Source of the DNA: a virus
Reading direction: 5' to 3' (one strand)
IMG/VR virus record: IMGVR_UViG_3300037153_000324
Coordinates: 1 to 64,000 of that record
Length of the DNA stretch: 64,000 nt
In this document: one piece after another, positions 1 through 64,000 of the stretch
Numbering within the stretch: position 1 is the stretch's first letter
How the letters are laid out: the number at the start of each line of letters is the position of its first letter
Program-made: the position numbers and the translations under genes
Notes under the pieces: generated by a model
What the model was told of the DNA's origin: nothing
The model's database searches: none
Seen by the model: only the letters and a program-made list of their open reading frames with translations

Positions 1-9
1 TCCGAGAAC

Positions 10-498
10 GTGACTTGGCAGCACAGTCCGAAGGGCAAGTGGTATCTCACCGAGGTTTTCAGGAATGAGCGCAGCGAGCTTGTCACTGACTACCGCGATT
101 TTCATTCGGAGTATTGCGATATCCCGGCCAAGCACGATATGGAGCAGGCTCGTCGTGATGCGCTGGTGCAGGAGGAGCAGCGTGAGCGCAAGACGGCTGC
201 TGCAAAGCGTGAGCGCATCGAGCGTGAGGAGCGTGAGCGTTATTTTCTCGCGCTGGTGGATATGACTCCCGAGGAACGGGGCAAGCGTATCGCTGAAATC
301 GAGCAGTGGTTGCGGAATTACAAAAATAATCCGCCGACGATGGATCACATGGTTGATTTCATGCGTGAGCAGCGCGAAGCTGAAGCTCGAAAGACCGAGT
401 TGGAATTCCTCAAGGCTCTGCCGCATCAACCAGAGATTCCGCAGGCCAAGAAGCCGGTTCGAAAGCGTCCTGTAAAGCGCACGACCAAGAAGGCTTGA
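10..498 (+). CDS. hypothetical early protein (coiled-coil, basic C-terminus); start may lie outside the window
   Basis: 162-aa ORF; stop TGA is embedded in the GCTTGACA promoter box. Confidence 0.7.
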   Translation: MTWQHSPKGKWYLTEVFRNERSELVTDYRDFHSEYCDIPAKHDMEQARRDALVQEEQRERKTAAAKRERIEREERERYFLALVDMTPEERGKRIAEIEQWLRNYKNNPPTMDHMVDFMREQREAEARKTELEFLKALPHQPEIPQAKKPVRKRPVKRTTKKA

Positions 499-513
499 CA
501 AGGCCGCTATAAT
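493..513 (+). promoter_or_regulatory. putative promoter GCTTGACA-N7-TATAAT
   Basis: TTGACA 495-500, TATAAT 508-513; one of four near-identical architectures. Confidence 0.65.
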
Positions 514-547
514 TACATTAGTGGCATTTTCCGACAGAGAGGCAAAT

Positions 548-769
548 ATGGTATACGACGACACAGCAATGATCCTTGACCGCTCAACGCCGGTCGCACG
601 CAAGACGCATTACTGCGACTGCTGCGAGGGAGTGATTCCGGCCGGTGAGAAGTACATGCGCGTGGTGAACAAGACTTTTGACGGTAAGCTCGTCATGGAG
701 AAATTTCACTACAGCAGCATGGAGTGCGCGATGGTGATGGAGCAGATGGTGATGGAGCAGGCGGAATGA
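548..769 (+). CDS. small Cys/His Zn-binding hypothetical protein
   Basis: ARKTHYCDCC...H...C motif; GAGAGG RBS inside the TCCGACAGAGAGG box before ATG 548. Confidence 0.7.
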   Translation: MVYDDTAMILDRSTPVARKTHYCDCCEGVIPAGEKYMRVVNKTFDGKLVMEKFHYSSMECAMVMEQMVMEQAE

Positions 770-1086
770 CAATCATGGCTCCGAAGTTCTCGCTTGGCAA
801 CATCGGAATTACGTCCGGCGCGATGCATGAGCTTTGTGAGGGGCGTGAGCAGGACGAGGTAATTCATGCCATGCGTCCGTTGCTTTGGAAGCACATGCAC
901 GGCGACTGGGGCAACGTCGATGCGCACGACAAGCGGGCAAACGAGGATGCGCTCAAGACGGGCGCTCGGATCGTGTCGAGCTACAAGCTTTTCAACGTCA
1001 AGCTCTGGATAATTACAGACGCGGCGTGGGGAGAGGACTCGCGCGTTCGGCAGGTAACGACCATTTTGCGGCCGTCTGATTATTGA
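766..1086 (+). CDS. conserved plasmid/phage hypothetical protein (HxxGDWG...WIITD...TTILxPxDY family)
   Basis: HMHGDWGNV..D..ANE.AL..G.RI.SSY and LWIITD...TTILRPSDY motifs typical of a widespread mobile-element family. Confidence 0.75.
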   Translation: MTIMAPKFSLGNIGITSGAMHELCEGREQDEVIHAMRPLLWKHMHGDWGNVDAHDKRANEDALKTGARIVSSYKLFNVKLWIITDAAWGEDSRVRQVTTILRPSDY

Positions 1087-1091
1087 CGGCC

Positions 1092-1113
1092 GCTTGACAC
1101 TTCCTGCTACAAT
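1092..1113 (+). promoter_or_regulatory. putative promoter GCTTGACA-N8-TACAAT driving a leaderless mRNA
   Basis: TTGACA 1094-1099, TGC-TACAAT 1105-1113, ATG at 1121 with no RBS. Confidence 0.65.
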
Positions 1114-1120
1114 TACATTC

Positions 1121-1387
1121 ATGGACACGCAGACCTTCACGCTCATACTGGACGGGAACAAGACTGCCGATGTGGTGGTCGAGGAATTTCATCCGGTCGA
1201 GCCAAGCGCATACGTTTGGGAGGCAGGCTGGACGTGCTACGACCTGAACACGGACACGGAGTATTTCGTGTCGCAGGCTGGCATCGTCTACAAGCAGCCC
1301 GAGAACAGGACGGTTGGAATCTGCCCCGTGGTCAAGGAGCAGGCCGACAAGCTCGAAGCTGAAATGGCAAAATGGGAGGAGAACTGA
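1121..1387 (+). CDS. hypothetical protein (leaderless)
   Basis: ORF; ATG 7 nt after the -10 hexamer. Confidence 0.7.
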   Translation: MDTQTFTLILDGNKTADVVVEEFHPVEPSAYVWEAGWTCYDLNTDTEYFVSQAGIVYKQPENRTVGICPVVKEQADKLEAEMAKWEEN

Positions 1388-1388
1388 C

Positions 1389-1550
1389 GTGCCTCTGAAT
1401 TTCACGGCTCAGTACACCGTGGAAGTGATGGCCGACGGGAAGATTTGGGTCATCACCGTTACCGCGACGAGCAAAGCTCACGCGAGAGAGGTTGCGCTTG
1501 AAAAGTGCAATATCTCCGCGAGAGTGCTATCTCCTACCAAGGAAGGATGA
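1389..1550 (+). CDS. small hypothetical protein
   Basis: GGAGGAG RBS then GTG 1389; part of ORF 1314..1550. Confidence 0.6.
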   Translation: MPLNFTAQYTVEVMADGKIWVITVTATSKAHAREVALEKCNISARVLSPTKEG

Positions 1551-1798
1551 AAATGTCCGAGACATTGACGCTCGACCAGTGCGAACAGGTCTACATGGAC
1601 GGTTGCGCCGATGAAATATCCGGCGATGTGGAAGCGCCTATGGGACACTTCTACCGTGTCGGTCGCTTCATCGTCACGACCGACTCGCAGGGATTTCACA
1701 GCCTGAGCGAGTATGCCGATGAGGAGACTGCCCACTACGAATTCGAGCAGGCCGCAGTCGCGTACGCCGAGTGGGATAGCTGGAATGACGACGCTTGA
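1547..1798 (+). CDS. acidic hypothetical protein
   Basis: AAGGAAGG RBS, ATGA overlap with the previous gene. Confidence 0.7.
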   Translation: MKMSETLTLDQCEQVYMDGCADEISGDVEAPMGHFYRVGRFIVTTDSQGFHSLSEYADEETAHYEFEQAAVAYAEWDSWNDDA

Positions 1799-1814
1799 CA
1801 GCGTGCGCTATGAT
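1793..1814 (+). promoter_or_regulatory. putative promoter GCTTGACA-N8-TATGAT
   Basis: TTGACA 1795-1800, TATGAT 1809-1814. Confidence 0.6.
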
Positions 1815-1820
1815 GGGTGC

Positions 1821-1884
1821 GTTCCTTCTCTGTCGGAGGGATGAGCACAAGAGGGGCCGGGATTCTTCCCGGCCCTTTCTTTTT
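1821..1884 (+). ncRNA. candidate antisense sRNA (~65 nt), 5' seed UUCCUUCUCUGUCGGA
   Basis: bounded by a promoter and an intrinsic terminator, no ORF, 5' end complementary to the repeated TCCGACAGAGA leader box. Confidence 0.5.
1854..1884 (+). terminator. intrinsic terminator
   Basis: GGGCCGGGA-TTCT-TCCCGGCCC followed by TTTCTTTTT. Confidence 0.85.
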
Positions 1885-1973
1885 GCGCTCGCGCCGAAAT
1901 TCCACACCGGGGCCGAGTAGCTCGCGCCAGATCGCGCCAACCACGCCGCGCCGACCGCGCCGACGCCTGCTCT

Positions 1974-2129
1974 GAGGCCATAGGAGCCGTTCTCAGCTTT
2001 AGGGGTACTCCGGACTGCATTTCGGCTAGCGTGGCCTTAGAAGCCTTCTAAGGCACGTTTCCGGCGATCCTGGCTACCAGGCTCAACGTCACCTAGCCCA
2101 CCTGAGAGGCCACAGGAGCCGTTCTAAGC
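1974..2129. repeat. 24-bp imperfect direct repeat GAGGCCAYAGGAGCCGTTCTMAGC
   Basis: copies at 1974-1997 and 2106-2129, 22/24 identical. Confidence 0.7.
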
Positions 2130-2486
2130 CCTTCCGAGGGGTCGGGAAGGGTCTAGCCCTGTCTTGAGGCTACGCAAGTGCGAGCGAAGCTGCTACGACG
2201 TGAAACTGTACGGAATCTGAAGTTTGTGCTCAGCACCTAGCGCGAAACTGAAGATTTCGCGGCCCAAATTTTTTCAGGATGCCCATGTTCAGAGTGACCC
2301 TCCCGACTGGCGGGTGATAGTATCACTCTACAATTTCACTTTACATTCCGGTTGGCTTTCGAATTCCCATTCGGCAGAATTCGGCCCCGGCTTAGCAGAA
2401 TTTCATGGCGGTAGATTTCTCGGGGGATTCAACATTCCAGGAAATTACATCTGAAATGTATTCCGCCGTCGATCTGCTACTCACAC

Positions 2487-2508
2487 AGTATAGTCGAGCT
2501 TGTCAAGC
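2487..2508 (-). promoter_or_regulatory. putative leftward promoter GCTTGACA-N8-TATACT
   Basis: plus strand AGTATA 2487-2492 and TGTCAA 2501-2506. Confidence 0.6.
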
Positions 2509-2575
2509 GCTAAAGATTCCCGTTGAAATTACGCTGTAATTCTAGAGTGTTGTCGTGGCTGACAACATGAATGCC

Positions 2576-2606
2576 AAAAAAAAGCCCCGGATTTCTCCGG
2601 GGCTTC
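2576..2606 (-). terminator. intrinsic terminator of the leftward operon
   Basis: AAGCCCCGGA-loop-TCCGGGGCTT with a poly-U tail on the minus strand. Confidence 0.85.
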
Positions 2607-2616
2607 AATGATCTAG

Positions 2617-2811
2617 CTAGGCATCCAAGATGTTGTAATCGAGATACAAATTACCCTCGATATCATCTCGAATCTCTTTCTGTGCATTCTCGATCAATTC
2701 GAGAACCGACCACGGCTGAAATTCATCCTGGTCTAATTCCCATTTACGTTCGAGAATTGCATCGGCGTAAGCGGCGCAAACATCCTCCGCCGCGATGCGA
2801 CGATTACGCAT
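2617..2811 (-). CDS. acidic hypothetical protein (5' end uncertain)
   Basis: 64-aa ORF; the RBS box at 2892-2909 opens a different 26-aa frame. Confidence 0.5.
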   Translation of the reverse strand: MRNRRIAAEDVCAAYADAILERKWELDQDEFQPWSVLELIENAQKEIRDDIEGNLYLDYNILDA

Positions 2812-2913
2812 GGAAACGCACTGGAAATAGCAGGATAAGCTCGACTATCCCAAGCAGAATCCACGGCCGTCGAATCAGATACATTTCATTTCTCCTGTTC
2901 TCTGTCGGAATGT

Positions 2914-4065
2914 AATTGCACGGTTTCACAGAGAGGCGAAATTCCACTCTCTGTCGGAGTTTTGTTTCCGTTATGCCTTGCCCATAAGCTCACGCAATGC
3001 GGCTCTGAGCATTTCGTTCATTTCTTCCTCAGGAAATGATGTTGCCATTCTCTCCACTGTAATTTCCAGCTTTGAGTTTTCGGCGTTGTAATTCACTCCC
3101 CAAGGAATCGAGTTATCTCCGCGTCCCATTCCCATCGTAATATCCCATTTTCGGCTTTCTCCGTGAAGGATATATGCCATCAATGCGAACGTCCGATATG
3201 ACGCAGGAGATAGCATCGGAGAAAACGAAGTGAAATCCACTACTTCGTTTTCCTTTTTCACTCGAATGTACGTGTTTTGCAGGCCGTTATCTTTTGTCTG
3301 CCTATACGTTCCGCGTAGTCGATAGTGAAATACAATTTCACTGTCAACGCCAGCGGATTCGAGAGAGTATGCGACCTTGCAAAGCCAGACATTGAATGCA
3401 TTGACAATTTCAGCGCTAGTTGTTGAAGCGAAACTAACGAGAATGTCCAATGAAATACCTGGAATTGCATCTCGCTTTGTGAATTCCGAATACGGTTTGT
3501 CATCGCCCGATAGCATCATATCGAAGTGAAATTCGTCGCCATCCTCATCGAAACGGAATTTCCGTTTTTCACGAATAGGCGGCACGAATTCCTCTAGTCC
3601 ATGAATTTCGGCCGATTGGAAACCGTTAGCTAGCCAATCCCGCAATTGCGCGAGTGTATAGCCATGCCAATGACTGTTCATATTTAGCAGGAATTGATTG
3701 ATTGCCCTAACGCTAGCTGCTCTGAAATTCGGAGCAACGTTATTTGCGAGGACAGTCGAAACAAACTCCTTTAGTTCCGACCAGTCAATTGAAAATTCCG
3801 GCTCTTTTGTTGCCGGAACGATCATGCCGAATTCACCCGCAACGGGTATGTAATTCGGCTTTGGCTCATTCGGAATTGCCGGGCTTTGGGAATCGAAACA
3901 ATGCTCGCAAAGAGCACCACGAATTCCTTTCTGCCATCCGACCTTGCTACCCGCCAGATATGGCGTTTGGCAAGATCGGCATTTTCCGGCATATCGCGAT
4001 GTAATTAGCTTCACAGTGGCTTCCTTTCTTTGTGAAATTTAGCCCCTCTGTGAAACCGTGCAATT
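2914..4065. repeat. 34-bp inverted repeat pair enclosing the VWA-like gene
   Basis: arms 2914-2947 and 4032-4065, 31/34 complementary. Confidence 0.9.
2971..4014 (-). CDS. Zn-finger plus VWA-like partner of a MoxR/CobS-type AAA+ ATPase
   Basis: N-terminal CxxC...CxxC; C-terminal alpha/beta region (...LESAGVDSEIV); adjacent to the AAA gene; GAAAGGAAG RBS. Confidence 0.6.
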   Translation of the reverse strand: MKLITSRYAGKCRSCQTPYLAGSKVGWQKGIRGALCEHCFDSQSPAIPNEPKPNYIPVAGEFGMIVPATKEPEFSIDWSELKEFVSTVLANNVAPNFRAASVRAINQFLLNMNSHWHGYTLAQLRDWLANGFQSAEIHGLEEFVPPIREKRKFRFDEDGDEFHFDMMLSGDDKPYSEFTKRDAIPGISLDILVSFASTTSAEIVNAFNVWLCKVAYSLESAGVDSEIVFHYRLRGTYRQTKDNGLQNTYIRVKKENEVVDFTSFSPMLSPASYRTFALMAYILHGESRKWDITMGMGRGDNSIPWGVNYNAENSKLEITVERMATSFPEEEMNEMLRAALRELMGKA

Positions 4066-4128
4066 TCTTTTTTTCTGTAAAGCCACTCAATTGAATCCCG
4101 CCGTTTTCTGCCGGGAGGGAATTACCTT

Positions 4129-5532
4129 TTAGTTACCGTTGAGCGACCGCATATTCTCCTCGAAAACGCGAGTGAAATAATCACGCTCCAAGCGCGTATC
4201 CAACTCGATTCGAACACGACCCATATTCCAACGGTCGAGTGTTGCAGCGTCCAATTTCTCGCGGCCCGTATACTGACGATTTGCTCCGAGTCCGAGTGTA
4301 TTGGCGCAGGCAGTCGCAATGAAATTGCGACTCCGATTTACGAATGCGCCTTTCACCGAATTGTAGAGCTTATCGCCCGCAAGAGCGTTGTTTAGGACGA
4401 GCAACATTCCCGCGTCAGCGGAGTCCATTTCCTCGAAATTGAACACGCCGCCTTGCCCGTAGATAGTGTCGAATTCGGCAGGGATAAAACCGGACAAAGT
4501 GCCGGTTCTATATGCATCGACAATTTCATCCTTCCATTCTGTCAACTCGTCCGAGTCAGACGGAATGGAATTCAGAATTCCAGCGAGCAATTGCGACTGT
4601 GCCATACCCGAGCCAGTGTAACGGCCGAGCAAGTCACCTCTTGTAATTCCGGGTGACATTGCCGTTTCACCGTAGGGCATTTCGAGGTAATCGGCTAGCT
4701 GAGAAAGCAGGGTCGATTTACCCGTACCTTTTGGCCCGACAAGGAAGATCGGCTGACGCGCTTCTGCGAGCAAAAGCACGTAACCGAACATTGCATGAAA
4801 TTCCTTGCCGTTTTCCGGCTTCGTGATGTTGCGCTTTTTCATTACGTCCGATGAAAACGTCACAAAATCGAACTTTGAAATTCCGATTTCATTACGTGCC
4901 TCATCCGGCCAATGCATTGTCATTGCGTCGAGCAATGCATTGGCAGGAATTCCGCGCGGAATCAATTTCGATCCCGCTTCCAACGGGCGCATTCCAATCG
5001 AGTCAATCGACTGAGAAAGCCGATCCCGATTTTCACAGAGAGTACGGGCGCGAATTACACCCGAATAAAACATCTCCCATTCACTGCGCAATTTCACTTT
5101 GCCGCTTGCCTGAGGCGTGGCAGGCTCATCCTCCGGCTCATCCTCGTCCGTAAGCTCGTCCGAGGGTTCGTCCGTAGGCTCATCCTCATCCTCATCCTCG
5201 TCCGGCTCATCCTCGTCCGGCTCATCCGATGAAATTGGGGACGAAATAGGTTCCGAAATCGACCTATCCTGATCTTCGGAGTGTTGCGTCGAAATTGTCG
5301 GATCAAGAATACGAAAGACCCGATGAATTTCATGATGCAGCATTTCATACTGCTCACTCATTGGCTTTGGGATTCGACGGCCATTTACATTAGCCTTGAA
5401 TACCAAAGTCTGAGCAGTAACGAGCGGCTTTAGTGCATCGTAAACCTGCCGCCTTGTCATGCCGCGATTTGCAAGTTCCGCGATCATATGACGATTGGAA
5501 CCCTTACGCCACGTTTTTCTGTTTATAGCCAC
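4129..5532 (-). CDS. MoxR/CbbQ/CobS-like AAA+ ATPase with acidic linker
   Basis: Walker A GPKGTGKS, Walker B FNFEEMD, ACANT sensor, LDAATLDRW Arg finger; GAAAGG RBS before GTG 5532. Confidence 0.85.
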   Translation of the reverse strand: MAINRKTWRKGSNRHMIAELANRGMTRRQVYDALKPLVTAQTLVFKANVNGRRIPKPMSEQYEMLHHEIHRVFRILDPTISTQHSEDQDRSISEPISSPISSDEPDEDEPDEDEDEDEPTDEPSDELTDEDEPEDEPATPQASGKVKLRSEWEMFYSGVIRARTLCENRDRLSQSIDSIGMRPLEAGSKLIPRGIPANALLDAMTMHWPDEARNEIGISKFDFVTFSSDVMKKRNITKPENGKEFHAMFGYVLLLAEARQPIFLVGPKGTGKSTLLSQLADYLEMPYGETAMSPGITRGDLLGRYTGSGMAQSQLLAGILNSIPSDSDELTEWKDEIVDAYRTGTLSGFIPAEFDTIYGQGGVFNFEEMDSADAGMLLVLNNALAGDKLYNSVKGAFVNRSRNFIATACANTLGLGANRQYTGREKLDAATLDRWNMGRVRIELDTRLERDYFTRVFEENMRSLNGN

Positions 5533-5568
5533 TTGAATTACCTTTCTGTTTTCGTTCTCTGTCGGATA

Positions 5569-5790
5569 GGACGGCCTCAATAAAGCGGTCGAATGAAATT
5601 CGAAGATTACTGCTTACTTAGCGGTCGGACGAACCTTACCCTTACTCGGAATTCCGAGCTTAGCAGACGTGCGATTTGCGTACAGCCTATTCGATGCGAC
5701 AGCCCTATAGCGCTGCCATTGCCTGTCGGATTTGATGAGCATAATTTCATTCTCACTTTCTTCCATCCGACCGCTTTATTGAGGCCATCC
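5569..5790. repeat. 27-bp nested inverted repeat pair enclosing a 42-aa ORF
   Basis: arms 5569-5595 and 5764-5790; both mismatches are G-U on the minus strand. Confidence 0.9.
5614..5742 (-). CDS. small basic protein MLIKSDRQWQRYRAVASNRLYANRTSAKLGIPSKGKVRPTAK
   Basis: translated by hand; GAAAGTGAGAATGAAA leader shared with ORF 6329..6424. Confidence 0.6.
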   Translation of the reverse strand: MLIKSDRQWQRYRAVASNRLYANRTSAKLGIPSKGKVRPTAK

Positions 5791-5842
5791 GTTTGTGATT
5801 CCCGGCAGAAAAACAGTGGGATTCAAGTGAATGGCTTTACAG

Positions 5843-6257
5843 TCTCAGACTGCCCGTTCAAACACTCTAAAGCGGATGAAATTGCTAGGTGTTTAGCAGT
5901 AGTACCTTCCGCAAATTACATCCTCACCGAATTCCCCAACATACTTGAAAAGTTTGCCGGAAAAGAAAGTCTCAGTGACGATCAAATCCCAACCTCGAAA
6001 TTCAAGATTCATTGGGATAGCTTCGGTGTCGTTCAGGTCGTAAATCTGACCCTTATAGCGGATGAAATCTCTGCCATCCTCACCGGCATCAATTTTCTGC
6101 CAGTCTAGATAGTCGAATTCCTCACGCTCTTTCGCCGTTAGTTCGTCCGCTCGAATTACATTCCGAGGGACATTGTTTGTGATAACGGTAATGCCCATTT
6201 TGTTTCCTCTCTGTCGGATGAAATCCGCTAAAGAGTGTTTGAATGGACAGTCTGAGA
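5843..6257. repeat. 35-bp inverted repeat pair enclosing a 101-aa gene
   Basis: arms 5843-5877 and 6223-6257. Confidence 0.9.
5893..6198 (-). CDS. conserved phage hypothetical protein
   Basis: TCCGACAGAGAGGAA RBS box before ATG 6198 (MGITVITNN...). Confidence 0.75.
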   Translation of the reverse strand: MGITVITNNVPRNVIRADELTAKEREEFDYLDWQKIDAGEDGRDFIRYKGQIYDLNDTEAIPMNLEFRGWDLIVTETFFSGKLFKYVGEFGEDVICGRYYC

Positions 6258-6259
6258 AA

Positions 6260-6481
6260 CCCTGCAATTGCACTTGATTGAGCGGCTAACAATTTCAGTT
6301 TATGCGAGCGAAAACCGAGTGAGGATTACTAGGACATTATCCACCGATAGAAGCGGACGTAAGCGTAAACGGCTAGTGCAAGGTAAAGCGTTTCGACTGC
6401 TAGCCAATAAGCGGTCATTTTCATTCTCACTTTCTGTCGGAGAGTGAAATTGCAGCCGCTCGATCAAGTGCAATTACAGGG
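6260..6481. repeat. 28-bp (extendable) inverted repeat pair enclosing a 31-aa ORF
   Basis: arms 6260-6287 and 6454-6481. Confidence 0.9.
6329..6424 (-). CDS. small single-TM peptide MKMTAYWLAVETLYLALAVYAYVRFYRWIMS
   Basis: translated by hand; TCCGACAGAAAGTGAG leader. Confidence 0.6.
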   Translation of the reverse strand: MKMTAYWLAVETLYLALAVYAYVRFYRWIMS

Positions 6482-6995
6482 ACGCTACTTGCCCGTAATA
6501 GTATCCGAGGATTCTCGCGACTTATTTGGATTTTCATTGCGGCCCTGACTCGAATTTACCGGGGTAATGTCGGGTAAGCGTAACCGTTGCTTTCACGGTC
6601 AGAGTTTCCGACTAGCCGGGTAAATTACATTCCGGGAGTTATGCGCAGATTTTCCGCCGAATTTCAGGACTGAGGGAATCCGTAGACCCGTTTCCTAACT
6701 GAAATTACGCGAGAATAACCCTCGTGGACTTGCCACGGGATTAGCGTCAAATTTTCATCGGCCGACCACAGAAATCGCAGGTAAATCTATCGCTTTTCGG
6801 AACTACGTCCTACGTGCGTCATTTTGATCCGTTTATGCGTCAATTCGGTGAAATTGTAGGGAAGAGACTCGCTCGATTCCGGCCCGGTATAAACACGGGG
6901 AATTTCACTTTTTATCGGCTACTAGATCGCAATATCGCACGCATCCGAGCGCGTAATCAGATTGCGCCGCTTTAGCGTGAAAAACCGATGTAATT
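6481..6995 (-). ncRNA. two candidate multi-stem structured RNA domains (6481-6748, 6750-6995)
   Basis: nested complementary pairs GACGCTA/TAGCGTC, ATTCTCGCG/CGCGAGAAT, AATTTACC/GGTAAATT, GTGAAATT/AATTTCAC; no ORF; strand assumed from the operon. Confidence 0.5.
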
Positions 6996-8099
6996 GTCAA
7001 AAATCAATGAGGCACGGCAAACCGTAAATTCCGCGCGGCTGGCATAGTCACAGCGGGGCAAAATCAAGAGGGAATGAGACGACGCTAATTCCAGCGTGAA
7101 AGCGGGAGAAAAATCCTCGCGCACACTCGCACGCCGAAACGCTTGTCCGTCACAAGAGCAGGCTTGCGCCTGTCTCGCCCGTGCCTCGATTTTCAAAGAG
7201 CGTAAAATCCGCTTCGCGGATTTTATGGGCAGTCGCAAGGGTTCACAAGGCTTGCCCGGACAGAAAACTCGCAATTTGCGGGAATTTCATTTCAGGGAAG
7301 GTCGATTTTCGGCGTTTTCGCAGAATTGGGCGATTTCTACGGAGCGTTACCGAAATCGGCAACGAAATTTGAGCGTTGTCGGCTTCGGCGACGCTTCGAT
7401 GAAATTGTGCTGTTTTGCAGGGATTTTGCCCCTCTGAAAAAACGAAATTTCACATTTCGACCCCACTAGGTCTAGTGCGGCAGGAATGACGCGACGAATT
7501 CGACCGAATCGACCTGACGCCGTTTCTCGACAATTTCATTGGAACCGGGCTTTTTCCGGTCGGAACGGTTCCAGAATCCCGCCAGGCCGTTTCTCCACAA
7601 TTTCATTCTCCGACCTTACGCGCCCGACCCTAATTCGCCCAAAACGGCGGATGAGGATTCTCGCGCAATTACATTGCAGGGACTCCTCATTGCCCTGTAG
7701 GCAAACACTGAAATTCGGGAACAATGACGCTCTGCCATTCCAACGCCGCTCACCCTAGGACAGTTCTCCGACCCCACGAATTTGCAGTGTTGCCCGTTCT
7801 GAGAATTACATTCGGCTATTCCAGAATCCCTCTCGCGAGAGGCAACAAAATTGCGGTTATTTGAAGCAGGGTGAATTCCCTGTAATCATGCGGTGTTGCC
7901 AAGAATTTCAACAGAATCATTTTCGGCGGTTTAGGAAAATTATACAGTAGACAACTACTCTCTACCTGCCTGCTTTACGATGCCAATTTCATAGAAACGT
8001 CCAAAAACTCCGCTCATACCCCGGCCCAGAGCATGAATTACAAAGCCATTTTTCCACCCATTTCTAGACCTCTTGAATAACGGTTCAATCGACCTAGGG

Positions 8100-8640
8100 A
8101 TCACCAATTACATCTCCATTTTCCAATTTCAAAAGAATAATCGAAAACCGCCCATTTGCAGGGGTTTTTCATTTGATACCGAACGTCTGTTTGATATCAA
8201 AAATCTATGTAATTCTACCGGATTCTGATGAAATTTGTATGGTTTACAACGGTGAAATTGGCGGGGCCAATATAAACACTAAAGCCCCTTTTTTTTACAT
8301 CTAAAATGTAAAAGAACAACCCCGTTTTTACCCTGTTTTTTTTACATTTTCCCATATTATACTTGCTATAACGAAATTAGTTTTGACCATTTTTTTTGAA
8401 TAATTCCAATTTCACGATTTGAGCGATTCTCAGGCATTTTTCGGGCTATTTTTCGAACACCTTTTTCAGAATTACTTTATAGCACAAATAATATGGGTAA
8501 AATGAAAATAAAAATGCCAGAAAAATAGCAAAAACGGCCCCAATAACCCACAAAATGTAAAACCTGAGAATGTAAAAAACGCAAAAACGACAAACGGACA
8601 AAAAATTTGCAAAAAACGGGATAATTGACAGAATCCACAG
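8100..8640. other. AT-rich A/T-tract region (candidate ori or packaging/terminus region)
   Basis: T-tracts 8285-8470 switching to A-tracts 8485-8620 in a ~1.7 kb non-coding gap between divergent arms. Confidence 0.45.
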
Positions 8641-8954
8641 GAGCCTCTCTGCCAGAACCTCGTTTCGGGCAAGGGAGAACTACCCCCAAGCCTTTTCAAG
8701 CCCTTAGAAACGCTCTCAGAGGCCCGCTCACAGCCTCACTTGACCTTCCAATCGGCCACAGATAGGCTCTTGTCGAAGGCGGGTATCACCCTTCCCCCTT
8801 CAGTCGCATGTTCAGGGCCGTTTGTCTCCCAGTGGCAACCGCAGGCCACTCGTCTCAAACGGCCCTACTCCTTGCCCTCATCCTCTCTCCTCTCTTCTCT
8901 CAGAATTACACCGGCAGAAATTACACCGACGAACCGACAGGGAGGAAAAATTAC

Positions 8955-9725
8955 ATGGCAGAGTTCGACACGTCTCTGATCCTGACAACACCGCACTTGC
9001 GCGGTAAGCGGGTCAAGGATGCTCAGTGGCTTCTTGCCGGTCACAACAGATTTTCAACCCGCAAGGTACCTGAGCAAATACACCCTTACCACGGCCGACT
9101 CGATGGCGAGTACGGCCCTGTCTGTGCCGAGGCAACCAAGCGGGCAAAGTACTGGCTCGGCTACCCAACGAAATCTCTCAATTACAGTTTTGGTCAGACG
9201 ATCTACGATTACCTGACCAAGACCACCCTGCCCGAAGATTTCCAGCACAGACGCGCAGACCGGATCAAGGCTCTCAAGAACACCGTGCCGCTCAAGGCAT
9301 TCAAGCTGGCGGAATCACAGATCGGCACGAAGGAAAAGCCGTTCGGCTCCAACCGCACTAAATACGGCGAGTGGTACGGCTTCAACGGCGTTGCCTGGTG
9401 CGCGATTTTCGTTTCTTGGTGTCTCTCGCACTCGGGCTGGAACTGGAAATATTCATACGTTCCCGAGATTGCCCGCATGGCGACTCTTGGCCTTCATCAC
9501 ATGCACCTGACTTTCACTCCCAAACGTGGCGATCTTGTCACGTACATCACAGGTGAAGGCCCGGACATGCACATCGCTTTCTTCGACCGCTGGATTGGTG
9601 TAGGCCAACATCAATTTTACGACCTTGGTGGAAATACAGGCCCAACCAACATGTCAAACGGTGGCTGTGTAATGCGCCAGATCCGCTATCGAGGCATGGT
9701 CAACCATTTCATCACCTTGGTTTAG
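8955..9725 (+). CDS. endolysin: peptidoglycan-binding domain plus CHAP amidase
   Basis: L..G..V...Q..L...DG.YGP PG-binding motif; WCAIFVSWC catalytic Cys, HIAFF His, GGNT; GGAGG RBS. Confidence 0.85.
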   Translation: MAEFDTSLILTTPHLRGKRVKDAQWLLAGHNRFSTRKVPEQIHPYHGRLDGEYGPVCAEATKRAKYWLGYPTKSLNYSFGQTIYDYLTKTTLPEDFQHRRADRIKALKNTVPLKAFKLAESQIGTKEKPFGSNRTKYGEWYGFNGVAWCAIFVSWCLSHSGWNWKYSYVPEIARMATLGLHHMHLTFTPKRGDLVTYITGEGPDMHIAFFDRWIGVGQHQFYDLGGNTGPTNMSNGGCVMRQIRYRGMVNHFITLV

Positions 9726-9731
9726 TTGAAA

Positions 9732-9806
9732 ATGTGGCAGATACTTCTCTTCGTCGCCATCATCGCCGTTGTCTCGTACTGGGTTACCTTTGCCTTCTTC
9801 AAGTAG
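9732..9806 (+). CDS. 24-aa membrane peptide MWQILLFVAIIAVVSYWVTFAFFK
   Basis: hydrophobic micro-ORF directly after the endolysin. Confidence 0.45.
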   Translation: MWQILLFVAIIAVVSYWVTFAFFK

Positions 9807-9976
9807 GATAGACAAACCGTACTTGACGAAATTTTGGTTCGGTAATTCATGGCACTATGTTCACACGAAGCACTGCTACCGGCTCAATCATCGTTTTTTC
9901 GGCAGATGGGTCGGCTGCGTTTCGTACCGACGTTTGAATTCCGAACTGATCGGGTAGACCTGCTAGGCTCGGTCGA

Positions 9977-10140
9977 GGGGGCGTGGGCTAAGCGGCCGTA
10001 ACGGTGCTCTGCGCCAAGCTGGTGTGATCCCGTGCGCCCCCTGAAATCTTGAAATTTGCCTGTCCATGACGAGTCCCCCTTTTCGTGGACACAGAGGCAA
10101 ACTGGGGAGGCACTTAGCGGCTAGGTTGGGTGTCTCCCCA
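9977..10140 (+). ncRNA. three consecutive hairpins (structured leader or ncRNA)
   Basis: GGGGCG..CGCCCC; TTTGCCT..AGGCAAA; TGGGGAGGCAC..GTGTCTCCCCA with G-U pairs on the + strand. Confidence 0.45.
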
Positions 10141-10174
10141 ATCCCTCTCTCCCTCTTCCTAAGGAGAAAATGAA

Positions 10175-10375
10175 ATGCCGAAGAAAGCCTATTCGAAAGG
10201 CTCCCGTAAGGCACTCTCCGCAATGAAAAAGCGTTACGGAGCCAAGAAGGGCACGTCGATCTTCTACGCGAAATCAAACAAGTACGGCAAGCGAGGAAAA
10301 TCGAATGCCACCAAGGCAAATTCCGTCTACTCGAAAGGCTCGCACCGGGTCAAGAGGAGTCGAAAGCGACGATGA
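10175..10375 (+). CDS. small Lys/Arg-rich protein
   Basis: TAAGGAG RBS; no acidic residues. Confidence 0.75.
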   Translation: MPKKAYSKGSRKALSAMKKRYGAKKGTSIFYAKSNKYGKRGKSNATKANSVYSKGSHRVKRSRKRR

Positions 10376-10533
10376 CCGCAAAGAAGGTCAAGAAATACAC
10401 TGATCCGTACGCTTGCGTTTTCTGCGGTCACAGTGTAGATATGCACATTCGCCGTCCAACTCCCTCCTGCCGTGTAATCAAACTGGGTACCGGAGAAAAA
10501 TGTAAATGTCAGGGGTTCAACAGAAAACCGTAA
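10372..10533 (+). CDS. small Zn-finger protein (CVFCGH..H..C..CKCQGF)
   Basis: translated by hand, ATGA overlap. Confidence 0.6.
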   Translation: MTAKKVKKYTDPYACVFCGHSVDMHIRRPTPSCRVIKLGTGEKCKCQGFNRKP

Positions 10534-10718
10534 AATTACCGTTCAAGCTCAGCGCTCAGGTGAAAGGAGTGCAAAAGGCATATGGGCGTTTTGTCCAACA
10601 GTACGGCCAAGGTGAAGGCACTCGTATCTTCTTGGCGAAAGCCAAAGAGCAGGGAAAAGGAAAAACCATCCGACAAAAAGTAATTAGCGTCTACAAGAAG
10701 GGTGCGAAATTGAACTAG
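10506..10718 (+). CDS. small basic protein, paralog of 10175..10375
   Basis: shared YG..G..IF.AK....GK......K..SVY.KG pattern. Confidence 0.7.
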   Translation: MSGVQQKTVKLPFKLSAQVKGVQKAYGRFVQQYGQGEGTRIFLAKAKEQGKGKTIRQKVISVYKKGAKLN

Positions 10719-10719
10719 C

Positions 10720-11103
10720 GTGCCCAAGCACAACCCAACAGCCAAGGGCTTTCCTCCTGAAGCCGAAGTCGTCAGAGCGGATGAAATGAGAGCCGTCCTG
10801 CAACGAGCAGAGCAAGAGCATCTGTCCAACCATAATTACAGTCCCGACGGTCATCGTATCAACACTCTGCGCCCTGTTGGCCCGAAGGACTGGCTTGCTC
10901 AGGACACAGGACTGAATCGCCGCACTATTCAGCACATCATGAATGACGGCCAGAAATACATTGGCCTCTCGGTAGCCGACAAGATTTTGACTGGCCTTGA
11001 GCTAACCCATTTGCTCGGTCGTGAAATTACTGTGATCCCCAACCCAAGCTGGTCGCTAGAGCGCTGGCAGCGGTACATGGACGAGCGCGGATGCCGCCGT
11101 TGA
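10720..11103 (+). CDS. HTH DNA-binding protein
   Basis: WLAQDTGLNRRTIQHIMN HTH-like segment, ADKIL. Confidence 0.65.
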   Translation: MPKHNPTAKGFPPEAEVVRADEMRAVLQRAEQEHLSNHNYSPDGHRINTLRPVGPKDWLAQDTGLNRRTIQHIMNDGQKYIGLSVADKILTGLELTHLLGREITVIPNPSWSLERWQRYMDERGCRR

Positions 11104-11166
11104 CATAGGTCTATATGTGCTACAAATCAGGTGTCTTGCCTCACTCTCGGGCGGACGTTTCGGGCC

Positions 11167-11196
11167 AGGGGGCGGAGAAATCCGCCCCCTCTTTTG
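11167..11196 (+). terminator. intrinsic terminator
   Basis: AGGGGGCGGA-GAAA-TCCGCCCCCT then CTTTTG. Confidence 0.75.
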
Positions 11197-11257
11197 TTGC
11201 CGGAATGAAAAATCGTTATGCTGCGGATTTCCGCGTAAAGCCCACAGGAAGAAGGCG

Positions 11258-12943
11258 TTGGCCCGCAAAGCAGTAGCCGCAAATCCCAGGCCGAAGAGCA
11301 GAATTTCACCCATTCGCGCACTGTCCAGACCGGACGAGTGGGCGATTGGTATGGGCTTGAGAGTAGATGCACGTCCCTTCAGCCTTGAAGGGCGCGAATA
11401 CGTGCGCCAGGTGATCCGGGACTTCTCTCCCGAAATCGTGATCCCCAAGGCTGCACAGATGGCCTTCACAATTACATTCCTTACCCGCTCCCTTCACTCC
11501 GTGGTCGAGCGGAAGTGGAATGGAATGTATTTGCTCCCGCTCAAAACGGGGGCCGTTCCCTTTGTTCAAGCCAGAATCGACCCGATCATCGAGTCCAATG
11601 CCTACCTCGATGCGAAATTTGCGTCAGTGGACAACCGCCTGCACAAGCAGACCACTGACCGGGTGAACCTCTACATCAGAGGCACCAACATTTCGTCCGA
11701 GGTTCAGGAAGTTCCGGTCGATTTTGAAATTTGGGACGAGCGTGATCGGATGGTGGAAGAGAACCTAGAGGACGCACGTCACCGGATGGACGGATCGCAA
11801 GTCAAGAAGCTGGTGCAGCTTTCCACTCCGACTGTCGATGGTCATGGCGTCTATAGCGACGATGCTTGGCCTCTTTCCGATCAGCACAGATGGGAAATTG
11901 CCTGTCCCGCTTGTGGTCGTTACCAATGCCTGAATTTCGATGACAAGGAATTGGATTACACCAATCTCAAGCTCGGAGACACTGCCGACGAGTGCGTGCT
12001 CGAATGTGCGTACTGCAAATATGCATTTACCGACCTAGAGCGCAAGACCGCAAATGCGACGGGTCGATGGGTCGCTGCAAACCCAAACGGCCTGCTTCGG
12101 GGATATTTCATCAACCAGTTCAATTCCCCAACGCAGTCTTTGTGGGAAATCATGCGTGGCTATTATGCGGGGCAGACAGATCAAAGGAAATTGAAGGCTT
12201 TTTGGCAGCAGAATATGGGCAGGCCGTATTCAGCGCCGGGAGACAGGATCACCGTCGAGCTTCTAGACAAGTGCCGTCTGCGTGGTTATTCCCTCGGTGG
12301 AATTCCAACCTCCTCGATTCATCTCGGAATCGACGTAGGAAATGTAATTCACGTATGGGCGTACATGCAAGATCGTCAGAAGCGAAACTACGTCTGGCAG
12401 GTCAAGCTTTTTCGTGAGTGGAGCCAGTTGGACAAATTCCTTGGCTCGCTCATCTCCTTTGTTGGTGTCATCGACGCGCATCCGGAAAAGTCGAAAGCTC
12501 GCGAGCTTTGCATGAAATATCACGGCAAGCTCTTCATGGGATTCGAGCAAGACCGCGATCAGCAGGGTGAAATTGCGACGTGGGATAACGTGAAGCCACG
12601 TCAGGTGCCGGAAGTGAAGATCGACCGCACTCTCGCTTTCGACACTGTAATTTCACACATGATGAACGGTGCAACCGTCTTGCCTGCCAATGCCCGTGAG
12701 CTTGGCGAGGCTATGCCGATGAAGCCGTGGAATGGGCTGTATCACCATCTGATTCAGCAGGTGCGTGTCGAAGAGGAAAATACAAAAGGACAGTTGATTG
12801 CTCGTTGGAAGCGAAACAAGAACCCTGACCACTGGCATCACGCGATGATGTTCGCGACAGTGGCGCTTTTGAAAAATGCCCCGCTGCAAGTACCTGCGGG
12901 ATTTTCAAAAGCGGTTGGAGGGAGGAGTCTCGTTGGAGCGTAA
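11258..12943 (+). CDS. terL: terminase large subunit, lambda gpA family
   Basis: KAAQMAFT Walker-A variant, IWDERDRM Walker B, LSTPT, CPACG..Q Zn finger, GIDVG nuclease, DHW.HA; TTG start chosen from RBS. Confidence 0.9.
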   Translation: MARKAVAANPRPKSRISPIRALSRPDEWAIGMGLRVDARPFSLEGREYVRQVIRDFSPEIVIPKAAQMAFTITFLTRSLHSVVERKWNGMYLLPLKTGAVPFVQARIDPIIESNAYLDAKFASVDNRLHKQTTDRVNLYIRGTNISSEVQEVPVDFEIWDERDRMVEENLEDARHRMDGSQVKKLVQLSTPTVDGHGVYSDDAWPLSDQHRWEIACPACGRYQCLNFDDKELDYTNLKLGDTADECVLECAYCKYAFTDLERKTANATGRWVAANPNGLLRGYFINQFNSPTQSLWEIMRGYYAGQTDQRKLKAFWQQNMGRPYSAPGDRITVELLDKCRLRGYSLGGIPTSSIHLGIDVGNVIHVWAYMQDRQKRNYVWQVKLFREWSQLDKFLGSLISFVGVIDAHPEKSKARELCMKYHGKLFMGFEQDRDQQGEIATWDNVKPRQVPEVKIDRTLAFDTVISHMMNGATVLPANARELGEAMPMKPWNGLYHHLIQQVRVEEENTKGQLIARWKRNKNPDHWHHAMMFATVALLKNAPLQVPAGFSKAVGGRSLVGA

Positions 12944-13547
12944 GCGTTCAACACCGTCTGATCGCGCAGAGACACAGCGACAGCAGGTAAAGCGTGTTCG
13001 GCGTCGGTACAAAGTCAACCTCAGCACACGAAGAAAATTCCTGCCGGGTGAGCAAGATCACATTGCCGATATGGTGATTGTTCTCAAGCTCGCCGGTTAC
13101 TCGCGTGTTCAAATAGGAAGTGTCGTTGGAATTTCAAGAGGACAGGTCAGGGAAGTCCTTGAAGATCCGGCTGTACAGGAAAAGCTCGTCCTCTTGCGGA
13201 GTAAGTTGCCGCAAGCGGCCCTGGAATTGCTGCACGGTTACTCAATCGAGGCTGTGCAGTCGATTGTCGCCGTCATGCGTGAGTCAGGTGACGACTCGCT
13301 GGTGCTCAAGGCGGCGGGTGAAATTCTAGACCGCGCAGGTGTCGTCAAAGCTTCTCGTCAGGAGCGGCACAACGTGATCGAGGAAGTCACGACGTTTGCC
13401 GACGATGGAATTGTTGATCGACTGCGTGAAGCTCCGGTACATGTGCAGGAAGAGGCTGCCCAAATTATCGAGAAGCTGGAAGAGCTAATGGCTCAGAACG
13501 CTGACGGAAATTCAGCACCGGAGCCAGAGGAAACGACCGATGAGTAG
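12933..13547 (+). CDS. HTH protein, probable terminase small subunit
   Basis: LKLAGYSRVQIGSVVGISRGQV HTH and LKAAGEILDRAG motif; between TerL and portal. Confidence 0.6.
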   Translation: MERKRSTPSDRAETQRQQVKRVRRRYKVNLSTRRKFLPGEQDHIADMVIVLKLAGYSRVQIGSVVGISRGQVREVLEDPAVQEKLVLLRSKLPQAALELLHGYSIEAVQSIVAVMRESGDDSLVLKAAGEILDRAGVVKASRQERHNVIEEVTTFADDGIVDRLREAPVHVQEEAAQIIEKLEELMAQNADGNSAPEPEETTDE

Positions 13548-15057
13548 ATGGCGGAAAGTTTGGGAGCAGGTAATTTCACCGTGGAGTTGGTTTCTTGATG
13601 GAGGAGTGCGCTCTACGGTAAGGGCTGTTGGCCTGAAATTCTGGCCTCCCAGGCATCCGCTCTACGAAGGCACCATTGTCAACTTCGAGCTTACTCGTCA
13701 GCTTTACCGAAATTCTGGTGACGCAGCACTTGGCACGGCATTTGCCAAACCGATTGTCGATCTTCAAGTGCAGTTCATGGGTTTACCGCTTGCATCGACT
13801 GGCGACGAGGCAATCGACACGTTCCTGAACGAATGTCTGCATACCTATTGGGTTGATGAAATTCAACAGGGTATGCGGGACTCTATTCGTGATTCACTTG
13901 TAATTATCCGGCTACAACAGCCGGATTTGTTTGACCCGCTCATGACAATCGAGGAGCAAGAGCATTGCACAGTCGAATGCATTGCACCCGAGCGCGTACA
14001 GATCGAGCGTGACGTTGCCAATAAGCGCATCATTCGGAAGGCAATCGTCAGTCACAGAATGCAATTTGTAACAGATCCCGGCAGTGTCACCGAGGGTCGT
14101 GAACCGATTGTCGAGGAGCATGAAGTCCTTGAAATCATCACACGGGACACGTACCGCTTCTTCGACCAGAACACGAACGAATACATCGACTCGCTAGGCG
14201 CTCCGAACCGCTGGAATTTCGTGCCACTTTTGGAAGCGTGGAACGAGTGGGATACGGCTCTGCAAGGCGGAATGTCTGACCTAGAGACTGTAATTCCATT
14301 CATGCAGGCTTTTCACGACGTACTAACGCAGGGGTTACAGGCGCATAAGTATCACTCGACCCCGAAGTTGAAATTGCGGCTCTCGGATGTTCTTGCATTT
14401 ATTCGGGCGAATTTCCCGGATATCATCGACCCCGAGACAGGCGACGTGATACCGAATGCGACGATCAACTGGAACGGTCGTGAAGTCCTGTTTTTCCAGG
14501 CAGAGGATGACGCAGGTTTCATCGAGGCCAAATCGGTACTCAACGACACCAAGACGTTGCTGGAATTTCTGATTGATTGTATTTGCATTGCTAGCCAGAC
14601 TCCTGAGTGGGCTTTCATGCGGGTTGATAGTGGCTCTGCAAACTCCGACCGCAACGCGCAGACCGTTCCGTTCGTGAAGAAAATCGACCGGAAGCGTAAC
14701 GGTCATGCGAAGTGGATTCAGGAGCTTTGCAAGATGGTGCTCGTCTCTCAGAACGAAATTCCACATCGACCGACGATTACTTGGCAGATGATTCGGGTTG
14801 ATGACGAGGTTCTTTTCATGCAGGCATTTCAGCAACTCGTCATGGGGTTGGAAGTCGCTGCGGCCAGGGGTGAAATCTCAGACGAGACATACCGGAAGAT
14901 GATAAAGCAGTTCCTTCCGGCGATGAAAAATACGACGCAGGAAGCCATCGACGCTCAGAGAGACTTCAGAGCGCAACAGGTGCAACAGGCGGCTCTCAAT
15001 CCGGCTCCTACGCAACCGCTACCCGTTCAGGGTGGCCCACAAGGCTCCAACGAATGA
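13540..15057 (+). CDS. portal protein
   Basis: 505 aa after terminase; GMSDLE.VIP...AFH and SQTPEWAF segments typical of SPP1-like portals. Confidence 0.85.
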   Translation: MSRWRKVWEQVISPWSWFLDGGVRSTVRAVGLKFWPPRHPLYEGTIVNFELTRQLYRNSGDAALGTAFAKPIVDLQVQFMGLPLASTGDEAIDTFLNECLHTYWVDEIQQGMRDSIRDSLVIIRLQQPDLFDPLMTIEEQEHCTVECIAPERVQIERDVANKRIIRKAIVSHRMQFVTDPGSVTEGREPIVEEHEVLEIITRDTYRFFDQNTNEYIDSLGAPNRWNFVPLLEAWNEWDTALQGGMSDLETVIPFMQAFHDVLTQGLQAHKYHSTPKLKLRLSDVLAFIRANFPDIIDPETGDVIPNATINWNGREVLFFQAEDDAGFIEAKSVLNDTKTLLEFLIDCICIASQTPEWAFMRVDSGSANSDRNAQTVPFVKKIDRKRNGHAKWIQELCKMVLVSQNEIPHRPTITWQMIRVDDEVLFMQAFQQLVMGLEVAAARGEISDETYRKMIKQFLPAMKNTTQEAIDAQRDFRAQQVQQAALNPAPTQPLPVQGGPQGSNE

Positions 15058-15200
15058 GAACCCGGCCAGCAGTACCGAGAATTGGGCGTAGAAGGAAATT
15101 GCGTGTGAAAAAGACCGCGAGACGGACGATTGCCGGAAAGCGTAATCCGAAGCAGCTTTCGGCCGCACTGGGACGGAAGAGAGTGAGGAGACGCAGATGA
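15054..15200 (+). CDS. protamine-like 48-aa Arg/Lys-rich peptide
   Basis: MRTRPAVPRIGRRRKLRVKKTARR...RKRVRRRR; ATGA overlap with the portal stop. Confidence 0.6.
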   Translation: MRTRPAVPRIGRRRKLRVKKTARRTIAGKRNPKQLSAALGRKRVRRRR

Positions 15201-15340
15201 GCAGGATCAACACAGTTCCGGGTGGCCGTGTAATTTCAGGTTACGGTGGCCCGATTCAATGGCTCAGAGAAACGAACGGCCGGAAGATTGCGAGAATTAC
15301 ACCAACTCTCGGATTTTTTGGGAGGTTGATCCGCAGGTAA
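15197..15340 (+). CDS. small basic peptide (47 aa)
   Basis: GAGGAG RBS; ATGA and TAATG coupling on both sides. Confidence 0.55.
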   Translation: MSRINTVPGGRVISGYGGPIQWLRETNGRKIARITPTLGFFGRLIRR

Positions 15341-15534
15341 TGGCACGAAAGCGCAGTGGAATCAAGATCAAGAAATCTCACCAAGGCCGCTTGCGAAGAA
15401 AAGCGGGTACAAAGAAGGGAAAGAAAATCCCGGTTTCCAAGCTCCGCTCGATGAAGAAGAGTAAAAGCGCAGCAACTCGTCGTCAGGCGACATTCGCCCT
15501 GAACGCGAGACGCTGGAATCGCGGAAGGAGGTAA
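15340..15534 (+). CDS. highly basic protein (KKIPVSKL...RRQATFA family)
   Basis: GGAGG RBS, TAATG coupling, no acidic residues. Confidence 0.75.
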   Translation: MARKRSGIKIKKSHQGRLRRKAGTKKGKKIPVSKLRSMKKSKSAATRRQATFALNARRWNRGRR

Positions 15535-15539
15535 TTACA

Positions 15540-15644
15540 CTGAGAATTCTAAGGGTACCAACATACGGGCCAAAGGGGAAGGTAATTTTCAAGAATCCCA
15601 CGACCCGTATCGTTCACAGTCCTCCCGGCAAGGTTCACAAGTAG
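15540..15644 (+). CDS. small basic peptide with apparent CTG start
   Basis: GGAGG-TAATTACA-CTG, 34-aa open frame filling the gap. Confidence 0.45.
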   Translation: MRILRVPTYGPKGKVIFKNPTTRIVHSPPGKVHK

Positions 15645-15654
15645 GAGGAATTAC

Positions 15655-16038
15655 ATGACAAAGATCGTCAAAGCATCGAACACCAAGTCTCCCAAGACTC
15701 CTCGCGAGCTTTCCAGCGGTGGTGAAATTGCGGAGAGCAAGAATCAGATCGCACAGCGCGGAAAGCGTCGTACCACTTCCGATGCGAAAGTTCGCCGGGT
15801 CATGGCTCGCGACCCGCAAGATCCGCTGTCGAGAGGCGCTCCTGCCAAAGACGTGACGGAGCAAATTCGGGGTTACAGCAATCCCAACGTGGATTTCGAC
15901 CCGTCACAGGCTCCGGGTGCAGTCTCGGTCAAAAAGGCTCCGCTTCCGAAGCCGGGAAATACAAATGCGGGGCACCAGAAGGTCATCAAATACAACAACC
16001 AGCAGAGGACTGGCGGAAAAACGCTCAAAAGGCACTGA
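15655..16038 (+). CDS. basic low-complexity protein
   Basis: AGGAGG RBS, 127 aa. Confidence 0.75.
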   Translation: MTKIVKASNTKSPKTPRELSSGGEIAESKNQIAQRGKRRTTSDAKVRRVMARDPQDPLSRGAPAKDVTEQIRGYSNPNVDFDPSQAPGAVSVKKAPLPKPGNTNAGHQKVIKYNNQQRTGGKTLKRH

Positions 16039-16039
16039 G

Positions 16040-17200
16040 ATGGATTGGGCTGAAATTTTCGAACAGTTCGATTTTGTAGCAGCCGAGTATTCCTCGGATG
16101 CAGTTGCGGGATTGGTACCGCTTGATCCTGCAACTGTTGCTGCGGTTACGGAAGGCGATCCGGAACCGAAATTCGCAACGTTCGTGATCGAATCGGGTTG
16201 GTCGAAGTCCAAGCGCTTTTGGGGGCCAGAGCTATTTCAGAACGTGGCGGAGCAGATCAATTCTTCGGACGAGTCGATTGTGGGTTACATGGGCCACATT
16301 CGGCCCGAGGACGATCCGTACGTGTTTCCTGAAATTCAGCTTCATTGGCTCCGAGCAAAGGCAATTTCAGCGGGTGACAAAGCGAAGCTCGCTGTCAAAG
16401 CCTACGTTCTACCGGGAACGAAAGGCCGTGACTACCTCAAGCGCGGTCTTGTGAAATCCGTCTCCTGGCGAGGCAAAGTGCTACAGGTGCCGTTCGAGAA
16501 GGGGGTTCGCGTAAAGGAATATGTAATCGAGTCCATCGACCTGTCTCGGCCGCGTGCTGCCGGGATGAGTGCAAAACTCGTCGGCGGTCTGACGAGCGAA
16601 ATGGAGGAAGGGAGTGACGAAGTGAAGCCAGAGGAAATTTCCGCCTTGGCTGCAAACGAGCTTCGTGCGCACAATGCCAAGCTCGTCAGCGAAATCGAAG
16701 CGGACGCGAGAAAGCCGCTCGAAGTGAAAGTCTCCGAGATGGAAACGGAGAATGAGTCACTGAAGGCGGATGGCGACATTCTTGCCAAGGTTCGTGCTGC
16801 TCTGGAAATTTCTCCGGATGCGGATGTGCTCGATGTTCTCGGCAAGGTGCTCGATCAGGTGAAGGCTGCTGGTCGTACCGTACGCGAGTCCATCCTCGCA
16901 ACGGTGCTCGAAAAGAAATTCAAGGACAGGGGTACACAGAAGCTCGTTGCCGCTGCGCTTGCTTCTGAAATGTCCGGCCTCACGCTTTTTTGCGACGAGG
17001 CGCATCGTGACGACGATCAGAAGGCCGTCTCGGAGATGGTCAACAATTACATCAACCAGGACGACGATCTGAAAAAGTTGGTTTCGGAGATGGAGGAGAC
17101 TCCTCCTGCTGTCACCAACACGTCGCCCCCGAGAGACAACGATCCCGAGTACAAGCCGGGAATGGAAAATTCCCGCATTCGCGTTCGTTCAGCAGCGTAG
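16040..17200 (+). CDS. prohead protease / scaffold fusion
   Basis: [28 protein letters not shown] herpes-fold protease motifs plus coiled-coil C-terminus; before the capsid gene. Confidence 0.75.
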
Positions 17201-17214
17201 AGAGGAGGAAATTC

Positions 17215-17775
17215 GTGTCAGACGACGCTGCAATCGACAACAAGGAACACATCCCGTTCGATGCGCTCGAAGAGGAGTCGTACGGCTCGCCAGGGCATGT
17301 TCAGACGGGTGTTGCTCCTGTTCTCGGCCCGACACCATCCGCAAAAGGAAATCCCTACGTGAGCGAGGAAGAGCAGAACATGGAGATGGAGCCGAAGGTG
17401 ATGGGGCCGGGGCCATTCGGTTCTCCGATCCCGGAAACGTCTGCTGGTCGGTTGATGCCGATTCAGGATCACCCGCTCAACGCTGAAAATCTGCCGGAAG
17501 GGCATCCGGCAGCGCTTGCGAGCGATTTCGGTCAAGAGGCCGAAGGGAAGAAAATCGCTCCCGGTGAGGCAACGCCGCATTCGGGCATGCCGACGGGTGG
17601 CGAGAGCACGGCAACCGCCGAAGGCGACTACGAAGAGATGACGGTTGCACAGCTTCGTGATCTGGCGAAGGAGCGGGGAATTTCAAGTTACTCGTCCATG
17701 AACAAAGACGAGTTGATCGAGGCCCACGAAACCTACGACGAGAATGGCGGCGAGAAGGAATCCGACGAAGCATAG
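17215..17775 (+). CDS. acidic protein with C-terminal Rho-N/HeH domain
   Basis: [32 protein letters not shown]. Confidence 0.75.
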
Positions 17776-17788
17776 GAAGGAGGAAACT

Positions 17789-18211
17789 GTGAAATTTGTG
17801 CTTTCCATGCTGTTCGGCTGGCTCCTTGTCGCAATGGGTCAGCTTCGGTCAGATGGCCGAGCAACTGTCGGCGGAATTACATGGCCTGCTGCTCAGGCCA
17901 TCGTGTTCGGTGATCTGTACCGCGTCAACGGTTGGAACGGAATTGCGCTCAACAATGTTGGCGCATCGGACACGGTTCGAGTCGGTGATATGGAAATTGC
18001 GCCGGATCGAATCTGGATCGTGAAATTGCCTGCGGCCGTCAACCCAGTCAAAGGTGATGTGCTGTACTGGGCAACTGCCGACAACAGCACATTTCAGCGG
18101 GGCGATACCAACCTCGCTGCGTCAGGCAGCAGTGCGCCCGCGTGCAAGGTGCTCAAGTCGAAGGACGCAAACGGCTACGCGGAAGTCCGCGTGCTCAACG
18201 TCGGACTGTAG
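17789..18211 (+). CDS. capsid decoration/cement protein (DUF2190-like)
   Basis: position before MCP; GDLYRVNGWNGIA, GDVLYW, YAEVRV; AGGAGG RBS. Confidence 0.65.
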   Translation: MKFVLSMLFGWLLVAMGQLRSDGRATVGGITWPAAQAIVFGDLYRVNGWNGIALNNVGASDTVRVGDMEIAPDRIWIVKLPAAVNPVKGDVLYWATADNSTFQRGDTNLAASGSSAPACKVLKSKDANGYAEVRVLNVGL

Positions 18212-18223
18212 AAAGGAGTGAAA

Positions 18224-19402
18224 ATGGCGAAAAGATCAAGCAGCCTCGTTCCCGAAGCGCCCGTGATCGACGACATGGTGCGTGTAATTGGGAACGGCCA
18301 GTGGGCTGTGCGACACGACGGACGTTTTGCTCCGCTTTCACCGGGCGCGTTTGTCGGAACCCACGATGGTCGTCCGCTGCGTCATCGGGCTTGGACACCG
18401 AGCCGTGTTGTCGGTGAAATGTCCGCAGTCAGCATCATTTCTGCGTCCGAGATGGAGTCCAGGCTCGTTCCGGAATTTCGTCGGGACTGCATGGAAATCG
18501 AGCTTCTTCAGAGCGCGTCGGAAATGATTACGACGGCTCAGGGTGCGATGGACTTGCTCGAAAAGGTGCGGCTCGATATCGAAGTCGGGCTAGCCGACGT
18601 GCCAGTGCTCTACACGCCGCTGTACGAGCGCATCAACGGCCCGTTTCCTGGCGGCTCCGTCCAGATCGGCGGCGATGTGGTTTTCGACGCACACATCGTT
18701 TTCCAGCAGAAATTCGAGGCTGGCGAAGTCGTGTTCGGTACGCTCGCAAAGGCCGGAGCACCGTCGTTCGTGCCCATCGCGACGTACGCGGCAGGATTCG
18801 AGTGGACAGAGGACATTCTCGAATTCGACCGTTCGTATGAAATTGGCATGAATGCAAGGGCGTTCGGAAGGTCGTACAATTACCTTCTGAACCATTTGCA
18901 TTTCTCGCCAATCCTGACCTACACCTACACTGCTCCGAACCAGACGCCTGCGAATGCGACTGGTACGACGACGCAGGAAAAGACGCTCCGGACATTTCAG
19001 GATGCGTACAAGGAAGCTGCGATGGCGACCACGCAGCGGATTCCGAACACGGTGCTCGCGAACGAGGCAGATCGTTTTCAGGTCGAGGATGCTCTGCTTA
19101 CTCCCGTTCTCGACGACGCAGGAAATTTGCTGCGGCGTGTGCCGGTGGATACCATCATCTACTACAACGGGGCCACGGTCACGAACGGTACCGAGTCGGT
19201 CGTGTATCCGGGCGTCACACAGGGCAAGTGCTATTTCATCGCTCCTCGCACGCGAATGAAAGAGCTTGTCCATCACGATCTGCGTGTCGATATCGGCCCG
19301 CAGGACATTTCACGTCTGGTCGAGGGACAGCAGGTGGCTCGGACGAGGCGCGGTATGTATCTCGATATCGCCAACTCGGTTGAGGAAATTACACTACCCT
19401 GA
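18224..19402 (+). CDS. major capsid protein
   Basis: ~390 aa, strongly biased codons, position after protease/decoration genes. Confidence 0.85.
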   Translation: MAKRSSSLVPEAPVIDDMVRVIGNGQWAVRHDGRFAPLSPGAFVGTHDGRPLRHRAWTPSRVVGEMSAVSIISASEMESRLVPEFRRDCMEIELLQSASEMITTAQGAMDLLEKVRLDIEVGLADVPVLYTPLYERINGPFPGGSVQIGGDVVFDAHIVFQQKFEAGEVVFGTLAKAGAPSFVPIATYAAGFEWTEDILEFDRSYEIGMNARAFGRSYNYLLNHLHFSPILTYTYTAPNQTPANATGTTTQEKTLRTFQDAYKEAAMATTQRIPNTVLANEADRFQVEDALLTPVLDDAGNLLRRVPVDTIIYYNGATVTNGTESVVYPGVTQGKCYFIAPRTRMKELVHHDLRVDIGPQDISRLVEGQQVARTRRGMYLDIANSVEEITLP

Positions 19403-19785
19403 TGCCTAGGCCAAAGGAAGTGCTCACGGATTTTCATGGGCACCTACAGCGGATCGAAAACAAAGTCGATGCAATTCTCGTTCTCATGGGAGGTTTGATC
19501 CGAATGGCAGTAGATGAAGCTGCATTCGATGCAGCGCTGACGGAATTTCTCTCGGACGTGGAGGCCGGAATGCAGGCTGTTCAGGCGAAGCTCGATTCGC
19601 TTGGCACGCCGGTCGATCTGTCCGACGAGCTTCAGCAGATCCGGGACGCGAAAGACAAATTCAACGATCAGGTGCAGACGGCACTCGCCAGTGGTGGCGG
19701 CGCAACGGATCAGGGCGATCAGGGTACGGGGGAGCTAACTCCCGAAGAGCCGTCGTCCTCTGGCGAGGAACAGGTCGAGGAGTAA
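19402..19785 (+). CDS. coiled-coil hypothetical protein
   Basis: TGATG coupling to MCP. Confidence 0.7.
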   Translation: MPRPKEVLTDFHGHLQRIENKVDAILVLMGGLIRMAVDEAAFDAALTEFLSDVEAGMQAVQAKLDSLGTPVDLSDELQQIRDAKDKFNDQVQTALASGGGATDQGDQGTGELTPEEPSSSGEEQVEE

Positions 19786-19809
19786 CGCAATTTCAATTCA
19801 ACCTGAGAT

Positions 19810-19838
19810 GAGGGGCACGGCGAGGGTGCCCTTTGTTT
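19810..19838 (+). terminator. probable terminator after the capsid operon
   Basis: GAGGGGCAC-loop-GTGCCCTTT then GTTT. Confidence 0.55.
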
Positions 19839-19851
19839 CGGGGGAGGGCAC

Positions 19852-20127
19852 ATGGAGTGCCAGGTGTGTTTTCAACCGGAATGCTCCGAGTCGATTGGAG
19901 CGATGCAGCGGCCTCGTCCTGGGGCCGTTCCGACGAAATTACAACCTGGGGAGAAGGAGTATCGCGGGTACGGAGAATGGGCAATTACACCTGATGAAGC
20001 ACAATTTGTTCTTCACCGTGGCTACGCGATTGTGAATGGAAAAAAACGCCATGTACATTTCATTCAAAATGAGGCGTACGTGGCACAAGTCTACGTTGAT
20101 GGTACCGGGGGCGGTGACAGGTACTAG
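19852..20127 (+). CDS. hypothetical protein
   Basis: GGGAGG RBS, 91 aa. Confidence 0.65.
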   Translation: MECQVCFQPECSESIGAMQRPRPGAVPTKLQPGEKEYRGYGEWAITPDEAQFVLHRGYAIVNGKKRHVHFIQNEAYVAQVYVDGTGGGDRY

Positions 20128-20924
20128 TGCTAGGTGTAAAGAAAGCCAAATTTCAGAAACAGTCTAGGGGTGAGTACCCGGAGTATCCTCCGGGTGAAAT
20201 CGTGATTCCTTGCAATGATCTTGCTAGGTATCACAATTTCACCTACGACTTCAGACTCTTGGACGTGCCAGATGGAACAGTCATTTCGATGACTCGTTCT
20301 GCTTCGGTGGTCGAGAATTTGAATTTAGCGATTCGTTCGCTGAACAACAATTCGGAATGGGTCTGGATCATGGGTGACGATCATGCTTTCGGGCGTGACA
20401 CTCTCATGAAATTGCTGAAGGTGCTGTATGAAAACGATTACAGCATCGTCGTGCCTCTCTGTTGTCGTCGTGGCCCGCCATTCGGGCTTGTTGTTTTTGA
20501 CGAGGAGCGAGATGAGGACTACCTTGGGCGAGGGCAATTTCACACGATGCAGTTTCCTGATTTGCCGAAGAGTGGTCAGTTCGAATGCATAGCCGCTGGC
20601 TCTGCTGGAATGCTCATCAACCGAGGCGTTTTTGATGAAATGGGTGAGCCGTGGTTCGAAAATTCGGACAATATTACAACGAACGAGGACGTTGTATTTT
20701 GCAAGAAGGCTCGCGCACTCGGACATAAAGTGATGGTAGACGTTGACACACGAATCGGACACATCGGAGTCGTTGGAGTCTGGCCTGACTATCGTGACGG
20801 GCAGTGGGGGATTACGCTCGATTTTCAGGGCGTTGGGCAGAACCACATCTTCCTCGCGGGCGGCATCCGGGAAGGAAATAACGGGGCACCCGAGCCTCGA
20901 ACTGGAACCCTCGATTGGGAGTGA
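20127..20924 (+). CDS. GT2-like glycosyltransferase
   Basis: WVWIMGDDH (DxD-like), AAGSAGMLINRGVF, EDVVFC..A...G..V.VD....GH. Confidence 0.8.
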   Translation: MLGVKKAKFQKQSRGEYPEYPPGEIVIPCNDLARYHNFTYDFRLLDVPDGTVISMTRSASVVENLNLAIRSLNNNSEWVWIMGDDHAFGRDTLMKLLKVLYENDYSIVVPLCCRRGPPFGLVVFDEERDEDYLGRGQFHTMQFPDLPKSGQFECIAAGSAGMLINRGVFDEMGEPWFENSDNITTNEDVVFCKKARALGHKVMVDVDTRIGHIGVVGVWPDYRDGQWGITLDFQGVGQNHIFLAGGIREGNNGAPEPRTGTLDWE

Positions 20925-21064
20925 TCCCATCGTAATTACAGTCTGTGCAAATTGTGGGCGTATGCGATCCGTGCTTTGGCTGACCAAGGATCGCTGGTAC
21001 TGCGGAACATGCAGAGCGGAAGGAAAAGCGCCGCCAGATATGTTCCCCATCGGATAGGAGTGAA

Positions 21065-21541
21065 ATGATCGCTTTTCTTTGCGTAGCGCTGCTCCTTCCT
21101 TGGCTGATTGCCAAGATGGCTGAAATTTGGCCGGATGAGGGGCTGGATCTGGCGCTTGGTTTTTTTCCGCGTGCAGGAACACTTCCAGCAAATACATGGG
21201 TAGCACTTTTCACGTCGTATACACCTTCGACGGTTGGGACGAACAACAACGGCCTAGCGAGCTACACGGAGCCGTCAGGGAACGGCTATGGGCGGCAGAC
21301 AATTTCAAGTGCTTCATGGGGCGCTCAGGCGGCTGCTACGGCCGGTAGAAAGGTCACAGCAGGTCAGGTGACGTTTGCGACAGCAACAGGCGCGTGGGGA
21401 ACGATCAATGGTTTTGCACTTGCGAATGCGCTCTCTGTTGGCTCAGCGTATTTTGCCTGTAATTTCGATGACGCGACGGCTGTACCGATTCAGTCAAATG
21501 ATGTAATCAAGGTCACGCCAACCGCCCAATATAATCAATAG
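21065..21541 (+). CDS. virion structural protein (head fibre/connector family)
   Basis: WVALFT, EPSGNGYGRQ, F..ATGAWGTI.GF pattern. Confidence 0.7.
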   Translation: MIAFLCVALLLPWLIAKMAEIWPDEGLDLALGFFPRAGTLPANTWVALFTSYTPSTVGTNNNGLASYTEPSGNGYGRQTISSASWGAQAAATAGRKVTAGQVTFATATGAWGTINGFALANALSVGSAYFACNFDDATAVPIQSNDVIKVTPTAQYNQ

Positions 21542-21551
21542 ACAGTAATTT

Positions 21552-22055
21552 ATGTCTGTTAGCTATTACCAGGACAAGAAAAAGCAGTGGTGGGAAGTGA
21601 AGGCCCACGGAGCGCGTAGACGCTGTGCGATGCACACTTGTGAGCAGTGTGGAAAGGAATTTCCTCGTTATCGTGCAAACGGCAAGAGCACGAATCAATA
21701 CTGTTCACGGGTTTGTGCTAATCGCGCCGAAAAACCACGTAGGATAAGAAGAGGCCCAGATCATCCAAATTACAAGGGGGGTCATATCAGCAAGGAAGGT
21801 TATCGCCAAATTTATGTAGACCGCAAGCTTGTGTTTGAGCATCGTCATGTCATGGCTGAATTTCTTGGTCGTGAGCTTTATTCCGACGAGACGGTTCACC
21901 ACATCAATGGCGATAAGCTAGATAATCGGATTGAAAATCTCGAACTGTGGTCATTTAGGCATCCTCGGGGTCAGCGAGTTGTAGACCTAATTGACTTTGC
22001 GGAGGAAATTCTGATGGTTTACAAGTCAACGCCGACGACTCAGTACAACCAGTAG
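21552..22055 (+). mobile_element. free-standing HNH homing endonuclease
   Basis: EHRHVMA..LGR.L...ETVHHINGDKLDNRIENLEL; CEQCG..YCSRVC; flanked by a duplicated host 3' end. Confidence 0.9.
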
Positions 22056-22063
22056 GTGAAATT

Positions 22064-22333
22064 ATGGAGGTAGGTCAGAAAGTCAGGATCAAGCATGACG
22101 GCCGGGTAGGAAGCATCTCGGATATCGACGGGGAAATGCTGACAGTGTTGCTTCCTGTGGAAAAGTTGCATGAAGTGAAAAATACAACTATTGCTGACCT
22201 AGAGGAGAAGAAAGTCAAGCAGGCAGGCGTCGAGGAAGAGTGGATCGAAGGGCCAGACGTTCACGGGCGCTTTTGGGATCAGGACGGAAATCAGGTAATT
22301 ACAGATCCGGATGGGAATAGGGTGGAACTGTAA
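22064..22333 (+). CDS. hypothetical protein
   Basis: 89-aa ORF, coupled to the next gene. Confidence 0.65.
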   Translation: MEVGQKVRIKHDGRVGSISDIDGEMLTVLLPVEKLHEVKNTTIADLEEKKVKQAGVEEEWIEGPDVHGRFWDQDGNQVITDPDGNRVEL

Positions 22334-22824
22334 TGCCACAGTATATTGCGATTCCAAGAGCAACGAGCAACCCATTTGAAGTCATCGAAGTTGCACTGAC
22401 AGCTTCTCTCAAGACTGTGTTGCAGGTAAAGCCGGTTACGAAAGACCTTGTAATTTGTGGGTGGGGAATTTCAACAGATGGGAATGCTTCGGGTACACCA
22501 TTTGTTGCTGATCTTTGCGCAACTGATGTAGCGGCTACTGTTACAGCGCTTACACCTGACCTGTGGGAGAACGAGGACGCTGTAGCAGCGCTTGCAGTGG
22601 GTGGAACATCGGCCACGGGCTACAACGCATCGGCTGAAGGAACAATTGCGGCGTTTCGTATGTTCGATGCGCAGGAAATTCGGCCAGATGGTGATAAATA
22701 CGTGATGTGGTTCCCATTGAAAGAACGGCCGAAGGTTGCGGCTGGTGGATTTGCTCGGGTCAGGGCGCACTATTCTGCAACAGGCGTCAATTGCCTTCCT
22801 TGGTTGGTGTTTGACGAAACGTAA
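22333..22824 (+). CDS. virion-associated beta-rich protein
   Basis: TAATG coupling in the structural operon. Confidence 0.7.
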   Translation: MPQYIAIPRATSNPFEVIEVALTASLKTVLQVKPVTKDLVICGWGISTDGNASGTPFVADLCATDVAATVTALTPDLWENEDAVAALAVGGTSATGYNASAEGTIAAFRMFDAQEIRPDGDKYVMWFPLKERPKVAAGGFARVRAHYSATGVNCLPWLVFDET

Positions 22825-23561
22825 TGGGTTCTCGTTCGATTACTCCTGAATTTCTCATGTTGCGAAATAGTGCTTCGCCAGTTGGCGGCACTTTACCTAC
22901 GGGTGCATTTGTAAATGGCGCAGATGCAACGGGGTTTGCGACAGGTGCTCGTACACCACGGGATTTGATTCCGTTCATGGGTGTAGCAACAAATATATTT
23001 CTCTCCTTTACGTCTAACCCTGACACGAATCCGCAAGCGTGGGGGTTGGGGCGTTGGGTTTCACGACCATTGCGTGCCCCATATTCAGTAAACGTAAATT
23101 CTCTAATACAATTTACTTTTGCACAAGGAAATTCTGCTCATCAAGCAAATTATTACGCTTGCGGATATATCTGGCGTCCGAGCACAGGTGTACAGATTGG
23201 CAGTGTGGTTGAAGGTACTGCTGGTGCAATAGGCTCTACATCACTACAGTGGTCAATTTCTGTTCCAGTAATTGCATCGGCAGATAGGGCACTGGTTCAA
23301 GATGGTGATGTATATGTTCTTGAGATAAGCGACAGGTTTACGCAGCAAAGCGCAGTAGCTTACACTTCTACAGTGTATTTTGATGGGCAAGATCCTCCTA
23401 CGTCGCCTATTACCAGTCCCGCTTCTTCAGTTAGGTTTTCTGCAATTGTAAATGGGATTCGCACAGGGATAGCAGTACAGACTGCTGAGAATATTTCTGT
23501 TGCTGAAATGTATTCTTACCCCAAAAGCATTGCTCGCAATAGAGTGGCGGTGTATAGCTAG
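22824..23561 (+). CDS. virion-associated beta-rich protein
   Basis: TAATG coupling, AT-richer codons. Confidence 0.65.
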   Translation: MGSRSITPEFLMLRNSASPVGGTLPTGAFVNGADATGFATGARTPRDLIPFMGVATNIFLSFTSNPDTNPQAWGLGRWVSRPLRAPYSVNVNSLIQFTFAQGNSAHQANYYACGYIWRPSTGVQIGSVVEGTAGAIGSTSLQWSISVPVIASADRALVQDGDVYVLEISDRFTQQSAVAYTSTVYFDGQDPPTSPITSPASSVRFSAIVNGIRTGIAVQTAENISVAEMYSYPKSIARNRVAVYS

Positions 23562-26206
23562 TGCCCCGTCGCGGTAGATCCTGGCCTGCACGTCCATACG
23601 TTGAGTATTTCAGGCCGAAATTGCCCTGGATGCCTATTGGCTCGGGAATTTCGCAAAAGTCTAGCTCAGGTGTTTGCAATAGGAGTCTCAGTACGCTTGT
23701 TGACTCATTCGATGCAATGCTCGACAGCACGAAGTGGCCTGATTCGACCGCAGGGGTCGTTTGGGATGCCGCTGGCCGAGTAAAACTCCCTTGCACTTCT
23801 AGCTATGAGCGAATTGCTACTTCCATCTCGCTCGGAAATTTCTTTTTGACCGGCTCTGGTATTCAGGCGCAGATAACTCCTCCATCATTCGGGAATGGTG
23901 GCCGTGAAATTTGGCTTGAGGTATCGCGGGTTGGAGTTGTAAACCAAGACAAGCTCTCCATGTGTTATTCCGGTGGCTATCTGGTCGCTCGTCAGACGGT
24001 TGGTGGGTCAACACAGAGCCAGACCACTGCTTACTATGCCGCTGGCACTCATGCTTTTTGGCGAATTCGTGAGCAGGGTGGCACAGTGTATTTCGAGACT
24101 TCCCCGGATGGCTCTACATGGAATCCGTTTTGGTCAGTTGCGCCAGCATTTGCAATTACAAATGTGTGGGCGTCAGTTCGATGTGGGTATTTTGGTACCG
24201 AATCGGCGGATAACGGCTACGTCGATAACATCAATTTCATTGCTCCGTATACGACCGCTAAAATCGAAACACTTACAGATGCATTCGATACGACGGTTGA
24301 CTTTTCAAAATGGAATTGGTCATCGGGTTCTGTGGTTTGGGATTCTGGCGCAGGTGGTCGAGCAAAAATCCCATGTGCCACATCTTATTACTCTCTTGCT
24401 ACAGCAATGACAGGGCCGTGGTATGACCTGACTGGCTCAGCAGTATTTGCGAAAATGACACCGCCGCCGAATGGCGCGGGTTCGCGTGAATTTTACATCG
24501 AAGCTCTCCGTGCAACTGTAAACACTGACAAAGTATCGTTCTTTTGGGCGTCAGGAAATCTTTACTGGCGCTTGACACGCGGGGGAGTGCAGATAAGCCA
24601 ATCGAGCATCCCCTACGATGCAGTAAATCATGCCTGGCTGCGAATTCGCGAATCTGGTGGAACAGTGTATTTTGACACTTCACCTGATGGTGCTGTATGG
24701 ACAAATAGAGCTTCGCTTGTACCAGGGTTCGATGTGTCGAAAATTTGGGTCAATTTCAGTGCTGGTTACTGGTCAACCGAATCGGCCTCGGATGCTTATG
24801 TCGATAGTGTAAATATTGCGCCGTATACTGGCGTTACTTACACAAAAGCTGGTTCGGGAATTTTAGAAAGCAATGCGAGCGGCACAAGAGTAAAAGTTTG
24901 GAGTAAGACTGGCTCTGGAATTTCAGCGCATGCAGCAAATGGATCAGATGCTTCTACTTTTGTAGATTCAGGCGTAGGGGTTTCCGAAAACACTGGTTCT
25001 GGTTTCGAGGCGAAGTCGCATGCTGTTGTGCTAGCGGGGTCAGGAATCAAAACTCATGCTGCTAGTGGACTAGATGCAATTACTTTTGGTAAAACCGGCT
25101 CCGGTGTCAAAGATTCGTTTGCGAACGGAGTACGTGCCCGAGAATATGCCAAAACCGGAAATGGAGTCTCAAGTCGCGTTGGTAGCGGCCAGGATGCCTT
25201 CCTGCCTATGGAGACAGGGCTAACTGTCAGGGTCGAGACTGCAAATGGCTCAAAGGCAATTACGTTTGCAAAGGCAGGTGCAGGAATTTCTGCGCGAGTC
25301 AGTAGTGGGGCCGATATTTACATATTCGGCAAGACTGGCGCAGGAATTTCAGGACGAATTGGTGGCGGAATGTATGTGCGTGCGGGTGGAGCACAGAAGC
25401 TCGGCTCGGGAATCCGAGAAAATTCAGCATCCGGCTTTGACGCGACGATCTACTCCAAATCTGGCTCTGGAATTCGTGCAAGCGCCGCAGGCGGTATCAG
25501 GAATTACGCGCTTGGCAAGACAGGTGTCGGAATTTCCATTCTGGCCGCGTCTGGAAGTAAAGCGCCTGTCTTTGCCAAGACTGGGGTCGGAATTAGTGCT
25601 CGAATTTCCTCTGGCAACAAAAACTATGTCGCTGGTAAAACAGGTGCAGGTATCAGCGAGCGTGCTGCTAGTGGGTCAAAACTACTGATGTTTGGGAAAA
25701 CAGGCACGGGAATTTCAAGCCGTGTTGGTAGTGGAGCCACTGTCAAGTCGGTCATCTGGTTCAAGGCAGGTGCAGGGATTCGTGTCCAGTCTGCATCCGG
25801 TGTTTGGGACAAGGACGTTCTCAAGGCCGGTGGAGCAGAAAGAGTCCAGAGCGCATCTGGAACGCGAATTCGTGAAATTCAGAAGGCCGGAATTGTTGTT
25901 ATGTTGCATTCGGCTGGTGGCTTCACGGTTACTCAGTTCGGTAAGAGCGGAACCGGGATTCGTGACTCAGCAAGCGGCGGCGAATCGAAGTTTGTGGCTG
26001 GAATTACCTTCACTGATGAGATATGGCTTCTGCGAGCCGGGGAATCGGATGCGATTCTGGAAGCAATTACAACTGGCTCGAAGCCGGAGCTTGAATCCGT
26101 GTACGAAGTGCTGACGGATGATGAAATGATCGAGGCTGTGCGAACTGCGCCTGCTGAATTGGTCGAAGTTGGACAAGGTAAAGCTGAACTAGAGAGGGTG
26201 GGCTAA
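23561..26206 (+). CDS. long fibre/appendage protein: two tandem lectin-like domains plus ~24-aa K(T/A)GxGI..ASG repeats
   Basis: duplicated HA.WRIRE.GGTVYF.TSPDG..W domain; periodic Gly/Ser repeats. Confidence 0.75.
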   Translation: MPRRGRSWPARPYVEYFRPKLPWMPIGSGISQKSSSGVCNRSLSTLVDSFDAMLDSTKWPDSTAGVVWDAAGRVKLPCTSSYERIATSISLGNFFLTGSGIQAQITPPSFGNGGREIWLEVSRVGVVNQDKLSMCYSGGYLVARQTVGGSTQSQTTAYYAAGTHAFWRIREQGGTVYFETSPDGSTWNPFWSVAPAFAITNVWASVRCGYFGTESADNGYVDNINFIAPYTTAKIETLTDAFDTTVDFSKWNWSSGSVVWDSGAGGRAKIPCATSYYSLATAMTGPWYDLTGSAVFAKMTPPPNGAGSREFYIEALRATVNTDKVSFFWASGNLYWRLTRGGVQISQSSIPYDAVNHAWLRIRESGGTVYFDTSPDGAVWTNRASLVPGFDVSKIWVNFSAGYWSTESASDAYVDSVNIAPYTGVTYTKAGSGILESNASGTRVKVWSKTGSGISAHAANGSDASTFVDSGVGVSENTGSGFEAKSHAVVLAGSGIKTHAASGLDAITFGKTGSGVKDSFANGVRAREYAKTGNGVSSRVGSGQDAFLPMETGLTVRVETANGSKAITFAKAGAGISARVSSGADIYIFGKTGAGISGRIGGGMYVRAGGAQKLGSGIRENSASGFDATIYSKSGSGIRASAAGGIRNYALGKTGVGISILAASGSKAPVFAKTGVGISARISSGNKNYVAGKTGAGISERAASGSKLLMFGKTGTGISSRVGSGATVKSVIWFKAGAGIRVQSASGVWDKDVLKAGGAERVQSASGTRIREIQKAGIVVMLHSAGGFTVTQFGKSGTGIRDSASGGESKFVAGITFTDEIWLLRAGESDAILEAITTGSKPELESVYEVLTDDEMIEAVRTAPAELVEVGQGKAELERVG

Positions 26207-26922
26207 TGGCAACAGTCACACTTGATTTCAGACCACCCACCGATCCGGATATTTCGGTGCTGCATGTTTACGAAGCGCCAACATCGGACGGGCCGTGGGA
26301 TGAAATTGACACGGTTACTCCTGTTGGCACGTATCCGACATACATCACTCGGTATACGACCCAAAATGCATCCGATCCGAAAAACTGGTTCGCAATCGAG
26401 TGGGAAAGCACGCTCGGGGCCAAATCTGGCCTCTCTGAGCCGCTTCAGGGAGGGTTTGATCCGCTTTTGAGTGAAATTGTCAACCGGGTTTTGCTTCGTG
26501 ACTCGTCCCTGGATGAGAATATCGTCGCTCAGGAAGCTGAAGCGGTTGTCGAGGGCTTTTTCCCGCTGGAAGAGCTTTCAAGTATCCCTGCGAACGAGGC
26601 AACTGCCCGTCAGCTTTCCGGTTTTACTCTTCTGACGATGGCAAGGGCCTATTTGAGTGAAATTCTCAAGCAATCGGCAGGCGTCAGCGGAAACGTGCAG
26701 AGCTTCACGGCTGGACTGGTTCAAATTTCAAGCGGAACGACCGCTGGAAGCGGGAAAACGACAAGTATTGACATGATCGAGAAGATCATCGAGAATGCCA
26801 ACTCCCTCCTTGGTCGGAGCTACAGCTACATCGTACTGCTAGAAGAAATCGCGGTGGCTGGTGGTTACAAGCAACTCGACTTCTCAATGGACGAGTCCCG
26901 GCTGATCTTTGAAATTGGCTGA
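26206..26922 (+). CDS. head-tail adaptor (FN3-like N-terminus)
   Basis: position, size, TAATG coupling. Confidence 0.6.
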   Translation: MATVTLDFRPPTDPDISVLHVYEAPTSDGPWDEIDTVTPVGTYPTYITRYTTQNASDPKNWFAIEWESTLGAKSGLSEPLQGGFDPLLSEIVNRVLLRDSSLDENIVAQEAEAVVEGFFPLEELSSIPANEATARQLSGFTLLTMARAYLSEILKQSAGVSGNVQSFTAGLVQISSGTTAGSGKTTSIDMIEKIIENANSLLGRSYSYIVLLEEIAVAGGYKQLDFSMDESRLIFEIG

Positions 26923-27428
26923 TGAGCACGATTCCCGCATTCATTGCTCTTCTCAACCAGCACGGCTCTGACGTGCATTTTCATCGGTCGGATTCGATGA
27001 TTCCTTGCCCCTGCCGGACACCGGAAGGCTATCGGGATATGTCCTGGCACATTATGAACCCTGAAGCTCCGATGTGCGATGAAAATGGAATGCTGTCTGA
27101 TCCGAATGCGCTATCGGATCTGATCGTCAAGGCTTTTTGCCAGCCAATTCAGTCTACGCGAGCTACAAGGCTGAATTCCGAGGTAATTGCAGCCATGTTT
27201 GGAGATATTCAGGCTGACGACCATCTCGGGATCTTCCCGGTCGAGTGGCAAGGCACGACGTTGAATTTCAGACAGTGGGGCATGTCTGGCGAGGATTACG
27301 TCGAGTACGCGAATCAGCGTTTTACAATAGTAAATTCCAATTTGATTCCTGACCCTGACGACGGCAACCCATGGCATCATTGGGAAACCGGCCTAAGGTT
27401 GATTGGAGACGCTACGTGGTTAGGTTGA
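26922..27428 (+). CDS. head-tail joining protein
   Basis: CPC motif, HHWE.GLR C-terminus, position. Confidence 0.6.
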   Translation: MSTIPAFIALLNQHGSDVHFHRSDSMIPCPCRTPEGYRDMSWHIMNPEAPMCDENGMLSDPNALSDLIVKAFCQPIQSTRATRLNSEVIAAMFGDIQADDHLGIFPVEWQGTTLNFRQWGMSGEDYVEYANQRFTIVNSNLIPDPDDGNPWHHWETGLRLIGDATWLG

Positions 27429-27859
27429 CACAAAACGACTGGCGCTATTTGGCAGGACTTTTCGACGGTGAAGGCTGTGTGACTATTTGTGTTGCGACAC
27501 GAAAAACAGCTACATCAAGTTGCCAAGCAGGGACAAGAGCGCTAAATACATCTTTGAGGATTGCCAATAATGATCCTCGCGTTCTACTTTGGCTTGAAAA
27601 GAATTTTGGTGGCAAGGTTCGACAACATAGTGCTAAACGTCTATCGTGGGTCTGGATTGTACAAGGAGATAAGTCAGTAGAGGCAGCAAGTCAATTACTG
27701 AAATACTCGCGCATGAAAAAAGATCAGTTAGAGGCGTTTATTGCTCTTCAGGCATTACGTGTGCGTTCTGGCATGCGCGTTTCTGAGCGTGATTGGCGAC
27801 AACGTGAAAAACTAGTCAATGTAATTCGTATGTCCGAGTACAGAAGGAAAGCATCGTGA
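27416..27859 (+). mobile_element. free-standing LAGLIDADG homing endonuclease
   Basis: YLAGLFDGEGCV motif; L.WL...FGG; duplicated host 3' end downstream. Confidence 0.9.
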
Positions 27860-27893
27860 TCGGAATGCGCTTGATTGGTAGTGAGGGCGAGTA

Positions 27894-28487
27894 ATGGCAA
27901 GGCTTCCGCTCTACCAATCTCGAAATGGCCTCACTGTTGACAAGCAGACGATCAATGCTATCGAAGAGGAAATTCGCTGGTGTCAAGTAGAAGTGCCGCA
28001 ATTGCTAGCGAAAAATCTCGACACCTTAGTTCGAATTACTGCGCTCAAAGGTCAGATGGAATGTAGACGCATGGCCGCTGGTGTTTACGATCCTACTCAG
28101 TCTCGGCCGGACATGGCTTGGAAGATCCCAGTGCGTAGAATTACAGAGCGCTACTTCTATGGCTGGAAAGTCCGTAGACGAGGGATTGCCGTGTGGGAAG
28201 TCTACAACGATTCTCGCGAGGCATATTACATCGAATACGGTATCTCGCTTAGCGGACGGCGAGTGAGAAGGCCAATTTTGAAATTGGCAGTTCGCAGAAC
28301 GCTCGATTACATGCGAGCTACTCAAGCTGCGCATCGGTTTTTTTCCTCGGTGGTTGGTGATCCTCAGCACCGGCATCGAAGCGGAAAAGGATTTGTAATT
28401 TACGCGCAGTCGCCTCCAATGCGCTTGGTTGGCGTTACGGGGCCAAATCTTCCTGCTGATCCGCCTAGCGGAGTGACGTTGATATGA
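27894..28487 (+). CDS. HK97 gp10-like tail completion protein
   Basis: PVR..RY..GW, VYN...AYYIEYG, RPIL. Confidence 0.65.
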   Translation: MARLPLYQSRNGLTVDKQTINAIEEEIRWCQVEVPQLLAKNLDTLVRITALKGQMECRRMAAGVYDPTQSRPDMAWKIPVRRITERYFYGWKVRRRGIAVWEVYNDSREAYYIEYGISLSGRRVRRPILKLAVRRTLDYMRATQAAHRFFSSVVGDPQHRHRSGKGFVIYAQSPPMRLVGVTGPNLPADPPSGVTLI

Positions 28488-29125
28488 CGCAGACGAACGT
28501 TTACAACCCCGAGCTTCCTATCGAGACGGCTGTGCGTGCCCTGAAGGAGTACGCAGAGACGCAACTCGACAAATCGGTGATGTACAACGGCACACCGCAG
28601 GGTCATCAGATTTATCAGGTGGTCATGGAATTTCCGGCATCGCAAGTGCCTCCTGCTAAAGTACCGCTGTCCAAAAACGTCGTCCATTTTGAAATTGATG
28701 AGGTAACACCGCGCATTCTCGGTCTTGGTGACAACATCTTCGCCGACAATTTCAATGATGGCGATTATTCGATGCAACCGCAGGAAGGCTCAGTAATCGA
28801 GATGAACTGGGACGTGGGCGTGTGGACGAGTGACAAGACTGGTGGGACGACTGCTCGAATGCGGGCCTATCAGACGTTACAGTTCATGTTCAACGGAGCG
28901 CTTGCAATTACTCGACTACGGCTTGCCACGGATTCCGGTGATGGTGGTCTTGAAATTCTCAAATTCGAGGGAGGGAGATTTATCACAGAGCGCGTAAACG
29001 ACATTGATCTGTTTCGGATCACCGATTCGACTCTGACGATCCGAATTTTCACACGAACCCCGAAGGACGTGGTTATGGCTGCAATCGAAGATATTTCCCA
29101 AGATCCGCACTTCGACGTGGAATAG
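28484..29125 (+). CDS. tail terminator-like protein
   Basis: position just before the sheath gene. Confidence 0.55.
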   Translation: MTQTNVYNPELPIETAVRALKEYAETQLDKSVMYNGTPQGHQIYQVVMEFPASQVPPAKVPLSKNVVHFEIDEVTPRILGLGDNIFADNFNDGDYSMQPQEGSVIEMNWDVGVWTSDKTGGTTARMRAYQTLQFMFNGALAITRLRLATDSGDGGLEILKFEGGRFITERVNDIDLFRITDSTLTIRIFTRTPKDVVMAAIEDISQDPHFDVE

Positions 29126-29140
29126 GGAGGAGGAATTACA

Positions 29141-30289
29141 TTGTCAAGCGTGCAACTTTTTCCAGAAGTTATCGACGCGAGTCAGCTTCAGCCACGCGCG
29201 GCTGCAACTGTTTACTTGCCCGTTGGCGTCGAAGGAATGTCTGCTGAGGCAGGTGAGGCAGAAGAAAAACAGCCGTATGTAATTTCACGGCTGGACGAAG
29301 CTCAGACGCTCTTCGGAAGCACATCGTCGCTCTACACGATCATCAAGTGTGTGCTCGACCGGGGTGCTGGCCCTGTGTTGGCAATTGCATCGGCTGTAAG
29401 CGACGACACTCTGCCTGATTTGACCGACAGGCAGGCGGCGTGGGAATTCCTGGAAAGCGATCAGACGGTACGCATCCGCTTGACCGATTCAATCGTGCAG
29501 GCTGATTTGGTCGCACTTGCCGTTTCGGCCAAGAATGCGAACACGATCTACAACAAGCAAATTGCATTGTGCGGAATGGACGCGGCCACCACCAAGGCCA
29601 ATCTCCTTTCTGCTGCAACTGCAATTGGCGCAGATGTGGAGGGGGCAAAGCGAATCGCTCTCATTGCTCCGGGCGTATTCGATGAAACCGGAGTGCTTCG
29701 GGACGGCTCCTACGCAGCGGCTTGTGTCGCTGCTGAAATTGCAAAGAATAGTGATCCTGGAAATGACCTGGATCTGCTACCTCTGCCCTTCTTGACCGGA
29801 ATCGCGACAGATGTAAATGGCCTGCCTGTGTTCCGCAAGAAGGTGTCCTCCGGAGTTGCCGTCAACGATTTCGAGGATCTGCTTCAGGGCGGCGTTTCTC
29901 CGCTCATGGCTTCGAAGTCTGGCGCAGGTGTAGAAATTACACATCTTCGCACGGCTTACACGGCCGATGGAACGTTCGACAGTCTCTACACTCGCATCAT
30001 CATCGACCAAGTTTTCCTCGACGTGAAAACGTACATCGAGGACAACAATTTTCTTCGGGCCGGAAACACGGATGCAACACGGGCACGGATCGGTTCTGGT
30101 GTCGAAGCTGTGCTCAACGAGCGACGAGAGTGGATTTCACCCGTCACGCAGCCGGACGGCACGACTGGTTACAAGGTCAGCGTCACTTCTGACCAGACGC
30201 AGCGCCAGGTCACGGTCGGATACGAAGGTGTCATCGTACGCGGAATCTCGACTGTCCGCGTGGCCCCGTCGTTCACGATCAGCGTGTAG
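29141..30289 (+). CDS. contractile tail sheath protein
   Basis: A..LFG..SSL, LLQGGVSPL, I...RT.Y, RIID.V sheath C-terminal signature. Confidence 0.85.
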   Translation: MSSVQLFPEVIDASQLQPRAAATVYLPVGVEGMSAEAGEAEEKQPYVISRLDEAQTLFGSTSSLYTIIKCVLDRGAGPVLAIASAVSDDTLPDLTDRQAAWEFLESDQTVRIRLTDSIVQADLVALAVSAKNANTIYNKQIALCGMDAATTKANLLSAATAIGADVEGAKRIALIAPGVFDETGVLRDGSYAAACVAAEIAKNSDPGNDLDLLPLPFLTGIATDVNGLPVFRKKVSSGVAVNDFEDLLQGGVSPLMASKSGAGVEITHLRTAYTADGTFDSLYTRIIIDQVFLDVKTYIEDNNFLRAGNTDATRARIGSGVEAVLNERREWISPVTQPDGTTGYKVSVTSDQTQRQVTVGYEGVIVRGISTVRVAPSFTISV

Positions 30290-30301
30290 CGAAGGGAGGT
30301 A

Positions 30302-30709
30302 ATGAAATTGGCGTGGCTTATGGGCATGACTGCGGTGGATCTTGGAATTACGTTCGAAAGTGGGCGAGATTTCGCTGCAACACAGGATATGACGGAAGAG
30401 GTACGGCAGGAAGTCACGTATCAGGGTGCCTTTGGGACGGATGGGCCGGTTTTGAGGCGCGTACGGGCCGCTGACGAAGGCACAGTGAGCTTCACGGCGG
30501 TACTCCTCAAGCAAGGTGTGGCAAATCGGATGAATGATGAATCCCTGCTACAGCAAATGCGTGATTTCGACGTGCAGGTGAAGCGTGGGAATCGCGTTAT
30601 CACATACCGAGGCTGCAACTGGAACCGAATTTCAATTCGGTCAACGCTGGATCAGGTGACGCTCGATTCGGACATATCTGTGCCGGGCTATGCAGCCCCA
30701 GTGAACTAA
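30302..30709 (+). CDS. tail tube protein
   Basis: 135 aa after the sheath; TYRGC.W beta-rich fold. Confidence 0.75.
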   Translation: MKLAWLMGMTAVDLGITFESGRDFAATQDMTEEVRQEVTYQGAFGTDGPVLRRVRAADEGTVSFTAVLLKQGVANRMNDESLLQQMRDFDVQVKRGNRVITYRGCNWNRISIRSTLDQVTLDSDISVPGYAAPVN

Positions 30710-30730
30710 GCAATTTCAAAGGGCGGAAAA

Positions 30731-31042
30731 ATGGACAGGCGTCTAGAAGAGCTACTAGAGCGTGGGGTCACTGCGCTCGAAAGCATCGCGGCTGACCCCA
30801 TTCTGCATCCGGAAACTGGCCCACCATTTTGCCCGCACTGCGGCACGACGAATCCTGTAATTCGGGTTCAGGATCGTGCCGCAAGTGGGCCGTTGGGTGA
30901 GTTTGTGATTGAGGCGCACTGTACGACGTGCGACAACGTATTCTACGGAATGCCGTCTGCGTACTTGTGCGTGAAATCTGTCGATGAAATCCGCGAAGAG
31001 TTGTCCAAGAGGGCGGGAGTTGAAAATGGCACGTATCGCTGA
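30731..31042 (+). CDS. Zn-ribbon hypothetical protein
   Basis: CPHCG and CTTC. Confidence 0.65.
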   Translation: MDRRLEELLERGVTALESIAADPILHPETGPPFCPHCGTTNPVIRVQDRAASGPLGEFVIEAHCTTCDNVFYGMPSAYLCVKSVDEIREELSKRAGVENGTYR

Positions 31043-31586
31043 GACAATCTCAGAGCGTAGACTAGAGCGAATGCGGCTTGGTCAGGCGACGTGCAGCTTT
31101 GTCACCCTGACAAGCGATCCTGAAATTCGGATTCCGATTGTACCGTTGTCCGAAGCGGAATACTCACAGGTGCTTGCCAAGGTGGCCTCAATTGACGCAC
31201 CGCTGGACGTTGCCGGTGCTGCGGTCAGGGATCGTGCTCAAGCTCAAGAAATTTTGGTGCGTGCGTTTCGTGAAGAGGAGGATCTGACCAAGCGAGCGTT
31301 CGTGTCTGTCGATGAAATGATGAAATCGCTGGAAGTCAGTGATATCGACACGGCATTTGACGAGTATAGCGAAATGGTTGCAAATTCATCGCCACGGCTA
31401 GAGGCAATTCCTCAGACAGAGTTGGACAACCTAAAAAAAGCCTTGCAGGAAATGAATTGGAACGAGTTGTCTGGCAGATCATGGTACGCACTAAAACGCT
31501 TCCTTTCAACGATCATGCCTTCGCCACTCCTGGACAACTGGTTTGGGTCTATCTCAATGAGCGACTCGACTACGAAGAGCGATTGA
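31026..31586 (+). CDS. tail assembly chaperone (G)
   Basis: position before the tape measure; slippery A AAA AAA at 31433-31439. Confidence 0.75.
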   Translation: MARIAETISERRLERMRLGQATCSFVTLTSDPEIRIPIVPLSEAEYSQVLAKVASIDAPLDVAGAAVRDRAQAQEILVRAFREEEDLTKRAFVSVDEMMKSLEVSDIDTAFDEYSEMVANSSPRLEAIPQTELDNLKKALQEMNWNELSGRSWYALKRFLSTIMPSPLLDNWFGSISMSDSTTKSD

Positions 31587-31810
31587 GCAAAATTCATGTT
31601 CACTGTTTGCCAAAGTTTTTTCAAGACAACTGCGAGGTTTGTCACGAACCGATTATCGACACCAAACGACTGCCTCCTGAAATTCAGGAAAAGGTCTATC
31701 GGCCAGGCAATGACGAGGAGTACAACGTGGAAGTCGATCTGACTCCTCCGGTGAGCTTCAGTGGTGGGGCAAGCCATGAAATTGAAGTAAGCGTACCGGC
31801 TGACGAATGA
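31433..31810 (+). CDS. -1 frameshift extension of the tail assembly chaperone (GT)
   Basis: -1 frame open from the A7 run to 31810 (LERVVWQIMV...TPGQLVWVY). Confidence 0.75.
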   Translation, partial: KKSLAGNELERVVWQIMVRTKTLPFNDHAFATPGQLVWVYLNERLDYEERLSKIHVHCLPKFFQDNCEVCHEPIIDTKRLPPEIQEKVYRPGNDEEYNVEVDLTPPVSFSGGASHEIEVSVPADE

Positions 31811-34116
31811 GCACTGTTCAAAATACACTGATCTGGCGTCTCACTGCCCGAGGCACGGGCGAAGTAATTTCGTCGTTCAACCAGATCGGCAGTGGTTTTC
31901 AACGTCTAGGCTCGCAGATCAATCAGCAGTCGCGGATGAGCGAGCGACTGAATGCCCAGTGGCGTGCAATGGGTACGACGATCCGCTATGCAATTGCTGG
32001 CGGAACGATTTTCGGGCTTACTCGCATGGCAAGCGAGCTAAAGGATATTCAGACGCAGCTTGGTCTAATTTCAGCAATCGCTTCACAGCCTGGCCCTGCC
32101 GGTGGCCTTGTTGGTGTGCCGTTTTCGGATCAACAGATCACGCAGCTTGGAAATAGGCTCAGACAAGTCTCTACGGATACGCTCACGCCTTTGCAAGACA
32201 TTCAATCCGCTGCACTCAACCTGCTTTCGACCGTGCAGGGGGTTCCACAAGATCAAATTTCACCAATGCTGGAAACCATCACCAAAGGAGCCAAACTCGC
32301 GCAGACTCCGACTGAGGATCTGACCAAGGCAATTACAACGATGAACATTGCCTTCGGCCAGGCAAACAATGTCAGGAATGTGCAGCAAGGGGTGCAACGC
32401 TGGTTCTCACTGATTCAGCTTGCCCCTGGCGGTGTTTCTGCTGGCCCTGAAATTGTGCAGCAACTTTCACCTGTTGCTGCGGTAGCTCGGTTGCAGCCTG
32501 GCATAAATACAACCGGCCGTGAAGCGCAGGCGCAAATGATGGCTCTCATGCTCGGTGCAGTGCGCACAGGTGCCACACCGTCCACGGCTGGACGAGGATT
32601 GGCATTCCTGATTCAGAGCATCTTGCAACCAAAAACAGCCGCATCGAAGCAGGCACTTGCTTCAATGGGAATTACACCTGAGTTTACCCACCGAGAAGGT
32701 TTCTGGCCTTCGTTGATGAAGCTGTTTCAGCACATCAATTTCAAGGGTGATCCCAAGGCACTTGCAGCAATTCCAGACGATCAGCTAGAGGATATGGGTA
32801 CCTCAGCGCTCAAAGGGCTAGACCCTCAGCAAGCAGAGCTATTGAATCGTGCAATTCCGCGAATTCATGGAGTGCGTACGGCTGTAATTCTGGCATCTCA
32901 ACTTCAGAAGCATGGGCAGGTGCAGTCGCTTGCACAGGATTACCAGATCATGCTCGGGCATTTCAATCAGCATGACAAGGATGTACTGCTTCTCAACCGC
33001 GCATGGGATCGTTTTCGGAATCGGTCAAGATTGCAAGAAGCGGTAACTGCAATTCACAACATGCAGCTTCAGGTTGCTCAGACATTTCTTCCTGTTTTGA
33101 ATTACGCTGCCAGAGGAGCATCATACGTCTCAAGGCAGGCCCAAGCACATCCGACAATTACAAGAGATGTTACGCTTGCGATGACTGCTGCTATCGGTGG
33201 TGCTGGAATTCTTAGGTTCCTTGGCGGTGGCGGTGGAATTCGCGGATTGCTGCGCAGGGGAGCAGGTGGCGGCGGTGAAGCAATTGTCAGGTCACAGGCT
33301 GTTGCTGCACTTGCAAATACAGGCGTGCTCGGAGGAAGTCCGCTCAATCCGATGTACGTCGTTGTGGTCGATCAGCTTTTCGGATCGAGTGCGCGTAGCC
33401 CAACTGGTGATCCGCTATCTCCGACCGGCCCCAACCCGTATAGGAAGGGTGGAAGTCGCATTGCTGGTTGGGCAAAGAAAATTGGAGGGCCGCTTGGTGG
33501 TTTGTTTGCTGAAGGTGCGGCTGAAATTGGTGCTGGTACAGTAGCTACGGGTGCGGCTCTCTTTGCTGCAATTCCACTTTTGCTAAGCGGCGGTGGTGCA
33601 AAAACTGCCGCAGGGAGACGAGCACAAGCTGCAACTCGCGGAGGAGCCAATCCACTGCTGGCGAAGGTTCTCCAAAACCATGGTCTACATTACGATCCGC
33701 AAAACTACCCGAAATTTCACCATTTGTTGACTGGTTTCACAAAGGGTAGCGTGACGGCAGACCAGTTCGAGAATTACCTTCAAAAGCACAGAGATGTTCT
33801 ACAAGCGCTAGGCGTAATTTCACGACCGCAAACGCCTAGGCAGAACATGCGACAAGAGCCATACTACGCTGCTCAAGCGATGCTCAAGACTTATGAAATT
33901 GCCAGAGCACAACAGGTGCTTCACAGTCCTTACGTGACGGACGTTTCAGGGCTACAGGTTCACAACATCAAGGGCAGGGCTGTAGTGGATTTCACAGTGA
34001 AGATCGAGCAGCCTGGAAAGAAAACGAAAATCGTACGCGAGCATGTCCCAATGGATTTGTGGACACACAAAGCTCCTGCATCCCGAGGCAAGACTGGAAA
34101 GACAGCGAGGAATTAG
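31807..34116 (+). CDS. tape measure protein
   Basis: 769 aa, Ala/Gly/Gln-rich helical, GATPSTAGRGL motif, position. Confidence 0.85.
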   Translation: MSTVQNTLIWRLTARGTGEVISSFNQIGSGFQRLGSQINQQSRMSERLNAQWRAMGTTIRYAIAGGTIFGLTRMASELKDIQTQLGLISAIASQPGPAGGLVGVPFSDQQITQLGNRLRQVSTDTLTPLQDIQSAALNLLSTVQGVPQDQISPMLETITKGAKLAQTPTEDLTKAITTMNIAFGQANNVRNVQQGVQRWFSLIQLAPGGVSAGPEIVQQLSPVAAVARLQPGINTTGREAQAQMMALMLGAVRTGATPSTAGRGLAFLIQSILQPKTAASKQALASMGITPEFTHREGFWPSLMKLFQHINFKGDPKALAAIPDDQLEDMGTSALKGLDPQQAELLNRAIPRIHGVRTAVILASQLQKHGQVQSLAQDYQIMLGHFNQHDKDVLLLNRAWDRFRNRSRLQEAVTAIHNMQLQVAQTFLPVLNYAARGASYVSRQAQAHPTITRDVTLAMTAAIGGAGILRFLGGGGGIRGLLRRGAGGGGEAIVRSQAVAALANTGVLGGSPLNPMYVVVVDQLFGSSARSPTGDPLSPTGPNPYRKGGSRIAGWAKKIGGPLGGLFAEGAAEIGAGTVATGAALFAAIPLLLSGGGAKTAAGRRAQAATRGGANPLLAKVLQNHGLHYDPQNYPKFHHLLTGFTKGSVTADQFENYLQKHRDVLQALGVISRPQTPRQNMRQEPYYAAQAMLKTYEIARAQQVLHSPYVTDVSGLQVHNIKGRAVVDFTVKIEQPGKKTKIVREHVPMDLWTHKAPASRGKTGKTARN

Positions 34117-34899
34117 ATGGCCGTCCCTGACATTATTTCAGGCGAGCTTTGGGTTCCGGGTACTGGGCAAGATCCGGCGAAATACCTTCTTCGCCCTGGC
34201 CGGGTAACTGCCCCTGGCGTACATACGGCAGGGCAATTGCGGCATGCACGGCCATACATGGCGCTAGATGACAAAGCTGGTTCGAGGATGTTTGTATTTC
34301 CGGTCGGCGTCGAAGGGTTCCGTCGTTCTGGCGAGACGAAGCTCGACACGCATTTTTACATTGGCGATAATTCAGCCGATGGTGTTGTTGTTCATCACGA
34401 AGAGGCACACATCGAGCTAAGCGGCGTGCTGCCTGGCTTGACTGCACAGGACAACATGGTTGACTGTATTTCACTTCTTAGGTCATGCCCGATGGACGGA
34501 ATGTTTCTTTACGTGCCCGGAATTTTCGAGAAGGTGCAATACGTCTTGCCGCAGACGTGGGACTTCAGTCACGAAGGCGACGATCGTACGCATTCGATTT
34601 CGTTCACAATTTCATATTTGCGGATTGGTGAAGGTGGAAAGACACGCGATCCGCTTGGTACTGCTCCTCCGACGAATATTCCCGGCTCGAAGAGTGACCC
34701 CAAAGGTTCGGCCGCAAAGACGTTCACTGTCAAAGCTGGTGCGCGAACGCTTAGGCAAATTGCAAGTATCGTCTATGGCGATCCTGAGAAGTGGATTACA
34801 CTTTATCAGTTGAACAGCTTTGGTTCTGGCGGCAGTGATACGCCGATGTTCACGTATGCGACGGCAGTCCTACCAATTGGGACGGTGCTTCGTGTATGA
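34117..34899 (+). CDS. tail tube initiator / LysM baseplate protein
   Basis: C-terminal TLRQIA..VYGDP.KW..LY.LN LysM. Confidence 0.75.
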   Translation: MAVPDIISGELWVPGTGQDPAKYLLRPGRVTAPGVHTAGQLRHARPYMALDDKAGSRMFVFPVGVEGFRRSGETKLDTHFYIGDNSADGVVVHHEEAHIELSGVLPGLTAQDNMVDCISLLRSCPMDGMFLYVPGIFEKVQYVLPQTWDFSHEGDDRTHSISFTISYLRIGEGGKTRDPLGTAPPTNIPGSKSDPKGSAAKTFTVKAGARTLRQIASIVYGDPEKWITLYQLNSFGSGGSDTPMFTYATAVLPIGTVLRV

Positions 34900-35069
34900 C
34901 TCCTGTAATTGAAAAGAAGGTGGCAGTTCGGAAACGGCATGAAAAAGCGATCAAGCTATATCGGATCTGGCTCAAGACAAACTCAAAGGCATCCCGTGAA
35001 CGCAAAATTCAAACATTCGATTTGTTCATTGACTCGGCGTATTTGGACAGTGTAATTTCAGATGGCTAA
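34896..35069 (+). CDS. small basic hypothetical protein (57 aa)
   Basis: translated by hand, ATGA overlap. Confidence 0.5.
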   Translation: MTPVIEKKVAVRKRHEKAIKLYRIWLKTNSKASRERKIQTFDLFIDSAYLDSVISDG

Positions 35070-37305
35070 TCTGGCTGTTGTTGCGAAGGCACTCGTCACT
35101 ACGAAGTGGCAGGGCAAGGCATACCGTCAAATTCCGATTGCAACAATCGAGAGCTACTACGTCGATTCCTCTCTCGACAATGACAGCGATGCATGGAATA
35201 TGGAAATTGGCGATCCGCACGGTGACTTGATGGACGTGTTCGTAAAAGACAACGAAATTCGTGTTACACTGCTTGCTTTTGGGCATCCCGAGGCAACTCC
35301 GATTATGACTGGGATTGCTGACGATGCGGACTACAAAGACGGCGTAATTACATTGACTGGCAGGGATTTGTCCAGTCTAGCGACAGATTCAACGGCAGAA
35401 CCGACGATGTGGCAGAATGCTCGCTCTTCCAGCATTGTTGCGCAGCAAGCCAAGGCACTTGGAATTACAAATGTCTCTGGTCTGGCTCCGACGAAGCCGG
35501 TAAAGAAGCGGCACTACACAGACGGTTCGGAGAGCTACTGGGAATTCTGGTACCGCATGTACCGCAAGGAAGGCATGTGGATTTGGACGGAGCCGGACGG
35601 CGCGTTGATGGGGTCAACGCTGAATTACAACCAGAATCCCAGTTACTTCTTTGGTAATCCCGATCCGAATGACAATGCTTCCGTGAAACAAGCGTACATG
35701 CCTGTCATGGAATTTCAGGGGCACAAGACGGGTCAGAGCCGCTTGCATGAAGTGTGGGTGTATTACCACAACGGTAAGGGTGGTCACAGGGTTGAGCTAA
35801 CCGATCCTACGATTGCTGACTGGTTGAAAAAGCCGCGCAAGATTCTGCTCGATACAGACGCGACCACTGACGCGGGCGCGAAGAAGCTCGGGCTTGAGGA
35901 AATTTTCGAAAGTCAAGTTGGCTCTGTCGAGCACAAGATCCTTGTTTCTGATCCCGGCTACATCATCCGGCAGAACAAAATGTGCCATCTCAGAATTCCC
36001 GAAGAGGGAATCGAAGGTGACTTTTTCATTATCGGCGTGCGCATTCAAGCCGGTACGGATGGCATGGTCTGCGAAGTCAGGTTGCGTGAAAAGAAATATG
36101 CACTGACGAGACGTGTTCCATCTGATCCTGACACGTCAAAAGATCCGTGGGGGCAGAAGGATACGCCTGACGATGCCGCTTCGACACTCGGAGTGAAATG
36201 GGGCGACTTTTTCATCAAAGCTGCTCGTCAATGGCGCGGCCCTTGGGATTTTACTGTATTTCTGGCAACGCTGCTTTCCATTTGTGCGCATGAGACAGGC
36301 TTCAGAAACGAGCGTGTAAATGGTGGCCCTAAGACAGATACAAGCAATCCCGAGTGGTATCCACGGCCAACGCAGGAAGATTTGGGTGTAAAAGCTCAAG
36401 TACCGGGTGGCCCAGTGGTTTCAGATCCTTCGACACTTTCACAACGAGTCGAGCTTTGGAAAACTCGATTTGCCAACATGCACACCAATCCTCGATTGGC
36501 CGGATATTTCGGTGGTGACGATGCAGCAGTGGGGCCAATGCAATTGCTTAGTGTCGGATTGAAATTGGAAGCTGATGCAATGCAAAGTCCGAAAGGCGAA
36601 GTCGAATACGAGGGCGGTCGCTGGAATCCTGAGTACAACATTTGGGTTGGAGCGCATCGCTTGCGTACGGGCCTGAAAGCAACCGTAGGCGACACTGGTA
36701 ATGATGCTGATATTTGGGCTGGTGTCGGAAGCTATTTTGGTGGTAGCGCTTCTGCCACGGCTGCTTACGTTGCAGCAGTAAAGAAATTGTATAGAGAGAC
36801 ATATCTACCGATGGTGCAGGGTTGGTTGAAAACTGAGCAGTCAAGACCGCAGAACGCAGGAAGCGTCACGGATGACACCAACAGGACACCGCAGGGTGGC
36901 TTTGAAAATTCCAAGGCCGATCTTGCCAAACTGACCCACATTCACAAAGCCAGTTCGAGCGTCGATATCGAGCATGTGAATTACGTTTTGCTCAGTCGCG
37001 CAGATGCAGTAGCCAAGTACGTTGGCAAGGAAATTGTCGTAACTTCCGGCTACCGATCACGCGAGGAGCAGATCAAGATTTGGGAGAGTGGCGTTCGGCC
37101 TGCTGCCAACCCATACACAAGCACGTCGAACCATACACTCGGTGAAGCAATCGACTGCACAGTTGACGGAGTAAAAATTGGACTGGCAAAAGGGTTTTCA
37201 ACCGCTACACTCAGAGCATTCAAGCTCCATGTGCTCACACCTGAAACAGAGCCAGGTAGACCCTACGATCCGGTTCACTTGACGAGAATCGAGGTAGACG
37301 GCTAA
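35062..37305 (+). CDS. baseplate hub fused to SLT-like transglycosylase and M15 peptidase domains
   Basis: LTGRD hub motif; HETGF..AVGPMQL..NIWVGA; VTSGYRS..SNH..G.AID..DPVH. Confidence 0.8.
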   Translation: MANLAVVAKALVTTKWQGKAYRQIPIATIESYYVDSSLDNDSDAWNMEIGDPHGDLMDVFVKDNEIRVTLLAFGHPEATPIMTGIADDADYKDGVITLTGRDLSSLATDSTAEPTMWQNARSSSIVAQQAKALGITNVSGLAPTKPVKKRHYTDGSESYWEFWYRMYRKEGMWIWTEPDGALMGSTLNYNQNPSYFFGNPDPNDNASVKQAYMPVMEFQGHKTGQSRLHEVWVYYHNGKGGHRVELTDPTIADWLKKPRKILLDTDATTDAGAKKLGLEEIFESQVGSVEHKILVSDPGYIIRQNKMCHLRIPEEGIEGDFFIIGVRIQAGTDGMVCEVRLREKKYALTRRVPSDPDTSKDPWGQKDTPDDAASTLGVKWGDFFIKAARQWRGPWDFTVFLATLLSICAHETGFRNERVNGGPKTDTSNPEWYPRPTQEDLGVKAQVPGGPVVSDPSTLSQRVELWKTRFANMHTNPRLAGYFGGDDAAVGPMQLLSVGLKLEADAMQSPKGEVEYEGGRWNPEYNIWVGAHRLRTGLKATVGDTGNDADIWAGVGSYFGGSASATAAYVAAVKKLYRETYLPMVQGWLKTEQSRPQNAGSVTDDTNRTPQGGFENSKADLAKLTHIHKASSSVDIEHVNYVLLSRADAVAKYVGKEIVVTSGYRSREEQIKIWESGVRPAANPYTSTSNHTLGEAIDCTVDGVKIGLAKGFSTATLRAFKLHVLTPETEPGRPYDPVHLTRIEVDG

Positions 37306-37710
37306 ATGCCAATTACAGATGCGGAATGGGGCGGCATTGCGGATCTAGCAGAACGTGTTGCAGTTCAGACGGCTGGAACGAAACTCAGTTATTTTGTTAC
37401 CGGCACTGTTGTTCGAAGTGACCAAGACACAATGTGTGTGTGGCTAAAGGAATTTGGCGAACAGCCAATTCCAATTGTTGGTTTCAAGGTTGAAGTGACG
37501 TATTACGACGAGACTCCTGCCGGAACGAAAGCCCCCTCAGTCGGGTCAGACTCGCCGTACAAGCTCACCAAGAAAAAGGCGAAAGTGAAAACACTCGTTC
37601 CTGATCCCGGTCAGCTTGTCTTGGTGGTGCGTGAGATGGGTGAAACGAGAATTCCTCGTTGCCTAGGTGTAATTCTAGGTACGGACTGGATTATTCCGGA
37701 GGACGAGTAA
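37306..37710 (+). CDS. baseplate spike (gpV-like OB fold)
   Basis: GTVV, PDPGQLVLV, LG. Confidence 0.65.
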   Translation: MPITDAEWGGIADLAERVAVQTAGTKLSYFVTGTVVRSDQDTMCVWLKEFGEQPIPIVGFKVEVTYYDETPAGTKAPSVGSDSPYKLTKKKAKVKTLVPDPGQLVLVVREMGETRIPRCLGVILGTDWIIPEDE

Positions 37711-38106
37711 ATGTACGATCTGGCTGTATCGAACCACGGCGACTTGCTATTTTCAGCCGCCCGCGATCTTCAAGGTAAGAGTGGAATTCCCTTGTTCGAT
37801 CAGCAGATTGTCTCTCGCCTGCGCATTCGACGTGGAACATGGATTTACGACTTGACCAAAACGCTAGGAAGCCGCATTCCTGAAATTCTGAACAGGCCGC
37901 GTGAAGAAGCGGCGTCGATGATTCCCGCGTTTGTTCAAGAAGCACTCAGAGAGATGGACGATGACATTACGATCATCGAGATTGTTACATCCTCAGATTT
38001 CAACACTGTGAACGTTCAAATTCATTACACGGCCATTGTGCCCGGTGTTCAAGAGCCGCAACTTGTAAATGTCGTAACCGTTCCCTTCGTAATCGGGAGT
38101 GAGTAA
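37711..38106 (+). CDS. baseplate gp25/gpW-like protein
   Basis: QQI..RL...RG.W......GSR. Confidence 0.75.
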   Translation: MYDLAVSNHGDLLFSAARDLQGKSGIPLFDQQIVSRLRIRRGTWIYDLTKTLGSRIPEILNRPREEAASMIPAFVQEALREMDDDITIIEIVTSSDFNTVNVQIHYTAIVPGVQEPQLVNVVTVPFVIGSE

Positions 38107-39527
38107 TGACCCTGACTGACTTCTCGCTGTACCGCACCCGAAATCAAATTGTGGGCGAGATGCTGGCCGAGCTTCAGGCTGCAATTCCTGATATTTACAT
38201 GGGCGATGACGGAATTATCCGTATCATCTATGAAATTGAATCGGGTCAGTTGGAGAATGTCTTTCTCGCCAATCAGCTTCTTGCCGAGGATATGTGGGTG
38301 CAGAGTGCGTCCTTGCAGGCGCTTGGAAAGTTTGGTGAGCAATACGGAATTTCACAGCGGGAAGGATCGCGTTCCACAGGACAGTTGATTTTTACAGCGG
38401 CCGGTGGAGAGACAATTCCGGCAGGTACGCAAGCTGCGCATGATCCTGGCTTTGGCCTCGATCCTGTCTACTTCGAGAGCACGGATACGGCCGTGGTGCC
38501 TGACACGGGTACTCCTGTTGCTCCGGTTGTTGCTGTAAATGCAACGGCAGGAAATTTGAACGGTTTGTACGAATACGTCGTTACGTATCTGTCTGCTGCG
38601 GGTGAAACACTCCCCTCAGTGGAATCGGCTGCTGTCAATCCGGTTTCGCAACAAGTGAATCTCACCAACATTCCGCTTGGTGGGCCTGGAACGATTGGAC
38701 GGAGAATTTACAGGGACAAGAATGGTGCTGGTATCTATCGTCGGGTAACTGAAATTGCAGATAACACGACGACGATGTTTACCGACAATGTGACGGATAC
38801 CACTGTCGCGTCTAGCTCGTTGGCTCCTTCGGTCGATACTGCACATGCAATTCAGGTAGCAGCGCGAGCCGTTGATCCCGGAACCGAAGGCAACGTCATC
38901 ATTGGGTCAATCACTGAAATTGTATCAGGGCCAGGGTCGATCAGCGCAGTCAACAACCCCGTTGCTTTTGCTGGCGGGAGTGACAGTGAGGACTCAGACG
39001 ATTTCAGAGCACGAATTTTGGACTTCCTGCAAAACCCGCAGACAGGATCAGTTGGCGACTTGAAAGCATGGGCCGAGGAAGTGGAGGGTGTCGGGACAGC
39101 AACCGTCATCGCAAACGACAACTTGGGTACGCCGACAAACGGCCATGTTACCGTTCGCATTGCAGGCCCAAATGGTGAAATTCCTGACGCAGATGTACAA
39201 GCGGACGTTTTGGAAGCACTGCAAGAGCAGGATATTGCCAACATCACAATTCATGTTGGCACGTTTACTCCCGTTGTGCAGAATGTGACGGTTGACGTGA
39301 CGACTTCAGGGACGTATGTTCTCGCTGACGTGACTCCTTCTGTGCAGCAGGCCATTGCAGATTACATTACTACTTTGCAGGTAGGAGACACTCTCAGAAT
39401 TTCAGGTATTGTCGATGCAGTATTCGGATTGGTTGGCATTCTCGATGTAACAGTTACGTCACCGACGAGCAATCAGACGGTTGCTGCAATGAGTAAGTTA
39501 GTTCCTGGGACAATTACAGTAACGTAG
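38106..39527 (+). CDS. baseplate J-like wedge protein with FN3-like insertion
   Basis: GG.D.EDSDDFRARIL, GS..D..AWA..V.GV. Confidence 0.85.
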   Translation: MTLTDFSLYRTRNQIVGEMLAELQAAIPDIYMGDDGIIRIIYEIESGQLENVFLANQLLAEDMWVQSASLQALGKFGEQYGISQREGSRSTGQLIFTAAGGETIPAGTQAAHDPGFGLDPVYFESTDTAVVPDTGTPVAPVVAVNATAGNLNGLYEYVVTYLSAAGETLPSVESAAVNPVSQQVNLTNIPLGGPGTIGRRIYRDKNGAGIYRRVTEIADNTTTMFTDNVTDTTVASSSLAPSVDTAHAIQVAARAVDPGTEGNVIIGSITEIVSGPGSISAVNNPVAFAGGSDSEDSDDFRARILDFLQNPQTGSVGDLKAWAEEVEGVGTATVIANDNLGTPTNGHVTVRIAGPNGEIPDADVQADVLEALQEQDIANITIHVGTFTPVVQNVTVDVTTSGTYVLADVTPSVQQAIADYITTLQVGDTLRISGIVDAVFGLVGILDVTVTSPTSNQTVAAMSKLVPGTITVT

Positions 39528-39537
39528 GAGACAAAAC

Positions 39538-41073
39538 GTGGCAACAAGTGGTGAACCACCTTCAGTAATAGTTCCGCCGAGTATCGACGGCGATCCTCTA
39601 GCTGGTACAACGCTCTACGGCAATGTTGGTGATTGGGCTGGAACCCCAACTCCTGTTTTTGACTATCAGTGGAAGCGGAACGATCAGCCAATTTCAGGTG
39701 CGACGTTACACACATATGTACCAGGAACTCTTGATGTAAACACAACGCTTACGCTTGAAATTCGAGCAACAAATGACTACGGAGTTGCTTTTGCTTCATC
39801 GACTGGACTTTACATTACCAATCCGGCACCTGTGATTCAGAATAATCCTGTTATCAGTGGATCGCAGTTCATTGGAAATACACTGACGACGACAAGCGGC
39901 GATTGGTACAACATTCCTCACGGGTATGCATACCAGTGGAAGCGTGACGGGGCAGATATTCTCGGAGCAACAAGTACGCAGTACGTGCTTGTCTCGGCTG
40001 ATTCAGGTCATACAATTACATGCCAAGTGACCGCTACGAACATGGGTGGATCTGGCGTTGCAGTTTCCAATGGTATTTCAGCAATTACACCCAGTTCTGC
40101 ACCCGTGAATGTTGGCTTGCCTGATATCACTGGCAACCCGAATGTAGGCGCACTTCTTATGGCGCACAATGGGTCATGGGCAAATGGCCCATATGCATTC
40201 ACGCACCAATGGAAACGCGACGGAGTAGTAATTCCTGGCGCGACGGGTAGCAATTATCTTGTTACTGCTGCTGACTTTGGTGGAAGAATCACATTGACTG
40301 TAACTGCGATCAATGTCATTGGTTCAACAATCGCAACATCACAGCCAACTAGCGAAGTAATTATCGAACAGCCGGTATCTCCCGGATTTCAGCCGCAGTT
40401 ACCGCTTGAGCTTCCACCTTCCGATGCTGAATTCGCGTTCATGCAGGAAGAGCCGCCTGGTTTCTTCCCCGAAAACCAAGATTCCAACTTTGGTTTTGTA
40501 ATTCGAAAGATGTGGAGCGATCAGCTTCAGCAAAGCATCGACCAGCAACAACTTCTTTACGGCGAACGCTTTATCGACACGTCAACTGAATTTCTGGACG
40601 AGTGGGAAAAAGACGTTGGTTTGCCACCCGGACGAAACTTGACAGTTACTCAACGGCGTGCGCTCGTCAAATCTCGACTTCGAAAGACCGCGTTCACACG
40701 GACGATGCGGCGGCAAATCGTGGAGGATTTTCTTACCACGATTTACATGCAACCAATTCAGCTATTGCCGCCGGGTGTGCCACTCGTTGCGGACGGTGTG
40801 CCAATCGGTGCTGAGCCTGGTGCGGTGTCTGATTTGTATTCGATCACCGAAATTGTGGAGCAGTTTCACTATGTTGTTGGACTTGCTCCGACAGTCTCCA
40901 TTGACGAGGTTTTGTTGACGCGAGAATTGAATCGAGTTACGCCTGCTGGAATTTCTTTCGACTTCGCGCATTTTGAAATTTTCTCGATCTACCAGGAGTA
41001 TGCCACGTATCAGGAGCTTTACGATGCGTGGGCAACCTACGATGAAATTTTCTCGAACATCTACTCCTACTAG
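39538..41073 (+). CDS. three Ig-like repeats fused to a YmfQ/gpI-like baseplate domain
   Basis: 3x P.I.G...G..L....G.W...(Y/H)QWKR....I.GAT...Y; LDEWEKDVGL...QRR...; PAG. Confidence 0.75.
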   Translation: MATSGEPPSVIVPPSIDGDPLAGTTLYGNVGDWAGTPTPVFDYQWKRNDQPISGATLHTYVPGTLDVNTTLTLEIRATNDYGVAFASSTGLYITNPAPVIQNNPVISGSQFIGNTLTTTSGDWYNIPHGYAYQWKRDGADILGATSTQYVLVSADSGHTITCQVTATNMGGSGVAVSNGISAITPSSAPVNVGLPDITGNPNVGALLMAHNGSWANGPYAFTHQWKRDGVVIPGATGSNYLVTAADFGGRITLTVTAINVIGSTIATSQPTSEVIIEQPVSPGFQPQLPLELPPSDAEFAFMQEEPPGFFPENQDSNFGFVIRKMWSDQLQQSIDQQQLLYGERFIDTSTEFLDEWEKDVGLPPGRNLTVTQRRALVKSRLRKTAFTRTMRRQIVEDFLTTIYMQPIQLLPPGVPLVADGVPIGAEPGAVSDLYSITEIVEQFHYVVGLAPTVSIDEVLLTRELNRVTPAGISFDFAHFEIFSIYQEYATYQELYDAWATYDEIFSNIYSY

Positions 41074-41085
41074 CGAGGAAGTCGA

Positions 41086-41883
41086 ATGCTGACAAGTCCA
41101 CGTCGAGTAATTCCCTATCCGAATCCGGATCGTACAGACCATCCGGATATTCCAACGCACATTCTCAATCTTGTAAATGCACTGGAATTGGATCTGGTCT
41201 ATGCTCAGGGAACGCACGCTTCTCGTCCCGCTAACCCTGGTATTGCCGGTGGCTACTTGTACTGGGAAACAGACACGAACCAATTGTTTTACTGGGATGG
41301 TGTAGCATATACTCTTGTTTCAGGAATTTCACCTACACTAATCGACGCACCGGGCGATTTGATTGTTGGAACTGCCGATAATACTCCTGCGAGACTAGCT
41401 GTAGGATCACTTGGGCAGGTGCTAACACGAATTTCATCTGCTCCGTATGTCGGCTGGCAGGCGCTCCCGGCTGCGCCCGTTGCGCCGGGGACAGAACTTG
41501 ACTACAAGCAGATCACGGCCACAACCGCGCAGATCAATGCGACGACCGAAGCGACTGCCGTTGCGGTCATTACCGGGAACTCGGTGACATACGACGGCAC
41601 GAAGGTCAGGGTCGAGTTCTTCGCCCCGATGGGTATCAGCCAAGCACAGATGACCGTGACGTTCGTTCTCTTGCGGGATGCAACCGTCGTCGGGCAGGCC
41701 AAGAAACAGGTGCCTGCGGCCGGAGATACCGGGATGTATTTCGTGATGCTCGATACACCGTCAGCGGGTGCCCACGTCTACAAGGTTTCGCTGTTCGTCA
41801 GCGTCTCGGCCCATCAAGTCTCAGCCGGTGTGGGCGGCTCAGGGAATCTCGCGCCCGCCTTTCTGCGAGTGACGAAGGTATGA
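41086..41883 (+). CDS. tail fibre/receptor-binding protein 1
   Basis: YWETDT..LFYWDG, GDLIVGTADNTPARLAVG. Confidence 0.7.
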   Translation: MLTSPRRVIPYPNPDRTDHPDIPTHILNLVNALELDLVYAQGTHASRPANPGIAGGYLYWETDTNQLFYWDGVAYTLVSGISPTLIDAPGDLIVGTADNTPARLAVGSLGQVLTRISSAPYVGWQALPAAPVAPGTELDYKQITATTAQINATTEATAVAVITGNSVTYDGTKVRVEFFAPMGISQAQMTVTFVLLRDATVVGQAKKQVPAAGDTGMYFVMLDTPSAGAHVYKVSLFVSVSAHQVSAGVGGSGNLAPAFLRVTKV

Positions 41884-41896
41884 GGAAGGAAAATCA

Positions 41897-42910
41897 ATGC
41901 TGACAAGCGCAAGACGCGGAATTTCGTATCCGAATCCCAATCGGCTTGATACGCCGGATATTCCGACACATATTCAAAATCTTGTAAACGCGCTTGAGCT
42001 TGACGTTGTTTTCGCGCAAGGCACTCATGTTGCTCGTCCTGCCAATCCCGGAATTTCAAATGGCGGCTATATCTATTGGGAGACGGACACCAAGACGCTG
42101 TTTTACTGGGATGGGACGGCGTATCAGAACATGAGCTTTTCAGGAATTGCAAGTCCCTTAGCCGGTGATGCCATCGTGTACGACGGATCGAATTTCGTAA
42201 AATCAAGCGCATACAAGATGAACCCCTCTGGCCTTGCAATTTCAGGAACAGTCGATGGCAGCAAGTTCATGCATGACGATTTTTCATGGCGACCGCTTGC
42301 ACTACCAGTTGCCTCGGGAGTCTCGGGACTTCCTGCAACTCCGCTAGAAGGAACAATTGCATTGCTGAGAACTGCGCACAACGAGGTAGAGCTTTACTAC
42401 AACGTCAGCGATACACGTTGGTATTCGCGAATTGTATCGGCCTATTGGGCTGAGCCTACTGGCTCGTTACCCGGTGGCTCGTTTGCTGTGCTCGGTACGA
42501 GTAACAGACTGCTCCGCTATTTCAAAGAGTTTTACGATGTAGGCTTACGACCGCAAGTGCGATTTCTAACCAGTATTTACGCAAATACGTCTGCACACTC
42601 GACAACATTTTCATTTCGACTTGCGTACTGGTGTTGGGTGGCAGCGGCAACGTCGGGAGTACGAATTGGCGAGAGTGCAACTGCTGTTTCACCTGTCGCA
42701 GTCGGTCAGCAACCTCCGCAATATTTCAGTACCGATTGGCTTGACTTGAATGTAACTGGAACAGCACCGGCTTCTCCTGATGCTTCAATGGTGATCGAAG
42801 CTATGGTATCCGATGCAGGAGCGGGGGGAACAGTTGGGCGAGCAATGACGCAGGGTGCAAATACAGCGGGATTTGGAATTACAACTGAACATCGCTGGCG
42901 GTCGAACTAA
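41897..42910 (+). CDS. tail fibre/receptor-binding protein 2 (N-terminus paralogous to protein 1)
   Basis: first ~80 aa nearly identical to the 41086 protein. Confidence 0.7.
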   Translation: MLTSARRGISYPNPNRLDTPDIPTHIQNLVNALELDVVFAQGTHVARPANPGISNGGYIYWETDTKTLFYWDGTAYQNMSFSGIASPLAGDAIVYDGSNFVKSSAYKMNPSGLAISGTVDGSKFMHDDFSWRPLALPVASGVSGLPATPLEGTIALLRTAHNEVELYYNVSDTRWYSRIVSAYWAEPTGSLPGGSFAVLGTSNRLLRYFKEFYDVGLRPQVRFLTSIYANTSAHSTTFSFRLAYWCWVAAATSGVRIGESATAVSPVAVGQQPPQYFSTDWLDLNVTGTAPASPDASMVIEAMVSDAGAGGTVGRAMTQGANTAGFGITTEHRWRSN

Positions 42911-42925
42911 AAGGAGAGCAGCCTA

Positions 42926-43885
42926 GTGGGCACACGAATCAAGAATTTCGTTTCAACCGGGTTGGCTCCCGACGGTAGATTGTATGCTGGCGACCTGAAT
43001 CGAATTCAGGATCAGTACGCTGATCTGTCAAATTTTGGACAAGCGTTTGCTGCTGGCTCAATTTCACTTGGAGAAGCTGCACTGATCTTGCTGCGTTACG
43101 GAGCAGGAGAAGCGCGTCTCTCAGGTGCGCTGCGGACGGATGGAATTATTCGCGCCTTGGGTGGTGTTTATGCTGGCGCATTTTCCACTGTTCAGCGTGA
43201 TGCAATTCCAGTTGGCTTGCGTCCATTTGGACTCATCATTCTCAACACGACAACGAATCAGCTTGAAATCAACAAGGGCACAGACGATACCCCAAACTGG
43301 CAAACAGTTGGAGCAACATCACAGCAGGTAGCTGGCGGAATTTTACAGAATGGGTTGCTTGCCAATCGGCCAAGCCCATCTGCAATTGGTATCGGAATGT
43401 ATTTTGCAGTAGACCAGAACGTAATTTACTATTCGGATGGCACTGTCTGGCAGAGAATCGGGCCAAGGCCGGGAGACTTGACGCAGACGATGAATGACTC
43501 TGCACAGCCGGGACGAATTCTTTGTCAGGGTCAATTGATCCCTCGCACCGGAGTTTACGCGGATCTGTTCGCTGTATGGGGAACGAAATTTGGTGCTGGC
43601 GATGGTGTTTCAACGTTTGGTGCTCCCGATCTACAGGGTCGTGTGCTTGTTACTGTTGCTCCTGGCGGCAAAGCCGAGGTAAATACAGTTAGTAAAAACG
43701 ATGGCCGTGCAGCTAACCAGCGAAATATCAGCCACACCCACTTGACCTATCGCCTGGAAGGACGTGTGTCTGGCCCTGCTGCGAGCGCAACTGTTATCAC
43801 GGCCTACGATGCGCCGGTTTCAGGCGATGTGAACAACGTAAATTACCCTGCGTACTTTATTGTCAACACGGAGGCGAAGCTCTAA
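42926..43885 (+). CDS. tail collar domain fibre protein
   Basis: LCQGQ...R..YADLFAVWGT.FGAGDG.STF..PDLQGR. Confidence 0.8.
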   Translation: MGTRIKNFVSTGLAPDGRLYAGDLNRIQDQYADLSNFGQAFAAGSISLGEAALILLRYGAGEARLSGALRTDGIIRALGGVYAGAFSTVQRDAIPVGLRPFGLIILNTTTNQLEINKGTDDTPNWQTVGATSQQVAGGILQNGLLANRPSPSAIGIGMYFAVDQNVIYYSDGTVWQRIGPRPGDLTQTMNDSAQPGRILCQGQLIPRTGVYADLFAVWGTKFGAGDGVSTFGAPDLQGRVLVTVAPGGKAEVNTVSKNDGRAANQRNISHTHLTYRLEGRVSGPAASATVITAYDAPVSGDVNNVNYPAYFIVNTEAKL

Positions 43886-44037
43886 TGCCAAATCCCGAAC
43901 GTGATCCGCTTGACACATATTTCACTCGTCTGGCGGAAGTACCGCAAGGTAAGGAAGATCCCAACCCGCAAGATTACACCGATGCAATGGCGAATCTCGA
44001 AAAGCGAATTCAAAAGCTAGAGGAAAAGAGTGATTGA
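43885..44037 (+). CDS. small hypothetical protein
   Basis: TAATG-coupled 50-aa ORF (MPNPERDPLD...). Confidence 0.45.
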   Translation: MPNPERDPLDTYFTRLAEVPQGKEDPNPQDYTDAMANLEKRIQKLEEKSD

Positions 44038-44503
44038 CTCGTACAACATCGAACTTCCTGATTATGAAATTGGTGACTTCGGCTTGAAGCCCGGAGAAGT
44101 CAAGTTCACGTATGACGACGAGATGAAGTCGATCATGCCGGAAGCCGAGAAAGCTTTTGCGCTTATTTTCGAGCAGACTCAGCATGAGCTAGGAATTTCA
44201 CTGAGTATGAAAACAGATGTTGAAATGTCGATTGTTCCGCTTTGGCTAATGGCTGTCTATGGCCCCGGTGATGGTATTGGGCTGCACCGTGAGGGAAGTG
44301 AAAATACCCACACGCTTCTGTGCGCTATGAACGATCTACCGGAAGATGCTGGCGGCGATCTTCAGATCGAAAATCATGATAAGAAGTATGCGCATCGCCG
44401 TGGCCGAGTTGTAATTTTCCCCAGTGATGCGCTGCATGGAAATCAAATGATTACCAAGTCTGTAGTCCGAATAGGACTGGCGGGATTGGTGAGCGTCTTG
44501 TGA
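44030..44503 (+). CDS. 2OG-Fe(II) oxygenase
   Basis: Y.PG..IGLHRE, GGDL, G.VVIFPS..LH......R. Confidence 0.75.
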   Translation: MIDSYNIELPDYEIGDFGLKPGEVKFTYDDEMKSIMPEAEKAFALIFEQTQHELGISLSMKTDVEMSIVPLWLMAVYGPGDGIGLHREGSENTHTLLCAMNDLPEDAGGDLQIENHDKKYAHRRGRVVIFPSDALHGNQMITKSVVRIGLAGLVSVL

Positions 44504-44512
44504 GAAAAACCC

Positions 44513-44749
44513 ATGTACATAATCGCAGCAGTCGGTGACGGATGGCTCGCGGTTGCTGCTGTTATAACGGCAATCGGGGGGATAATTTCAAGTATTGCTG
44601 CCGCAAAAAGAGCTAAGAAAGAAGGGATCGAAGAATCGAATGCAAAATGCCATGAGCGATTGGTCAAGATGCAAGAAGAATCCGAGAGATTGGCTGCTGA
44701 ATTACATCGCATGAAGATGATACATTACGACGAAACCGAGTACGAATGA
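44513..44749 (+). CDS. holin-like membrane protein (TM plus coiled coil)
   Basis: WLAVAAVITAIGGIISSIAA then a charged tail. Confidence 0.55.
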   Translation: MYIIAAVGDGWLAVAAVITAIGGIISSIAAAKRAKKEGIEESNAKCHERLVKMQEESERLAAELHRMKMIHYDETEYE

Positions 44750-45387
44750 AAATATTGCTCTTTTTCTCGGCAGTTTGTTGGATTGCGACGGCAGGACTGG
44801 TCGCTGCAATGAGCCTGAGCGCGGCCCCAGTCGAGACGGTTACGACCACGATTCAAGGCCCGCCAGGAGCCACAGGAGCCACAGGGACGGCCGGAAAGCC
44901 CGGAAAGGCTGGTCAGAAGGGGTCAACCGGAAACGCTGGCTCAGAAGGCCCACAGGGGCCGCAGGGAGTCCAAGGCCCACAGGGCATTCAAGGGCCAATA
45001 GGGCCGACAGGCTCACAGGGAGTTTCAGGTAGCCGTGGAGCACAAGGCTTACAGGGCCTAGCGGGGAAAGCTGGCTCATCTGGCCCACAGGGTGCTCAAG
45101 GTGCTCAGGGAATTTCAGGGCCGAAAGGTGATAAAGGCGACACCGGAGCAACCGGCCCGCAAGGCCCGAAGGGCGACACTGGTTCACAGGGATCGACAGG
45201 CCCACAAGGAGCACAAGGGCCAGTAGGAGCAACTGGGTCAACTGGTGCGACCGGCGCAGCAGGGCCACCGGGAATTCAAGGGCCACCTGGCCCGGTATGT
45301 CCTACGGGTTTTACGCTTCAGACAATTTCAGTACACGAACGCGATCCTGAAGGCACTGCCATAATTTCCGTCTGCGTCCAAGGGTGA
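44746..45387 (+). CDS. signal/TM-anchored collagen-like protein
   Basis: ~48 Gly-X-Y triplets, N-terminal hydrophobic segment, C-terminal CP.GF...VC. Confidence 0.85.
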
Positions 45388-46160
45388 ACATGGAACTGAA
45401 GCTTGGAAAAAAGAAATACGAACACGACGAGCGCACATTGATGATGACGAAGTACATTACCGATTTGTGGGCACCGTCGCGATGGGACTTCGATGCCGGT
45501 CGCAACAAATTCATTTCGCGCATGTGGGCAAATGACGACTGGGGCGACTGTGTAATTGCTGGCAGAGCCAATCAGCAAGTGCGGTTGGAAAGAATGGAAC
45601 AACGACGGACAATCATTATCACTGACCAGGACGTAATTTCAAGTTATCAGAACTTGAGTGGAGCCGTCGAGCCGGGAGATAAGAACGATATCGGTATCGA
45701 AGTGATCGACGGAATGCGTGATTGGCGAAACAACGGTTGGAATCTCGGACGACACAATTACAAAATCACGGCCTATGGTGAGCTTGATCCCGGAAATTTT
45801 CAATCGCTTTGCGCAGCTACGTATCATCTCTGCGGAGTCCATTTGGGTTTTTGGCTTCCCAAGTCAGCAGAACAAATGCTCGATGAAGGTGTGTGGGACT
45901 ACGCAGGGCAAAACGGCCCCAATTGGAAGCCTGGTTCCTGGGGTGGGCATCTGACCTATTGCAAGAAATACGATGGGAGTAATTTGTATGTGCTCACTTG
46001 GGGAATGCAAATTCGTGTTACACAGCGTTTTCTCGACCGCTATTGCGATGAAGCATGGGCCGTAGTGGATTCAGCAGACTCATGGCGTTCCAAGAATTCC
46101 ATTGACGTTGACAAGTTGATGAATGATCTTCAGGCAATTTCAACAAAGATCAACAGGTAG
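45384..46160 (+). CDS. papain-like cysteine peptidase (possible endolysin)
   Basis: ND.WGDCVIAG, GGH, TWG motifs. Confidence 0.7.
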   Translation: MNMELKLGKKKYEHDERTLMMTKYITDLWAPSRWDFDAGRNKFISRMWANDDWGDCVIAGRANQQVRLERMEQRRTIIITDQDVISSYQNLSGAVEPGDKNDIGIEVIDGMRDWRNNGWNLGRHNYKITAYGELDPGNFQSLCAATYHLCGVHLGFWLPKSAEQMLDEGVWDYAGQNGPNWKPGSWGGHLTYCKKYDGSNLYVLTWGMQIRVTQRFLDRYCDEAWAVVDSADSWRSKNSIDVDKLMNDLQAISTKINR

Positions 46161-46360
46161 GAGTGAAAATGCGCGGTCTTGTAATTCAACCGCATTTCTG
46201 GTGGTTCGTGATTGCTGTCTGCTTTATCCTGTTCTTGCTATTTGGGAATAACTGGGTAACATAAGAAGTCCGAGGACAGGGGTTTAGGGGCACTCGCGGA
46301 CTGGTAGCTCTGCCTGCAAGAAGCGTAGCTCTCTTTCTACGCAGGGCCGCGAAATACAAA

Positions 46361-46618
46361 ATGAAAGGTGGTGTACAAGTGGTAGAAATTGGCGATACGG
46401 TTACTTACGTTGATCCGGTCGGACAGGAGCACAACGCACTGGTGACAACTGTATTTTCAAGTGGTCATGCCGGTGACGATGGGCCAAAGCCGTCAGTCAA
46501 TCTCGTTTACGTGTCGGACGATGGCACGAAGGCGGATCAGTACGGGCGGCAGATCGAACGATCAACGTCAGTAGTGAACGAGGCAAATCAGGCCGCGCAC
46601 GGGAACTACTGGAAGTAG
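46361..46618 (+). CDS. conserved phage hypothetical protein
   Basis: IGD.V.Y......ALVT.V...VNLVYVS...TSV. Confidence 0.7.
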   Translation: MKGGVQVVEIGDTVTYVDPVGQEHNALVTTVFSSGHAGDDGPKPSVNLVYVSDDGTKADQYGRQIERSTSVVNEANQAAHGNYWK

Positions 46619-46758
46619 CCGTGAAAATGCCTATCAGTGGTGCCGAGCAGGTGCCTTTCGATAGGCACAAATTACAGAAAGGCGGTGATAAAGGTCAACA
46701 ACTAGCTCCACGGGCGCACATACTCGCCTGTGTCTAGTCCCCGAGCAAAGGATATGTT

Positions 46759-47361
46759 TTGAAAATTCTCGCCGTACTAAGCTGCGCTGCCTTCGTCGCC
46801 GGAGGCGGCGTAGTGGCATCAGCGAGTGCTAGCGCCAGCCAGGCGCAGGTAAAAGCACAAATGACCAAACTGAAAATCAAGATCAACTATGCCACTCGGT
46901 TCGTCAAGCACGACCGCTCTGTAATTCGGGCAGGCGTAGAGTGGATTCCATTAGGTGCGAGCGTGCAGATGCTCGATCCCCACCCCAACATGGAATTACA
47001 CCGGAAACACATGCGCACGATGTACAGAATCGTCCGACAGAGCAGGGTAAAGCTGGCAGAATTGCAGAAAGTCTACAGGAGGCTGTATATCAGCCTAACT
47101 CGACCGGCTCATTACACTCAGTGGCTTTGCATTCACCACTTCGAAGGAGCGTGGAATGCGAACACTGGGAATGGGTATTACGGCGGTTTGCAAATGGATT
47201 ACGGCTTTATGTCCACGTACGGTTGGAGTCTGCTGAAATTGAAGGGTACGGCGGACAGGTGGACACCCTTGGAGCAGATGCAGGTCGCTGAGAGAGCCTA
47301 TGCTTCTGGCAGGGGCTTCAACCCCTGGCCGAACACAGCGAGGTACTGCGGGTTACTGTGA
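46759..47361 (+). CDS. secreted Rpf-like (resuscitation-promoting factor) transglycosylase
   Basis: signal peptide; WLCIHHFEG.W..NTGNGYYGGLQM...Q..VAE......G..PWP....CG. Confidence 0.85.
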   Translation: MKILAVLSCAAFVAGGGVVASASASASQAQVKAQMTKLKIKINYATRFVKHDRSVIRAGVEWIPLGASVQMLDPHPNMELHRKHMRTMYRIVRQSRVKLAELQKVYRRLYISLTRPAHYTQWLCIHHFEGAWNANTGNGYYGGLQMDYGFMSTYGWSLLKLKGTADRWTPLEQMQVAERAYASGRGFNPWPNTARYCGLL

Positions 47362-47510
47362 GAAAGGAAATTTGATAAGCTTGAGCGGGGTAGAGTTGAG
47401 TTGCCCGCCCTTCTCGCTCTGCCCCGCTCAGGGCCGATCCTACCTCAGAGGCGTTCCATGCCGGTTCGTGGCGTCCTGAGCCGTCCTGTGCGGCCTCAGA
47501 GGGGGGTGGT

Positions 47511-47540
47511 TTGACAAACTCACAGTGGACGACTTAGATT
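47511..47540 (+). promoter_or_regulatory. canonical sigma70-type promoter
   Basis: TTGACA-N18-TAGATT. Confidence 0.6.
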
Positions 47541-47629
47541 CCCTCCGGGGCCGGACGACCATGTGATACCGGAATCCGGCCCTTATCCCTTTCCTGGCCC
47601 GAAATTTCACCGAGAGGAATGAAGAAATT

Positions 47630-47941
47630 GTGGCTCACGATGCTCCGCACGGACGACAGAAGTCATCGAAATTAGTCAAGAAGCCGCATGTAACCGAGCA
47701 GACGAAATTTGACCTTTGGTTGTCCCAATGCATGAATGACGGGACGCCTGTAATTGTCACTTTTTCGCTCGATCTACAACCGATTTTGGGCGTTAGGACA
47801 ACTCCTTGTTGGGTGCTCGTTGTTGACCGCTATTTTGTCCAATTGGAGCTTATCGATCTGTTCGAAAAATTCGGTGCCGGTGGTAATATCTTCTGGTTTC
47901 CGAAAGACGTTCTCAGGGCGGTTTCTCTTGCAATTTCATAG
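47630..47941 (+). CDS. putative Hfq/Sm-like RNA-binding protein
   Basis: FDLWLSQCMNDGTPVIVTF / VVDRYFVQL / FWFPKDVLRAV resemble the Hfq helix-Sm1-Sm2 pattern by eye. Confidence 0.45.
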   Translation: MAHDAPHGRQKSSKLVKKPHVTEQTKFDLWLSQCMNDGTPVIVTFSLDLQPILGVRTTPCWVLVVDRYFVQLELIDLFEKFGAGGNIFWFPKDVLRAVSLAIS

Positions 47942-47974
47942 TGTTTATTGGTTGCAAGAGCTATGCGCAAAATA

Positions 47975-48480
47975 GCTTCTCTCGCGCGTGCGCGTACGTG
48001 CGCGATCCTTATAGACTCCTACGGAGTCTATGAATGTACTCTTACTGTTCACTGCTCCGCAGTGAACAAACAAAAACAGAAACAGACAAAAGTAAAAAGT
48101 AAAAAAATGAAAAAGTAAAAAATAAAAGGAAATAGAAAGGCTGAAATTTTTGTTCCGTTTGTCACAAACCCTCACAAACTCCCGGAGGAGCCATTGGCTG
48201 AAAAAACCAAAAAATCGCAGCCTTCTGCGGAAAAACCAATTTCAATCACTTTCGAAAACAAATTTCACAAGGAGCTTGAAAAAACCCTTCGCCAGTGGTT
48301 CGAAAAAAACGGGCAATTTTCAAAAAACGGCCTGCAAATAGAGTACGACTTTCGCGGACGGAAAAATTCCGTTTCGCTTCGCGTAATTGGACGACCCGGA
48401 CAAATTCTCGTTCGCAAATGGAAACAAGGAACCTAATTCGCTGTTTTCAAATTTGGCAACTAGACAGAGCAGGGAACAAA
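47975..48480. other. candidate replication origin (palindromes plus A-tracts before the helicase)
   Basis: ATAGACTCC-TAC-GGAGTCTAT hairpin, alternating CG run, A-tract array 48065-48140. Confidence 0.45.
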
Positions 48481-48500
48481 GCGATAAGCAAGGAGATGCC

Positions 48501-49838
48501 GTGAGCGTCGAGAGCTACGTTATTTCAGCGTTGGTCGAGGAGGGATCGCCCAAAAAGGCTTTTTCCGAAGGCGTGAACGAAAGCGACTTCGAAATCTACG
48601 ATGAGGAATTTCGTTGGATCGTAGATCGAGCCGAGAAGCGTAAGCCAGTCACCCCTCGAACATTCAAGGATGCGTTTCCGGATTTTGATTTCATCATCCC
48701 GAGGGAGACGCTTCCGGATCTGCTGGACGAATTGAAACAGGAACGAGCCTTTGTCTCGATTTCAAGTGCCATCGAGGAAGTCATTGTTGACCTGACCGCT
48801 GAGAATTCGCTTCGGAAGGCCGAGGAGCTACGTGAAATTCTCGGGGACGTTCTCCGTACGCATGCCGCGCATAGCGACGTGCTCATCAAAGCCGGTTGGC
48901 GCGATCATCTGAAACGAGTTAGGGATCTTCAGATACTTCGGGAGAATGGTGAAATTGCTGGAATCCCAACTGGCATCCTTCATTTCGATCAATACTGGGG
49001 CGGGCTGCAAGGGGAAGCCAGCTACCTGATTCTCGGACGGCCGGGTGATGCTAAGAGCTTTACCCTGGCGAAATTCACGACAGAGGCAGCCTGGCAGGGA
49101 TACCGTGTCGGTTTCTTTTCGCCCGAGATGACAGAGCATCAGCATCAGTGTAGGTTCCACACGCTTCTCTCTGCCAAATCTGAAATTCAGCAGGAGTGCA
49201 ATCTCAAGGGTGCATTTCCCAACCGAGCGCTCAAGGATGGGTTCGGCTTCAACCTCAAGACGTACAAGCGCTTCCTGGAATATCTCGACAATTCGATGAA
49301 AGGTGAAATTTGTCTGTTTACGCGCAAATATCGGCGTGAGCGAATGACGACGAGCTACATCGAGTCGCGGGTGGAAGAGCTAGGGCTGGATCTTGTAATT
49401 GTCGATCCGCTCTATAAGCTGAAAGCGCCACGGCACAGGGGTACGAAGTGGGAGGAGCTTTCCGAGCTTACGGACAATCTCACGAATATTGCGCATGCAT
49501 TCAACATTCCGGTCATAATGTCCAATCAGGCGACGAGAGCGCTCGTCGGATCGAGGGGCGACCCGCCTGGTCGAGACACAAGCTTCGGATCGGATGCACC
49601 TGTGCAGGAGGCAGACGTTGTATTTGGCGTTCGCCATCACTCTGACGAGCGGATAATGAAAGTTGCCTGCTCAAAGAATCGGCATGGTGAGCCATTCAAG
49701 TTCACCATGAAATTCTTGCCCAACAAAGGTGTGATGGAAGATGTGACTCCTTTGTATGGCGAGTACAAGAACGGGTACGATCCTGAGATAGCTGAAGAGC
49801 TACGTGTAGCTATGCGAGAGGAAAATGAAAATGACTGA
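48501..49838 (+). CDS. dnaB: DnaB-like replicative helicase
   Basis: GIPTG, GRPGDAKS Walker A, FSPEM, VIVD, SNQ, QEAD, KNRHG. Confidence 0.9.
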   Translation: MSVESYVISALVEEGSPKKAFSEGVNESDFEIYDEEFRWIVDRAEKRKPVTPRTFKDAFPDFDFIIPRETLPDLLDELKQERAFVSISSAIEEVIVDLTAENSLRKAEELREILGDVLRTHAAHSDVLIKAGWRDHLKRVRDLQILRENGEIAGIPTGILHFDQYWGGLQGEASYLILGRPGDAKSFTLAKFTTEAAWQGYRVGFFSPEMTEHQHQCRFHTLLSAKSEIQQECNLKGAFPNRALKDGFGFNLKTYKRFLEYLDNSMKGEICLFTRKYRRERMTTSYIESRVEELGLDLVIVDPLYKLKAPRHRGTKWEELSELTDNLTNIAHAFNIPVIMSNQATRALVGSRGDPPGRDTSFGSDAPVQEADVVFGVRHHSDERIMKVACSKNRHGEPFKFTMKFLPNKGVMEDVTPLYGEYKNGYDPEIAEELRVAMREENEND

Positions 49839-50034
49839 CGAGCGCTATGTGGACAGGGTTGTTGTCGTCAAGAAAGGCGATCATGCTTTTGTCAGACTCG
49901 TTTCGAACAACGGTGAAATTTTGCTGGTGTCCGAAAACTTCCAGAATATGTCATGGGCTGCGGCAGTAGGTATCAAACTGGCCGAGCAATTGGGTGTTTC
50001 CTATGAAGTGCTAGACGTGGAGGTAGCAAAATGA
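49825..50034 (+). CDS. DUF1508/YegP-like protein
   Basis: RLVSNNGEILLVSE.F. Confidence 0.65.
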   Translation: MKMTDERYVDRVVVVKKGDHAFVRLVSNNGEILLVSENFQNMSWAAAVGIKLAEQLGVSYEVLDVEVAK

Positions 50035-50363
50035 AGCCTGGTGAAATTGTCAAGGTCAAGCAGCGGACGGGTGAGCGTGGTCGTCCGAAGGAAGTGACAG
50101 TTCTTGGCAGCAAAGACAAAGATGAAATCAAGATCCTCTCGCAGAACAAGGCAGCGCCGGAAGTCGAGATTTACGACCGTGAGCGCTCTGCTGAGCCAGA
50201 AAGGACGGTTGAGTTAGGGCATGTGCCCACCCGAGTAACCGAAGCTGATAAGATTCGCTACAAGCCACGCAAACCGGAGGAGCCTGAAATTCGGCTGAAC
50301 GAGGCCGATCACAAGAAGTGGGAGAAAATCAAGACGTTGGACGAGGACGATGATGTGAAATGA
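50031..50363 (+). CDS. charged hypothetical protein with RGRP motif
   Basis: GGAGG RBS, ATGA overlap. Confidence 0.65.
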   Translation: MKPGEIVKVKQRTGERGRPKEVTVLGSKDKDEIKILSQNKAAPEVEIYDRERSAEPERTVELGHVPTRVTEADKIRYKPRKPEEPEIRLNEADHKKWEKIKTLDEDDDVK

Positions 50364-50519
50364 TGGAGAACGAAAAAGAGAGGCAGGTTGCACAAGCTCA
50401 GCGTCGTAGCGCCGATCATGCCCTGAAGTCGATGCAAATTTACATTCGCAGGGCTGTCAAAGCAGGTGCGACTGACGAGGAAATTTTCAATGCCGCCAAA
50501 GACGCAATCAAGGAGGAAA

Positions 50520-50789
50520 TGCGTGCCTAGGGATTTGCGTGATCCTCAAGCGATAGGTCACTGGTTTGCCGAGCTTCGGGAAGCGCATCCCAACATGAAG
50601 GCGCATCAAATTGCTGACTACATTGACAGCGAAGTAGATGTGCTGAATTACACCGAATTGGAACAGACGATAGGCCAAGAAACTGTAATTCGATATCGCA
50701 GTGAGCTTTTCGAGCGTGCTGAGCAAGGGGATAGGTACGCGAAGTCGAGGCTCGATGGGCTTGCGTTCGAGGAGCCTAGCGACGGATGA
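50520..50789 (+). CDS. hypothetical protein
   Basis: AGGAGG RBS near 50512; exact start approximate (GTG ~50523). Confidence 0.55.
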   Translation, partial: CVPRDLRDPQAIGHWFAELREAHPNMKAHQIADYIDSEVDVLNYTELEQTIGQETVIRYRSELFERAEQGDRYAKSRLDGLAFEEPSDG

Positions 50790-51886
50790 ATTACAAAGGT
50801 AGGAATATTGACCCGTTGAGCGTGTGGGATCGCTATGTCGAATTTCCGCCAGGGATCGACGCCGATAAGTCGATGTTTCTTCCACTAGTTCTGTGCCCAA
50901 ATCCTGAACATGACAATTCTCGCTCACCTGCATTTCAGATCAATACGACTGCGCCGCTTGTACATTGTTTCGCTCACTGTGGAATTTCAGGCACGTACGA
51001 TCATGCCGTGGCGATGATCGAGGGTTACTACGATGACCTAAAGGTGGATCTAGGTGAAATTGACAGAATCCGGCAGAAGTCGGTAAAGGAGCGCTCGCGT
51101 GCGGAGCACGATAAAGTGGCTCGCTATTTCAGAGCGCAGCGAAAAGCAAGCAAGCTCATTCTTCGAGGCTCCACTCGCTCCAAATTTTCTCGAAAAACCA
51201 GTGCCAGGAAAACGCAGGAAAAGAAATCCCAAATCAAGATCGACCTGAACTTCGACACTTTCATTCCGCAGATCGGCTTGGAATATCTCGAAGGCCGAGG
51301 AATTACAGCAGAGTCGATTGCGCGGTGGGGGTTGGGCTGGCACCCTGACGAGAAGCGGCTCGTTATTCCAGCGCACGATGACAGGGGTACGCTCAGGTTT
51401 CTGATTCGGCGGGCGGTGAAGGATTCCCAGTGGCCCAAGTACCTGTACAGTGAGGGCTACCCCAAGACTTCCCTGCTCTTTGGGGGGTTGCAAACTGACC
51501 TAGGGATGGTACAATCCCGTGGACTGATCCTCGTAGAAGGGAGTTTCGATACGATCAAGCTTCACCAATACGGATTGACGTGCGCAGCGGCCATTCTTGG
51601 CACAGGAATTTCACCCGAGCAGATGCGCATAGTGATGAAATTGAGGCCCAAGCGAATTTTCCTCATGTTCGACCGCGATACGGCCGGTGTCACTAATATC
51701 TCGCTCGCAGCGAAATTGCTTGCCAGGAAATATCCGCTGTTCGTGTGCCGATATCCCAGGGGAAAATTCGATCCGGCCGAGCTAGTGAAGAAGGAGGCGT
51801 GGAATTCATTGATGAGAGCAGTGCCCTATTCGTTATGGAATAGGAAATCGAGACGGCCCGAATCGTCTCTAACCGAAAGGAAATAA
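50786..51886 (+). CDS. dnaG: DNA primase (CHC2-like Zn finger plus TOPRIM)
   Basis: CP...H.N..P.F.....HCF..CG; PKYL; LVEGSFD; FDRD.AG; DP.EL. Confidence 0.9.
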   Translation: MNYKGRNIDPLSVWDRYVEFPPGIDADKSMFLPLVLCPNPEHDNSRSPAFQINTTAPLVHCFAHCGISGTYDHAVAMIEGYYDDLKVDLGEIDRIRQKSVKERSRAEHDKVARYFRAQRKASKLILRGSTRSKFSRKTSARKTQEKKSQIKIDLNFDTFIPQIGLEYLEGRGITAESIARWGLGWHPDEKRLVIPAHDDRGTLRFLIRRAVKDSQWPKYLYSEGYPKTSLLFGGLQTDLGMVQSRGLILVEGSFDTIKLHQYGLTCAAAILGTGISPEQMRIVMKLRPKRIFLMFDRDTAGVTNISLAAKLLARKYPLFVCRYPRGKFDPAELVKKEAWNSLMRAVPYSLWNRKSRRPESSLTERK

Positions 51887-51887
51887 G

Positions 51888-53027
51888 TTGGCGAGGACAA
51901 GAGAGAAGTTTCAGATTCGCCGCGTCAAGTCGAAAGAGGATCGCAAGCGGCCGTCTGTTTTCATGCGATTGAAAACGGATGAGGCGTTCAAGGGTGTGGC
52001 GTTGTTCGAGCCAGATCCCGAGTTGGACGACAACCCCGGCTATTTCGAGTATTACGACCACTGGGATCAGCAGGGGCAACAGTACGTCCCTTGTGCGGGT
52101 GAAATGTGCCCCTTCTGCAAGGCGAACGACAATCCTTCGACTCGGGCAATGACCGTCTGGTATTTCCCTGAGGCGGCAGACGTGAAAGACCAGATCAAGG
52201 TTTTCACGATGAATTTCAGCACGATCAACGACATTACCGACGAGGCCGAGGAAGAGGACGGCTTGATCGGTAAGAAGGTGCGCATCAAGCGTCTGTCCGA
52301 CAAGGGCGATTACAAGGTGCGCGTGCTCACCGAGAAGGGCCTGACCGAAACGCAGTTGAAAAAGGTCATGGCTCGTCTCGATGAAGTGTTCCCTGACGGT
52401 CTGGAAGGCATTACGCTCGCACAGTTGAAGCGTCAGATGGAGCGCTTGCGTGCTCTGGACGAGTTGGAGGACGACGACGAGGACGACGAGCAGGACGAGC
52501 AGCCCAAGGCTCGCCGTGGTCGGGCAATTTCAAAGGACGAGGAAGAGGACGAAGAGGAAGAGGACGACGAAGAGGAAGAGGACGAAGAGGAAGAGGACGA
52601 CGAAGAGGACGAAGAGCCGACCGACGAAGAGGACGAAGAGGAGGAAGAGGAGGAGGACGACGAAGAGGACGACGACGAGGAAGAGGACGAGGAAGAGCAG
52701 GAGCAGGCTGAAATTACAGCGGCCGAGTACGAAGTTCTCAAGTCGAGCGAGCGTGACGACACGTTCGAGTTGCAGAACGACGAGGGCAAGGTGAAGATGT
52801 GGCTCGGAGAGAACGTCGAGGTTGACTACGACGAATTCCCGAAGGGCACGCCTGTCACCGTCTCCGCGCTTCAGGACGACGAGGGCGATTGGATCATCAC
52901 TGAAATCAAGGTGAAAAAGCGTCGTGGTCGTCCGCCTGCGTCCAAGGCCAAGACGCGGACAAGCCGCGCAGCCTCGTCTCGTTCCAGCGGTTCGACTCGC
53001 GGCCGGGGTAGGCCGCGTAAGCGGTAA
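51888..53027 (+). CDS. gp32-like ssDNA-binding protein with long acidic tract and C-terminal AT-hooks
   Basis: H...C....CPFC Zn motif, ~75-residue D/E tract, RRGRPP and RGRGRPRKR. Confidence 0.7.
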   Translation: MARTREKFQIRRVKSKEDRKRPSVFMRLKTDEAFKGVALFEPDPELDDNPGYFEYYDHWDQQGQQYVPCAGEMCPFCKANDNPSTRAMTVWYFPEAADVKDQIKVFTMNFSTINDITDEAEEEDGLIGKKVRIKRLSDKGDYKVRVLTEKGLTETQLKKVMARLDEVFPDGLEGITLAQLKRQMERLRALDELEDDDEDDEQDEQPKARRGRAISKDEEEDEEEEDDEEEEDEEEEDDEEDEEPTDEEDEEEEEEEDDEEDDDEEEDEEEQEQAEITAAEYEVLKSSERDDTFELQNDEGKVKMWLGENVEVDYDEFPKGTPVTVSALQDDEGDWIITEIKVKKRRGRPPASKAKTRTSRAASSRSSGSTRGRGRPRKR

Positions 53028-53030
53028 GGA

Positions 53031-53380
53031 AATTTCCACTTCGTGAACGATCAGGTTGTAACGGGCAAGCGTGGTAGTGAGCGGACTGTCGGTAAGGGCT
53101 TGGCGGTTTGCTCGCGTGCTACCACAAGGAACACCGTTTCGGCGGTGCCTGCTTCTACGGCAGTTGCGTTTGGGCACTGTGCAACCCTGCCCCTAAGTGA
53201 ACCCGTGCGGAGTGGAAAATACATTCGGGCGGTGCGCTAAATGCGCGGCGTTATCGCCCGGATTCCAGGGAGTGTGCGCGTTCTTAGCGGTCACGCAGCC
53301 GCCCTGGAAAGCCGGGTGGGGAAGGGAATTTCCCTCTAGGGTTTCAACCCCTCTAGTGCGGAAGTCTCCGCCCCACCCGG
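53031..53380 (+). ncRNA. candidate multi-stem structured RNA
   Basis: closing TTTCCACTTCG/CGGAGTGGAAA; inner GTGGTAG/CTACCAC and CACCG/CGGTG; then TTCCAGGG/CCCTGGAA and CCGGGTGGGG/CCCCACCCGG. Confidence 0.6.
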
Positions 53381-53422
53381 TAATTGATTTGGCCCGAAAC
53401 AACAGAAAGGAAATAAACGCGA

Positions 53423-53755
53423 ATGACATTGCCACTTCTAACGTCCGCTCAGCTTGTCGAGGAAATTGCCGAGGATACGGGCTATTCCAAGTCCGATGTG
53501 CGGCATTTCATGGACTCGCTGGCGCGGGCGATCACGGATCATGTTTCCGATTGTGAGAGAGTCAGGATTGGGAACCTCGTCCAGATCGAGCCGAAGTTGA
53601 AAAAAGCACAGAAAAAGCGGATGGGTCGGAATCCGGCTACAGGTGAGGACATTGAAATTGCTGCCAAGCCAGCGAGTGTGCGCGTAGGTGTTCGGCCACT
53701 CGCTGGCTTGAAGGACGCGATGCCGTCCGTGCAGAAGCTTAGGAAGCGAGTCTGA
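53423..53755 (+). CDS. HU/IHF-family DNA-binding protein
   Basis: QLVEEIAEDTG.SK, RMGRNPATGEDIEIAA. Confidence 0.9.
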   Translation: MTLPLLTSAQLVEEIAEDTGYSKSDVRHFMDSLARAITDHVSDCERVRIGNLVQIEPKLKKAQKKRMGRNPATGEDIEIAAKPASVRVGVRPLAGLKDAMPSVQKLRKRV

Positions 53756-53756
53756 A

Positions 53757-54029
53757 ATGTCCAAGCTGACCAAGTACACCAAGGACAAGCAAGCGCTGTC
53801 GTCCGTTTATGAATTTCCAGGTCTGATTAGCGGTTGGAATGTGCGCATTCAGGCGAACCACGGTTCAGTTTCAGTTCGCAAAAACGGGACGACTGTTCTA
53901 ACCATGACACATCAGGAAGCTGAAATTCTTGGTGAGGTACTGGTAGATGCAGCAGAGGACGGTCGGCGTCGAATCAGGAAGATCGAGAAGAAGAGAAAAA
54001 AGAATGCTGTCAAAACGCAAGTAGCTTGA
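53757..54029 (+). CDS. hypothetical protein
   Basis: 90-aa ORF. Confidence 0.65.
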   Translation: MSKLTKYTKDKQALSSVYEFPGLISGWNVRIQANHGSVSVRKNGTTVLTMTHQEAEILGEVLVDAAEDGRRRIRKIEKKRKKNAVKTQVA

Positions 54030-54032
54030 AAT

Positions 54033-54428
54033 TTGGCACTCCGAGGCAGGAGACGCACTGACGGAACGGCATGGCCTAGCTTGACTGGGCCTACGGCTAC
54101 ACGGAACGGTAGTCCCAGTGCGATTCGAGAGGGGAAGGCGTGGTACGAACCAGCGACGTGCGCACGGTAACTGGTGAGTGGTAGGAGTGCCAATGAAATT
54201 GCCTCGGCCGGGGGTATCTTGGCGGCAGGATGCCGGGGCAAGTTTGGGGTCAGGTTCCGACGATTCCCTCCGTTCCCTCACGTTTCGGTGGGATGGACGT
54301 AAGTGAAAAAGACGGCCCATAGCCATGACGCCCGTCTAATCAGCCTGGCTCCAAGAGTCTGCTCTGGCCTTGCGGCGCTAGAGCAGCATGGGGGCGCTCC
54401 TAACGAGGGTGGGGGCGCTCCCTTTTTT
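54033..54428 (+). ncRNA. candidate multi-stem structured RNA ending in a terminator
   Basis: TTGGCACTCC/GGAGTGCCAA closing stem, CGCACTG/CAGTGCG, TTGCCTCGGC/GCCGGGGCAA, CTGCTCTGG/CTAGAGCAG, terminator 54390-54428. Confidence 0.6.
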
Positions 54429-54435
54429 CAAGGAG

Positions 54436-54645
54436 ATGCGCATGAAGAAATTAGCTGAATTGACAAATGCCACAAAAGCGCAGCTAGTAGCGTTCATCAA
54501 CACGGCTCTCGTTCTGATTGTTTCGTTTGGGATTACGTTGAGTGATGCACAGACCGCTGCAATAATTTCGTTTGTGAACGCCGGTCTTTCTCTTTGGATT
54601 GCCATGACGTATCGTGATAGCCCAAAGCGAATTTCAGATGAGTAA
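54436..54645 (+). CDS. holin-like two-TM protein
   Basis: two hydrophobic helices, FGITLSDAQTAAI pattern. Confidence 0.6.
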   Translation: MRMKKLAELTNATKAQLVAFINTALVLIVSFGITLSDAQTAAIISFVNAGLSLWIAMTYRDSPKRISDE

Positions 54646-57600
54646 CTATATAGAATTACATAATCACTCCACCTTCAGTATTTCGGACGGCTTTGGTTCA
54701 CCGCAAGCTATTGTTGATCGTGCGAAGGAACTAGGGTGGAATGCCGTTGCATTGACGGAGCACGGGCACATGATAAGCGCTCCGACTTTTTACAAGGCCG
54801 CTAGAACCGCTGGAATCAAGCCGATCATCGGTTGCGAGCTTTACGTTACAGGCGACTGGTCGTTTGGTATGCGGGAGAAGGTTGCGCTTACTGAGCAATT
54901 TCATCTTACGGTGCTAGCACTCTCGAAGGAGGGCTACCAGAATCTTGTTGCCTGGACGAGCGAGGCGATGAAGCGTGAAAATTTCTACCGCAAGCCGCGC
55001 ATCTCTGTTGTGCGCATGGCAGAGATTGCACCGTGGCCGTTGCACCACAACGTTGTGCTTTCCGGGTGCCTGGCTTCGGAGCTTTGTCGTTCGCTTGAGA
55101 ATGGAAATGGCTTGGGGATTGGAATGGAGTATGCGTTACAAATGAAATCTTTGTTCCCGAATTTCTATATCGAGATTCAGGATCACAAGATTTCAAAGTT
55201 TGACGATGACCGCTACCCGGCCTATCAAGAGCTTCTGGCAAAAGAAGTCATAGTTCAAGGGAAGCTCCTAGAAATTTCAACACTGACTGCTGTGCCTGCA
55301 ATTTTGACGAATGACTCACATCTTCAGAGGCCGCAGGATAGAAAAGCGCATGTAGCGATGAAGGCATCCGCATGGCGATCAAGGGATGACCTTCATTATG
55401 GCCGCTCGCAGGAACAGGTAATTACCTCATACCTGGCGGACTATGCTTATTTTGGTAATTACATGCGAGATATGGAGCAAGTCTGTGATAATGCTGATTT
55501 ACCAAGGGCGTGTCTGGCTTCTGTTTCTGAAATTGTCGAAGCCGCAGATATCGTTCTCGACCCACTCGACAACACGGTATATTCGATTCCCTTTTCAGGC
55601 GAATCCGACCCCCTACACGCTCTCCGTCGAGCGAGTAAGTCTCGTCTGGCAAATGGGGTTTGGAAGCACGGTCGGATTGCCCGTGAGAGATTTGAGCATG
55701 AACTAGAGTCGATGGGGGATTTTGCTCATTATCTCGTCCTCATGGCGAAATTCATCAAGGAAGCGCATCGGCAGGGAATTCTGACGTGGACGCGGGGATC
55801 GGCTGCTAACTCATACCTGGCCTACTGCCTCGGGATTCATGAAATTGATTCCATCGAGTACGGTCTGACGTTCTCGCGTTTCTTCAATCCGGCTCGAAAG
55901 AAATTGCCGGATATCGACGTGGACATAGATCCGGAGCGGTATGACGATTTCATGCGCATTGTGCAGGAGCACATGGAGCCGTTGATCGGGGCTGGTCAGG
56001 TAGTGCGCATGTGCGATTTCGGGTTGGCGCAGAATCGAGCCGCATTCAGAATGGCCGCATCTGCTCTTGGAATTCCCAAGGAGGAGCAAGACGAAATTTC
56101 AAAGCTCCTTCCACAGATGATCGACTCTGGAATGGTGGACGAGGATACCGATGTGTTCATTGCGCTGCGTGAGGATTATCCCGAGCTATATGAAATTACG
56201 TCAGCGATCTTTGATTCGGTCAAGTCAGTGGGCCAGCACGCGAGCGCATGGGTATTCGGTACTGCTGATCGCAAGGTGGAGGACTGGATTCCTCTTTATC
56301 TAATTGCATCGAGTAATGCGCTGGTGACTCAATACGACTTCCACCAGATCGAAGATTTCGGTTTGGTGAAAATGGACTTTCTTCGGCTCAAGACTCTGAG
56401 TATCGCGAAAAAGGTCATGCAGATGGTCGGGAAGTCGCCAATGGAATTCTACGACGTGCCGCTCGATGACTCCAAGACTTTCGAGATGATGCGTGCGGGT
56501 GACGTAGAAGGCGTCCACACTCTGCAAGGGAAGGAAACGCGGCGTGGTATCGTAGAGATGCAAGTTGAAAATGTCCACGACGTAATCGTGGCGGCGGCGT
56601 TGTATCGTCCTGCGCATACCCGTGAAGGTCGAGATAAACTCTACCTACAGCGGAGGCGTGGTGATGAAATTCCCTCTTACCCGCACTCAATTGTTGAGCG
56701 AATTGTTGGTGGAACGTTCGGAATTCCGGTATTTCAAGAGCAGGCGATGGAGATTGGTTATGCCGTCGGGATGGATGATGCAGGTGTCGATGACATTTAC
56801 CAAGCCATCAAGAAGGCAAAAGGGGTTGGCAAGGGTGCAAAGGAAGCATTCTCTAAGATCGAGCCGAAATTCCTAAAGGCCGCAAAACGAAAAATGAAAC
56901 CGCATGAGGCGAAAGGAAGTTGGCTGTATGTTCAAGGTTTCCAGGGTTACGGTTTCAACAAAGGTCACGCAAGCTCGTATGGTGTGCTTGCGACGAGGAT
57001 GGCGTATCTGAAATGTCACTATCCGGTCGAATTTTTCGCAGCGATCCTCGATACGTTTCCCGAGAAGGCGTCGTACATTGCTGCGGCGAGAAACGCAGGG
57101 TTGAAATTCTTGCCACCGGACGTGAATCATTCTGGCAAGGGGTTCGGTATCGACCGTCAGTTAGGCGGAATTCGAGTTGGGCTAGGAAAGATTCACGGCT
57201 TGGGGCCGGTGGCGGTTGATGAAATTGTTAGGGGCCAGCCTTTTCAGACCTACGACGACTTTCTTGGACGTACGACGCGCAGGGCAGTCAACGTCAAGCG
57301 CCTTGAAAATCTCCGCACGGTGGGTGCGTTCTCCTCGCTCGGCCTTCATCACAGAACGCGAGACGAGGAGGAATTTCAACTACTTGGATTCACGCTCGGC
57401 CGTCCTATCGCTCTCCGGGGCTGCAAGCCTCGGCACGTTGGTGCTCGCACATCGGATAGCGGCTGGAAGCACTTGGGACGTGAGAAGGGGGTGGAGCTTA
57501 CTGCGGGCCGTGCAAGTGTGAGTAAGCTGTTCTGGATTCCGCCTGATGTGAAATTGGAACTGAAGGCTTCTCCATGGGCACAGGTGAAAACATGGCTGAT

Positions 57601-57892
57601 GCTGGCAGTGGACGAAAATGGAATTCCGGTTCACTGGATGGTCAACGAGGACAAGAAGCACGTTGTCATGCTACTGAAATACCTGCATCGGAAGTGTCAA
57701 GGCTCGGTAATTTGCGCGGATGGAATGATCCGACTTCCGTTCGTGCAGAACGGCCCACCTGGCTTCCGTTTCTTCGGGGTTTCGGGAACGTATGATGGTG
57801 AGCCGCAGTGTTGGCATGTGCAAGAGATTCAAGTAAAAGCGATTTTGGAAATTGAACGGCAAAAGCGCATAGAGCGATACAGAGGAGGATGA
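54638..57892 (+). CDS. dnaE: DNA polymerase III alpha subunit
   Basis: LHNHSTFSISDG PHP domain, RGSAANS, PDIDVD, KMDFL, YGFNKGHA. Confidence 0.95.
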   Translation: MSNYIELHNHSTFSISDGFGSPQAIVDRAKELGWNAVALTEHGHMISAPTFYKAARTAGIKPIIGCELYVTGDWSFGMREKVALTEQFHLTVLALSKEGYQNLVAWTSEAMKRENFYRKPRISVVRMAEIAPWPLHHNVVLSGCLASELCRSLENGNGLGIGMEYALQMKSLFPNFYIEIQDHKISKFDDDRYPAYQELLAKEVIVQGKLLEISTLTAVPAILTNDSHLQRPQDRKAHVAMKASAWRSRDDLHYGRSQEQVITSYLADYAYFGNYMRDMEQVCDNADLPRACLASVSEIVEAADIVLDPLDNTVYSIPFSGESDPLHALRRASKSRLANGVWKHGRIARERFEHELESMGDFAHYLVLMAKFIKEAHRQGILTWTRGSAANSYLAYCLGIHEIDSIEYGLTFSRFFNPARKKLPDIDVDIDPERYDDFMRIVQEHMEPLIGAGQVVRMCDFGLAQNRAAFRMAASALGIPKEEQDEISKLLPQMIDSGMVDEDTDVFIALREDYPELYEITSAIFDSVKSVGQHASAWVFGTADRKVEDWIPLYLIASSNALVTQYDFHQIEDFGLVKMDFLRLKTLSIAKKVMQMVGKSPMEFYDVPLDDSKTFEMMRAGDVEGVHTLQGKETRRGIVEMQVENVHDVIVAAALYRPAHTREGRDKLYLQRRRGDEIPSYPHSIVERIVGGTFGIPVFQEQAMEIGYAVGMDDAGVDDIYQAIKKAKGVGKGAKEAFSKIEPKFLKAAKRKMKPHEAKGSWLYVQGFQGYGFNKGHASSYGVLATRMAYLKCHYPVEFFAAILDTFPEKASYIAAARNAGLKFLPPDVNHSGKGFGIDRQLGGIRVGLGKIHGLGPVAVDEIVRGQPFQTYDDFLGRTTRRAVNVKRLENLRTVGAFSSLGLHHRTRDEEEFQLLGFTLGRPIALRGCKPRHVGARTSDSGWKHLGREKGVELTAGRASVSKLFWIPPDVKLELKASPWAQVKTWLMLAVDENGIPVHWMVNEDKKHVVMLLKYLHRKCQGSVICADGMIRLPFVQNGPPGFRFFGVSGTYDGEPQCWHVQEIQVKAILEIERQKRIERYRGG

Positions 57893-58467
57893 AAATGGCG
57901 ATGGTTCGCCCAAGACTCGATCACTTTGTTGGTCGCAGAGCCATGACAGTGATGCAAGACGAGGAAAACCTGTGGGACTGGACGATTATTCTCGAAGGCA
58001 AAGTTGAAATTCACAATGAGGATCAACAGCGTGTCGAGTCGCCCGATGTGGTACTGGGAATGTTGTTGACGACTGTGATTCAAAGCGAGGCCGAGACGCG
58101 GCTAGTGTTTACTCGGCCCGATGCGTCTGGACAACCTGATCTGACTCGTCAGATTCAGTTGGAAATTACACCGACACTGCACACGATTAGCGCACCGGGT
58201 TACGAACAGCAGGGTATTCACCCGCAGTGGCCGGAAGAGCTAGAGGAAATCTTGCCGCCAGATCCGTCACCGGATCGTGTGGCCGCAGGGCCGATGCCGT
58301 TCGAGGAAACCGGCCCAATTACAAAACCAACTGTCGTCAAGGTGACGGAGCCGAAAGACGAGCCATTGCCGCCACCCCAAGTTATGCCGCCGAAAGCTAC
58401 GAAAAAGGCCACTAGGAAGGCACGTAAGCCTCGGAGAGACGACGAAAAGCCGAACGGGGGAAAGTAA
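57889..58467 (+). CDS. hypothetical protein with Pro/Lys-rich tail
   Basis: GAGGAGG RBS, ATGA overlap. Confidence 0.7.
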   Translation: MKMAMVRPRLDHFVGRRAMTVMQDEENLWDWTIILEGKVEIHNEDQQRVESPDVVLGMLLTTVIQSEAETRLVFTRPDASGQPDLTRQIQLEITPTLHTISAPGYEQQGIHPQWPEELEEILPPDPSPDRVAAGPMPFEETGPITKPTVVKVTEPKDEPLPPPQVMPPKATKKATRKARKPRRDDEKPNGGK

Positions 58468-58469
58468 GG

Positions 58470-58853
58470 GTGGTCGAACGGTCAGAGCCGCCTATGTGGC
58501 GGCAGAGGCTTCTCAGCGTGGTTGGTGCGTCTCGCGGTGCCGAGAATCTTCGCTTGCTCACTGCCTGGCACCGGGCCGAAGGAAAAGCTGCGCAGTGGAA
58601 TCCGCTCAATACGACGTACAAGCTCAATAATTCGTCCTCGTTCAACAAAGTTGGAGTCCAGAATTACAGTCGTCCGACAGAAGGGGTTTGTGCTACCGCA
58701 CTTACACTGGTCAATGGTTTCTACAATGGAATCCTGGGAGACTTACAAGGGGGGAAATTGACCGCTGAGCAGATCGTCCGTCAGAACTGGTCTGAATTTC
58801 AGAAGTGGGGAACGAATCCGACCGTAATTCTCGCCGTATTGAAGGAAGTTTGA
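58470..58853 (+). CDS. lysozyme-fold cell wall hydrolase
   Basis: AWHRAEG..A.WNPLNTT...N.VGVQNY...G..AT..TL.NG.Y..I. Confidence 0.7.
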   Translation: MVERSEPPMWRQRLLSVVGASRGAENLRLLTAWHRAEGKAAQWNPLNTTYKLNNSSSFNKVGVQNYSRPTEGVCATALTLVNGFYNGILGDLQGGKLTAEQIVRQNWSEFQKWGTNPTVILAVLKEV

Positions 58854-59095
58854 TGGGCTTGTTCGACAAAAAGAAGCTCGTCCCAGTTGAAATTGATCCG
58901 TCGTACTCACATATGGTAGGGAGGTTGGTTGGGGCAACTGAAATGTTGGTGCGCTATATGATCCTTCAAGGGGATGAACCGGCGAGGGGTATGGCAGCAC
59001 GGGTAGAGGAAGTGATTGCATGGTTCACAGAGGGGGAATTCAAGCCGTTCACTGAAAAGGAATTTCTAGCCGAAGGGGTAAAAACAAGTGAATGA
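58853..59095 (+). CDS. hypothetical protein
   Basis: TGATG coupling. Confidence 0.6.
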   Translation: MGLFDKKKLVPVEIDPSYSHMVGRLVGATEMLVRYMILQGDEPARGMAARVEEVIAWFTEGEFKPFTEKEFLAEGVKTSE

Positions 59096-59453
59096 TTTTG
59101 CTGTAGCACAGGGGCCATTGACGCTTCGGTTGCGTAATGAGGCGGACGAATGGGAGACGGGAGATATCATCAATGTTCTGCTTCTGGAAGCTGCAAATGA
59201 AATCGAGGCGGCACTTGTTCTGGTCGAGGGAAGAAAAATGCTTATTGAGCGCTTGCGTCAGGAGCGTGACAATGCTGAATTTCGTAGGGTCGCAGTCCAG
59301 GAGCATTACGACGACTTGAGAAACTGGGCAAAACTTTTGGAGGAGGACAACAAGAAATTGGCTGAAGTCGAAGAAGCTGTTAGGGACTACCTCGCCTATC
59401 CCTTACTGGCGGGGAAGCGGCAACGGCTCGATGCTGCACTTGAAAATACTTAG
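59088..59453 (+). CDS. coiled-coil hypothetical protein
   Basis: 121-aa ORF. Confidence 0.6.
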   Translation: MNDFAVAQGPLTLRLRNEADEWETGDIINVLLLEAANEIEAALVLVEGRKMLIERLRQERDNAEFRRVAVQEHYDDLRNWAKLLEEDNKKLAEVEEAVRDYLAYPLLAGKRQRLDAALENT

Positions 59454-59458
59454 CCGTC

Positions 59459-59695
59459 ATGATGACAGCGGAAGAAGCTGCGAACCGGCTTATCAACGCA
59501 ATTCTGGTGGAGTTTGCGGATAGTGATGACGAGTGTCTTGTGCCGATGCGAAATTTGTTTTCTGAAATTGCGGAAAGATGTAGTGTCTGTGATTGGGATA
59601 GCTCAGGTATCCCTGAATGGGAGACGGTGGGTTGGTTGCGAAAACGCTCTCGCGATGGTCTTGCTCGTCTTGCTCACGGTGAATTTATTCCATAG
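59459..59695 (+). CDS. hypothetical protein
   Basis: 78-aa ORF. Confidence 0.55.
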   Translation: MMTAEEAANRLINAILVEFADSDDECLVPMRNLFSEIAERCSVCDWDSSGIPEWETVGWLRKRSRDGLARLAHGEFIP

Positions 59696-60754
59696 GTGGC
59701 GAACATGAAGAAGAAAAAGTCTAAAGCCCAAGCATTAGCGCATGAAATTTCGACCGCTCTCAAACTCGAAGAGCCGATTCGTCTTGGCTCTGATCCGTAT
59801 TTCAAGATCGAGCGCATTACAACCGGCTCGTTGGTGATTGACCGAATTACAGGAGGGGGGTTTGCGCTTGGCAGGCATTACGAACTTTACGGCGATGAAA
59901 GTTCAGCAAAAAGTTTCATTGCCTATTCCACAATGGCCCATTCGCAACAACGCAGTAATTTGTGTGCACTCATTGATCCTGAACACTCTTTTGACTCAGA
60001 CTGGTTCGAGCACCTTGGCGGCAATCCCAGTGAGCTTCTTCTCTACCATCCCCAAAATGCTGAGGATGCAATCGCCGTGATGATGATGCTCGCCAAGAAA
60101 GCAGATGAAAATTTCATTGAAGTAACGACGATAGATTCTGTGGCGAGTCTTGTTACATCTGAGGAAATGGCGAAAGATCCTCGCGAAGAAGATCGAATTG
60201 CATCGCAGGCGCGAATGATGAGTCGTGCTCTGCGACGGCTTACGACGATCAATCGCAAGATGCTTTTTCTCTGGACGAATCAAGAGCGCACGAACGTTGG
60301 AATTCGGTTCGGGAATCCGCGTACGACTTCGGGCGGTCGAGCGTTGAGGTTCTACGCAACTGGCCGGATCGAAATGCGTAGGGGTACGAAGGTCACTGCT
60401 AGGCGTCCACAGCCACGCACAGGGAAATTGGTGGAGACAGAGGTACAGATCGGCCGTTGGATTCAGGTGCGAGCCGAGAAGGATAAATCAACGCGGCCGT
60501 ATGGGGAAGGTGCATTCGTCTTTTCCGCCGAGAATAATGAAATTGATATCGCGTCCGAAATCATCATGCTTGGGATGGAGGACGGTCTAATTACACGAAG
60601 TGGGAACGGCCGCTACAGCTACGTTGACCTTGACGATCATGAATGGGTTGGTACGGAAAAACAATTCTCGAAAATGCTAGCTGAGAATGGAGCATTGCAA
60701 GATGAACTGATTACAGCCATCGAGGCGACAACGTTAGAGGATGTGGAGGCATAA
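59696..60754 (+). CDS. recA: RecA-like recombinase
   Basis: TGSLVID...GGG, ELYGDESSAKS, IDPEH, IDSVASL, QARMMSRALR, NQ.R, TTSGGRALRFYA. Confidence 0.95.
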   Translation: MANMKKKKSKAQALAHEISTALKLEEPIRLGSDPYFKIERITTGSLVIDRITGGGFALGRHYELYGDESSAKSFIAYSTMAHSQQRSNLCALIDPEHSFDSDWFEHLGGNPSELLLYHPQNAEDAIAVMMMLAKKADENFIEVTTIDSVASLVTSEEMAKDPREEDRIASQARMMSRALRRLTTINRKMLFLWTNQERTNVGIRFGNPRTTSGGRALRFYATGRIEMRRGTKVTARRPQPRTGKLVETEVQIGRWIQVRAEKDKSTRPYGEGAFVFSAENNEIDIASEIIMLGMEDGLITRSGNGRYSYVDLDDHEWVGTEKQFSKMLAENGALQDELITAIEATTLEDVEA

Positions 60755-60982
60755 GTGGCGCGTGAAGTGAAATGCGATATCTGCCGGAAGCCGACAGAGA
60801 AGATTGTGGGCAAGTTGTTTTTTGCGCCTATAGTTCAAGGTGCAAGAACATTTCATTCGAAGTATTCGCATCACGCGGATGTGGGAATCTGCTGCAAGGA
60901 TCGCCTTCTGCGTGGGTTTGATTTTCGTGAGAGAACAAGCGCGGAGGAATATCACGAACGGAGACGGGTAAGGGCGGTATGA
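60755..60982 (+). CDS. small Zn-binding protein
   Basis: CDIC...D..IC. Confidence 0.6.
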   Translation: MAREVKCDICRKPTEKIVGKLFFAPIVQGARTFHSKYSHHADVGICCKDRLLRGFDFRERTSAEEYHERRRVRAV

Positions 60983-61100
60983 GTAAGGAGGCAATGCTCA
61001 AGAGATGCACAAAATGTAATCGGAAACAAGTGGTTCATGCCAACCGCACCAAGTGTCTCGATTGTGGTGGCCTATTGGTACAAATTCATTGGCGGCAGTG

Positions 61101-61472
61101 ATGGAAACGCCGTGGGAACGAGCGCGTAAAACGAAGTCTGAGCGCCAGGAAGAGCGTCTAGGTAATTTGCCGGGTGGAAACCGGCAGATAAATTCGGGTC
61201 GTTTCTGGCGCTCCAAGCGTGACGCAACACTGTTTGAATTTCTGATTGAGGCGCGGACAACTGAGAAAGGTTCCTACACGATTTCATATGATGAATTTCG
61301 CGCTATTGAGAAAAATGCGCTACAGACGCCTCCCGGTTGCTTGCCGGGAATGCAAATCGACTTGCGCAGCTTGCGGCTGATTGTCGTGAGGTTCGATGAT
61401 TGGTACGATGAAAGAGTTGAGTTATTGCGACTGAAGGATGCGGGTGAGAACCAACACCGAGAGACTGATTAG
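61101..61472 (+). CDS. Holliday junction resolvase-like PD-(D/E)xK nuclease
   Basis: QE.R.....GG......SG.....K.D.....LIEARTT. Confidence 0.65.
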   Translation: METPWERARKTKSERQEERLGNLPGGNRQINSGRFWRSKRDATLFEFLIEARTTEKGSYTISYDEFRAIEKNALQTPPGCLPGMQIDLRSLRLIVVRFDDWYDERVELLRLKDAGENQHRETD

Positions 61473-62394
61473 ACACGCTCAACGGCGCAAAGGGCTGCTC
61501 GTTCCGCTGCTTGAGGATCTGCTACAGCGACCGCTAGAGATTGAATCTCCGGAAGATGTGAAATTCCTGAGCAATCTTGCCTTGAAGCAAGTCATGCGTG
61601 AGCAAGCACGGGGTACGGAGAGTGTTATTTCACCTTCGTCTCTGGCTTCGTGTTTGCGGCAGGTGTTCTTGCTCAAGAATCATCGCGAGCTTGACGTGCG
61701 ACCGTTGAGGAGTCCACGTATCGAGCCAAACTTCTACTTTCTCAATGGGAATTTCCTTCACCTGAAGTGGCAATTTGCGCTTTACCGGCTGGCCCAAAAA
61801 TTCCCCGAAAGCTCCGTGTTCAGGTTGATGGACTGCGAAGCTCGGATAATGAGCAAGCGAAACGATCATGGCGGAACTGTAGACGCAATTGTTGAAATTG
61901 ATGGTGAGCCTTTGATCGTGGATTTCAAGGGCATCAATGTTCGTGCATTCGCCAATATTGTTGCTGGCAACGTACCCATTTCGTACTCGGTTCAGCTTGC
62001 TGATTACATGGCGCTTCATAATTCCGCTCGGAATGTGACGAGAAGAGTCGAACGAGCACTACTAATTTCAGAGAACAAGGGAGGGCCAGACTCGAAGCAT
62101 CCGATAGCGTTGCATGAGACGCAGATTTCATTGGCTGACTTCAGGCCCGAAGTCCAACGCCGACTAGGAGAGTTGAGGAAACATGGCGAAGGAAATTCCA
62201 TACCGCCCCCGGAGTGCGAGTCAACGAAAAGCCTTCAGTTCCAGGCGTGCCCGTTCCGGAAATTCTGTCGGGACGAAGTCAGGGAAATCGAGCGCCGACT
62301 CGCTGCGAGTGAGGACGCCAAGGGACTCCAAATTTCAGTTCCTAAGAGACGCCGGAATAATCGCTCCCGAGGTTATTCCATCAGACGACGATAA
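61438..62394 (+). CDS. Cas4-like PD-(D/E)xK exonuclease
   Basis: SPS.L..C.RQ, G...H, GTVDAI, IVDFK, QL..YM, C......CPF...C. Confidence 0.8.
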   Translation: MRVRTNTERLIRHAQRRKGLLVPLLEDLLQRPLEIESPEDVKFLSNLALKQVMREQARGTESVISPSSLASCLRQVFLLKNHRELDVRPLRSPRIEPNFYFLNGNFLHLKWQFALYRLAQKFPESSVFRLMDCEARIMSKRNDHGGTVDAIVEIDGEPLIVDFKGINVRAFANIVAGNVPISYSVQLADYMALHNSARNVTRRVERALLISENKGGPDSKHPIALHETQISLADFRPEVQRRLGELRKHGEGNSIPPPECESTKSLQFQACPFRKFCRDEVREIERRLAASEDAKGLQISVPKRRRNNRSRGYSIRRR

Positions 62395-62758
62395 TATTCC
62401 GCTAGATTTCACTCGTCTTTCCAACCGGGGAATTGGCGCACTGCACTCCCGCTATGCAGTGCGTCACGCGCATGCCATTTTCAATTGTTCGATCTTGAGC
62501 GCAGACCTGTCTCAGCTTCGCCGGGATCTGAAGATCGAGAAATCGAAATTTCGGATCAGGAACAAGGGCGAGAAGCTGAATATCGTCAATGCCATGATGG
62601 AGGACGATGACGGCATTGTTGAAATTGAGGATAAGATCCTAGAGCTAGAAGCCAAGGTCGGTGTGCTGTCGGCTATTGCGGCGGGCTATGAATCCCTGCG
62701 TAATGCGGCATCGAGGGAGATTTCACGGCGGCTTTCGGAGCGGGCTGCGGTGGACTGA
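62309..62758 (+). CDS. coiled-coil protein, possibly UvsY-like recombination mediator
   Basis: helical; ends ASREISRR; follows RecA/nucleases; start uncertain. Confidence 0.45.
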   Translation: MRTPRDSKFQFLRDAGIIAPEVIPSDDDNIPLDFTRLSNRGIGALHSRYAVRHAHAIFNCSILSADLSQLRRDLKIEKSKFRIRNKGEKLNIVNAMMEDDDGIVEIEDKILELEAKVGVLSAIAAGYESLRNAASREISRRLSERAAVD

Positions 62759-62765
62759 CCAGGGC

Positions 62766-62793
62766 TTGCATTATCATCCCTAGGTGGTATAAT
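62766..62793 (+). promoter_or_regulatory. sigma70-type promoter with extended -10
   Basis: TTGCAT-N16-TATAAT with TGG before the -10. Confidence 0.65.
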
Positions 62794-62826
62794 GGGCCTG
62801 GCCCGTTCGACCGCTAGCTAGAGAGG

Positions 62827-63126
62827 ATGGTAATGCCGCGCACGAAGAAGCCCAAGGTAGAAATTTCATTCAGAAAGGCAGGAAGGAGTCCGTCTGAGCG
62901 TAAGACTGCTTTGCCACAGCCGACGAAAGAGCCTGGTGGCTTGTCTCCTCTTGCGCAGTACATCGAGGACAACGCAGGCTCGAAATTGACTAGGGCTGAG
63001 TTGGTCGAGCAATTTCAAGAGTATGACTGCGATCACAAGAATCGACTGCGGACTGTCAGTGCTTCTACCTTCGATCTGTATACGTGCCCGAATTGTGGCC
63101 TGATCGACAGAGTGGAGAAGTCATGA
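62827..63126 (+). CDS. Zn-ribbon hypothetical protein
   Basis: CDH...CPNCG. Confidence 0.65.
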   Translation: MVMPRTKKPKVEISFRKAGRSPSERKTALPQPTKEPGGLSPLAQYIEDNAGSKLTRAELVEQFQEYDCDHKNRLRTVSASTFDLYTCPNCGLIDRVEKS

Positions 63127-63368
63127 CTGATTTTATTCTGAAAAAGTCGCTTGGCCCGCTCAGTTCGGGTACACGACTGAAATTGCGTGGTTACATCGAG
63201 GGAACGAGCTACGCGCATGTACAGCTTTTTTCACGTCCTGAGTCCGGTTCAGATTTCGAGAAACTGTGCAAGAAGTACGGAGCGAGCGGTATCTTTGAAA
63301 TTGAATCCGATTTGCTCGTCAGACTCAGAGAGACGCGCAATGGAAAAACGCGAGAGGAATTGTCATGA
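63123..63368 (+). CDS. hypothetical protein
   Basis: GGAG RBS, ATGA overlap. Confidence 0.6.
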   Translation: MTDFILKKSLGPLSSGTRLKLRGYIEGTSYAHVQLFSRPESGSDFEKLCKKYGASGIFEIESDLLVRLRETRNGKTREELS

Positions 63369-63616
63369 AAATGGTGCCCGAGTTGGTCAAAGGTCAGATG
63401 TATCACGTCGTCTACAATCACGAAGCTGCGAATGGTCGCATTGTGCAAAAGGAATTTGTCGGCCAGTATCTCGGCCCGAGTGTCTACGGTCGAGAAGATT
63501 TCAGCTTGCGCCCTATCGCTGGCACATCCTCGATTGATCTGTCGCAGATTGTGGCGGCTGAGGAGGTATCCGCTTCGACCAAGCCCACCATGCCTATGCC
63601 GATGCCAAAAGTGTAG
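63365..63616 (+). CDS. hypothetical protein
   Basis: GAGG RBS, ATGA overlap. Confidence 0.6.
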   Translation: MKMVPELVKGQMYHVVYNHEAANGRIVQKEFVGQYLGPSVYGREDFSLRPIAGTSSIDLSQIVAAEEVSASTKPTMPMPMPKV

Positions 63617-63642
63617 GGCAAAATACAGAAAGGAATCCGACG

Positions 63643-63960
63643 ATGCTACAGGTAATTTCAAAGAACGTCAACGCAGTCCTTCCGGAAGCCAACCATCATG
63701 AGGTTGAAATTGGCCCGTTCAGGGATGCTCTCATCAAGGGCTTGCTTGCGAGCAAGCTTGCCAAGGATGACCTAGTGCATCGCGTCAGGCAGGGTCGTAG
63801 CGGCCCGAATTCCTGGTCGCTCCGTATTTCAACCGGAGCCGTGTACAGATTTCGCATGTACGGCCCGTACACGGCACTGGAAGTGAAGAATCAGAACAAA
63901 AATTTCTTTTTCTTGACGCCTGCGCAGGCGTACAAGTGGGCGGCGGCACTCTCGGCGTGA
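63643..63960 (+). CDS. hypothetical protein
   Basis: GAAAGGA RBS. Confidence 0.65.
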   Translation: MLQVISKNVNAVLPEANHHEVEIGPFRDALIKGLLASKLAKDDLVHRVRQGRSGPNSWSLRISTGAVYRFRMYGPYTALEVKNQNKNFFFLTPAQAYKWAAALSA

Positions 63961-64000
63961 AAAAGAAATTGACACTGGTCGGAATTGCCCTTTGCCTGTC

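Follow-up and report, generated by a model that had tools for sequence, protein, structure and literature searches.

The genome of an uncultured soil phage (G000) carries the asymmetric heptamer TGWAATT, or AATTWCA on the other strand, in hundreds of copies that are kept by selection at synonymous sites, at the amino-acid level and in non-coding DNA. The lattice formed by these copies is inherited within a phage clade, in which the sequence of the word drifts between lineages. The explanation that we favour, tentatively and at something short of an even chance, is that a protein encoded by the phage and recognising double-stranded DNA docks at TGWAATT. The complete genome has 74,373 bp, of which the first 64,000 are the window, i.e., the whole stretch of DNA presented here.

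The window contains 280 copies of TGWAATT/AATTWCA, where dinucleotide-preserving shuffles give 20.3 ± 4.5 (maximum 32), and the whole genome contains 322, with 148 on the plus and 174 on the minus strand. The gaps between sites have a mean of 230 bp and a median of 172 bp, and site density peaks at 2–8 kb (7–10 per kb). A first-pass annotation had noted the heptamer by eye on both strands, in coding and non-coding DNA, and had quoted positions 511, 702, 1011, 1111, 1185, 1398, 8949, 15533, 15649, and 29134, at all of which the word is indeed present. Its count of about 12 copies in 32001–34000 is exact, whereas that of 5–6 in 55001–57000 has to be raised to 7; its expectation of well under 1 copy per 2 kb agrees with the 0.6 per 2 kb obtained from the shuffles. 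The last four of the quoted copies had been placed in the spacer between ribosome binding site and start codon. Three of them lie there (Table 1), but at 15533 a GGAGG precedes the copy with no start codon after it.

The word is compact and its flanks are flat: single-base variants occur at 0.3–4 times expectation versus 12–20 times for TGWAATT, and to ±60 bp neither an extended consensus nor a footprint in AT content was found, codon periodicity being the only signal. The TG is invariant, and TGAAATT (206 copies in G000) is preferred 40-fold over TGATATT (5 copies), with TGTTATT at 2 copies. Two copies can overlap on AATT to give the full palindrome TGWAATTWCA, of which there are 9 in the genome; independent filling of the two sides of AATT would give approximately 35, and it is therefore the asymmetric heptamer rather than the palindrome that constitutes the unit.

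Codon usage does not account for the excess. In 56 kb of confident coding sequence in the window 218 copies are found, as compared to 18.3 ± 4.1 when codon order is shuffled, 38.3 ± 5.7 when synonymous codons are shuffled within genes, 90.9 ± 6.8 when the synonymous shuffle also preserves the dinucleotides at codon junctions, and 122.8 ± 8.3 (maximum 139) in a dicodon-preserving Euler shuffle, which is a deliberately over-conservative null. The excess, which the first-pass annotation had expected to vanish under such a null if it were not functional, thus persists at the harshest of them. The 6.7 kb of non-coding DNA hold 41 copies versus 2.1 expected. Sense copies (100 versus 18) and antisense copies (121 versus 20) are similarly enriched over the synonymous null, and both in G000 and in the 70.8-kb relative AP every usable frame and both orientations are enriched, 2- to 10-fold.

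Approximately 24 relatives carry such a lattice, and its density in the complete genomes, six in number (G000, G003, G004, AP, G005, and G006), is 4–9 sites per kb. TGWAATT itself is found in sixteen relatives recognised by TerL, in the contigs L100 and L242 (in the latter weakly), and in G003. Other lineages use other words, e.g., TGWAAT(Y) in G004, TGAAAA(C) plus TGAAAT in L143, and TGAAAA in G006, and in AP and G005 TGACAA is commoner than TGAAAA. Constant across lineages are the TG and an A-rich body and nothing else. Phages at 37% TerL identity or at 32% DnaE identity or less have no such word. Another heptamer that begins with TG, TGCCAAG, is no denser than 0.65–0.8 per kb among the loci compared, the highest values being those of distant DnaE relatives. 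When the collection was scanned for clusters of three copies, AT-rich contigs dominated the outcome, and L100 was the one new contig with a lattice. Neither DnaE nor the 302-aa AT-hook protein, each used singly as query, brought up relatives; the DnaE alignment did succeed. Among isolated phages a megablast of 24 kb gave no match and TerL in tblastn gave at best 24% identity, and there is therefore no cultured relative and no host to be had by that route. No tRNA genes were found in the phage. Among sequencing runs it was traced to soil metagenomes alone, with small shares in two RNA runs. In the literature nothing relevant on TGWAATT or on an over-represented phage heptamer was found.

The word is not common to the candidate-host genomes available. 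The density of TGACAA on the AP contig is 43 times that found elsewhere in its Acidobacteria bin, and TGWAATT does not exceed 1.3 per kb in 121 sampled genomes of the same phylum; neither the rest of the bin nor these genomes have a lattice.

There is no strand switch or origin-linked polarity along G000 (orientation runs test, z = 0.12), and the orientation classes of adjacent sites stand at about 50:25:25 with similar median gaps. The coefficient of variation (CV) of spacing in the combined set is 0.62–0.76 in four genomes and 0.89 in G000, random placement giving 1.0. For G003, AP, G005, and G006 this value is smaller than under a null in which one strand is circularly shifted against the other (P < 0.0005 each), and in these four and in G000 it is lower than the CV of either strand on its own. 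In G000 the signal is weak (P = 0.02 versus random, P = 0.16 versus the shift null), and in G004 the word as defined here gives none. Sites of opposite orientation repel each other, significantly so in four of the six complete genomes. Pooled gaps below 30 bp occur at 0.04–0.5 times expectation (those of 10–30 bp at 0.16–0.41 times), there is a step upward at 60 bp, gaps of 60–200 bp are enriched up to twofold, and long gaps are depleted. The combined set is thus more evenly spaced than by chance, with no consistent helical period of 10–11 bp (10.5 bp); G005 and G006 show a peak in spacing at approximately 20–21 bp. The designation of the word as an iterated functional mark is well supported by its maintenance against coding constraints, its inheritance in the clade, its even spacing, and its absence from distant phages and from the sole candidate-host bin available. 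The more specific roles proposed along with it fared differently: an AT-hook reader has only circumstantial evidence on its side, modification lacks support, and nothing speaks for a packaging signal, there being 322 copies without polarity.

HIP1, uptake sequences, and stoperators, with which the word had been compared earlier, are no more than analogues: each departs from it in one or more of its defining properties. Uptake sequences (USS of Pasteurellaceae, DUS of Neisseriaceae) are likewise short, asymmetric, equally distributed between the strands, found within genes in preferred frames and evenly spaced, and the phage word shares the strand balance and, in five of the six genomes (combined CV 0.62–0.89), the evenness. 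However, uptake sequences are a property of the chromosome of a competent host, are kept by uptake bias, have 9–12 bp and occur about once per kb, whereas the phage word is phage-specific as far as the available candidate-host genomes show, has 6–7 bp, is found at 4–9 per kb and changes from one related phage to another. In cyanobacteria HIP1 (GCGATCGC) also shows a huge genome-wide excess in coding and non-coding DNA, and it has lineage variants, but it is palindromic, cellular, and tied to cognate methyltransferases; the phage word is asymmetric with its full palindromes under-represented, no methyltransferase was found (see below), and CGATCG is almost absent from the genome (2 versus 59). 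The stoperators of Cluster A mycobacteriophages and the Chi sites of Chi-enriched lambdoid phages (PMC12315714) are many dispersed asymmetric words for protein recognition, in genes too. Stoperators, however, have 13–14 bp, number about 25–35 per genome and are oriented with transcription, as opposed to 7 bp, 322 copies and equal sense and antisense enrichment here. Chi belongs to the host, works in a polar manner and is abundant in those phages that have no recombination genes, whereas the lattice has no polarity, the phage has RecA, and the candidate-host bin is not enriched.

The docking explanation has to be weighed against four alternatives. The word could mark the start sites of the phage's DnaG-type primase, with 5'-AATTWCA-3' as template, on which the 3' A would be cryptic, synthesis would begin opposite C and the primer would read GWAAUU; if the recognition sequence of the primase were unusually long, the genome would be obliged to hold many sites. 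The sites of T7 gp4 consist of a cryptic base plus the primer, and the layout of the word resembles these: its invariant end is TG (CA on the template) and its variable part lies in the direction of synthesis. Among the phage genes are those for a DnaB helicase and for a DnaG-like primase, the latter having a CHC2-like zinc motif. Strand-specific priming, however, predicts even spacing on each strand and independence of the strands, whereas regularity is greater for the two strands together than for either one and opposite copies repel (P < 0.0005 in four genomes); strand switch and polarity are missing, and one site per 60–230 bp is much denser than Okazaki initiation requires. We therefore hold priming to be unlikely, if the least unlikely of the four. 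A conserved host factor, such as a helicase-nuclease with a Chi-like signal, a nucleoid protein, or an uptake-type system, that the phages mimic or exploit is slightly more doubtful. Uptake sequences are orientation-neutral and evenly spaced, as the lattice is, and the genomes compared are those of candidate hosts rather than of the host of G000. Chi-enriched lambdoid phages do exist (Zheng et al., 2025; PMC12315714), but Chi works with polarity, and Chi-rich phages are those without a Rec module, unlike the present phage, which encodes RecA and a PD-(D/E)XK nuclease. Moreover, the Acidobacteria bin of AP and the 121 genomes of the phylum are not enriched, and the turnover of the word among related phages is too fast for a core host factor.

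As doubtful as a host factor is the suggestion that the word is the target of a modifying or nicking enzyme of an unrecognised family, from phage or host, the lattice spreading the mark over the genome. Drifting short asymmetric words of 6–7 bp are typical of target recognition by methyltransferases or by Type I, Type III, or BREX systems, the phage word is of just this kind, and a novel enzyme could hide among the phage proteins, about half of those tested having no family match. Yet methyltransferases of the C5, N4/N6, or D12 class were not found in six-frame searches of the complete genome (PF00145, PF01555, and PF02086), and genes for hydroxymethylase, glycosyltransferase, or deazaguanine synthesis, the absence of which also counts against such an enzyme, were not found among approximately 60 proteins scanned. 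Restriction-site avoidance is extreme (TTAA 0 versus approximately 199 expected; 23 of 64 six-bp palindromes absent), which would be needless if the DNA were broadly protected and which suggests that the DNA is ordinary. We know of no rationale for enriching rather than avoiding a target, and an exclusion zone of approximately 60 bp is unexpected for an enzyme that turns over. A 2OG-Fe(II) oxygenase (44030–44503) was considered as DNA modifier; with a collagen-repeat gene immediately downstream, it is more likely a prolyl hydroxylase. Least probable of all is that there is no reader and that the word is the by-product of a mutational or biased-repair drive, or the vocabulary left after restriction sites and TA-containing words have been avoided. 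Such a drive has been proposed for HIP1 and can in principle give large excesses, the vocabulary of the genome is strongly restricted, and words that differ from TGWAATT by one central base show a mild deficit (e.g., TGAAGTT 3 versus 11.6). No pool of neighbours is, however, big enough to supply approximately 300 extra copies, no methyltransferase was found in the six-frame searches and among the proteins scanned no Vsr match, and equally restricted relatives use quite different words, including TGACAA, which is not AT-rich. Nor does an artefact of drive or avoidance predict even spacing and repulsion across orientations.

Under the docking explanation some protein would read the word, and this reader would be encoded by the phage, would co-evolve with the word and would serve a genome-wide purpose. 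With one word every 100–250 bp or so in either orientation it would occupy phage DNA at regular intervals, the unit per bound protein appearing to be about 60 bp, and its purpose could be architecture and compaction, or a self mark by which phage DNA is protected or selectively handled. Against docking it can be said that neither helical phasing nor a flanking footprint is seen, which a wrapped or bent complex might leave, and that close copies are avoided here whereas BldC and Xis use tandem repeats of 9–10 bp. Against a reader from the phage stands the possible, if unlikely, alternative of a conserved host factor, the genomes compared being those of candidate hosts. The candidates are given in Table 1.

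Table 1. The word in G000 and genes considered as its reader (positions counted from the first nucleotide of the window)
Feature	Position	Strand	Remarks
TGWAATT (AATTWCA) lattice	1..64000	both	asymmetric heptamer, genome-wide
Full palindrome TGWAATTWCA	12646..12655	.	two copies overlapping on AATT; further ones at 15229, 29278, 35051, 52709
AATTACA in spacer	29134..29140	+	between GGAGG ribosome site and TTG start at 29141; same layout at 8949, 15649
110-aa protein with RGRP motif	50031..50363	+	motif N-terminal; minor candidate reader
DnaG-type primase	50786..51886	+	CHC2-like zinc motif, Toprim domain; reader if the word marks primase start sites
SSB-like protein, 379 aa	51888..53027	+	Cys-rich motif, long acidic tract, basic C-terminal tail
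HU/IHF-family protein, 110 aa	53423..53755	+	candidate reader; Pfam Bac_DNA_binding, E 9e-18
MerR/excisionase-type winged-helix protein	70203..70574		outside the window; invariant C-terminal GRP; orthologues 82–125 aa

Roughly judged within the docking explanation, the winged-helix protein leads, although even for it the chances are below even. It is kept in all six complete lattice genomes, its homologues were found in this clade alone, and its matches are weak (MerR_1/HTH_17, best member E 2e-4; MerR structure 4ua1, E 3e-4). On these weak matches it is without a dimerisation or effector domain, as are BldC and Xis. BldC is a domain-only MerR-like monomer, which binds an asymmetric site via AATT in a narrowed minor groove and a C-G pair in the major groove; the pair is contacted by an Arg that in the related RacA makes YpG-type contacts (PMC5859096). 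The phage word, AATT-W-CA, has both elements, though at another distance, and the clade's MerR-like protein with its GRP tail is a candidate for binding it. The BldC unit is 9 bp (AATTNNNNC), whereas in the phage word CA comes one base after AATT, a spacing of 1 bp instead of 4, and the TGACAA relatives lack AATT. BldC and lambda Xis, which forms a cooperative Xis-DNA filament, bind tandem head-to-tail repeats at few loci (PMC5859096), in contrast to the phage copies, which number hundreds genome-wide, avoid each other within approximately 60 bp and lack the tandem pitch of 9–10 bp.

Behind the winged-helix protein comes the HU-like protein, the gene of which is syntenic in all six lattice genomes and diverges unusually fast: its identity to orthologues in TGAMAA phages is 23–31% versus 40–50% for neighbouring genes, and these orthologues have changed DNA-binding arms and an extra Lys-rich tail. 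About the same weight is given to the SAP-like/AT-hook proteins with basic tails and an unrecognised gene taken together. The tail of the SSB-like protein, the Cys-rich motif of which could bind zinc, has RGRP AT-hooks in G000 and G003, and is Lys/Gly/Ser-rich without hooks in the four relatives that lack AATT in their word. A structural model of the SAP-like protein (302 aa) shows two confidently modelled, small helical domains in an otherwise disordered chain, and Foldseek found no match to it in the PDB; the 110-aa protein with the RGRP motif has no homologue in the five relatives searched. RGRP hooks on the SSB-like and SAP-like proteins, as well as basic wings, thus occur in AATT-using genomes only, which speaks circumstantially for the AT-hook reader proposed earlier. 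The two genomes with AATT words, G000 and G003, are close relatives, however, and the covariation of hook and AATT is therefore a single evolutionary event. Indeed, phylogeny confounds any link of a candidate to the lattice, every candidate being simply a gene of the clade. An AT-hook alone cannot explain the word: for an HMGA-type hook any run of 4–6 A/T would do, A.T and T.A being hardly distinguished, which agrees neither with the constancy of TG, nor with TGAAATT being preferred 40-fold over TGATATT, nor with the TGACAA relatives, and in the four genomes with TGAMAA or TGWAAT(Y) the orthologous proteins are without RGRP hooks.

The docking explanation can be extended to a fuller picture, which we consider improbable as a whole. 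A clade of soil phages with genomes of approximately 65–75 kb would possess a self-marking or chromatin-like system, in which a reader nucleates units of approximately 60 bp on the word lattice, so that the phage coats, compacts, or selectively handles its own DNA and tells it from that of the host. Word and reader would co-evolve and give rise to lineage-specific codes (TGWAATT, TGAAAW, TGACAA). As reader the BldC/Xis-like winged-helix protein would be the most plausible choice, acting together with the HU-like and the disordered basic-tail proteins.

Since one seventh of all ATT codons in the phage serve TGWAATT, the lattice is a caution for gene callers and codon-usage models. If a protein does read it, approximately 3–5% of the phage sequence would be spent on a genome-wide address system, the cost of which is paid in codon choice and protein sequence. 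Phage genome organisation would thereby gain a new layer, its code being simple, specific to each lineage and traceable in its evolution across relatives, and the lattice would provide a set of natural orthogonal protein-DNA pairs. Members of this uncultured soil phage group would be recognisable from sequence alone, and the lattice could explain how an unmodified phage genome is distinguished from host DNA.

The excess of TGWAATT/AATTWCA claimed in the first-pass annotation was upheld: the window holds 280 copies against 20.3 ± 4.5 in dinucleotide shuffles, and every position and local count given there was borne out on recount. The complete genome of the phage (G000) carries 322 copies, and the two forms of the word are by far its most enriched heptamers, TGAAATT with 206 copies versus 16.8 expected and TGTAATT with 116 versus 5.8. 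Because one-base variants occur at just 0.3–4 times expectation and the flanking sequence contains nearly no information, the word is a single compact asymmetric unit rather than a compositional smear. The confident genes (56 kb) contain 218 copies, as compared with 18 after codon-order shuffling, 38 after synonymous shuffling, 91 after junction-preserving synonymous shuffling and 123 ± 8 under a dicodon-preserving null. Over the synonymous null the word is enriched in all usable frames and in both orientations, and 148 of the 601 ATT codons fall within it. Non-coding DNA is denser in the word than are genes (41 copies versus 2.1 expected). As an observation, the excess is solid.

The excess is also found in relatives. 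It is present in 16 of 16 IMG/VR contigs (GC 47–60%) whose large terminase (TerL) is 56–65% identical to that of G000, and is absent from the three contigs at 35–37% identity. Related words are also present in relatives selected by DnaE and in five further complete or near-complete genomes. The word is TGWAATT in G003, TGWAAT plus a T or C in G004, TGAAAA(C) and TGAAAT in the contig L143, TGAAAA in G006, and TGACAA and TGAAAA in AP and G005, which have approximately 590 copies each (8–9 per kb). Phages with a DnaE identity of 32% or lower showed no comparable word. Eight distant relatives (L017–L019, L148–L151, L155) show only a mild excess, of CTTGG-type words (CTTGGT, TCTTGG), TGCCAAG being present at 0.65–0.8 per kb. 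In L165 (IMGVR_UViG_3300035685_000001), a distant DnaE-bearing phage contig, CGATCGC, the HIP1 core, occurs 14 times versus 0.5 expected; this is presumably a cyanophage with its host's word. A published description of such a lattice of words was not found in the literature.

The window covers bases 1–64000 of a complete 74,373-bp virus record from soil metagenomes with 127-bp terminal repeats. Encoded are the large terminase, portal and myovirus-type baseplate proteins, a DnaB, a DnaG-type primase and a PHP-domain polymerase with a DnaE-like N-terminus, besides RecA, a PD-(D/E)XK nuclease, an intein-bearing helicase, an HU-like protein and an Rpf-like transglycosylase. There are no close relatives among cultured phages (best TerL identity 24%). 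The 2OG-Fe(II) oxygenase and the neighboring collagen-repeat protein are probably a prolyl hydroxylase and a collagen-like fiber protein that form a pair.

Candidate readers of the word and further genes of the phage, with their positions
Feature	Position	Remarks
Small MerR/excisionase-type winged-helix protein	G000 70203–70574, outside the window	Candidate reader; invariant C-terminal GRP
HU-like protein	Window 53423–53755	Candidate reader; upstream of DnaE
SSB-like protein and SAP-like 302-aa protein	Window 51888–53027 (SSB-like); G000 70638–71546 (SAP-like)	Candidate readers; disordered basic tails
2OG-Fe(II) oxygenase	Window 44030–44503	Just upstream of the collagen-repeat gene
Collagen-triple-helix-repeat protein	Window 44746–45387	
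Rpf-type transglycosylase-like domain protein, 200 aa	Window 46759–47361	PF06737, E 2e-8
SF2 helicase split by intein with HNH endonuclease	L020:7629–9842 = G000 67629–69842	
Free-standing HNH-AP2 homing endonuclease	L020:7109–7600	Adjoins the intein-split SF2 helicase

We consider it plausible, at a little under an even chance, that the words are sites at which a double-strand DNA-binding protein encoded by the phage docks. The spacing and orientation of the sites fit such a reader with a footprint. When both strands are pooled, five of the six complete genomes with a lattice have their sites spaced more evenly than random placement would give. The combined CV (1.0 for random placement) is 0.62–0.76 in G003, AP, G005, and G006, far under that of either single strand and below a null in which the strands are shifted against each other (P < 0.0005), from which it follows that copies in opposite orientation repel each other. 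The signal is weak in G000 alone and absent in G004 with the word as defined in this analysis. Pooled gaps below 30 bp are 0.04–0.5 times as frequent as expected. At 60 bp the frequency steps up in both word groups; gaps of 60–200 bp reach up to twice the expected number, and there are too few long ones. The order of orientations is random, neighboring sites falling into orientation classes of about 50:25:25 with similar median gaps, and no strand polarity or switch along the genome was seen. Full palindromes of the word are rarer than expected from independent halves; one orientation apparently suffices at any given spot. In G005 and G006 (loci L231–L238) the distances between site pairs show a spectral peak at approximately 20–21 bp that in G005 rises to as much as 20 times the median power; other genomes do not show it consistently. 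It could be two helical turns or seven codons. Priming, or any other process specific to one strand, does not fit the overall pattern of spacing and orientation. Primase start sites are an improbable explanation of the word.

Slightly more doubtful still is that the word is an enzyme target, since six-frame searches revealed no C5, N4/N6 or D12-class methyltransferase and approximately 60 scanned proteins included no modification genes. The phage DNA shows extreme avoidance of restriction targets, which suggests that it is ordinary and exposed. In the whole genome TTAA is found 0 times versus about 199 expected, CGATCG 2 versus 59 and ATCGAT 2 versus 46; 23 of the 64 six-bp palindromes are wholly absent (including CTGCAG, GAGCTC, CCCGGG, CTCGAG, CAGCTG, and AGATCT), and the non-palindromic CACGAG, GAGTTC, and GAGGTC nearly so. 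The relatives AP and G003–G006 also avoid restriction-type words, 24–31 palindromes missing in each; in the outgroup G002 10 are missing and AGCT occurs once versus 172 expected. Reading by a host factor is equally doubtful as an enzyme target. AP is a 70.8-kb contig in the bin of an Acidobacteria MAG, where 369 of the 912 copies of TGACAA lie on the AP contig (a 43-fold difference in density) and TGWAATT is not enriched. Across 121 genomes of the same phylum TGWAATT never exceeds approximately 1.3 per kb, and the genomes that reach this density are also rich in the reversed control word; this holds without the two unpublished ones (G030 and G055). Judged by this bin and these 121 genomes, the word does not look like a host signature. 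The bin of AP, the only relative to have been binned, hints weakly at Acidobacteria as host phylum of G000, and the Rpf-like domain, which is typical of Actinobacteria, hints as weakly at the latter. A readerless drive or artefact is the least probable explanation, and a share of the probability is assigned to none of the five.

Three candidate readers are common to all six lattice genomes; that any one of them, by name, reads the docking sites is less probable than the docking sites as such. Homologues of the winged-helix protein were found only in this phage clade. BldC, a domain-only MerR-like protein, binds as a monomer and can recognize AATT together with a C-G pair; it acts, however, on tandem repeats, whereas tandem copies are avoided in the phage lattice. 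Only the two AATT-using genomes have RGRP AT-hooks and a wing that is more basic, an association that counts once because these genomes are close kin. The HU-like proteins are 23–31% identical between word groups, with changed arms. In the SSB-like protein an acidic tract of almost only Glu and Asp (approximately residues 195–275) separates the N-terminal domain from a second domain, and is kept in six of six genomes as a feature, not as a sequence.

Within the TerL gene a few sites are at the same codon in 9–10 of 17 genomes and most are lineage-specific, so that sites are both retained and turned over. Constant across the lineages is TG with an A-rich body, the distal bases varying. The lattice is a trait common to the phage clade, with a drifting code.

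Follow-up and report, generated by a model that had tools for sequence, protein, structure and literature searches.

A candidate trans-acting antisense RNA matched to ribosome-binding-site leader tags in an apparently virulent phage and its relatives

The locus, the leader tag and its inverted copy

The stretch of DNA analyzed here (the window, 64,000 nt) is the first 64 kb of a virus record of 74,373 bp with direct terminal repeats, which is rated 100% complete and carries genes for a terminase, DnaB, primase, Pol III alpha, RecA and an endolysin. No tRNA genes were found, and searches of all six frames of this complete record for two families, the tyrosine integrase (PF00589) and HTH_3 (PF01381), recovered neither; the phage is apparently of the virulent type. 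INPHARED holds no deposited phage with similarity to it at the DNA level, and protein matches there are limited to distant ones of the ATPase and the terminase. Genes run rightward almost throughout, the sole leftward island lying at 2.6–6.5 kb between non-coding regions at 1.9–2.6 kb and 6.5–8.9 kb. The latter region (6480–8900) spans 2.4 kb without convincing genes, is AT-richer and is dense in AATTNCA words, T-runs and imperfect palindromes (e.g. 8325–8378/8470–8523); it is possibly an origin or packaging region. AATTNCA words are strongly over-represented on both strands, inside genes as well as between them, with 116 occurrences of AATTACA, 206 of AATTTCA, 58 of AATTCCA and 41 of AATTGCA in 74 kb, against about 9 expected for each.

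A short motif, TCCGACAGAGA, which we term the leader tag, recurs at the 5' side of genes in this phage. With up to one mismatch it has nine matches in the window against 1.3 expected, and none of 100 shuffled controls reached nine (mean 1.32, maximum 5). In seven sense copies (530, 2899, 5556, 6208, 6431, a variant at 8934, and 71622) the tag is immediately followed by a purine-rich Shine-Dalgarno (SD) sequence and then a start codon. The tag copies and the elements around the single inverted copy are given below, with predicted energies of the duplexes that leaders could form with the candidate RNA.

530–542 (+): leader tag (530–540) plus SD of a 73-aa gene at 548–769, ATG 548; duplex -24.7 kcal/mol
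1795–1814 (+): promoter-like TTGACA-N8-TATGAT (TTGACA 1795–1800, TATGAT 1809–1814), a consensus match only
1821–1840 (+): anti-leader segment GTTCCTTCTCTGTCGGAGGG, reverse complement of the leader tag and SD
1851–1886 (+): intrinsic terminator, with a stem at 1851–1878 of 12 pairs (8 G-C) and a 4-nt loop, then CTTTTTGCGC; U-tract on the plus strand only
2899–2909 (-): leader tag of a 26-aa hydrophobic peptide gene and an overlapping 64-aa gene, ATG 2884; duplex -25.5 kcal/mol
2948–2958 (-): extra sense tag without a start codon; duplex -29.9 kcal/mol
5556–5566 (-): leader tag of the AAA_5 ATPase gene, GTG 5532; duplex -25.3 kcal/mol
6208–6218 (-): leader tag of a 101-aa gene, ATG 6198; duplex -26.3 kcal/mol
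6431–6441 (-): leader tag with one mismatch, of a 29–31-aa hydrophobic peptide gene, ATG 6424 or 6418; duplex -24.3 kcal/mol
8934–8946 (+): variant tag CCGACAGGGAGGA of the endolysin gene, ATG 8955; duplex -22.8 kcal/mol
60790–60800 (+): one-mismatch copy GCCGACAGAGA after recA, followed by GTG and a 58-aa ORF; duplex -23.8 kcal/mol
Genome position 71622 (+), outside the window: tag copy before a 171-aa gene

The positions of tag copies, promoter hexamers and terminator proposed in a sequence-only reading of this DNA were all correct, and the copies at 2948–2958 (-), 60790–60800 (+) and 71622 (+) add to those it had listed. The first of these additional copies adjoins the downstream arm of an inverted repeat that brackets the gene at 2971–4014, and the last but one is a possible further target; the 58-aa ORF region behind it (60790–60980, +) sits in a gap left empty by a crude gene call. 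Upstream of the 530–542 leader lies a TTGACA-N7-TATAAT pair. The gene starting at ATG 8955 matches the endolysin family phrog_21825 (E 3.9e-13), which bears out the earlier statement that a tag variant precedes the endolysin. As a target, the endolysin is a weak candidate: its predicted pairing needs two G:U pairs and mismatches, and it is marginal because the duplex energy falls within the range of many chance sites. The small hydrophobic peptides encoded by the tagged genes at 6328–6424 (-) and 2804–2884 (-) resemble type I toxins or small membrane proteins. In type I toxin-antitoxin systems of the tisB/istR type, an sRNA encoded elsewhere binds the 5' UTR of a small hydrophobic toxin; here the same tag also stands before the ATPase gene, the 101-aa gene and others, and the peptides are candidate toxins.

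The sole inverted copy of the tag, at 1827–1837 (-), lacks a start codon, as had been suggested from its first inspection: the next 45 nt of the minus strand contain no ATG, GTG or TTG. On the plus strand it belongs to a compact unit, for which transcription is predicted to start near G1821. The upstream gene (1553–1798) ends with a TGA that falls inside the TTGACA hexamer; the closest homologue of this gene is P0003 (59% identity, on a 67.7-kb contig), which itself has no match in INPHARED. As expected of a small RNA (sRNA), the unit ends in an intrinsic terminator and holds no plausible ORF: its sole ATG (1841) abuts GGAGGG without spacing, and the frame runs through the terminator. A 66-nt RNA from this unit has a predicted fold of -35.2 kcal/mol (z -4.7), consisting of a small 5' hairpin with the loop UCUGUC and the terminator. 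A 70-aa minus-strand ORF across the unit (1808–2020) was rejected, its translation being Arg/Ala/Pro-rich junk. Comparison of 1796–1921 with Rfam 15, including C4 (RF01695), yielded no family and no C4 match, the best scores being 22–26 bits (rpsL_pseudo, SorY) against gathering scores of 70–111.

The frame of promoter and terminator that had been read around the unit stands in part: the hexamers are present and the terminator is strong, but the hexamers lie only 8 bp apart, against 16–18 bp in canonical promoters. We know of no RNA polymerase for which a TTGACA-N8-TAnnnT architecture is established. Two further sites of this kind lie in the window, at 1094 and 2506 (-), and two beyond it, at 70618 and 74153, with an N7 version at 495; the window has three N8 sites against 0.44 expected, and the site at 1094 is followed by a leaderless ATG 7 nt after the -10 hexamer. 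The class, which in general form consists of a perfect TTGACA 7–8 bp from a TAnnnT hexamer, is also present in three relatives (L050, L042 and L045). Arguing from consensus, we take the short spacing to be probably that of a real promoter class in this phage lineage.

Covariation of leader tags and anti-leaders in related phages

Related loci were collected in several ways. Those based on the terminase (L031–L046, about 60% identity) mostly do not reach the region of the unit, and one of them, L041, has two CCGACAG-plus-SD leaders. L050, a metagenome contig, was found with a single ATPase query, and L056, L057, L058, L059, L061 and L062 were found with alignment-based queries of the ATPase and its neighbor, which worked, whereas a DEDEDEDE pattern dominated the matches to the ATPase alone. 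Gene E and the endolysin, used as single-protein queries, recovered nothing, and a 15-mer scan of viral contigs gave 30 matches, all single-copy and attributable to chance. L050, L056–L059, L061 and L062 share the leftward-type operon; in the six of them with an anti-leader unit, which come from uncultured phages, protein identity is 35–60%. To choose leaders objectively, we took the first SD-plus-start that follows each arm of the gene-bracketing repeats. The AATTNCA bias is common to all close relatives (L031–L046, L056–L062) and absent in the more distant L047–L049 and L051–L055; L051–L055, which have neither the bias nor the tag, were rejected as relatives.

The leader tag proved to be common within a phage and different between phages. 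The form TCCGACAGARAGG is found in the window, L056, L058 and L062, while L059 has CCCTTCCGAC, L061 GAAAGGATCAAGC and L050 TTCAGGGARGGAA; L057 has two leader types, CCTGAGAGGATCG and TCCGGAGAGCGAG, and two matching units. In six relatives (L050, L056, L057, L059, L061 and L062) an anti-leader lies 5–16 nt upstream of a hairpin, on the strand opposite to the operon and 0.5–4 kb beyond it, which covers each phage whose sequence reaches far enough. Each anti-leader is antisense to the tag of its own phage.

The sequence-only reading had named covariation of seed and box among related phages as a check, and this came out in its favor across seven phages. When the 32 nt before each hairpin were cross-matched with the leaders of every phage, the cognate assignment was the single best of 5040 permutations, both by duplex energy and by the longest Watson-Crick run, with a cognate duplex energy of -175.5 against a mean of -130.9 for derangements. 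In a ranking of all terminator-like sites on both strands, with the upstream 35 nt scored for complementarity to the leaders of the same phage, the unit of this genome (G000) came first of 98 (-30.8, next best -21.5; z -5.6). The units of L056 (of 27 sites), L059 (of 25) and L062 (of 33) were likewise ranked first, and the two units of L057 were the top two of 27. The units of L050 and L061, whose hairpins lack a good U-tract, were left out of the ranking because they fail its U-tract criterion. Among the five units screened for polarity, the U-tract follows the hairpin in the anti-leader direction alone in four. In the five alignable units an invariant TGTCGG falls within the loop of a hairpin of 5 bp, and some of these sequences differ on both sides of its stem. 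The complementarity to ribosome-binding sites of several mRNAs, conserved and co-varying in relatives, is what would be expected of an sRNA.

The sequences upstream of the units differ. Promoter-like pairs precede those of this phage (N8), L050 (N8), L061 (N18), L056 (N18) and the second unit of L057 (N16), the last three having canonical -35/-10 spacing. [quoted passage not shown] The putative RNA may thus arise as a primary transcript in part of these phages and from a 3'-UTR in the rest.

Conservation in seven phages, together with the tracking of each phage's own tag, supports the presence of a functional antisense element that acts on the leaders. The same covariation could also stem from gene conversion, or reflect a shared protein to which every copy is a DNA-binding site.

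A proposed masking RNA and the alternatives

We lean, with somewhat better than even confidence, toward a trans-acting antisense RNA, conserved among these phages, by which the ribosome-binding sites of the tagged genes would be masked. The interval 1821–1886 (+) would encode a non-coding RNA of about 64 nt, either transcribed independently or released from the tail of the rightward transcript, with the intrinsic terminator as its 3' end. Its first 17–20 nt would be antisense to TCCGACAGAGA and the SD purines on about eight mRNAs of the phage itself, the majority from the leftward operon at 2.6–6.5 kb. The 5' hairpin is envisaged to present CUGUCG for nucleation at the unpaired CGACAG of each leader; pairing would then extend across the SD and exclude the 30S subunit, and a duplex of 17–20 bp could also be a substrate for RNase III. 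That the RNA is produced, that it represses and when it acts are points that we infer.

The best non-self duplexes predicted in this genome involve seven leaders, at -24 to -30 kcal/mol. Some sites in coding regions also reach -24 to -26 kcal/mol, so that energy alone is not highly specific; the anti-leader of this phage is G+C-rich and resembles an anti-SD sequence, which makes genome-wide duplex energies only moderately specific. The earlier proposal of an sRNA regulon is partly supported: an antisense element tracks the leaders in seven phages, but its seed is only partly free, being partly sequestered in the small predicted hairpin. Hfq (PF17209) was not detected in the six frames of the phage at E<=1, and a 103-aa ORF at 47630–47941 (+), considered as an Hfq/Sm-like protein, had no Pfam or PHROG match and was not supported as such.

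Four other readings of the inverted copy have to be weighed. Given its short, asymmetric sequence and its orientation along transcription in every copy except one, the tag might be a DNA operator for a phage-specific protein, the inverted copy being one more site that, for example, controls a convergent promoter/terminator region. Phage-specific tags would fit sites co-evolving with their binding protein, and sites of such a kind, the stoperators, have been contrasted with start-associated sequences (PMC3203893). We nevertheless regard an operator as unlikely, given that the conserved part always includes or abuts the SD, and is in essence the SD region itself in L050 and L061, which DNA binding does not predict. 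Moreover, two proteins would be required in L057, each having a single inverted site that adjoins a terminator, and the six-frame searches for PF00589 and PF01381, the two families covered, gave no match. Another reading would assign the function to the sense copy, as a leader-like decoy with hairpin, tag and SD and no ORF, which titrates ribosomes or an RNA-binding regulator. The sense copy would lie at the 3' end of a predicted long leftward non-coding transcript, since a TTGACA-N8-TATACT pair at 2506–2487 (-) points through 600 nt of well-folding non-coding sequence toward the hairpin and tag. Elsewhere too the tag often follows a sense-strand stem, and a decoy would co-vary with the leaders equally well. 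What makes this quite improbable to us is the position of the U-tracts on the other strand in four of the five screened units, which implies that the hairpin is built to terminate the anti-leader transcript, and the divergence of the L056 and L059 units from the leaders while they keep a hairpin TTCC-GACA-GGAA of their own.

The anti-leader might instead be a cis-acting 3'-UTR element that pairs with the 5' leader tag of the same rightward transcript (530–542 with 1825–1837) and closes the mRNA, in the manner of the long inverted repeats around the leftward genes. Tag and anti-tag do lie on one strand, 1.3 kb apart, bracketing the genes at 548–1798; L059 and L061 have same-strand sense tags with canonical promoters upstream of the unit, and the leftward operon attests to the use of long-range RNA clamps in this lineage. 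We give this arrangement little credence, as L062 has no sense tag on its convergent arm within 20 kb and its anti-leader can accordingly pair only in trans with the operon leaders, the tagged gene of L056 lies downstream of the unit and not upstream, and the anti-leader is most complementary to leaders of the operon, which is encoded on the opposite strand. Shuffling of repeated regulatory cassettes is known from phage genomes, and the inverted copy could be the non-functional relic of a duplicated leader cassette that has lost its gene and keeps its similarity by gene conversion; the minus strand indeed reads as a stem, a tag and an SD-like GAAGGAA, like a leader without a gene. In seven phages with only 30–60% protein identity, such a relic would not be expected to persist at an equivalent place, lacking an ORF and adjoining a terminator of matching polarity, and we consider it very improbable. 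The masking RNA remains the reading that we prefer.

Known systems and the neighboring RNA elements

To our knowledge, few phage-encoded small RNAs regulate phage genes in trans (c4, P4 CI), and each acts on a single immunity operon. The specificity of c4 is set by matched changes in the RNA and its target. According to PMC8201110, citing Citron and Schuster 1990, phages P1/P7 encode the small c4 RNA, whose short boxes complementary to a ribosome-binding region let it act in trans on phage mRNA. The candidate RNA resembles c4 and the P4 CI RNA in being phage-encoded, presumed to act in trans and complementary to ribosome-binding sites; c4, in contrast, belongs to a temperate phage's immunity system, where it controls a single operon (icd/ant) and arises by processing of the transcript it shares with that operon, whereas about eight dispersed leaders are candidates here, in an apparently virulent phage. 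In T4, the translational repressor RegA and the endoribonuclease RegB shut down translation of many of the phage's own early mRNAs at their ribosome-binding sites. These effectors are proteins, while the candidate effector here is an RNA and its recognition element a defined tag; if the proposal is true, an RNA masking the ribosome-binding sites of a whole tagged gene set in a virulent-type phage would be the RNA counterpart of RegA/RegB. Enterobacterial sRNAs such as RybB and OmrA/B are 60–80 nt long, with a 5' seed, a Rho-independent terminator and many targets near ribosome-binding sites. They differ in being host-encoded and Hfq-dependent, while here the seed lies in a small hairpin and the phage has no detected Hfq. 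The stoperators of Cluster A mycobacteriophages are likewise many short, asymmetric and phage-specific sites along the direction of transcription, often near gene starts; however, they are DNA sites for a temperate immunity repressor and are not tied to the SD, and no integrase or HTH_3 domain was found here in the search for these two families.

The closest parallel in arrangement comes from the start-associated sequences (SAS) and their extended forms (ESAS) in Cluster K mycobacteriophages, which are short asymmetric repeats with an SD core, a few nucleotides before the start codons of a subset of non-structural genes (PMC3203893). They have nearly always one orientation, the K1 phages each having a single inverted copy away from gene starts, and many are preceded by inverted repeats (PMC3203893). 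Whether SAS bind a phage-encoded RNA or protein was left open by the authors (Pope et al. 2011, PMC3203893). The present tag is similarly asymmetric, contains the SD, stands before starts and has one orientation save for a lone inverted copy. Its sequence, TCCGACAGAGA, differs from the SAS consensus GGGATAGGAGCCC, which belongs to temperate actinophages, and the ESAS inverted repeats are local 17-bp pairs, whereas the repeats of this phage bracket genes. We therefore view the tag as an analogue and not a member of the Cluster K SAS. In Mycobacterium phage Anaya (L063) we counted 16 sense SAS and one inverted, the latter at 34871–34883 (-), beyond the terminator of gp96 in the 385 bp that separate gp96 from gp97, where it overlaps a TTGACC-N17-TATCCC string. 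No obvious terminator follows it closely and no promoter frame is obvious around it, so that the parallel stays an analogy. A literature search for transcript data on Cluster K SAS found nothing useful. Should the masking RNA be real, it would offer a concrete answer to the purpose of start-associated sequences, a question open since 2011, and the matched tag/anti-tag pairs that differ between relatives would form a natural set of orthogonal translational switches.

The leftward operon has a further feature of RNA structure. Each of its genes is bracketed by its own unique inverted repeat of 28–39 nt with 87–93% complementarity (2909–6481), the arms of which are as follows.

2909–2947/4032–4070: inverted repeat
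4075–4107/5810–5842: inverted repeat
5569–5598/5761–5790: inverted repeat
5843–5877/6223–6257: inverted repeat
6260–6287/6454–6481: inverted repeat

These clamps abut one another, and no other such repeats occur in the 74-kb genome. They are kept, with different sequences, in L041, L050, L056–L059, L061 and L062. Mismatched positions of the five clamps form G:U pairs more frequently when read as leftward RNA than when read in the other direction. Folding of the 101-aa cistron together with its flanking sequence puts the 35-nt repeat in place as the closing stem (z -8.8), with the tag (6208–6218) and SD mostly unpaired just inside it. By analogy, the clamps look like rRNA-type processing stalks around each cistron. 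Both repeat arms around the 29–31-aa peptide gene hold a promoter-like TTGAT(C/T)-N7/8 element pointing inward; that on the plus strand could therefore yield an antisense RNA to this gene.

A broader and more speculative view, which we put forward tentatively and hold to be possible though doubtful, is that the anti-leader RNA and the gene-by-gene clamps form one RNA-only control circuit, and that the same logic explains the Cluster K SAS with their lone inverted copy. Each 28–39-bp stem would loop out its cistron and present the tag and SD at the base of the stem, and a single small RNA would mask all the tags together.

Beyond the unit, about 600 nt without a credible ORF at 1885–2500 (-), downstream of the promoter-like site at 2506 (-), fold well (z -4.6); a conserved long non-coding RNA is one possibility for this stretch, a DNA element another. 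It contains GAGGCCAYAGGAGCCGTTCT repeats at 1973 and 2105, with a similar one at 8630, and L056, L057 and L058 have related 'cttagaacggctcc' motifs in their corresponding non-coding regions.

Follow-up and report, generated by a model that had tools for sequence, protein, structure and literature searches.

Organization of the leftward operon

We analyzed a leftward (minus-strand) operon in the viral record IMGVR_UViG_3300037153_000324, the window being the whole stretch of 64,000 nucleotides examined. Its genes and signals are listed in the direction of transcription.

6482..8360, minus strand: upstream stretch of ~1.9 kb with no box-bearing gene, presumably an untranslated leader
6433..6441, minus strand: start-associated box UCCGACAGA, between a 5' arm and a Shine-Dalgarno sequence; other copies start at 6218, 5566, 2958 and 2909
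6329..6424, minus strand: ORF for a 31-aa hydrophobic peptide, inside helix E, with box and Shine-Dalgarno before its start
5893..6198, minus strand: 101-aa gene, inside helix D
5614..5742, minus strand: 42-aa ORF, inside helix C
4129..5538, minus strand: AAA_5 (MoxR/CobS-like) ATPase gene (PF07728, E 1.1e-9; phrog_249, E 2.2e-25)
2971..4014, minus strand: DUF7192-family protein gene, inside helix A (PF23822, E 5.9e-4, below cut-off)
2617..2884, minus strand: final two cistrons, of 26 aa and 64 aa; neither has its own helix in this phage
2581..2606, minus strand: intrinsic terminator at the operon end, an 11-bp stem with a T run behind it

The AAA_5 ATPase is the conserved anchor of the operon, with 261 homologues (the best 120 of the 261 were listed). 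The gene in helix A had been labeled "VWA-like" in the original prediction, a label we drop: DUF7192 was the sole match of its protein, and the nearest Atlas cluster is also DUF7192 (0.97). The 101-aa gene was without a Pfam or PHROG match.

The box UCCGACAGA together with a Shine-Dalgarno sequence stands upstream of at least eight genes in this phage and is lineage-specific among relatives. It also precedes promoter-proximal genes on both strands. Further upstream, a ~54-nt element occurs in inverted orientation at 8325-8378 and 8470-8523, one copy forming the start of the upstream stretch; the two copies may be a divergent promoter pair, and no operon promoter was identified with confidence. 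Since no convincing intrinsic terminator was found within the operon, and there is no promoter space between the inverted-repeat arms described below, all arms would be co-transcribed.

Five inverted-repeat pairs enclose the genes

Along the operon lie five pairs of inverted repeats, here called helices A to E.

6445..6481, minus strand: helix E, 5' arm, partner of 6260-6297
6260..6297, minus strand: helix E, 3' arm; 38 nt, 89-93%, E 1.7e-4; -60.4 kcal/mol for the coding-strand duplex, which is complete in the global MFE
6223..6257, minus strand: helix D, 5' arm, beginning 2 nt past the end of helix E; 89%
5843..5877, minus strand: helix D, 3' arm, with a gap of 0 to the helix B 5' arm
5800..5842, minus strand: helix B, 5' arm; 43 nt, 88%, E 1.2e-5; -68.6 kcal/mol
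5761..5790, minus strand: helix C, 5' arm, nested within B; 30 bp, 90-93%
5569..5598, minus strand: helix C, 3' arm, aligned by MAFFT to the columns of the relatives' ATPase 5' arm
4075..4116, minus strand: helix B, 3' arm, partner of 5800-5842; outer helix around the 42-aa ORF module and the ATPase
4032..4065, minus strand: helix A, 5' arm, beginning 9 nt past the end of helix B; 34 nt, 91%, E 1.2e-5; -55.7 kcal/mol
2914..2947, minus strand: helix A, 3' arm, including a box-complementary stretch

The original prediction had described five such pairs, separated successively by 9, 0 and 2 nt, with each surrounding a gene. We recovered all five at the coordinates claimed, and both the gaps and the enclosed genes (the DUF7192 protein, the AAA_5 ATPase, the 42-aa ORF within B, the 101-aa gene and the 31-aa peptide) were correct. 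When the complete 74,373-bp genome was searched against itself, A to E were the only inverted repeats at E <= 0.002, the next best having E = 0.5. The mismatches in the five pairs, read on the coding strand, comprised 9 G-U, 3 A-C and 4 other, with 2 gaps, so that a coding-strand G-U bias earlier put at 8 versus 3 holds on recounting (9 G-U versus 3 A-C). In helix C, every position pairs on the coding strand when G-U is included, and the coding-strand duplex was the more stable in 5/5 helices of this phage. The global MFE of the 3,951-nt transcript contained all five helices, and by inspection the adjoining arms of neighboring helices showed no mutual pairing.

Further closing stems had been proposed at 6481-6748 and 6750-6995. 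These did not survive: the MFE gave only short stems (~8 bp), not above chance, and the 523-nt stretch spanning them was unremarkable against shuffles (coding strand, z = -1.27; opposite strand, z = -0.84).

Two details of individual arms were also noted. The box copy at 2948-2958 could serve as an alternative partner of the helix A 3' arm, in a local hairpin, and the segment 5569-5598 pairs upstream in this phage, unlike the aligned ATPase 5' arm of relatives.

The helices recur in related phages

Among 40 representative loci of related soil phages, 34 carried helices, 76 in total, around the same operon of small genes, AAA_5 ATPase and DUF7192 protein. Where both ATPase flanks were present, a bracketing pair was found at E <= 0.01 in 26/27 loci; the 27th has a shorter helix, and the detection threshold of 20 nt limits the visibility of shorter stems. 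Two other complete genomes contained four pairs (66.7 kb) and five pairs (70.2 kb), all confined to this operon.

Each module runs in the order 5' arm, 5-20 nt, box and Shine-Dalgarno, ORF, stop, short spacer, 3' arm and then the next 5' arm. Helices are 23-57 bp long (median 34), their arms lie 128-1748 nt apart and so span whole cistrons, and successive helices in the relatives' set abut within ~4 nt. The start and stop codons fall ~5-40 nt from the helix base, and the ORF usually makes up 85-99% of the loop. Inspection of 13 loci showed the main enclosed ORF to be co-directional with the ATPase, the exception being one ORF-less helix. Different small genes and nested modules fill equivalent slots across phages.

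Consecutive helices overlap at several junctions, where 7-20 nt belong both to a 3' arm and to the 5' arm that follows, so adjacent helices cannot always be complete simultaneously. Some junctions show a 14-nt segment that neighboring helices have in common. A few relatives seem to have an enclosed ORF that reaches into the 3' arm; ribosomes would open such helices.

The arms covary and pair best as coding-strand RNA

The 5' arms of different phages are only distantly alike (median identity 52%), and mean duplex energy was -58.6 kcal/mol for cognate arms versus -18.1 kcal/mol for non-cognate arms. To quantify covariation, we used an alignment of the ATPase helix from 19 modules, in which double changes were present in 29/29 pairs (109 cells). 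Its cells were paired in 87.9% of cases, compared to 31-50% for slid partners and 65.7 ± 1.5% for shuffles, with 0/500 shuffles reaching the observed value; deriving the structure from the same aligned sequences inflates the percentage paired, but not the double-change count. Compensatory swaps are also directly visible across four related phages. Compensatory arm changes in homologues, the absence of which had been named as a refutation of the prediction, are thus abundant. Judged from these alignments, selection for pairing maintains the helices across a large phage family.

We then considered the strand on which pairing acts. In the relatives' helices, G-U exceeded A-C on the coding strand by 73 to 35 (p = 1.6e-4; 4.4e-4 versus a composition-corrected null), and the sense-strand duplex was the more stable in 60/77 helices (p = 4.5e-7). 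Arm composition is nearly unskewed (G/C 1.03, T/A 1.05); strand-biased mutation could supply part of the G-U excess. Pairing is optimized for coding-strand RNA, and the helices are confined to this operon. The proposal that the arms are RNA helices on the leftward transcript is thus borne out by covariation, the coding-strand G-U bias, the global fold of all five and the lack of internal terminators. The pairs are mutually unrelated, as also foreseen, and not copies of one transposon end.

A proposed model: processing stalks for mRNA cistrons

By analogy with rRNA, we propose that these structures are processing stalks that surround mRNA cistrons and that host RNase III cuts them, releasing end-paired single-gene messages, a reading to which we give a probability of about 0.6. 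One long leftward RNA would begin at some point upstream of 6481 and end at the terminator (2581). Along this RNA, the sequence just 5' of each translation start would pair with the sequence just 3' of the same cistron's stop. Most likely, folding turns this long transcript into a series of extended double-stranded stems, which would abut, with one cistron looped from each; in this phage, one loop would hold the nested small-gene module together with the ATPase.

Host RNase III, which cleaves the duplexes flanking 16S and 23S rRNA (PMC8708148), probably cuts each stem in the same way, because near-perfect double-stranded RNA of at least two helical turns is its natural substrate. Cleavage would yield single-cistron mRNAs whose 5' and 3' ends are still base-paired together; such paired ends may shield the message from end-dependent RNases, and the stability and yield of neighboring cistrons would be uncoupled. 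A central mismatch, present in about half of the helices, may set the cleavage site or limit cutting to one strand. The central fifth of the helices holds 33/89 disruptive mismatches versus 10/73 G-U (Fisher p = 0.0011), and a disruptive non-pair lies within the central 30% in 40/76 helices. The target site of RNase III must be flanked by ~11 bp in both directions, and mismatches in the site itself lead to single-strand cleavage (PMC3867540).

Alternatively, the helices may work as RNA uncut, which we consider credible but rather unlikely. Their role could be to stop 3' exonucleases and scanning that depends on the 5' end, to keep the folding of a cistron separate from that of its neighbors, or to place the stop codon beside its own start and so allow re-initiation on that cistron. 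The covariation and strand evidence is the same for this reading as for processing, and it is also favored by the closeness of start and stop codons to the helix base, by loops filled largely with ORF and by the fact that the phage does not encode RNase III; the central mismatches could equally weaken RNase III recognition. However, RNase III of almost any bacterium would be expected to accept stems that are 23-57 bp long and have few defects as substrates (PMC3867540), and far shorter stems already halt exonucleases, so that their length looks excessive for a pure roadblock.

A further version, in which the messages are pseudo-circular, with ends held by the remaining half-stem or even ligated and terminating ribosomes returned to the same start, strikes us as distinctly doubtful; it would be a phage counterpart of the eukaryotic closed-loop mRNA, tuned per gene. 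No RNase III, RtcB (PF01139) or dsRBD gene was found in the phage genome, and the earlier suggestion of circularized mRNA found no support, RtcB being the sole RNA-ligase family searched.

It is very unlikely that the repeats act on DNA, either as cassette borders for the inversion, excision or exchange of single genes or as scars of insertion into hairpins. The varied contents of equivalent slots, the 14-nt segments common to neighboring helices at some junctions and the phage-encoded RecA and PD-(D/E)XK nuclease would suit such a role. Yet the pairs have no common recombination-site sequence, no inverted orientation was seen among the 13 loci inspected, no recombinase family appeared among 29 gene products scanned against Pfam, and arms that diverge between phages cannot guide exchange between them. 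Nor does DNA pairing predict the strand-specific G-U excess and sense-strand energy advantage. Inversion or excision of the enclosed segments, the outcome that would have pointed to recombination, was absent from the assembled DNA of four soil runs, which gave identical contigs without joints, contigs being blind to rare variants.

Two known types of DNA cassette were considered and rejected. Invertible segments of the Hin/Gin/Cin type and shufflons do not match, there being no common recognition sequence, a single orientation (13 loci) and jointless contigs from the four runs. Integron cassettes with attC were discarded because the arms flank both sides of the gene and no integrase family was present among the 29 scanned gene products; attC is one local imperfect palindrome at the cassette 3' end and comes with an integrase.

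That the arms are paired operator half-sites, through which a DNA- or RNA-binding phage protein loops out each gene, is hardly credible: some arms do have a weak common core (ATTGAG and its complement), but the commonest hexamer is in just 12/78 5' arms, each pair is unique, and free covariation at 29/29 aligned positions is incompatible with sequence-specific protein recognition.

Significance and comparison with known systems

In the literature searched, we found no description of a series of stems that each enclose a single cistron and are conserved by covariation across a phage family. If the proposed cleavage is true, the stems would represent a general phage route from one transcript to individually stabilized, end-paired messages, and synthetic operons could draw on them as naturally occurring, mutually orthogonal cistron insulators. 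A G-U bias in abutting inverted repeats that fit their genes would then also be a sequence-only signature by which uncultured viruses could be searched for post-transcriptional processing of operons.

Textbooks describe long-range processing stems for rRNA and local RNase III hairpins for T7 mRNA, where the signals lie between genes. The predicted likeness to rRNA processing stalks is evident in the geometry, with long-range flanking arms of 23-57 bp. As in the rRNA stems cut by RNase III, the flanks of 0.1-1.7 kb of RNA pair long-range over at least two helical turns, several stems stand in series per transcript, and conservation is by covariation rather than sequence (PMC8708148; PMC10250234). 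Unlike rRNA stems, those of the phage enclose cistrons that code for proteins and carry ribosome-binding sites, as many as five stems abut at 0-9 nt without spacer tRNAs, and cleavage here is predicted. Moreover, rRNA operons combine an enclosed stable RNA with boxA/boxB/boxC antitermination signals, whereas the RNAs enclosed in the phage operon are ORFs and boxA-like signals are not consistently present: just 3/15 loci had a boxA-like word on the transcript strand ahead of the first helix, and window matches were not above chance.

The T7 early mRNA signals (R0.3 to R1.3) resemble the present stems in that double-stranded elements divide a polycistronic phage transcript. Their internal defects direct single-strand cleavage and leave stabilizing paired 3' ends (PMC3867540). 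The central mismatches enriched in the phage helices may be a parallel to these T7 defects. In contrast to T7, the strands of each stem here lie on opposite sides of a gene, and the product's own 5' and 3' ends would pair.

Pairing between the ends of one mRNA is also known from the fold-back of hok mRNA and from icaR, where it hides the ribosome-binding site and so represses just one gene. The ribosome-binding site here, unlike that of icaR, is not part of the stem, and the arrangement recurs from cistron to cistron along an operon. In Staphylococcus aureus icaR mRNA, 5'-UTR/3'-UTR pairing controls translation and makes an RNase III site (PMC3868564).

Finally, Cluster K mycobacteriophages carry SAS, a conserved and lineage-specific 13-bp motif located where translation of some of the non-structural genes begins, and ESAS, local inverted repeats just upstream of SAS (17 bp, with a 4-13 bp spacer) that follow one consensus per genome (PMC3203893). 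By analogy, the box UCCGACAGA behaves like SAS, its sequence being different. Unlike ESAS, the phage pairs follow no consensus: each is unique, extends over 23-57 bp and encloses a whole gene.

Five inverted-repeat pairs enclose genes of the leftward operon

The window covers bases 1-64000 of a complete virus record of 74,373 bp, which has a direct terminal repeat of 127 bp; the same phage DNA is present in several soil metagenome runs. The virus is a tailed phage, with genes for its particle and for lysis (large terminase, portal, capsid, CHAP endolysin) as well as genes for replication and recombination (DNA polymerase III alpha, DnaB, primase, RecA). Its Shine-Dalgarno sequences, intrinsic terminator, and peptidoglycan hydrolase suggest that the host is a bacterium. 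No nucleotide match to this phage was found in the phage database, and a genome-collection search returned only distant ATPase relatives and thus no clue to the host. The window contained no Rfam family at gathering score and no tRNA, and an Hfq-like ORF (47630-47941) had no Pfam match at E <= 0.001. The hexamer GWAATT is overrepresented ~7-fold genome-wide, in coding and noncoding DNA alike: there are 275 copies on the plus and 256 on the minus strand, where equal base use would give roughly 36 per strand.

The original prediction held that five inverted-repeat pairs bracket genes of the leftward operon. Three independent repeat searches recovered all five at the predicted coordinates, with E values of 1e-5 to 2e-3 in a whole-genome self-BLAST, where no other inverted repeat fell below 0.5. 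In transcript order, the operon reads as follows:

6260-6297/6445-6481, minus (coding) strand: helix E, the first, enclosing a 31-aa hydrophobic peptide
5843-5877/6223-6257, minus strand: helix D, 2 nt past helix E, enclosing a 101-aa gene
4075-4116/5800-5842, minus strand: helix B, 0 nt past helix D, enclosing nested helix C and an AAA_5 ATPase
5569-5598/5761-5790, minus strand: helix C, nested in helix B, with a 42-aa ORF
2914-2947/4032-4065, minus strand: helix A, 9 nt past helix B, enclosing a DUF7192 protein
2606-2581, minus strand: terminator at the operon end, preceded by two small cistrons without bracketing arms

Additional closing stems had been proposed upstream of 6481, but these are short, and the stretch folds no better than its shuffles.

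The layout is shared by related phages

A protein search yielded 261 ATPase homologues, the best 120 of them at 38-52% identity and many on 66-76 kb contigs. We gathered related loci from viral and metagenome collections via the ATPase alignment and ran self-BLAST on each locus. A bracketing repeat surrounded the ATPase in 26 of the 27 loci having both ATPase flanks, and the 27th retained a shorter, interrupted helix. Once near-identical loci had been removed, 34 of the 40 representative loci carried a total of 76 helices, and the other six were truncated contigs or had distant ATPases. More distant ATPase relatives, matching in the AAA core alone at no more than about 35% identity, had no helices. 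In two further complete genomes, the operon helices were again the sole significant inverted repeats.

The modules have a common order. A 5' arm (named in transcript orientation) is followed after 5-20 nt by a start-associated box, which is fused to the Shine-Dalgarno sequence, and then by the ORF with its stop codon; a short spacer leads to the 3' arm, from which the next 5' arm is mostly -4 to +4 nt away. The enclosed sequence is usually 85-99% ORF; certain modules contain a second ORF or another module nested within, and in a few relatives the ORF seems to extend into the 3' arm. Inspection of 13 loci placed the main enclosed ORF on the ATPase strand throughout, except for one helix without an ORF. 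At 7 of the family's 41 junctions, neighboring helices share 7-20 nt and would thus compete for the same bases. In one related locus (L012), a single 14-nt segment can pair upstream or downstream (8870-8883, 9813-9826, 10520-10533), so that two neighboring helices compete. In the MAFFT alignment, the 3' arm of nested helix C falls in the columns occupied by the ATPase 5' arm of other phages, which suggests that new small-gene modules may arise by arm duplication and re-pairing.

The ATPase itself has an acidic Asp/Glu/Pro-rich repeat in its N-terminal region (window 5123-5233), encoded by a DNA repeat of 12-15 nt periodicity; its length is highly variable among homologues, and its DNA draws unrelated metagenome contigs in read mapping. 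Another relative, L071, carries a superfamily-2 helicase (ResIII, Helicase_C) split by an intein that contains an HNH domain (4629-6842; genome 67629-69842), with a separate HNH-AP2 endonuclease gene just upstream.

Arm pairing is conserved while arm sequence is not

Arm sequence is not conserved, the identity of 5' arms between phages having a median of 52%. We compared arms of the same helix (cognate) with arms of different helices, and the mean duplex energy was -58.6 kcal/mol for cognate and -18.1 kcal/mol for non-cognate arms. Four related phages displayed compensatory swaps, e.g., T-A to A-T, A-T to G-C, and C-G to A-T. In addition, 22 ATPase modules were aligned with MAFFT (alignment A2), and a consensus helix was built from each sequence's own duplex; 19 rows were counted, leaving out this phage, L010, and L057, in which a nested inner arm had aligned to the others' 5' arm. 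The expectation of compensatory changes in homologues was borne out, with double changes at all 29 pairs (109 cells). Standard pairs occupied 87.9% of cells, compared with 31-50% when partners were slid by 1-3 columns and 65.7% after column shuffling (0 of 500 shuffles reached the observed value); deriving the structure from the same sequences favors this percentage but leaves the double-change count unaffected. A core motif common to all arms was not supported, the best hexamer occurring in only 12 of 78 5' arms.

Helix geometry and a probable role in processing

Left uncut, gene-enclosing helices could block decay, insulate folding, or recycle ribosomes, and this is the main rival to a role in processing. 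The stems span 23-57 bp (median 34) with few defects. Disruptive mismatches cluster toward the middle: 33 of 89 fall in the central fifth, compared with 10 of 73 for G-U positions (Fisher p = 0.0011), which served as a control subject to the same alignment-trimming bias, and the central mismatches leave 12-19 bp on either side. Duplexes of this kind are cut by bacterial RNase III, which requires ~11 bp to either side of its target, and mismatches at the target site restrict it to one strand, so that stabilizing paired ends can remain (PMC3867540); the duplexes flanking 16S and 23S rRNA are cut by this enzyme (PMC8708148). We consider that the helices most likely work as RNase III-type processing stalks. 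Each stem would be cut by host RNase III and each cistron freed as an RNA whose 5' and 3' ends remain base-paired; these paired ends would protect the cistron termini and uncouple neighboring cistrons. Since no phage gene for RNase III was found in the genome, nor for a dsRBD protein or RtcB, any cleavage would be carried out by the host. The further idea that released mRNAs are circularized gained no support in a phage without RtcB.

Evidence favors pairing at the RNA level

Inverted arms might also be the borders of DNA cassettes, and a range of observations speaks against this. On the coding strand, the non-Watson-Crick positions comprised 73 G-U, 35 A-C, 35 others, and 19 gaps, an excess of G-U over A-C (p = 1.6e-4) of which mutation bias explains little because arm composition is almost unskewed. 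Of 77 helices, 60 were more stable as the coding-strand duplex (p = 4.5e-7), as were all five of this phage. In its global minimum-free-energy fold, the predicted 3,951-nt transcript forms all five helices, and this fold is 170 kcal/mol better than that of the opposite strand. At the DNA level, contigs from four soil runs (one identical contig per run, in which rare rearrangements would escape) contained no rearrangement joints, the inspected relatives included no orientation variants, and the pairs shared no recombination-site consensus. We therefore regard DNA cassettes as very unlikely. The data favor pairing of RNA rather than DNA, and gene-enclosing arm pairing is a real, strongly conserved, RNA-level feature.

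Promoters, leader elements, and a candidate small RNA

Between the leftward operon and the rightward genes for lysis and structure, a 54-nt element is present in two inverted copies (window 8325-8378 and 8470-8523, 72% complementary). Both copies have a TATAAT-like hexamer, and they may form a divergent promoter pair. At six promoter-like sites, a perfect TTGACA and a TAnnnT hexamer are only 7-8 nt apart (window 495, 1094, and 1795 on the plus strand and 2506 on the minus strand; genome 70618 and 74153 on the plus strand); in related phages, the spacing before homologous box-bearing genes is the usual 17 nt.

At window 1793-1884 (plus strand), a stretch of ~65 nt without an ORF lies between one such promoter (TTGACA and TATGAT, 8 nt apart) and the strong terminator at 1851-1878. 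The 5' part of this stretch is complementary to the box and Shine-Dalgarno sequence of operon genes; against the leader of the 101-aa gene, 16 of 17 positions pair by hand count. This segment is a plausible candidate for a phage sRNA masking ribosome-binding sites. No equivalent was found in relatives, where antisense matches belonged to opposite-strand genes. Box/anti-box covariation in relatives did not hold up either: the antisense box matches considered as covarying partners were the same box before opposite-strand genes with their own promoters.

A boxA-like word (GCTCTTTGAAAA) lies at window 7190-7202 (minus strand), in the leader ~700 nt upstream of the first helix. Only 3 of 15 loci have such a word on the transcript strand ahead of the first helix, and matches in the window are below chance expectation. 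The related locus L049 has, 240 nt upstream of its first helix (507-523), a closer match to the Gram-positive rRNA boxA; most relatives lack it.

Comparison with known systems

Full-text literature searches turned up no account of phage mRNAs with gene-enclosing stems in series. A parallel to the box is found in the start-associated sequences of Cluster K mycobacteriophages, the extended form of which has local consensus repeats (PMC3203893). The stems share their geometry with rRNA leader-trailer helices; however, the RNAs enclosed here are mRNAs, and boxA-like signals are inconsistent. They share their logic with the intercistronic RNase III signals of T7, which, unlike these stems, are local hairpins.

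Follow-up and report, generated by a model that had tools for sequence, protein, structure and literature searches.

In bacteria that possess neither Hfq nor ProQ, it is an unsolved problem how base-pairing RNAs locate their targets, and RNA chaperones encoded by phages are almost unstudied; open-access papers and preprints yielded no work on the function of an Hfq-like protein from a phage. The excerpts of the literature on which we draw here describe the proximal uridine pocket of Hfq as being built from an aromatic residue at position 42, an amine at position 41, K56, Q8, and H57, with H57 favoring RNA over DNA (PMC10628458); they describe mycobacteria as devoid of hfq (PMC7017587), and they flag gp39 of the actinophage Adephagia as a protein with an Hfq-like fold (PMC11373665). 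Canonical Hfq itself is rare among phages: a tblastn search detected it in just seven of 50,697 phage records, and several of these seven resembled bacterial contigs.

Here we analyze a 64,000-nucleotide stretch of phage DNA (referred to in the following as the window), which covers positions 1-64000 of a virus record of 74,373 bp; this record has direct terminal repeats and is rated complete. The window has a GC content of 48-58%, and neither tRNA genes nor matches to Rfam were found in it. The same stretch is also present in six soil DNA runs, from which it may originate. An inspection of the window by eye (the original prediction) had proposed that it encodes an Hfq/Sm-like protein under its own promoter and that this protein may complete a system consisting of an sRNA, its target boxes, and a chaperone.

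A 103-Codon Gene Behind a Conserved Promoter

Both the 103-aa ORF and the TTGACA-N18-TAGATT motif in front of it were confirmed (Table 1). The GTG start codon is the earliest one available within an open frame of 124 codons. The source database calls a shorter, 69-aa form of the same ORF that starts at M35; since this start removes the T-K-F-D-x-W-L helix that is invariant in the protein family described below, the 103-aa gene model is the better one, and the truncated database entry should be corrected accordingly.

Table 1. Features of the window that are discussed in the text (nucleotide positions refer to the window, residue numbers to the 103-aa protein).
Feature	Position	Strand	Remarks
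Free-standing sRNA candidate	1817..1884	+	Seed, hairpin, and T-run
Hairpin between lysis cassette and promoter	47382..47430	+	Arms 47382-47395 and 47417-47430; inverted repeat I4, 14 nt, 93% complementary
Promoter TTGACA-N18-TAGATT	-35: 47511-47516; -10: 47535-47540	+	10/12 consensus matches; -10 of the TAnnnT type
5' leader of the Sm-like gene	47541..47629	+	GC hairpin (about 47548-47582), followed by CCCUUUCC
Shine-Dalgarno-like GAGAGGAA	47612-47619	+	10 nt before GTG; degenerate form of the CCGACAGAGAGGAG box present in the relatives
CDS of the Sm-like protein	47630..47941	+	GTG start, 103 aa
N-terminal tail	residues 1-24		Basic, probably disordered
Predicted Sm/Hfq-like domain	residues 25-103		Helix 26-37; strands 41-45, 57-65, 69-74, 87-91, 95-100 (A2-based model)
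Spacer upstream of the next ORF and DnaB	47942..48193	+	Hairpins 48010-48032 and 48046-48068; GC-alternating 47983-48005; A-rich tract about 48069-48140

Taken alone, the promoter motif is no better than chance, as a scan of 3 kb found one such site and 2.3 are expected in shuffled sequences. Despite this score, the assertion that the gene is served by a promoter of its own is a good one, because a TTGACn-N16-19-TAnnnT motif is conserved upstream of the homologous gene, or of the corresponding site, in each of the six relatives for which at least 120 nt of upstream sequence can be compared (L002, L004, L005, L006, L007, and L094; L003 was excluded since its upstream sequence is too short). L002 to L007 are six loci that carry the gene; L094 is the locus of the phage genome G001, which lacks it. 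The promoter present in the window is visibly homologous to that of L094.

Upstream of this promoter, and downstream of the lysis cassette, lies a hairpin that probably marks the end of the late transcript. Its loop carries a conserved 10-mer (CCCGCCCTTC) that is present as a single copy in the 64-kb window and in each of L004, L006, L007, and L094, framed by arms that always differ and yet are complementary.

Genomic Position and Probable Host

At all five loci with enough flanking sequence (the window, L002, L004, L006, and L007), the gene is located after the lysis cassette and is the first of a module that includes a DnaB-type helicase. The DnaB_C domain was matched in each of them with E-values between 1e-16 and 5e-21, and a DnaG/Toprim-type primase comes next at the four loci tested. 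The gene is the immediate upstream neighbor of DnaB in L004, L006, and L007, where a gap of 160-200 nt separates the two. The corresponding spacer of the window phage, whose DnaB is encoded at 48387-49838, contains up to 75% A per 60 nt, compared with 28-42% in four relatives. In the upstream lysis cassette, an Rpf-like transglycosylase (PF06737) was recognized in the window and in L004, while the match fell below the cut-off in L006 and L007; in L002, a CHAP protein is encoded further upstream.

The closest complete relative in IMG/VR, as judged by DnaB (62% identical), is G001 (70,178 bp, rated complete). It keeps the promoter and the leader that follows it, but a member of the protein family was not found in it at E ≤ 1; the place of the gene is taken by an unrelated 83-aa ORF (L094:1986-2237; by hhalign against the family), for which an ESM Atlas look-up returned no match. 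In DalanDe and GMA6, two Gordonia phages that are the nearest cultured ones, the genes that precede DnaB are likewise unrelated to the family according to hhalign.

Relatives of the DnaB protein in cultured phages (358 records) are found mostly in phages of Streptomyces (127), Mycobacterium (92), and Gordonia (41), the best named match of the DnaE-type polymerase is in Gordonia phage GMA6 (30% identity), and a gene in the endolysin region of the window encodes an Rpf-like domain; the terminase points in no particular direction. Promoters with -10 boxes of the TAnnnT type are typical of actinobacteria. An actinobacterial host is probable. Since the host is only probable, the idea that the phage brings an Hfq to a host lacking one is a conditional one.

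A New Family of Phage Proteins

An exhaustive phmmer search of 1.84 billion representative sequences with the 103-aa protein recovered its own 69-aa form and four distant proteins (E-values 1.1e-5 to 7.5e-4; 34-40% identity). A profile built from these sequences retrieved 44 proteins at E ≤ 0.01 from 1,002 candidates; none of the 44 has a precomputed Pfam domain, and each is either unnamed or labeled "hypothetical". They derive from JGI, Logan, and ENA assemblies and, in one case, from NCBI, and stem from soil metagenomes and phage contigs, several of these 69-76 kb in size; two scans of IMG/VR uncovered only one other contig with a family member.

We aligned 41 of these sequences (alignment A2); the truncated self form (P0002) was omitted, as were the three weakest candidates (P0043-P0045). 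The aligned sequences are 18-37% identical, and ten columns are invariant (K26, F27, D28, W30, L31, D66, R67, Y68, W89, and K92), and T25, V65, and I95 are almost so. A basic N-terminal tail is common to the family (median net charge +4, range 0 to +13), while the folded core is acidic, with a median charge of -4 and values down to -14.

No match to the window protein was obtained in Pfam, PHROG, NCBIfam, or PADLOC, and the NCBIfam search was equally negative for four other members. Neither blastn nor tblastn gave a meaningful match to the gene or its product among the 50,697 phage records. Fused forms of 257-2000 aa were not found, which is weak evidence. A relative was not found among 185,579 prokaryote species, each represented by one genome, so that a host donor is not visible; unlike bacterial Hfq, the family is so far encoded by phages only. 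We are almost certain that this is a real gene and the representative of a new, unnamed phage family, which merits a name and a Pfam entry of its own.

The Predicted Fold Resembles That of Hfq

While a single-sequence AlphaFold model was too poor for a structure search (pLDDT 57), a model based on alignment A2 reached a pLDDT of 84.1 and a pTM of 0.67, with all five models in the range of 82-84. A fold other than Sm-like would have counted against the original prediction, and it was not seen: the model has the Sm topology, in which an N-terminal helix is followed by five bent antiparallel strands; it contains, in addition, two short helical loop insertions at about residues 46-56 and 75-86.

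Chains of Hfq, Lsm, SmAP, and Sm proteins fill the match lists obtained with this model. In a Foldseek search of the PDB, Hfq accounted for 31 of 32 among the matches listed, with 3hsb_E as the best of them (E 5.5e-3; TM 0.78 by target), and the earliest protein other than Hfq was an Lsm protein at rank 40; matches at E ≤ 0.001 were not obtained. In a VIA search of the entire PDB, Hfq took ranks 1-7, and a second look with VIA found it in 49 of the best 50 entries, the top row being 5uk7_F, an Hfq bound to dsDNA. The match spans residues 25..103 of the model and 6..67 of E. coli Hfq. Below Hfq, the VIA lists contain WYL domains, namely those of PafBC (8.7) and of BrxR, CapW, and DriD (7.4-8.1), as well as two designed SH3 barrels (8.3), Lsm (7.8), and RimP (7.3). 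Collectively, the model makes it very probable that the family protein adopts an Sm fold, and ranking and full coverage support Hfq as the closest fold; the separation of this fold match from the WYL domains is thin.

When four copies of residues 21-103 were modeled with alignment A2, the three runs scored 0.36, 0.71, and 0.29 (median 0.36, mark 0.42) and the controls 0.00, an outcome that weighs on neither side of the question of oligomers.

Other identities came up in the ESM Atlas and were rejected. A likeness to C39 peptidases scored 0.88-0.90 by features, but few features were shared, which is the chance level; the best score of this kind (0.91) went to an unnamed cluster. Agenet, PemK/MazF, WYL, and RimP, proposed by the Atlas structure (TM 0.57-0.64), were set aside, as the Atlas model is poor (pLDDT 0.53) and represents the truncated 69-aa form; MazF/PemK is also absent from the best 50 entries of the VIA searches.

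Comparison with Hfq at the Sequence Level

The original prediction had aligned three segments of the protein with Hfq by eye. The same register was reproduced when alignment A2 was compared with Hfq by hhalign, although the similarity as such is insignificant: 7.7% probability for E. coli Hfq (E 0.0045, 56 aligned columns), 5.6% for an alignment of 59 gamma- and beta-proteobacterial Hfq sequences (E 0.0068, 59 aligned columns), and 21.9% for Hfq of the S. aureus type (E 0.00098, 55 aligned columns). Each of the three runs is below significance, and their register over the full domain is identical and agrees with the ranges of the structural match to E. coli Hfq. In this register, FDLWL...TPVIV of the window protein falls on QDPFL...VPVSI, VDRYFV on FDQFVI (E. 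coli) or YDKYVV (S. aureus), and PKDVL on YKHAI. Five unrelated small phage proteins that served as controls gave at most 13 aligned columns with the family. The 59-sequence alignment was meant as a wider Hfq profile, but the 80 loci retrieved for it were all gamma- and beta-proteobacterial (Neff 2.1), and it did not raise the hhalign score. A direct BLASTP comparison of the window protein with Hfq was not significant (E = 15).

Profile searches for membership were negative. The Pfam models for Hfq, Hfq-related, and LSM proteins found nothing at E ≤ 1 in the window protein or the 41 members; PF17209 was without a match at E ≤ 10 in the whole phage record, while the same model matched in control genomes; the family profile had no match to PDB sequences at E ≤ 10.

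The residues of the uridine pocket give a mixed picture. As far as a sub-threshold alignment allows their positions to be read, D66-R67-Y68 falls on D40-K41-Y42 of S. aureus Hfq and K92 on K56/K57, so that three of the five pocket positions are compatible, and these (R67, Y68, and K92) are invariant in all 41 members. The position of Q8, on the other hand, is a phenylalanine in every one of the 41 sequences, and that of H57 is occupied by serine (17), aspartate (12), glycine (8), or other residues (4). The position of Y55 holds S, N, P, A, or Q, and the Y-K-H motif of Sm2 is not kept. In the eight-residue segment aligned with the arginine rim of Hfq, at least two R/K residues are present in 30 of the 41 members, typically as E-R-M-R-x-D-R, and none in the window protein. 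Hence, of the designation "Hfq/Sm-like", the Sm fold is upheld by the model and the Foldseek and VIA searches, and the Hfq part is not borne out by the profiles or by the equivalents of Q8 and H57. As neither the profile test nor two defining residue features place it there, the protein should not be filed in the Hfq family. It may work like Hfq despite this non-membership, and a chaperone role is plausible.

The Leader RNA and a Free-Standing sRNA Candidate

In the relatives, the promoter is directly followed by an invariant CCTTTCTGTCGG(A); the exact 12-mer is found a single time in each of L002-L007 and in L094. At the five loci with defined starts (L002, L004, L006, L007, and L094), the distance from the 12-mer to the first gene is 86-105 nt. 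The 12-mer is absent from L008, a locus that holds only a 21-residue partial match. A GC-rich hairpin comes after the 12-mer, and compensatory changes keep five of its ten predicted pairs. These leaders (that of L006, for instance, spans 840-968) fold far better than shuffled sequences (z -3.4 to -4.7), and base pairing in cis between their anti-box and the RBS of the gene that follows is predicted.

The leader in the window is a degenerate version of that of the relatives, without the exact anti-box (alignment A4). Its CCCUUUCC element is predicted to be capable of pairing with the GAGAGG of the RBS, and its fold (MFE -28.8 kcal/mol; z -1.44) is not significant, since 14 of 200 shuffled sequences folded as well. 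A good copy of the anti-box is found in the window phage at a distance of 46 kb from the Sm-like gene, where a candidate sRNA carries a copy of the 12-mer with two mismatches (1825-1836). Seed and hairpin of this candidate can be aligned to the leader found in front of the Sm-like gene in the relatives (alignments A4 and A5), and from this likeness in sequence we infer a link between the sRNA candidate and the Sm-like gene. When ORF starts of the window were ranked for pairing with the seed, the RBS of the Sm-like gene came 59th among 315, a crude measure given spurious frames and the GC-rich flanks of the seed. The box motif in its initial definition had three matches against 1.69 expected, which is not significant. 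By DNA similarity, the sRNA stretch of the window found no match in G001 or G002, but so short a query makes this negative uninformative.

The proposed union of sRNA, box, and chaperone, and the expectation that the gene and this RNA element co-occur in relatives, are therefore sustained in one respect and weakened in another: the anti-box is part of the leader of the gene at the six gene-carrying loci, but its predicted partner there is the RBS in cis, and in G001 the leader is present without the gene. Physically, the Sm-like gene forms part of the box/anti-box RNA system of the phage, as expected of a dedicated RNA helper.

Proposed Mechanism and Alternatives

We tentatively favor, at somewhat less than an even chance, the reading that the protein is a ring-forming RNA binder that acts on the phage's own leaders. 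The product would be a small early phage protein of an Sm fold closest to that of Hfq, in which a basic, floppy N-terminal tail precedes the helix and the five-stranded bent barrel. Like Hfq, it would assemble into a ring, one face of which would be lined around the pore by D66-R67-Y68 (turn between strands 2 and 3), K92 (turn between strands 4 and 5), and K26-F27-D28 (beginning of the helix). This face of invariant residues would bind single-stranded RNA with the assistance of the basic tail. Since the gene is the first cistron behind the conserved promoter and leader, the structured leaders of the phage itself are the likely substrates; the CCUUUCUGUCGG element of the conserved leader would pair with the "boxes" at ribosome-binding sites. 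By speeding up, stabilizing, or opening such box/anti-box pairings, the protein could set the translation of its own mRNA and that of early and replication genes. The gene and its family, the predicted fold, the constant position, the promoter, and the linkage to the leader are established here; we infer the ring, the binding of RNA, and the action on box/anti-box pairing. The predicted pairing of an anti-box with an RBS in cis needs no chaperone, and this counts against a dedicated helper. The negative profile searches, the residues at the positions of Q8 and H57, the acidic core, the rim segment of the window protein devoid of R and K, the leader of G001 without the gene, the distance of 46 kb to the good anti-box copy, and the rank of the RBS (59th of 315) likewise speak against the favored reading.

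A far-reaching version of this reading envisages a self-contained riboregulation cassette, in which a single promoter drives a leader or sRNA with the CCUUUCUGUCGG seed that masks box-tagged RBSs, and a private Hfq-like ring, the earliest protein translated from this transcript, catalyzes or reverses the pairing. The phage would then supply a regulatory RNA along with its chaperone to an Hfq-less host, probably an actinobacterium, with the RNA of the window phage split off as a separate, terminator-ended gene. We consider this extended version doubtful.

The constant DnaB-adjacent position of the gene fits a role in replication equally well. A ring or oligomer with an Sm fold might bind single-stranded or origin DNA and help to load or position the neighboring DnaB, and the likeness to Hfq would then be one of fold only. 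The gene opens the DnaB helicase/DnaG-type primase module at all five loci and is the direct upstream neighbor of DnaB in three of them; the gap between the two contains GC-alternating motifs and, in the window phage, an A-rich tract that might serve for unwinding, although this tract is not conserved in the relatives. The equivalent of H57, which biases Hfq toward RNA, is missing, and the top row of the VIA search is an Hfq in complex with dsDNA. The acidic core does not fit such a function, however, G001 has the same DnaB module without a member of the family, and the proteins encoded upstream of DnaB in DalanDe and GMA6 are unrelated. To our knowledge, an Sm fold has not been described for any replication initiator or loader, nor a replication role for this fold; if true, it would be a new role for Sm-fold proteins. 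On balance, we regard a replication accessory as rather unlikely.

Also to be weighed is a small barrel of the Sm, WYL, or SH3 type that binds a ligand or a protein, for instance as an early factor for host takeover or anti-defense, with a target other than a nucleic acid strand in its pocket. An early gene behind a host-type promoter, the acidic core, and the replacement of the gene by an unrelated small ORF in G001, as is frequent for accessory early genes, would all be in keeping with such an adaptor. Earlier annotations as Hfq-like have proved wrong as well; a Borrelia gene formerly called an Hfq homolog was reportedly reassigned to flagellar assembly. Yet, the invariant residues are found at the positions of the Hfq nucleotide pocket and not elsewhere, the basic tail shared by the whole family is typical of nucleic acid binders, and matches to PADLOC, to the WYL model of Pfam, or to other families were not found. 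WYL domains are, furthermore, usually fused to DNA-binding domains, and the search for longer, fused family forms was negative, which again is weak evidence. We judge an adaptor function to be unlikely.

That the phage has captured a true Hfq from a host, a diverged ortholog that acts as a general sRNA chaperone, is highly improbable: the fold evidence from Foldseek and VIA and the consistent alignment register with a conserved D-[KR]-Y and K would suit it, but the Pfam Hfq model has no match at E ≤ 10 even though it performs in control genomes, the Y-K-H motif of Sm2 and Q8 are lost, and canonical Hfq is so scarce among phage records.

For experimental work on the favored reading, a ring-forming binder of leader RNA, the family offers a clonable candidate with ten invariant residues and a candidate RNA partner located 90-100 nt upstream, and G001 provides a natural comparison with the same leader and a different first gene.

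Relation to Known Systems

The nearest described proteins are the bacterial Hfqs (PF17209; TIGR02383; S. aureus 1kq1/1kq2, B. subtilis 3hsb, E. coli 1hk9), on whose matching positions D66-R67-Y68 and K92 of the family fall. A disordered tail is attached to the core of Hfq and probably also to that of the phage proteins; it is C-terminal in Hfq, whereas it is N-terminal and basic in the phage family. The family further differs from Hfq by its acidic core, two loop insertions, the phenylalanine at Q8, and S, D, or G at H57, and the member encoded in the window has no rim arginines.

Among phage proteins, Adephagia gp39 has no detectable sequence relation to the family (hhalign probability 0.46%), and its gene lies near the integrase, whereas the genes of the family head a replication module. 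Structural neighbors of the model in BFVD (E 0.056-0.096) include an "Hfq-like domain-containing protein" of the Mycobacterium phages Phabba and Tonenili and an "RNA binding protein" of the Arthrobacter phages Maureen and DrManhattan; for these four, the comparison is one of modeled structure and annotation. In the excerpts of the published accounts at hand, neither gp39 nor any of these four proteins is reported beside a conserved RNA leader.

The WYL domains that rank next in the structure searches (PafBC 6sj9, BrxR 7qfz, CapW 7tb6, and DriD 8tp8) are parts of HTH/WCX regulators of 190-640 residues, whereas the family protein stands alone; the Pfam WYL model (PF13280) has no match in the window protein or the 41 members, and the WYL entries rank below every Hfq entry in VIA.

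Helpers of RNA pairing are known from other mobile elements, such as FinO of F plasmids, which acts with the antisense RNA FinP, and Rom/Rop of ColE1, which acts with RNA I/II. FinO and Rom/Rop have folds entirely unlike the Sm fold; the comparison is one of a possible mechanism and not of membership. By analogy, the proposed logic would be the same in all three cases: a regulatory RNA, together with a small protein that assists its pairing, controls the element's own replication or transfer genes.

A conserved-loop hairpin ahead of the early promoter

The hairpin that separates the lysis genes from the early promoter of the Sm-like gene (see the table) keeps the 10-mer CCCGCCCTTC in its loop, and so do its counterparts at L004, L006 and L007, relatives' loci carrying the Sm-like gene family, and at L094, the locus of G001, the closest complete relative by DnaB. 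The 10-mer occurs only once across the 64-kb window. The sequence of the stem arms varies from phage to phage at these five loci while their complementarity is retained. Because the loop is conserved and the stem covaries, comparison of these sequences suggests that the hairpin is a recognised RNA or DNA site, not a plain terminator. Immediately ahead of the lysis genes lies a gene (44746-45387) whose 213-aa product has a signal-like N-terminus and contains a long G-x-y repeat of collagen-like type.

Features of the window and corresponding segments at relatives' loci
Feature	Locus	Position	Remark
Hairpin with conserved loop	window	47382-47430	between lysis genes and early promoter
Counterpart hairpins	L004; L006; L007; L094	~1180-1240; ~720-790; ~665-725; ~1665-1730	
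GC-alternating motif, GCGCGTGCGCG type	window	47983-48005	
Two perfect hairpins	window	48010-48032; 48046-48068	precede A-rich tract
A-rich, purine-only tract	window	48069-48140	~70 nt; between Sm-like gene and DnaB region
80-aa ORF	window	48194-48436	strong GGAGGA site
DnaB ORF	window	48387-49838	long TTG-started reading
Leader segments aligned to window 1790-1900	L002; L004; L006; L007	3720-3943; 1280-1502; 800-955; 740-913	

The Sm-like gene and its slot

In public protein databases, as in the ESM Atlas, the Sm-like gene is represented only by a 69-aa product starting at window position 47732 (M35). This form is without the invariant N-terminal helix, and structure models derived from it are poor (pLDDT 0.53). 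At L094 the slot of the gene is occupied by an unrelated 83-aa ORF (1986-2237), which is preceded by the same promoter and anti-box leader, the element predicted to pair with ribosome-binding-site boxes, as the Sm-like gene in the relatives.

From the Sm-like gene to DnaB

At three loci (window, L002 and L004), motifs of the GCGCGTGCGCG type recur in the spacer that separates the Sm-like gene from the helicase region. The purine-only tract, which may serve for unwinding or as an A-rich leader, reaches an A content of 75% in 60 nt; four relatives, with 28-42% A, lack it. The 80-aa ORF further downstream overlaps the long DnaB reading, and the helicase probably starts downstream of 48387. Small ORFs stand at the corresponding place at L002 (96 aa) and L094 (73 aa), the latter having no similarity to the window's ORF.

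The sRNA-candidate locus and the relatives' leader

The free-standing sRNA-candidate locus (1790-1900) can be aligned end to end with the leader of the relatives' early/replication operon, and the alignment takes in TTGAC, the seed, a GC hairpin and CCGAAAT. Judged from this sequence comparison, the locus seems to have arisen from the leader by displacement or duplication and to have acquired a T-run terminator.
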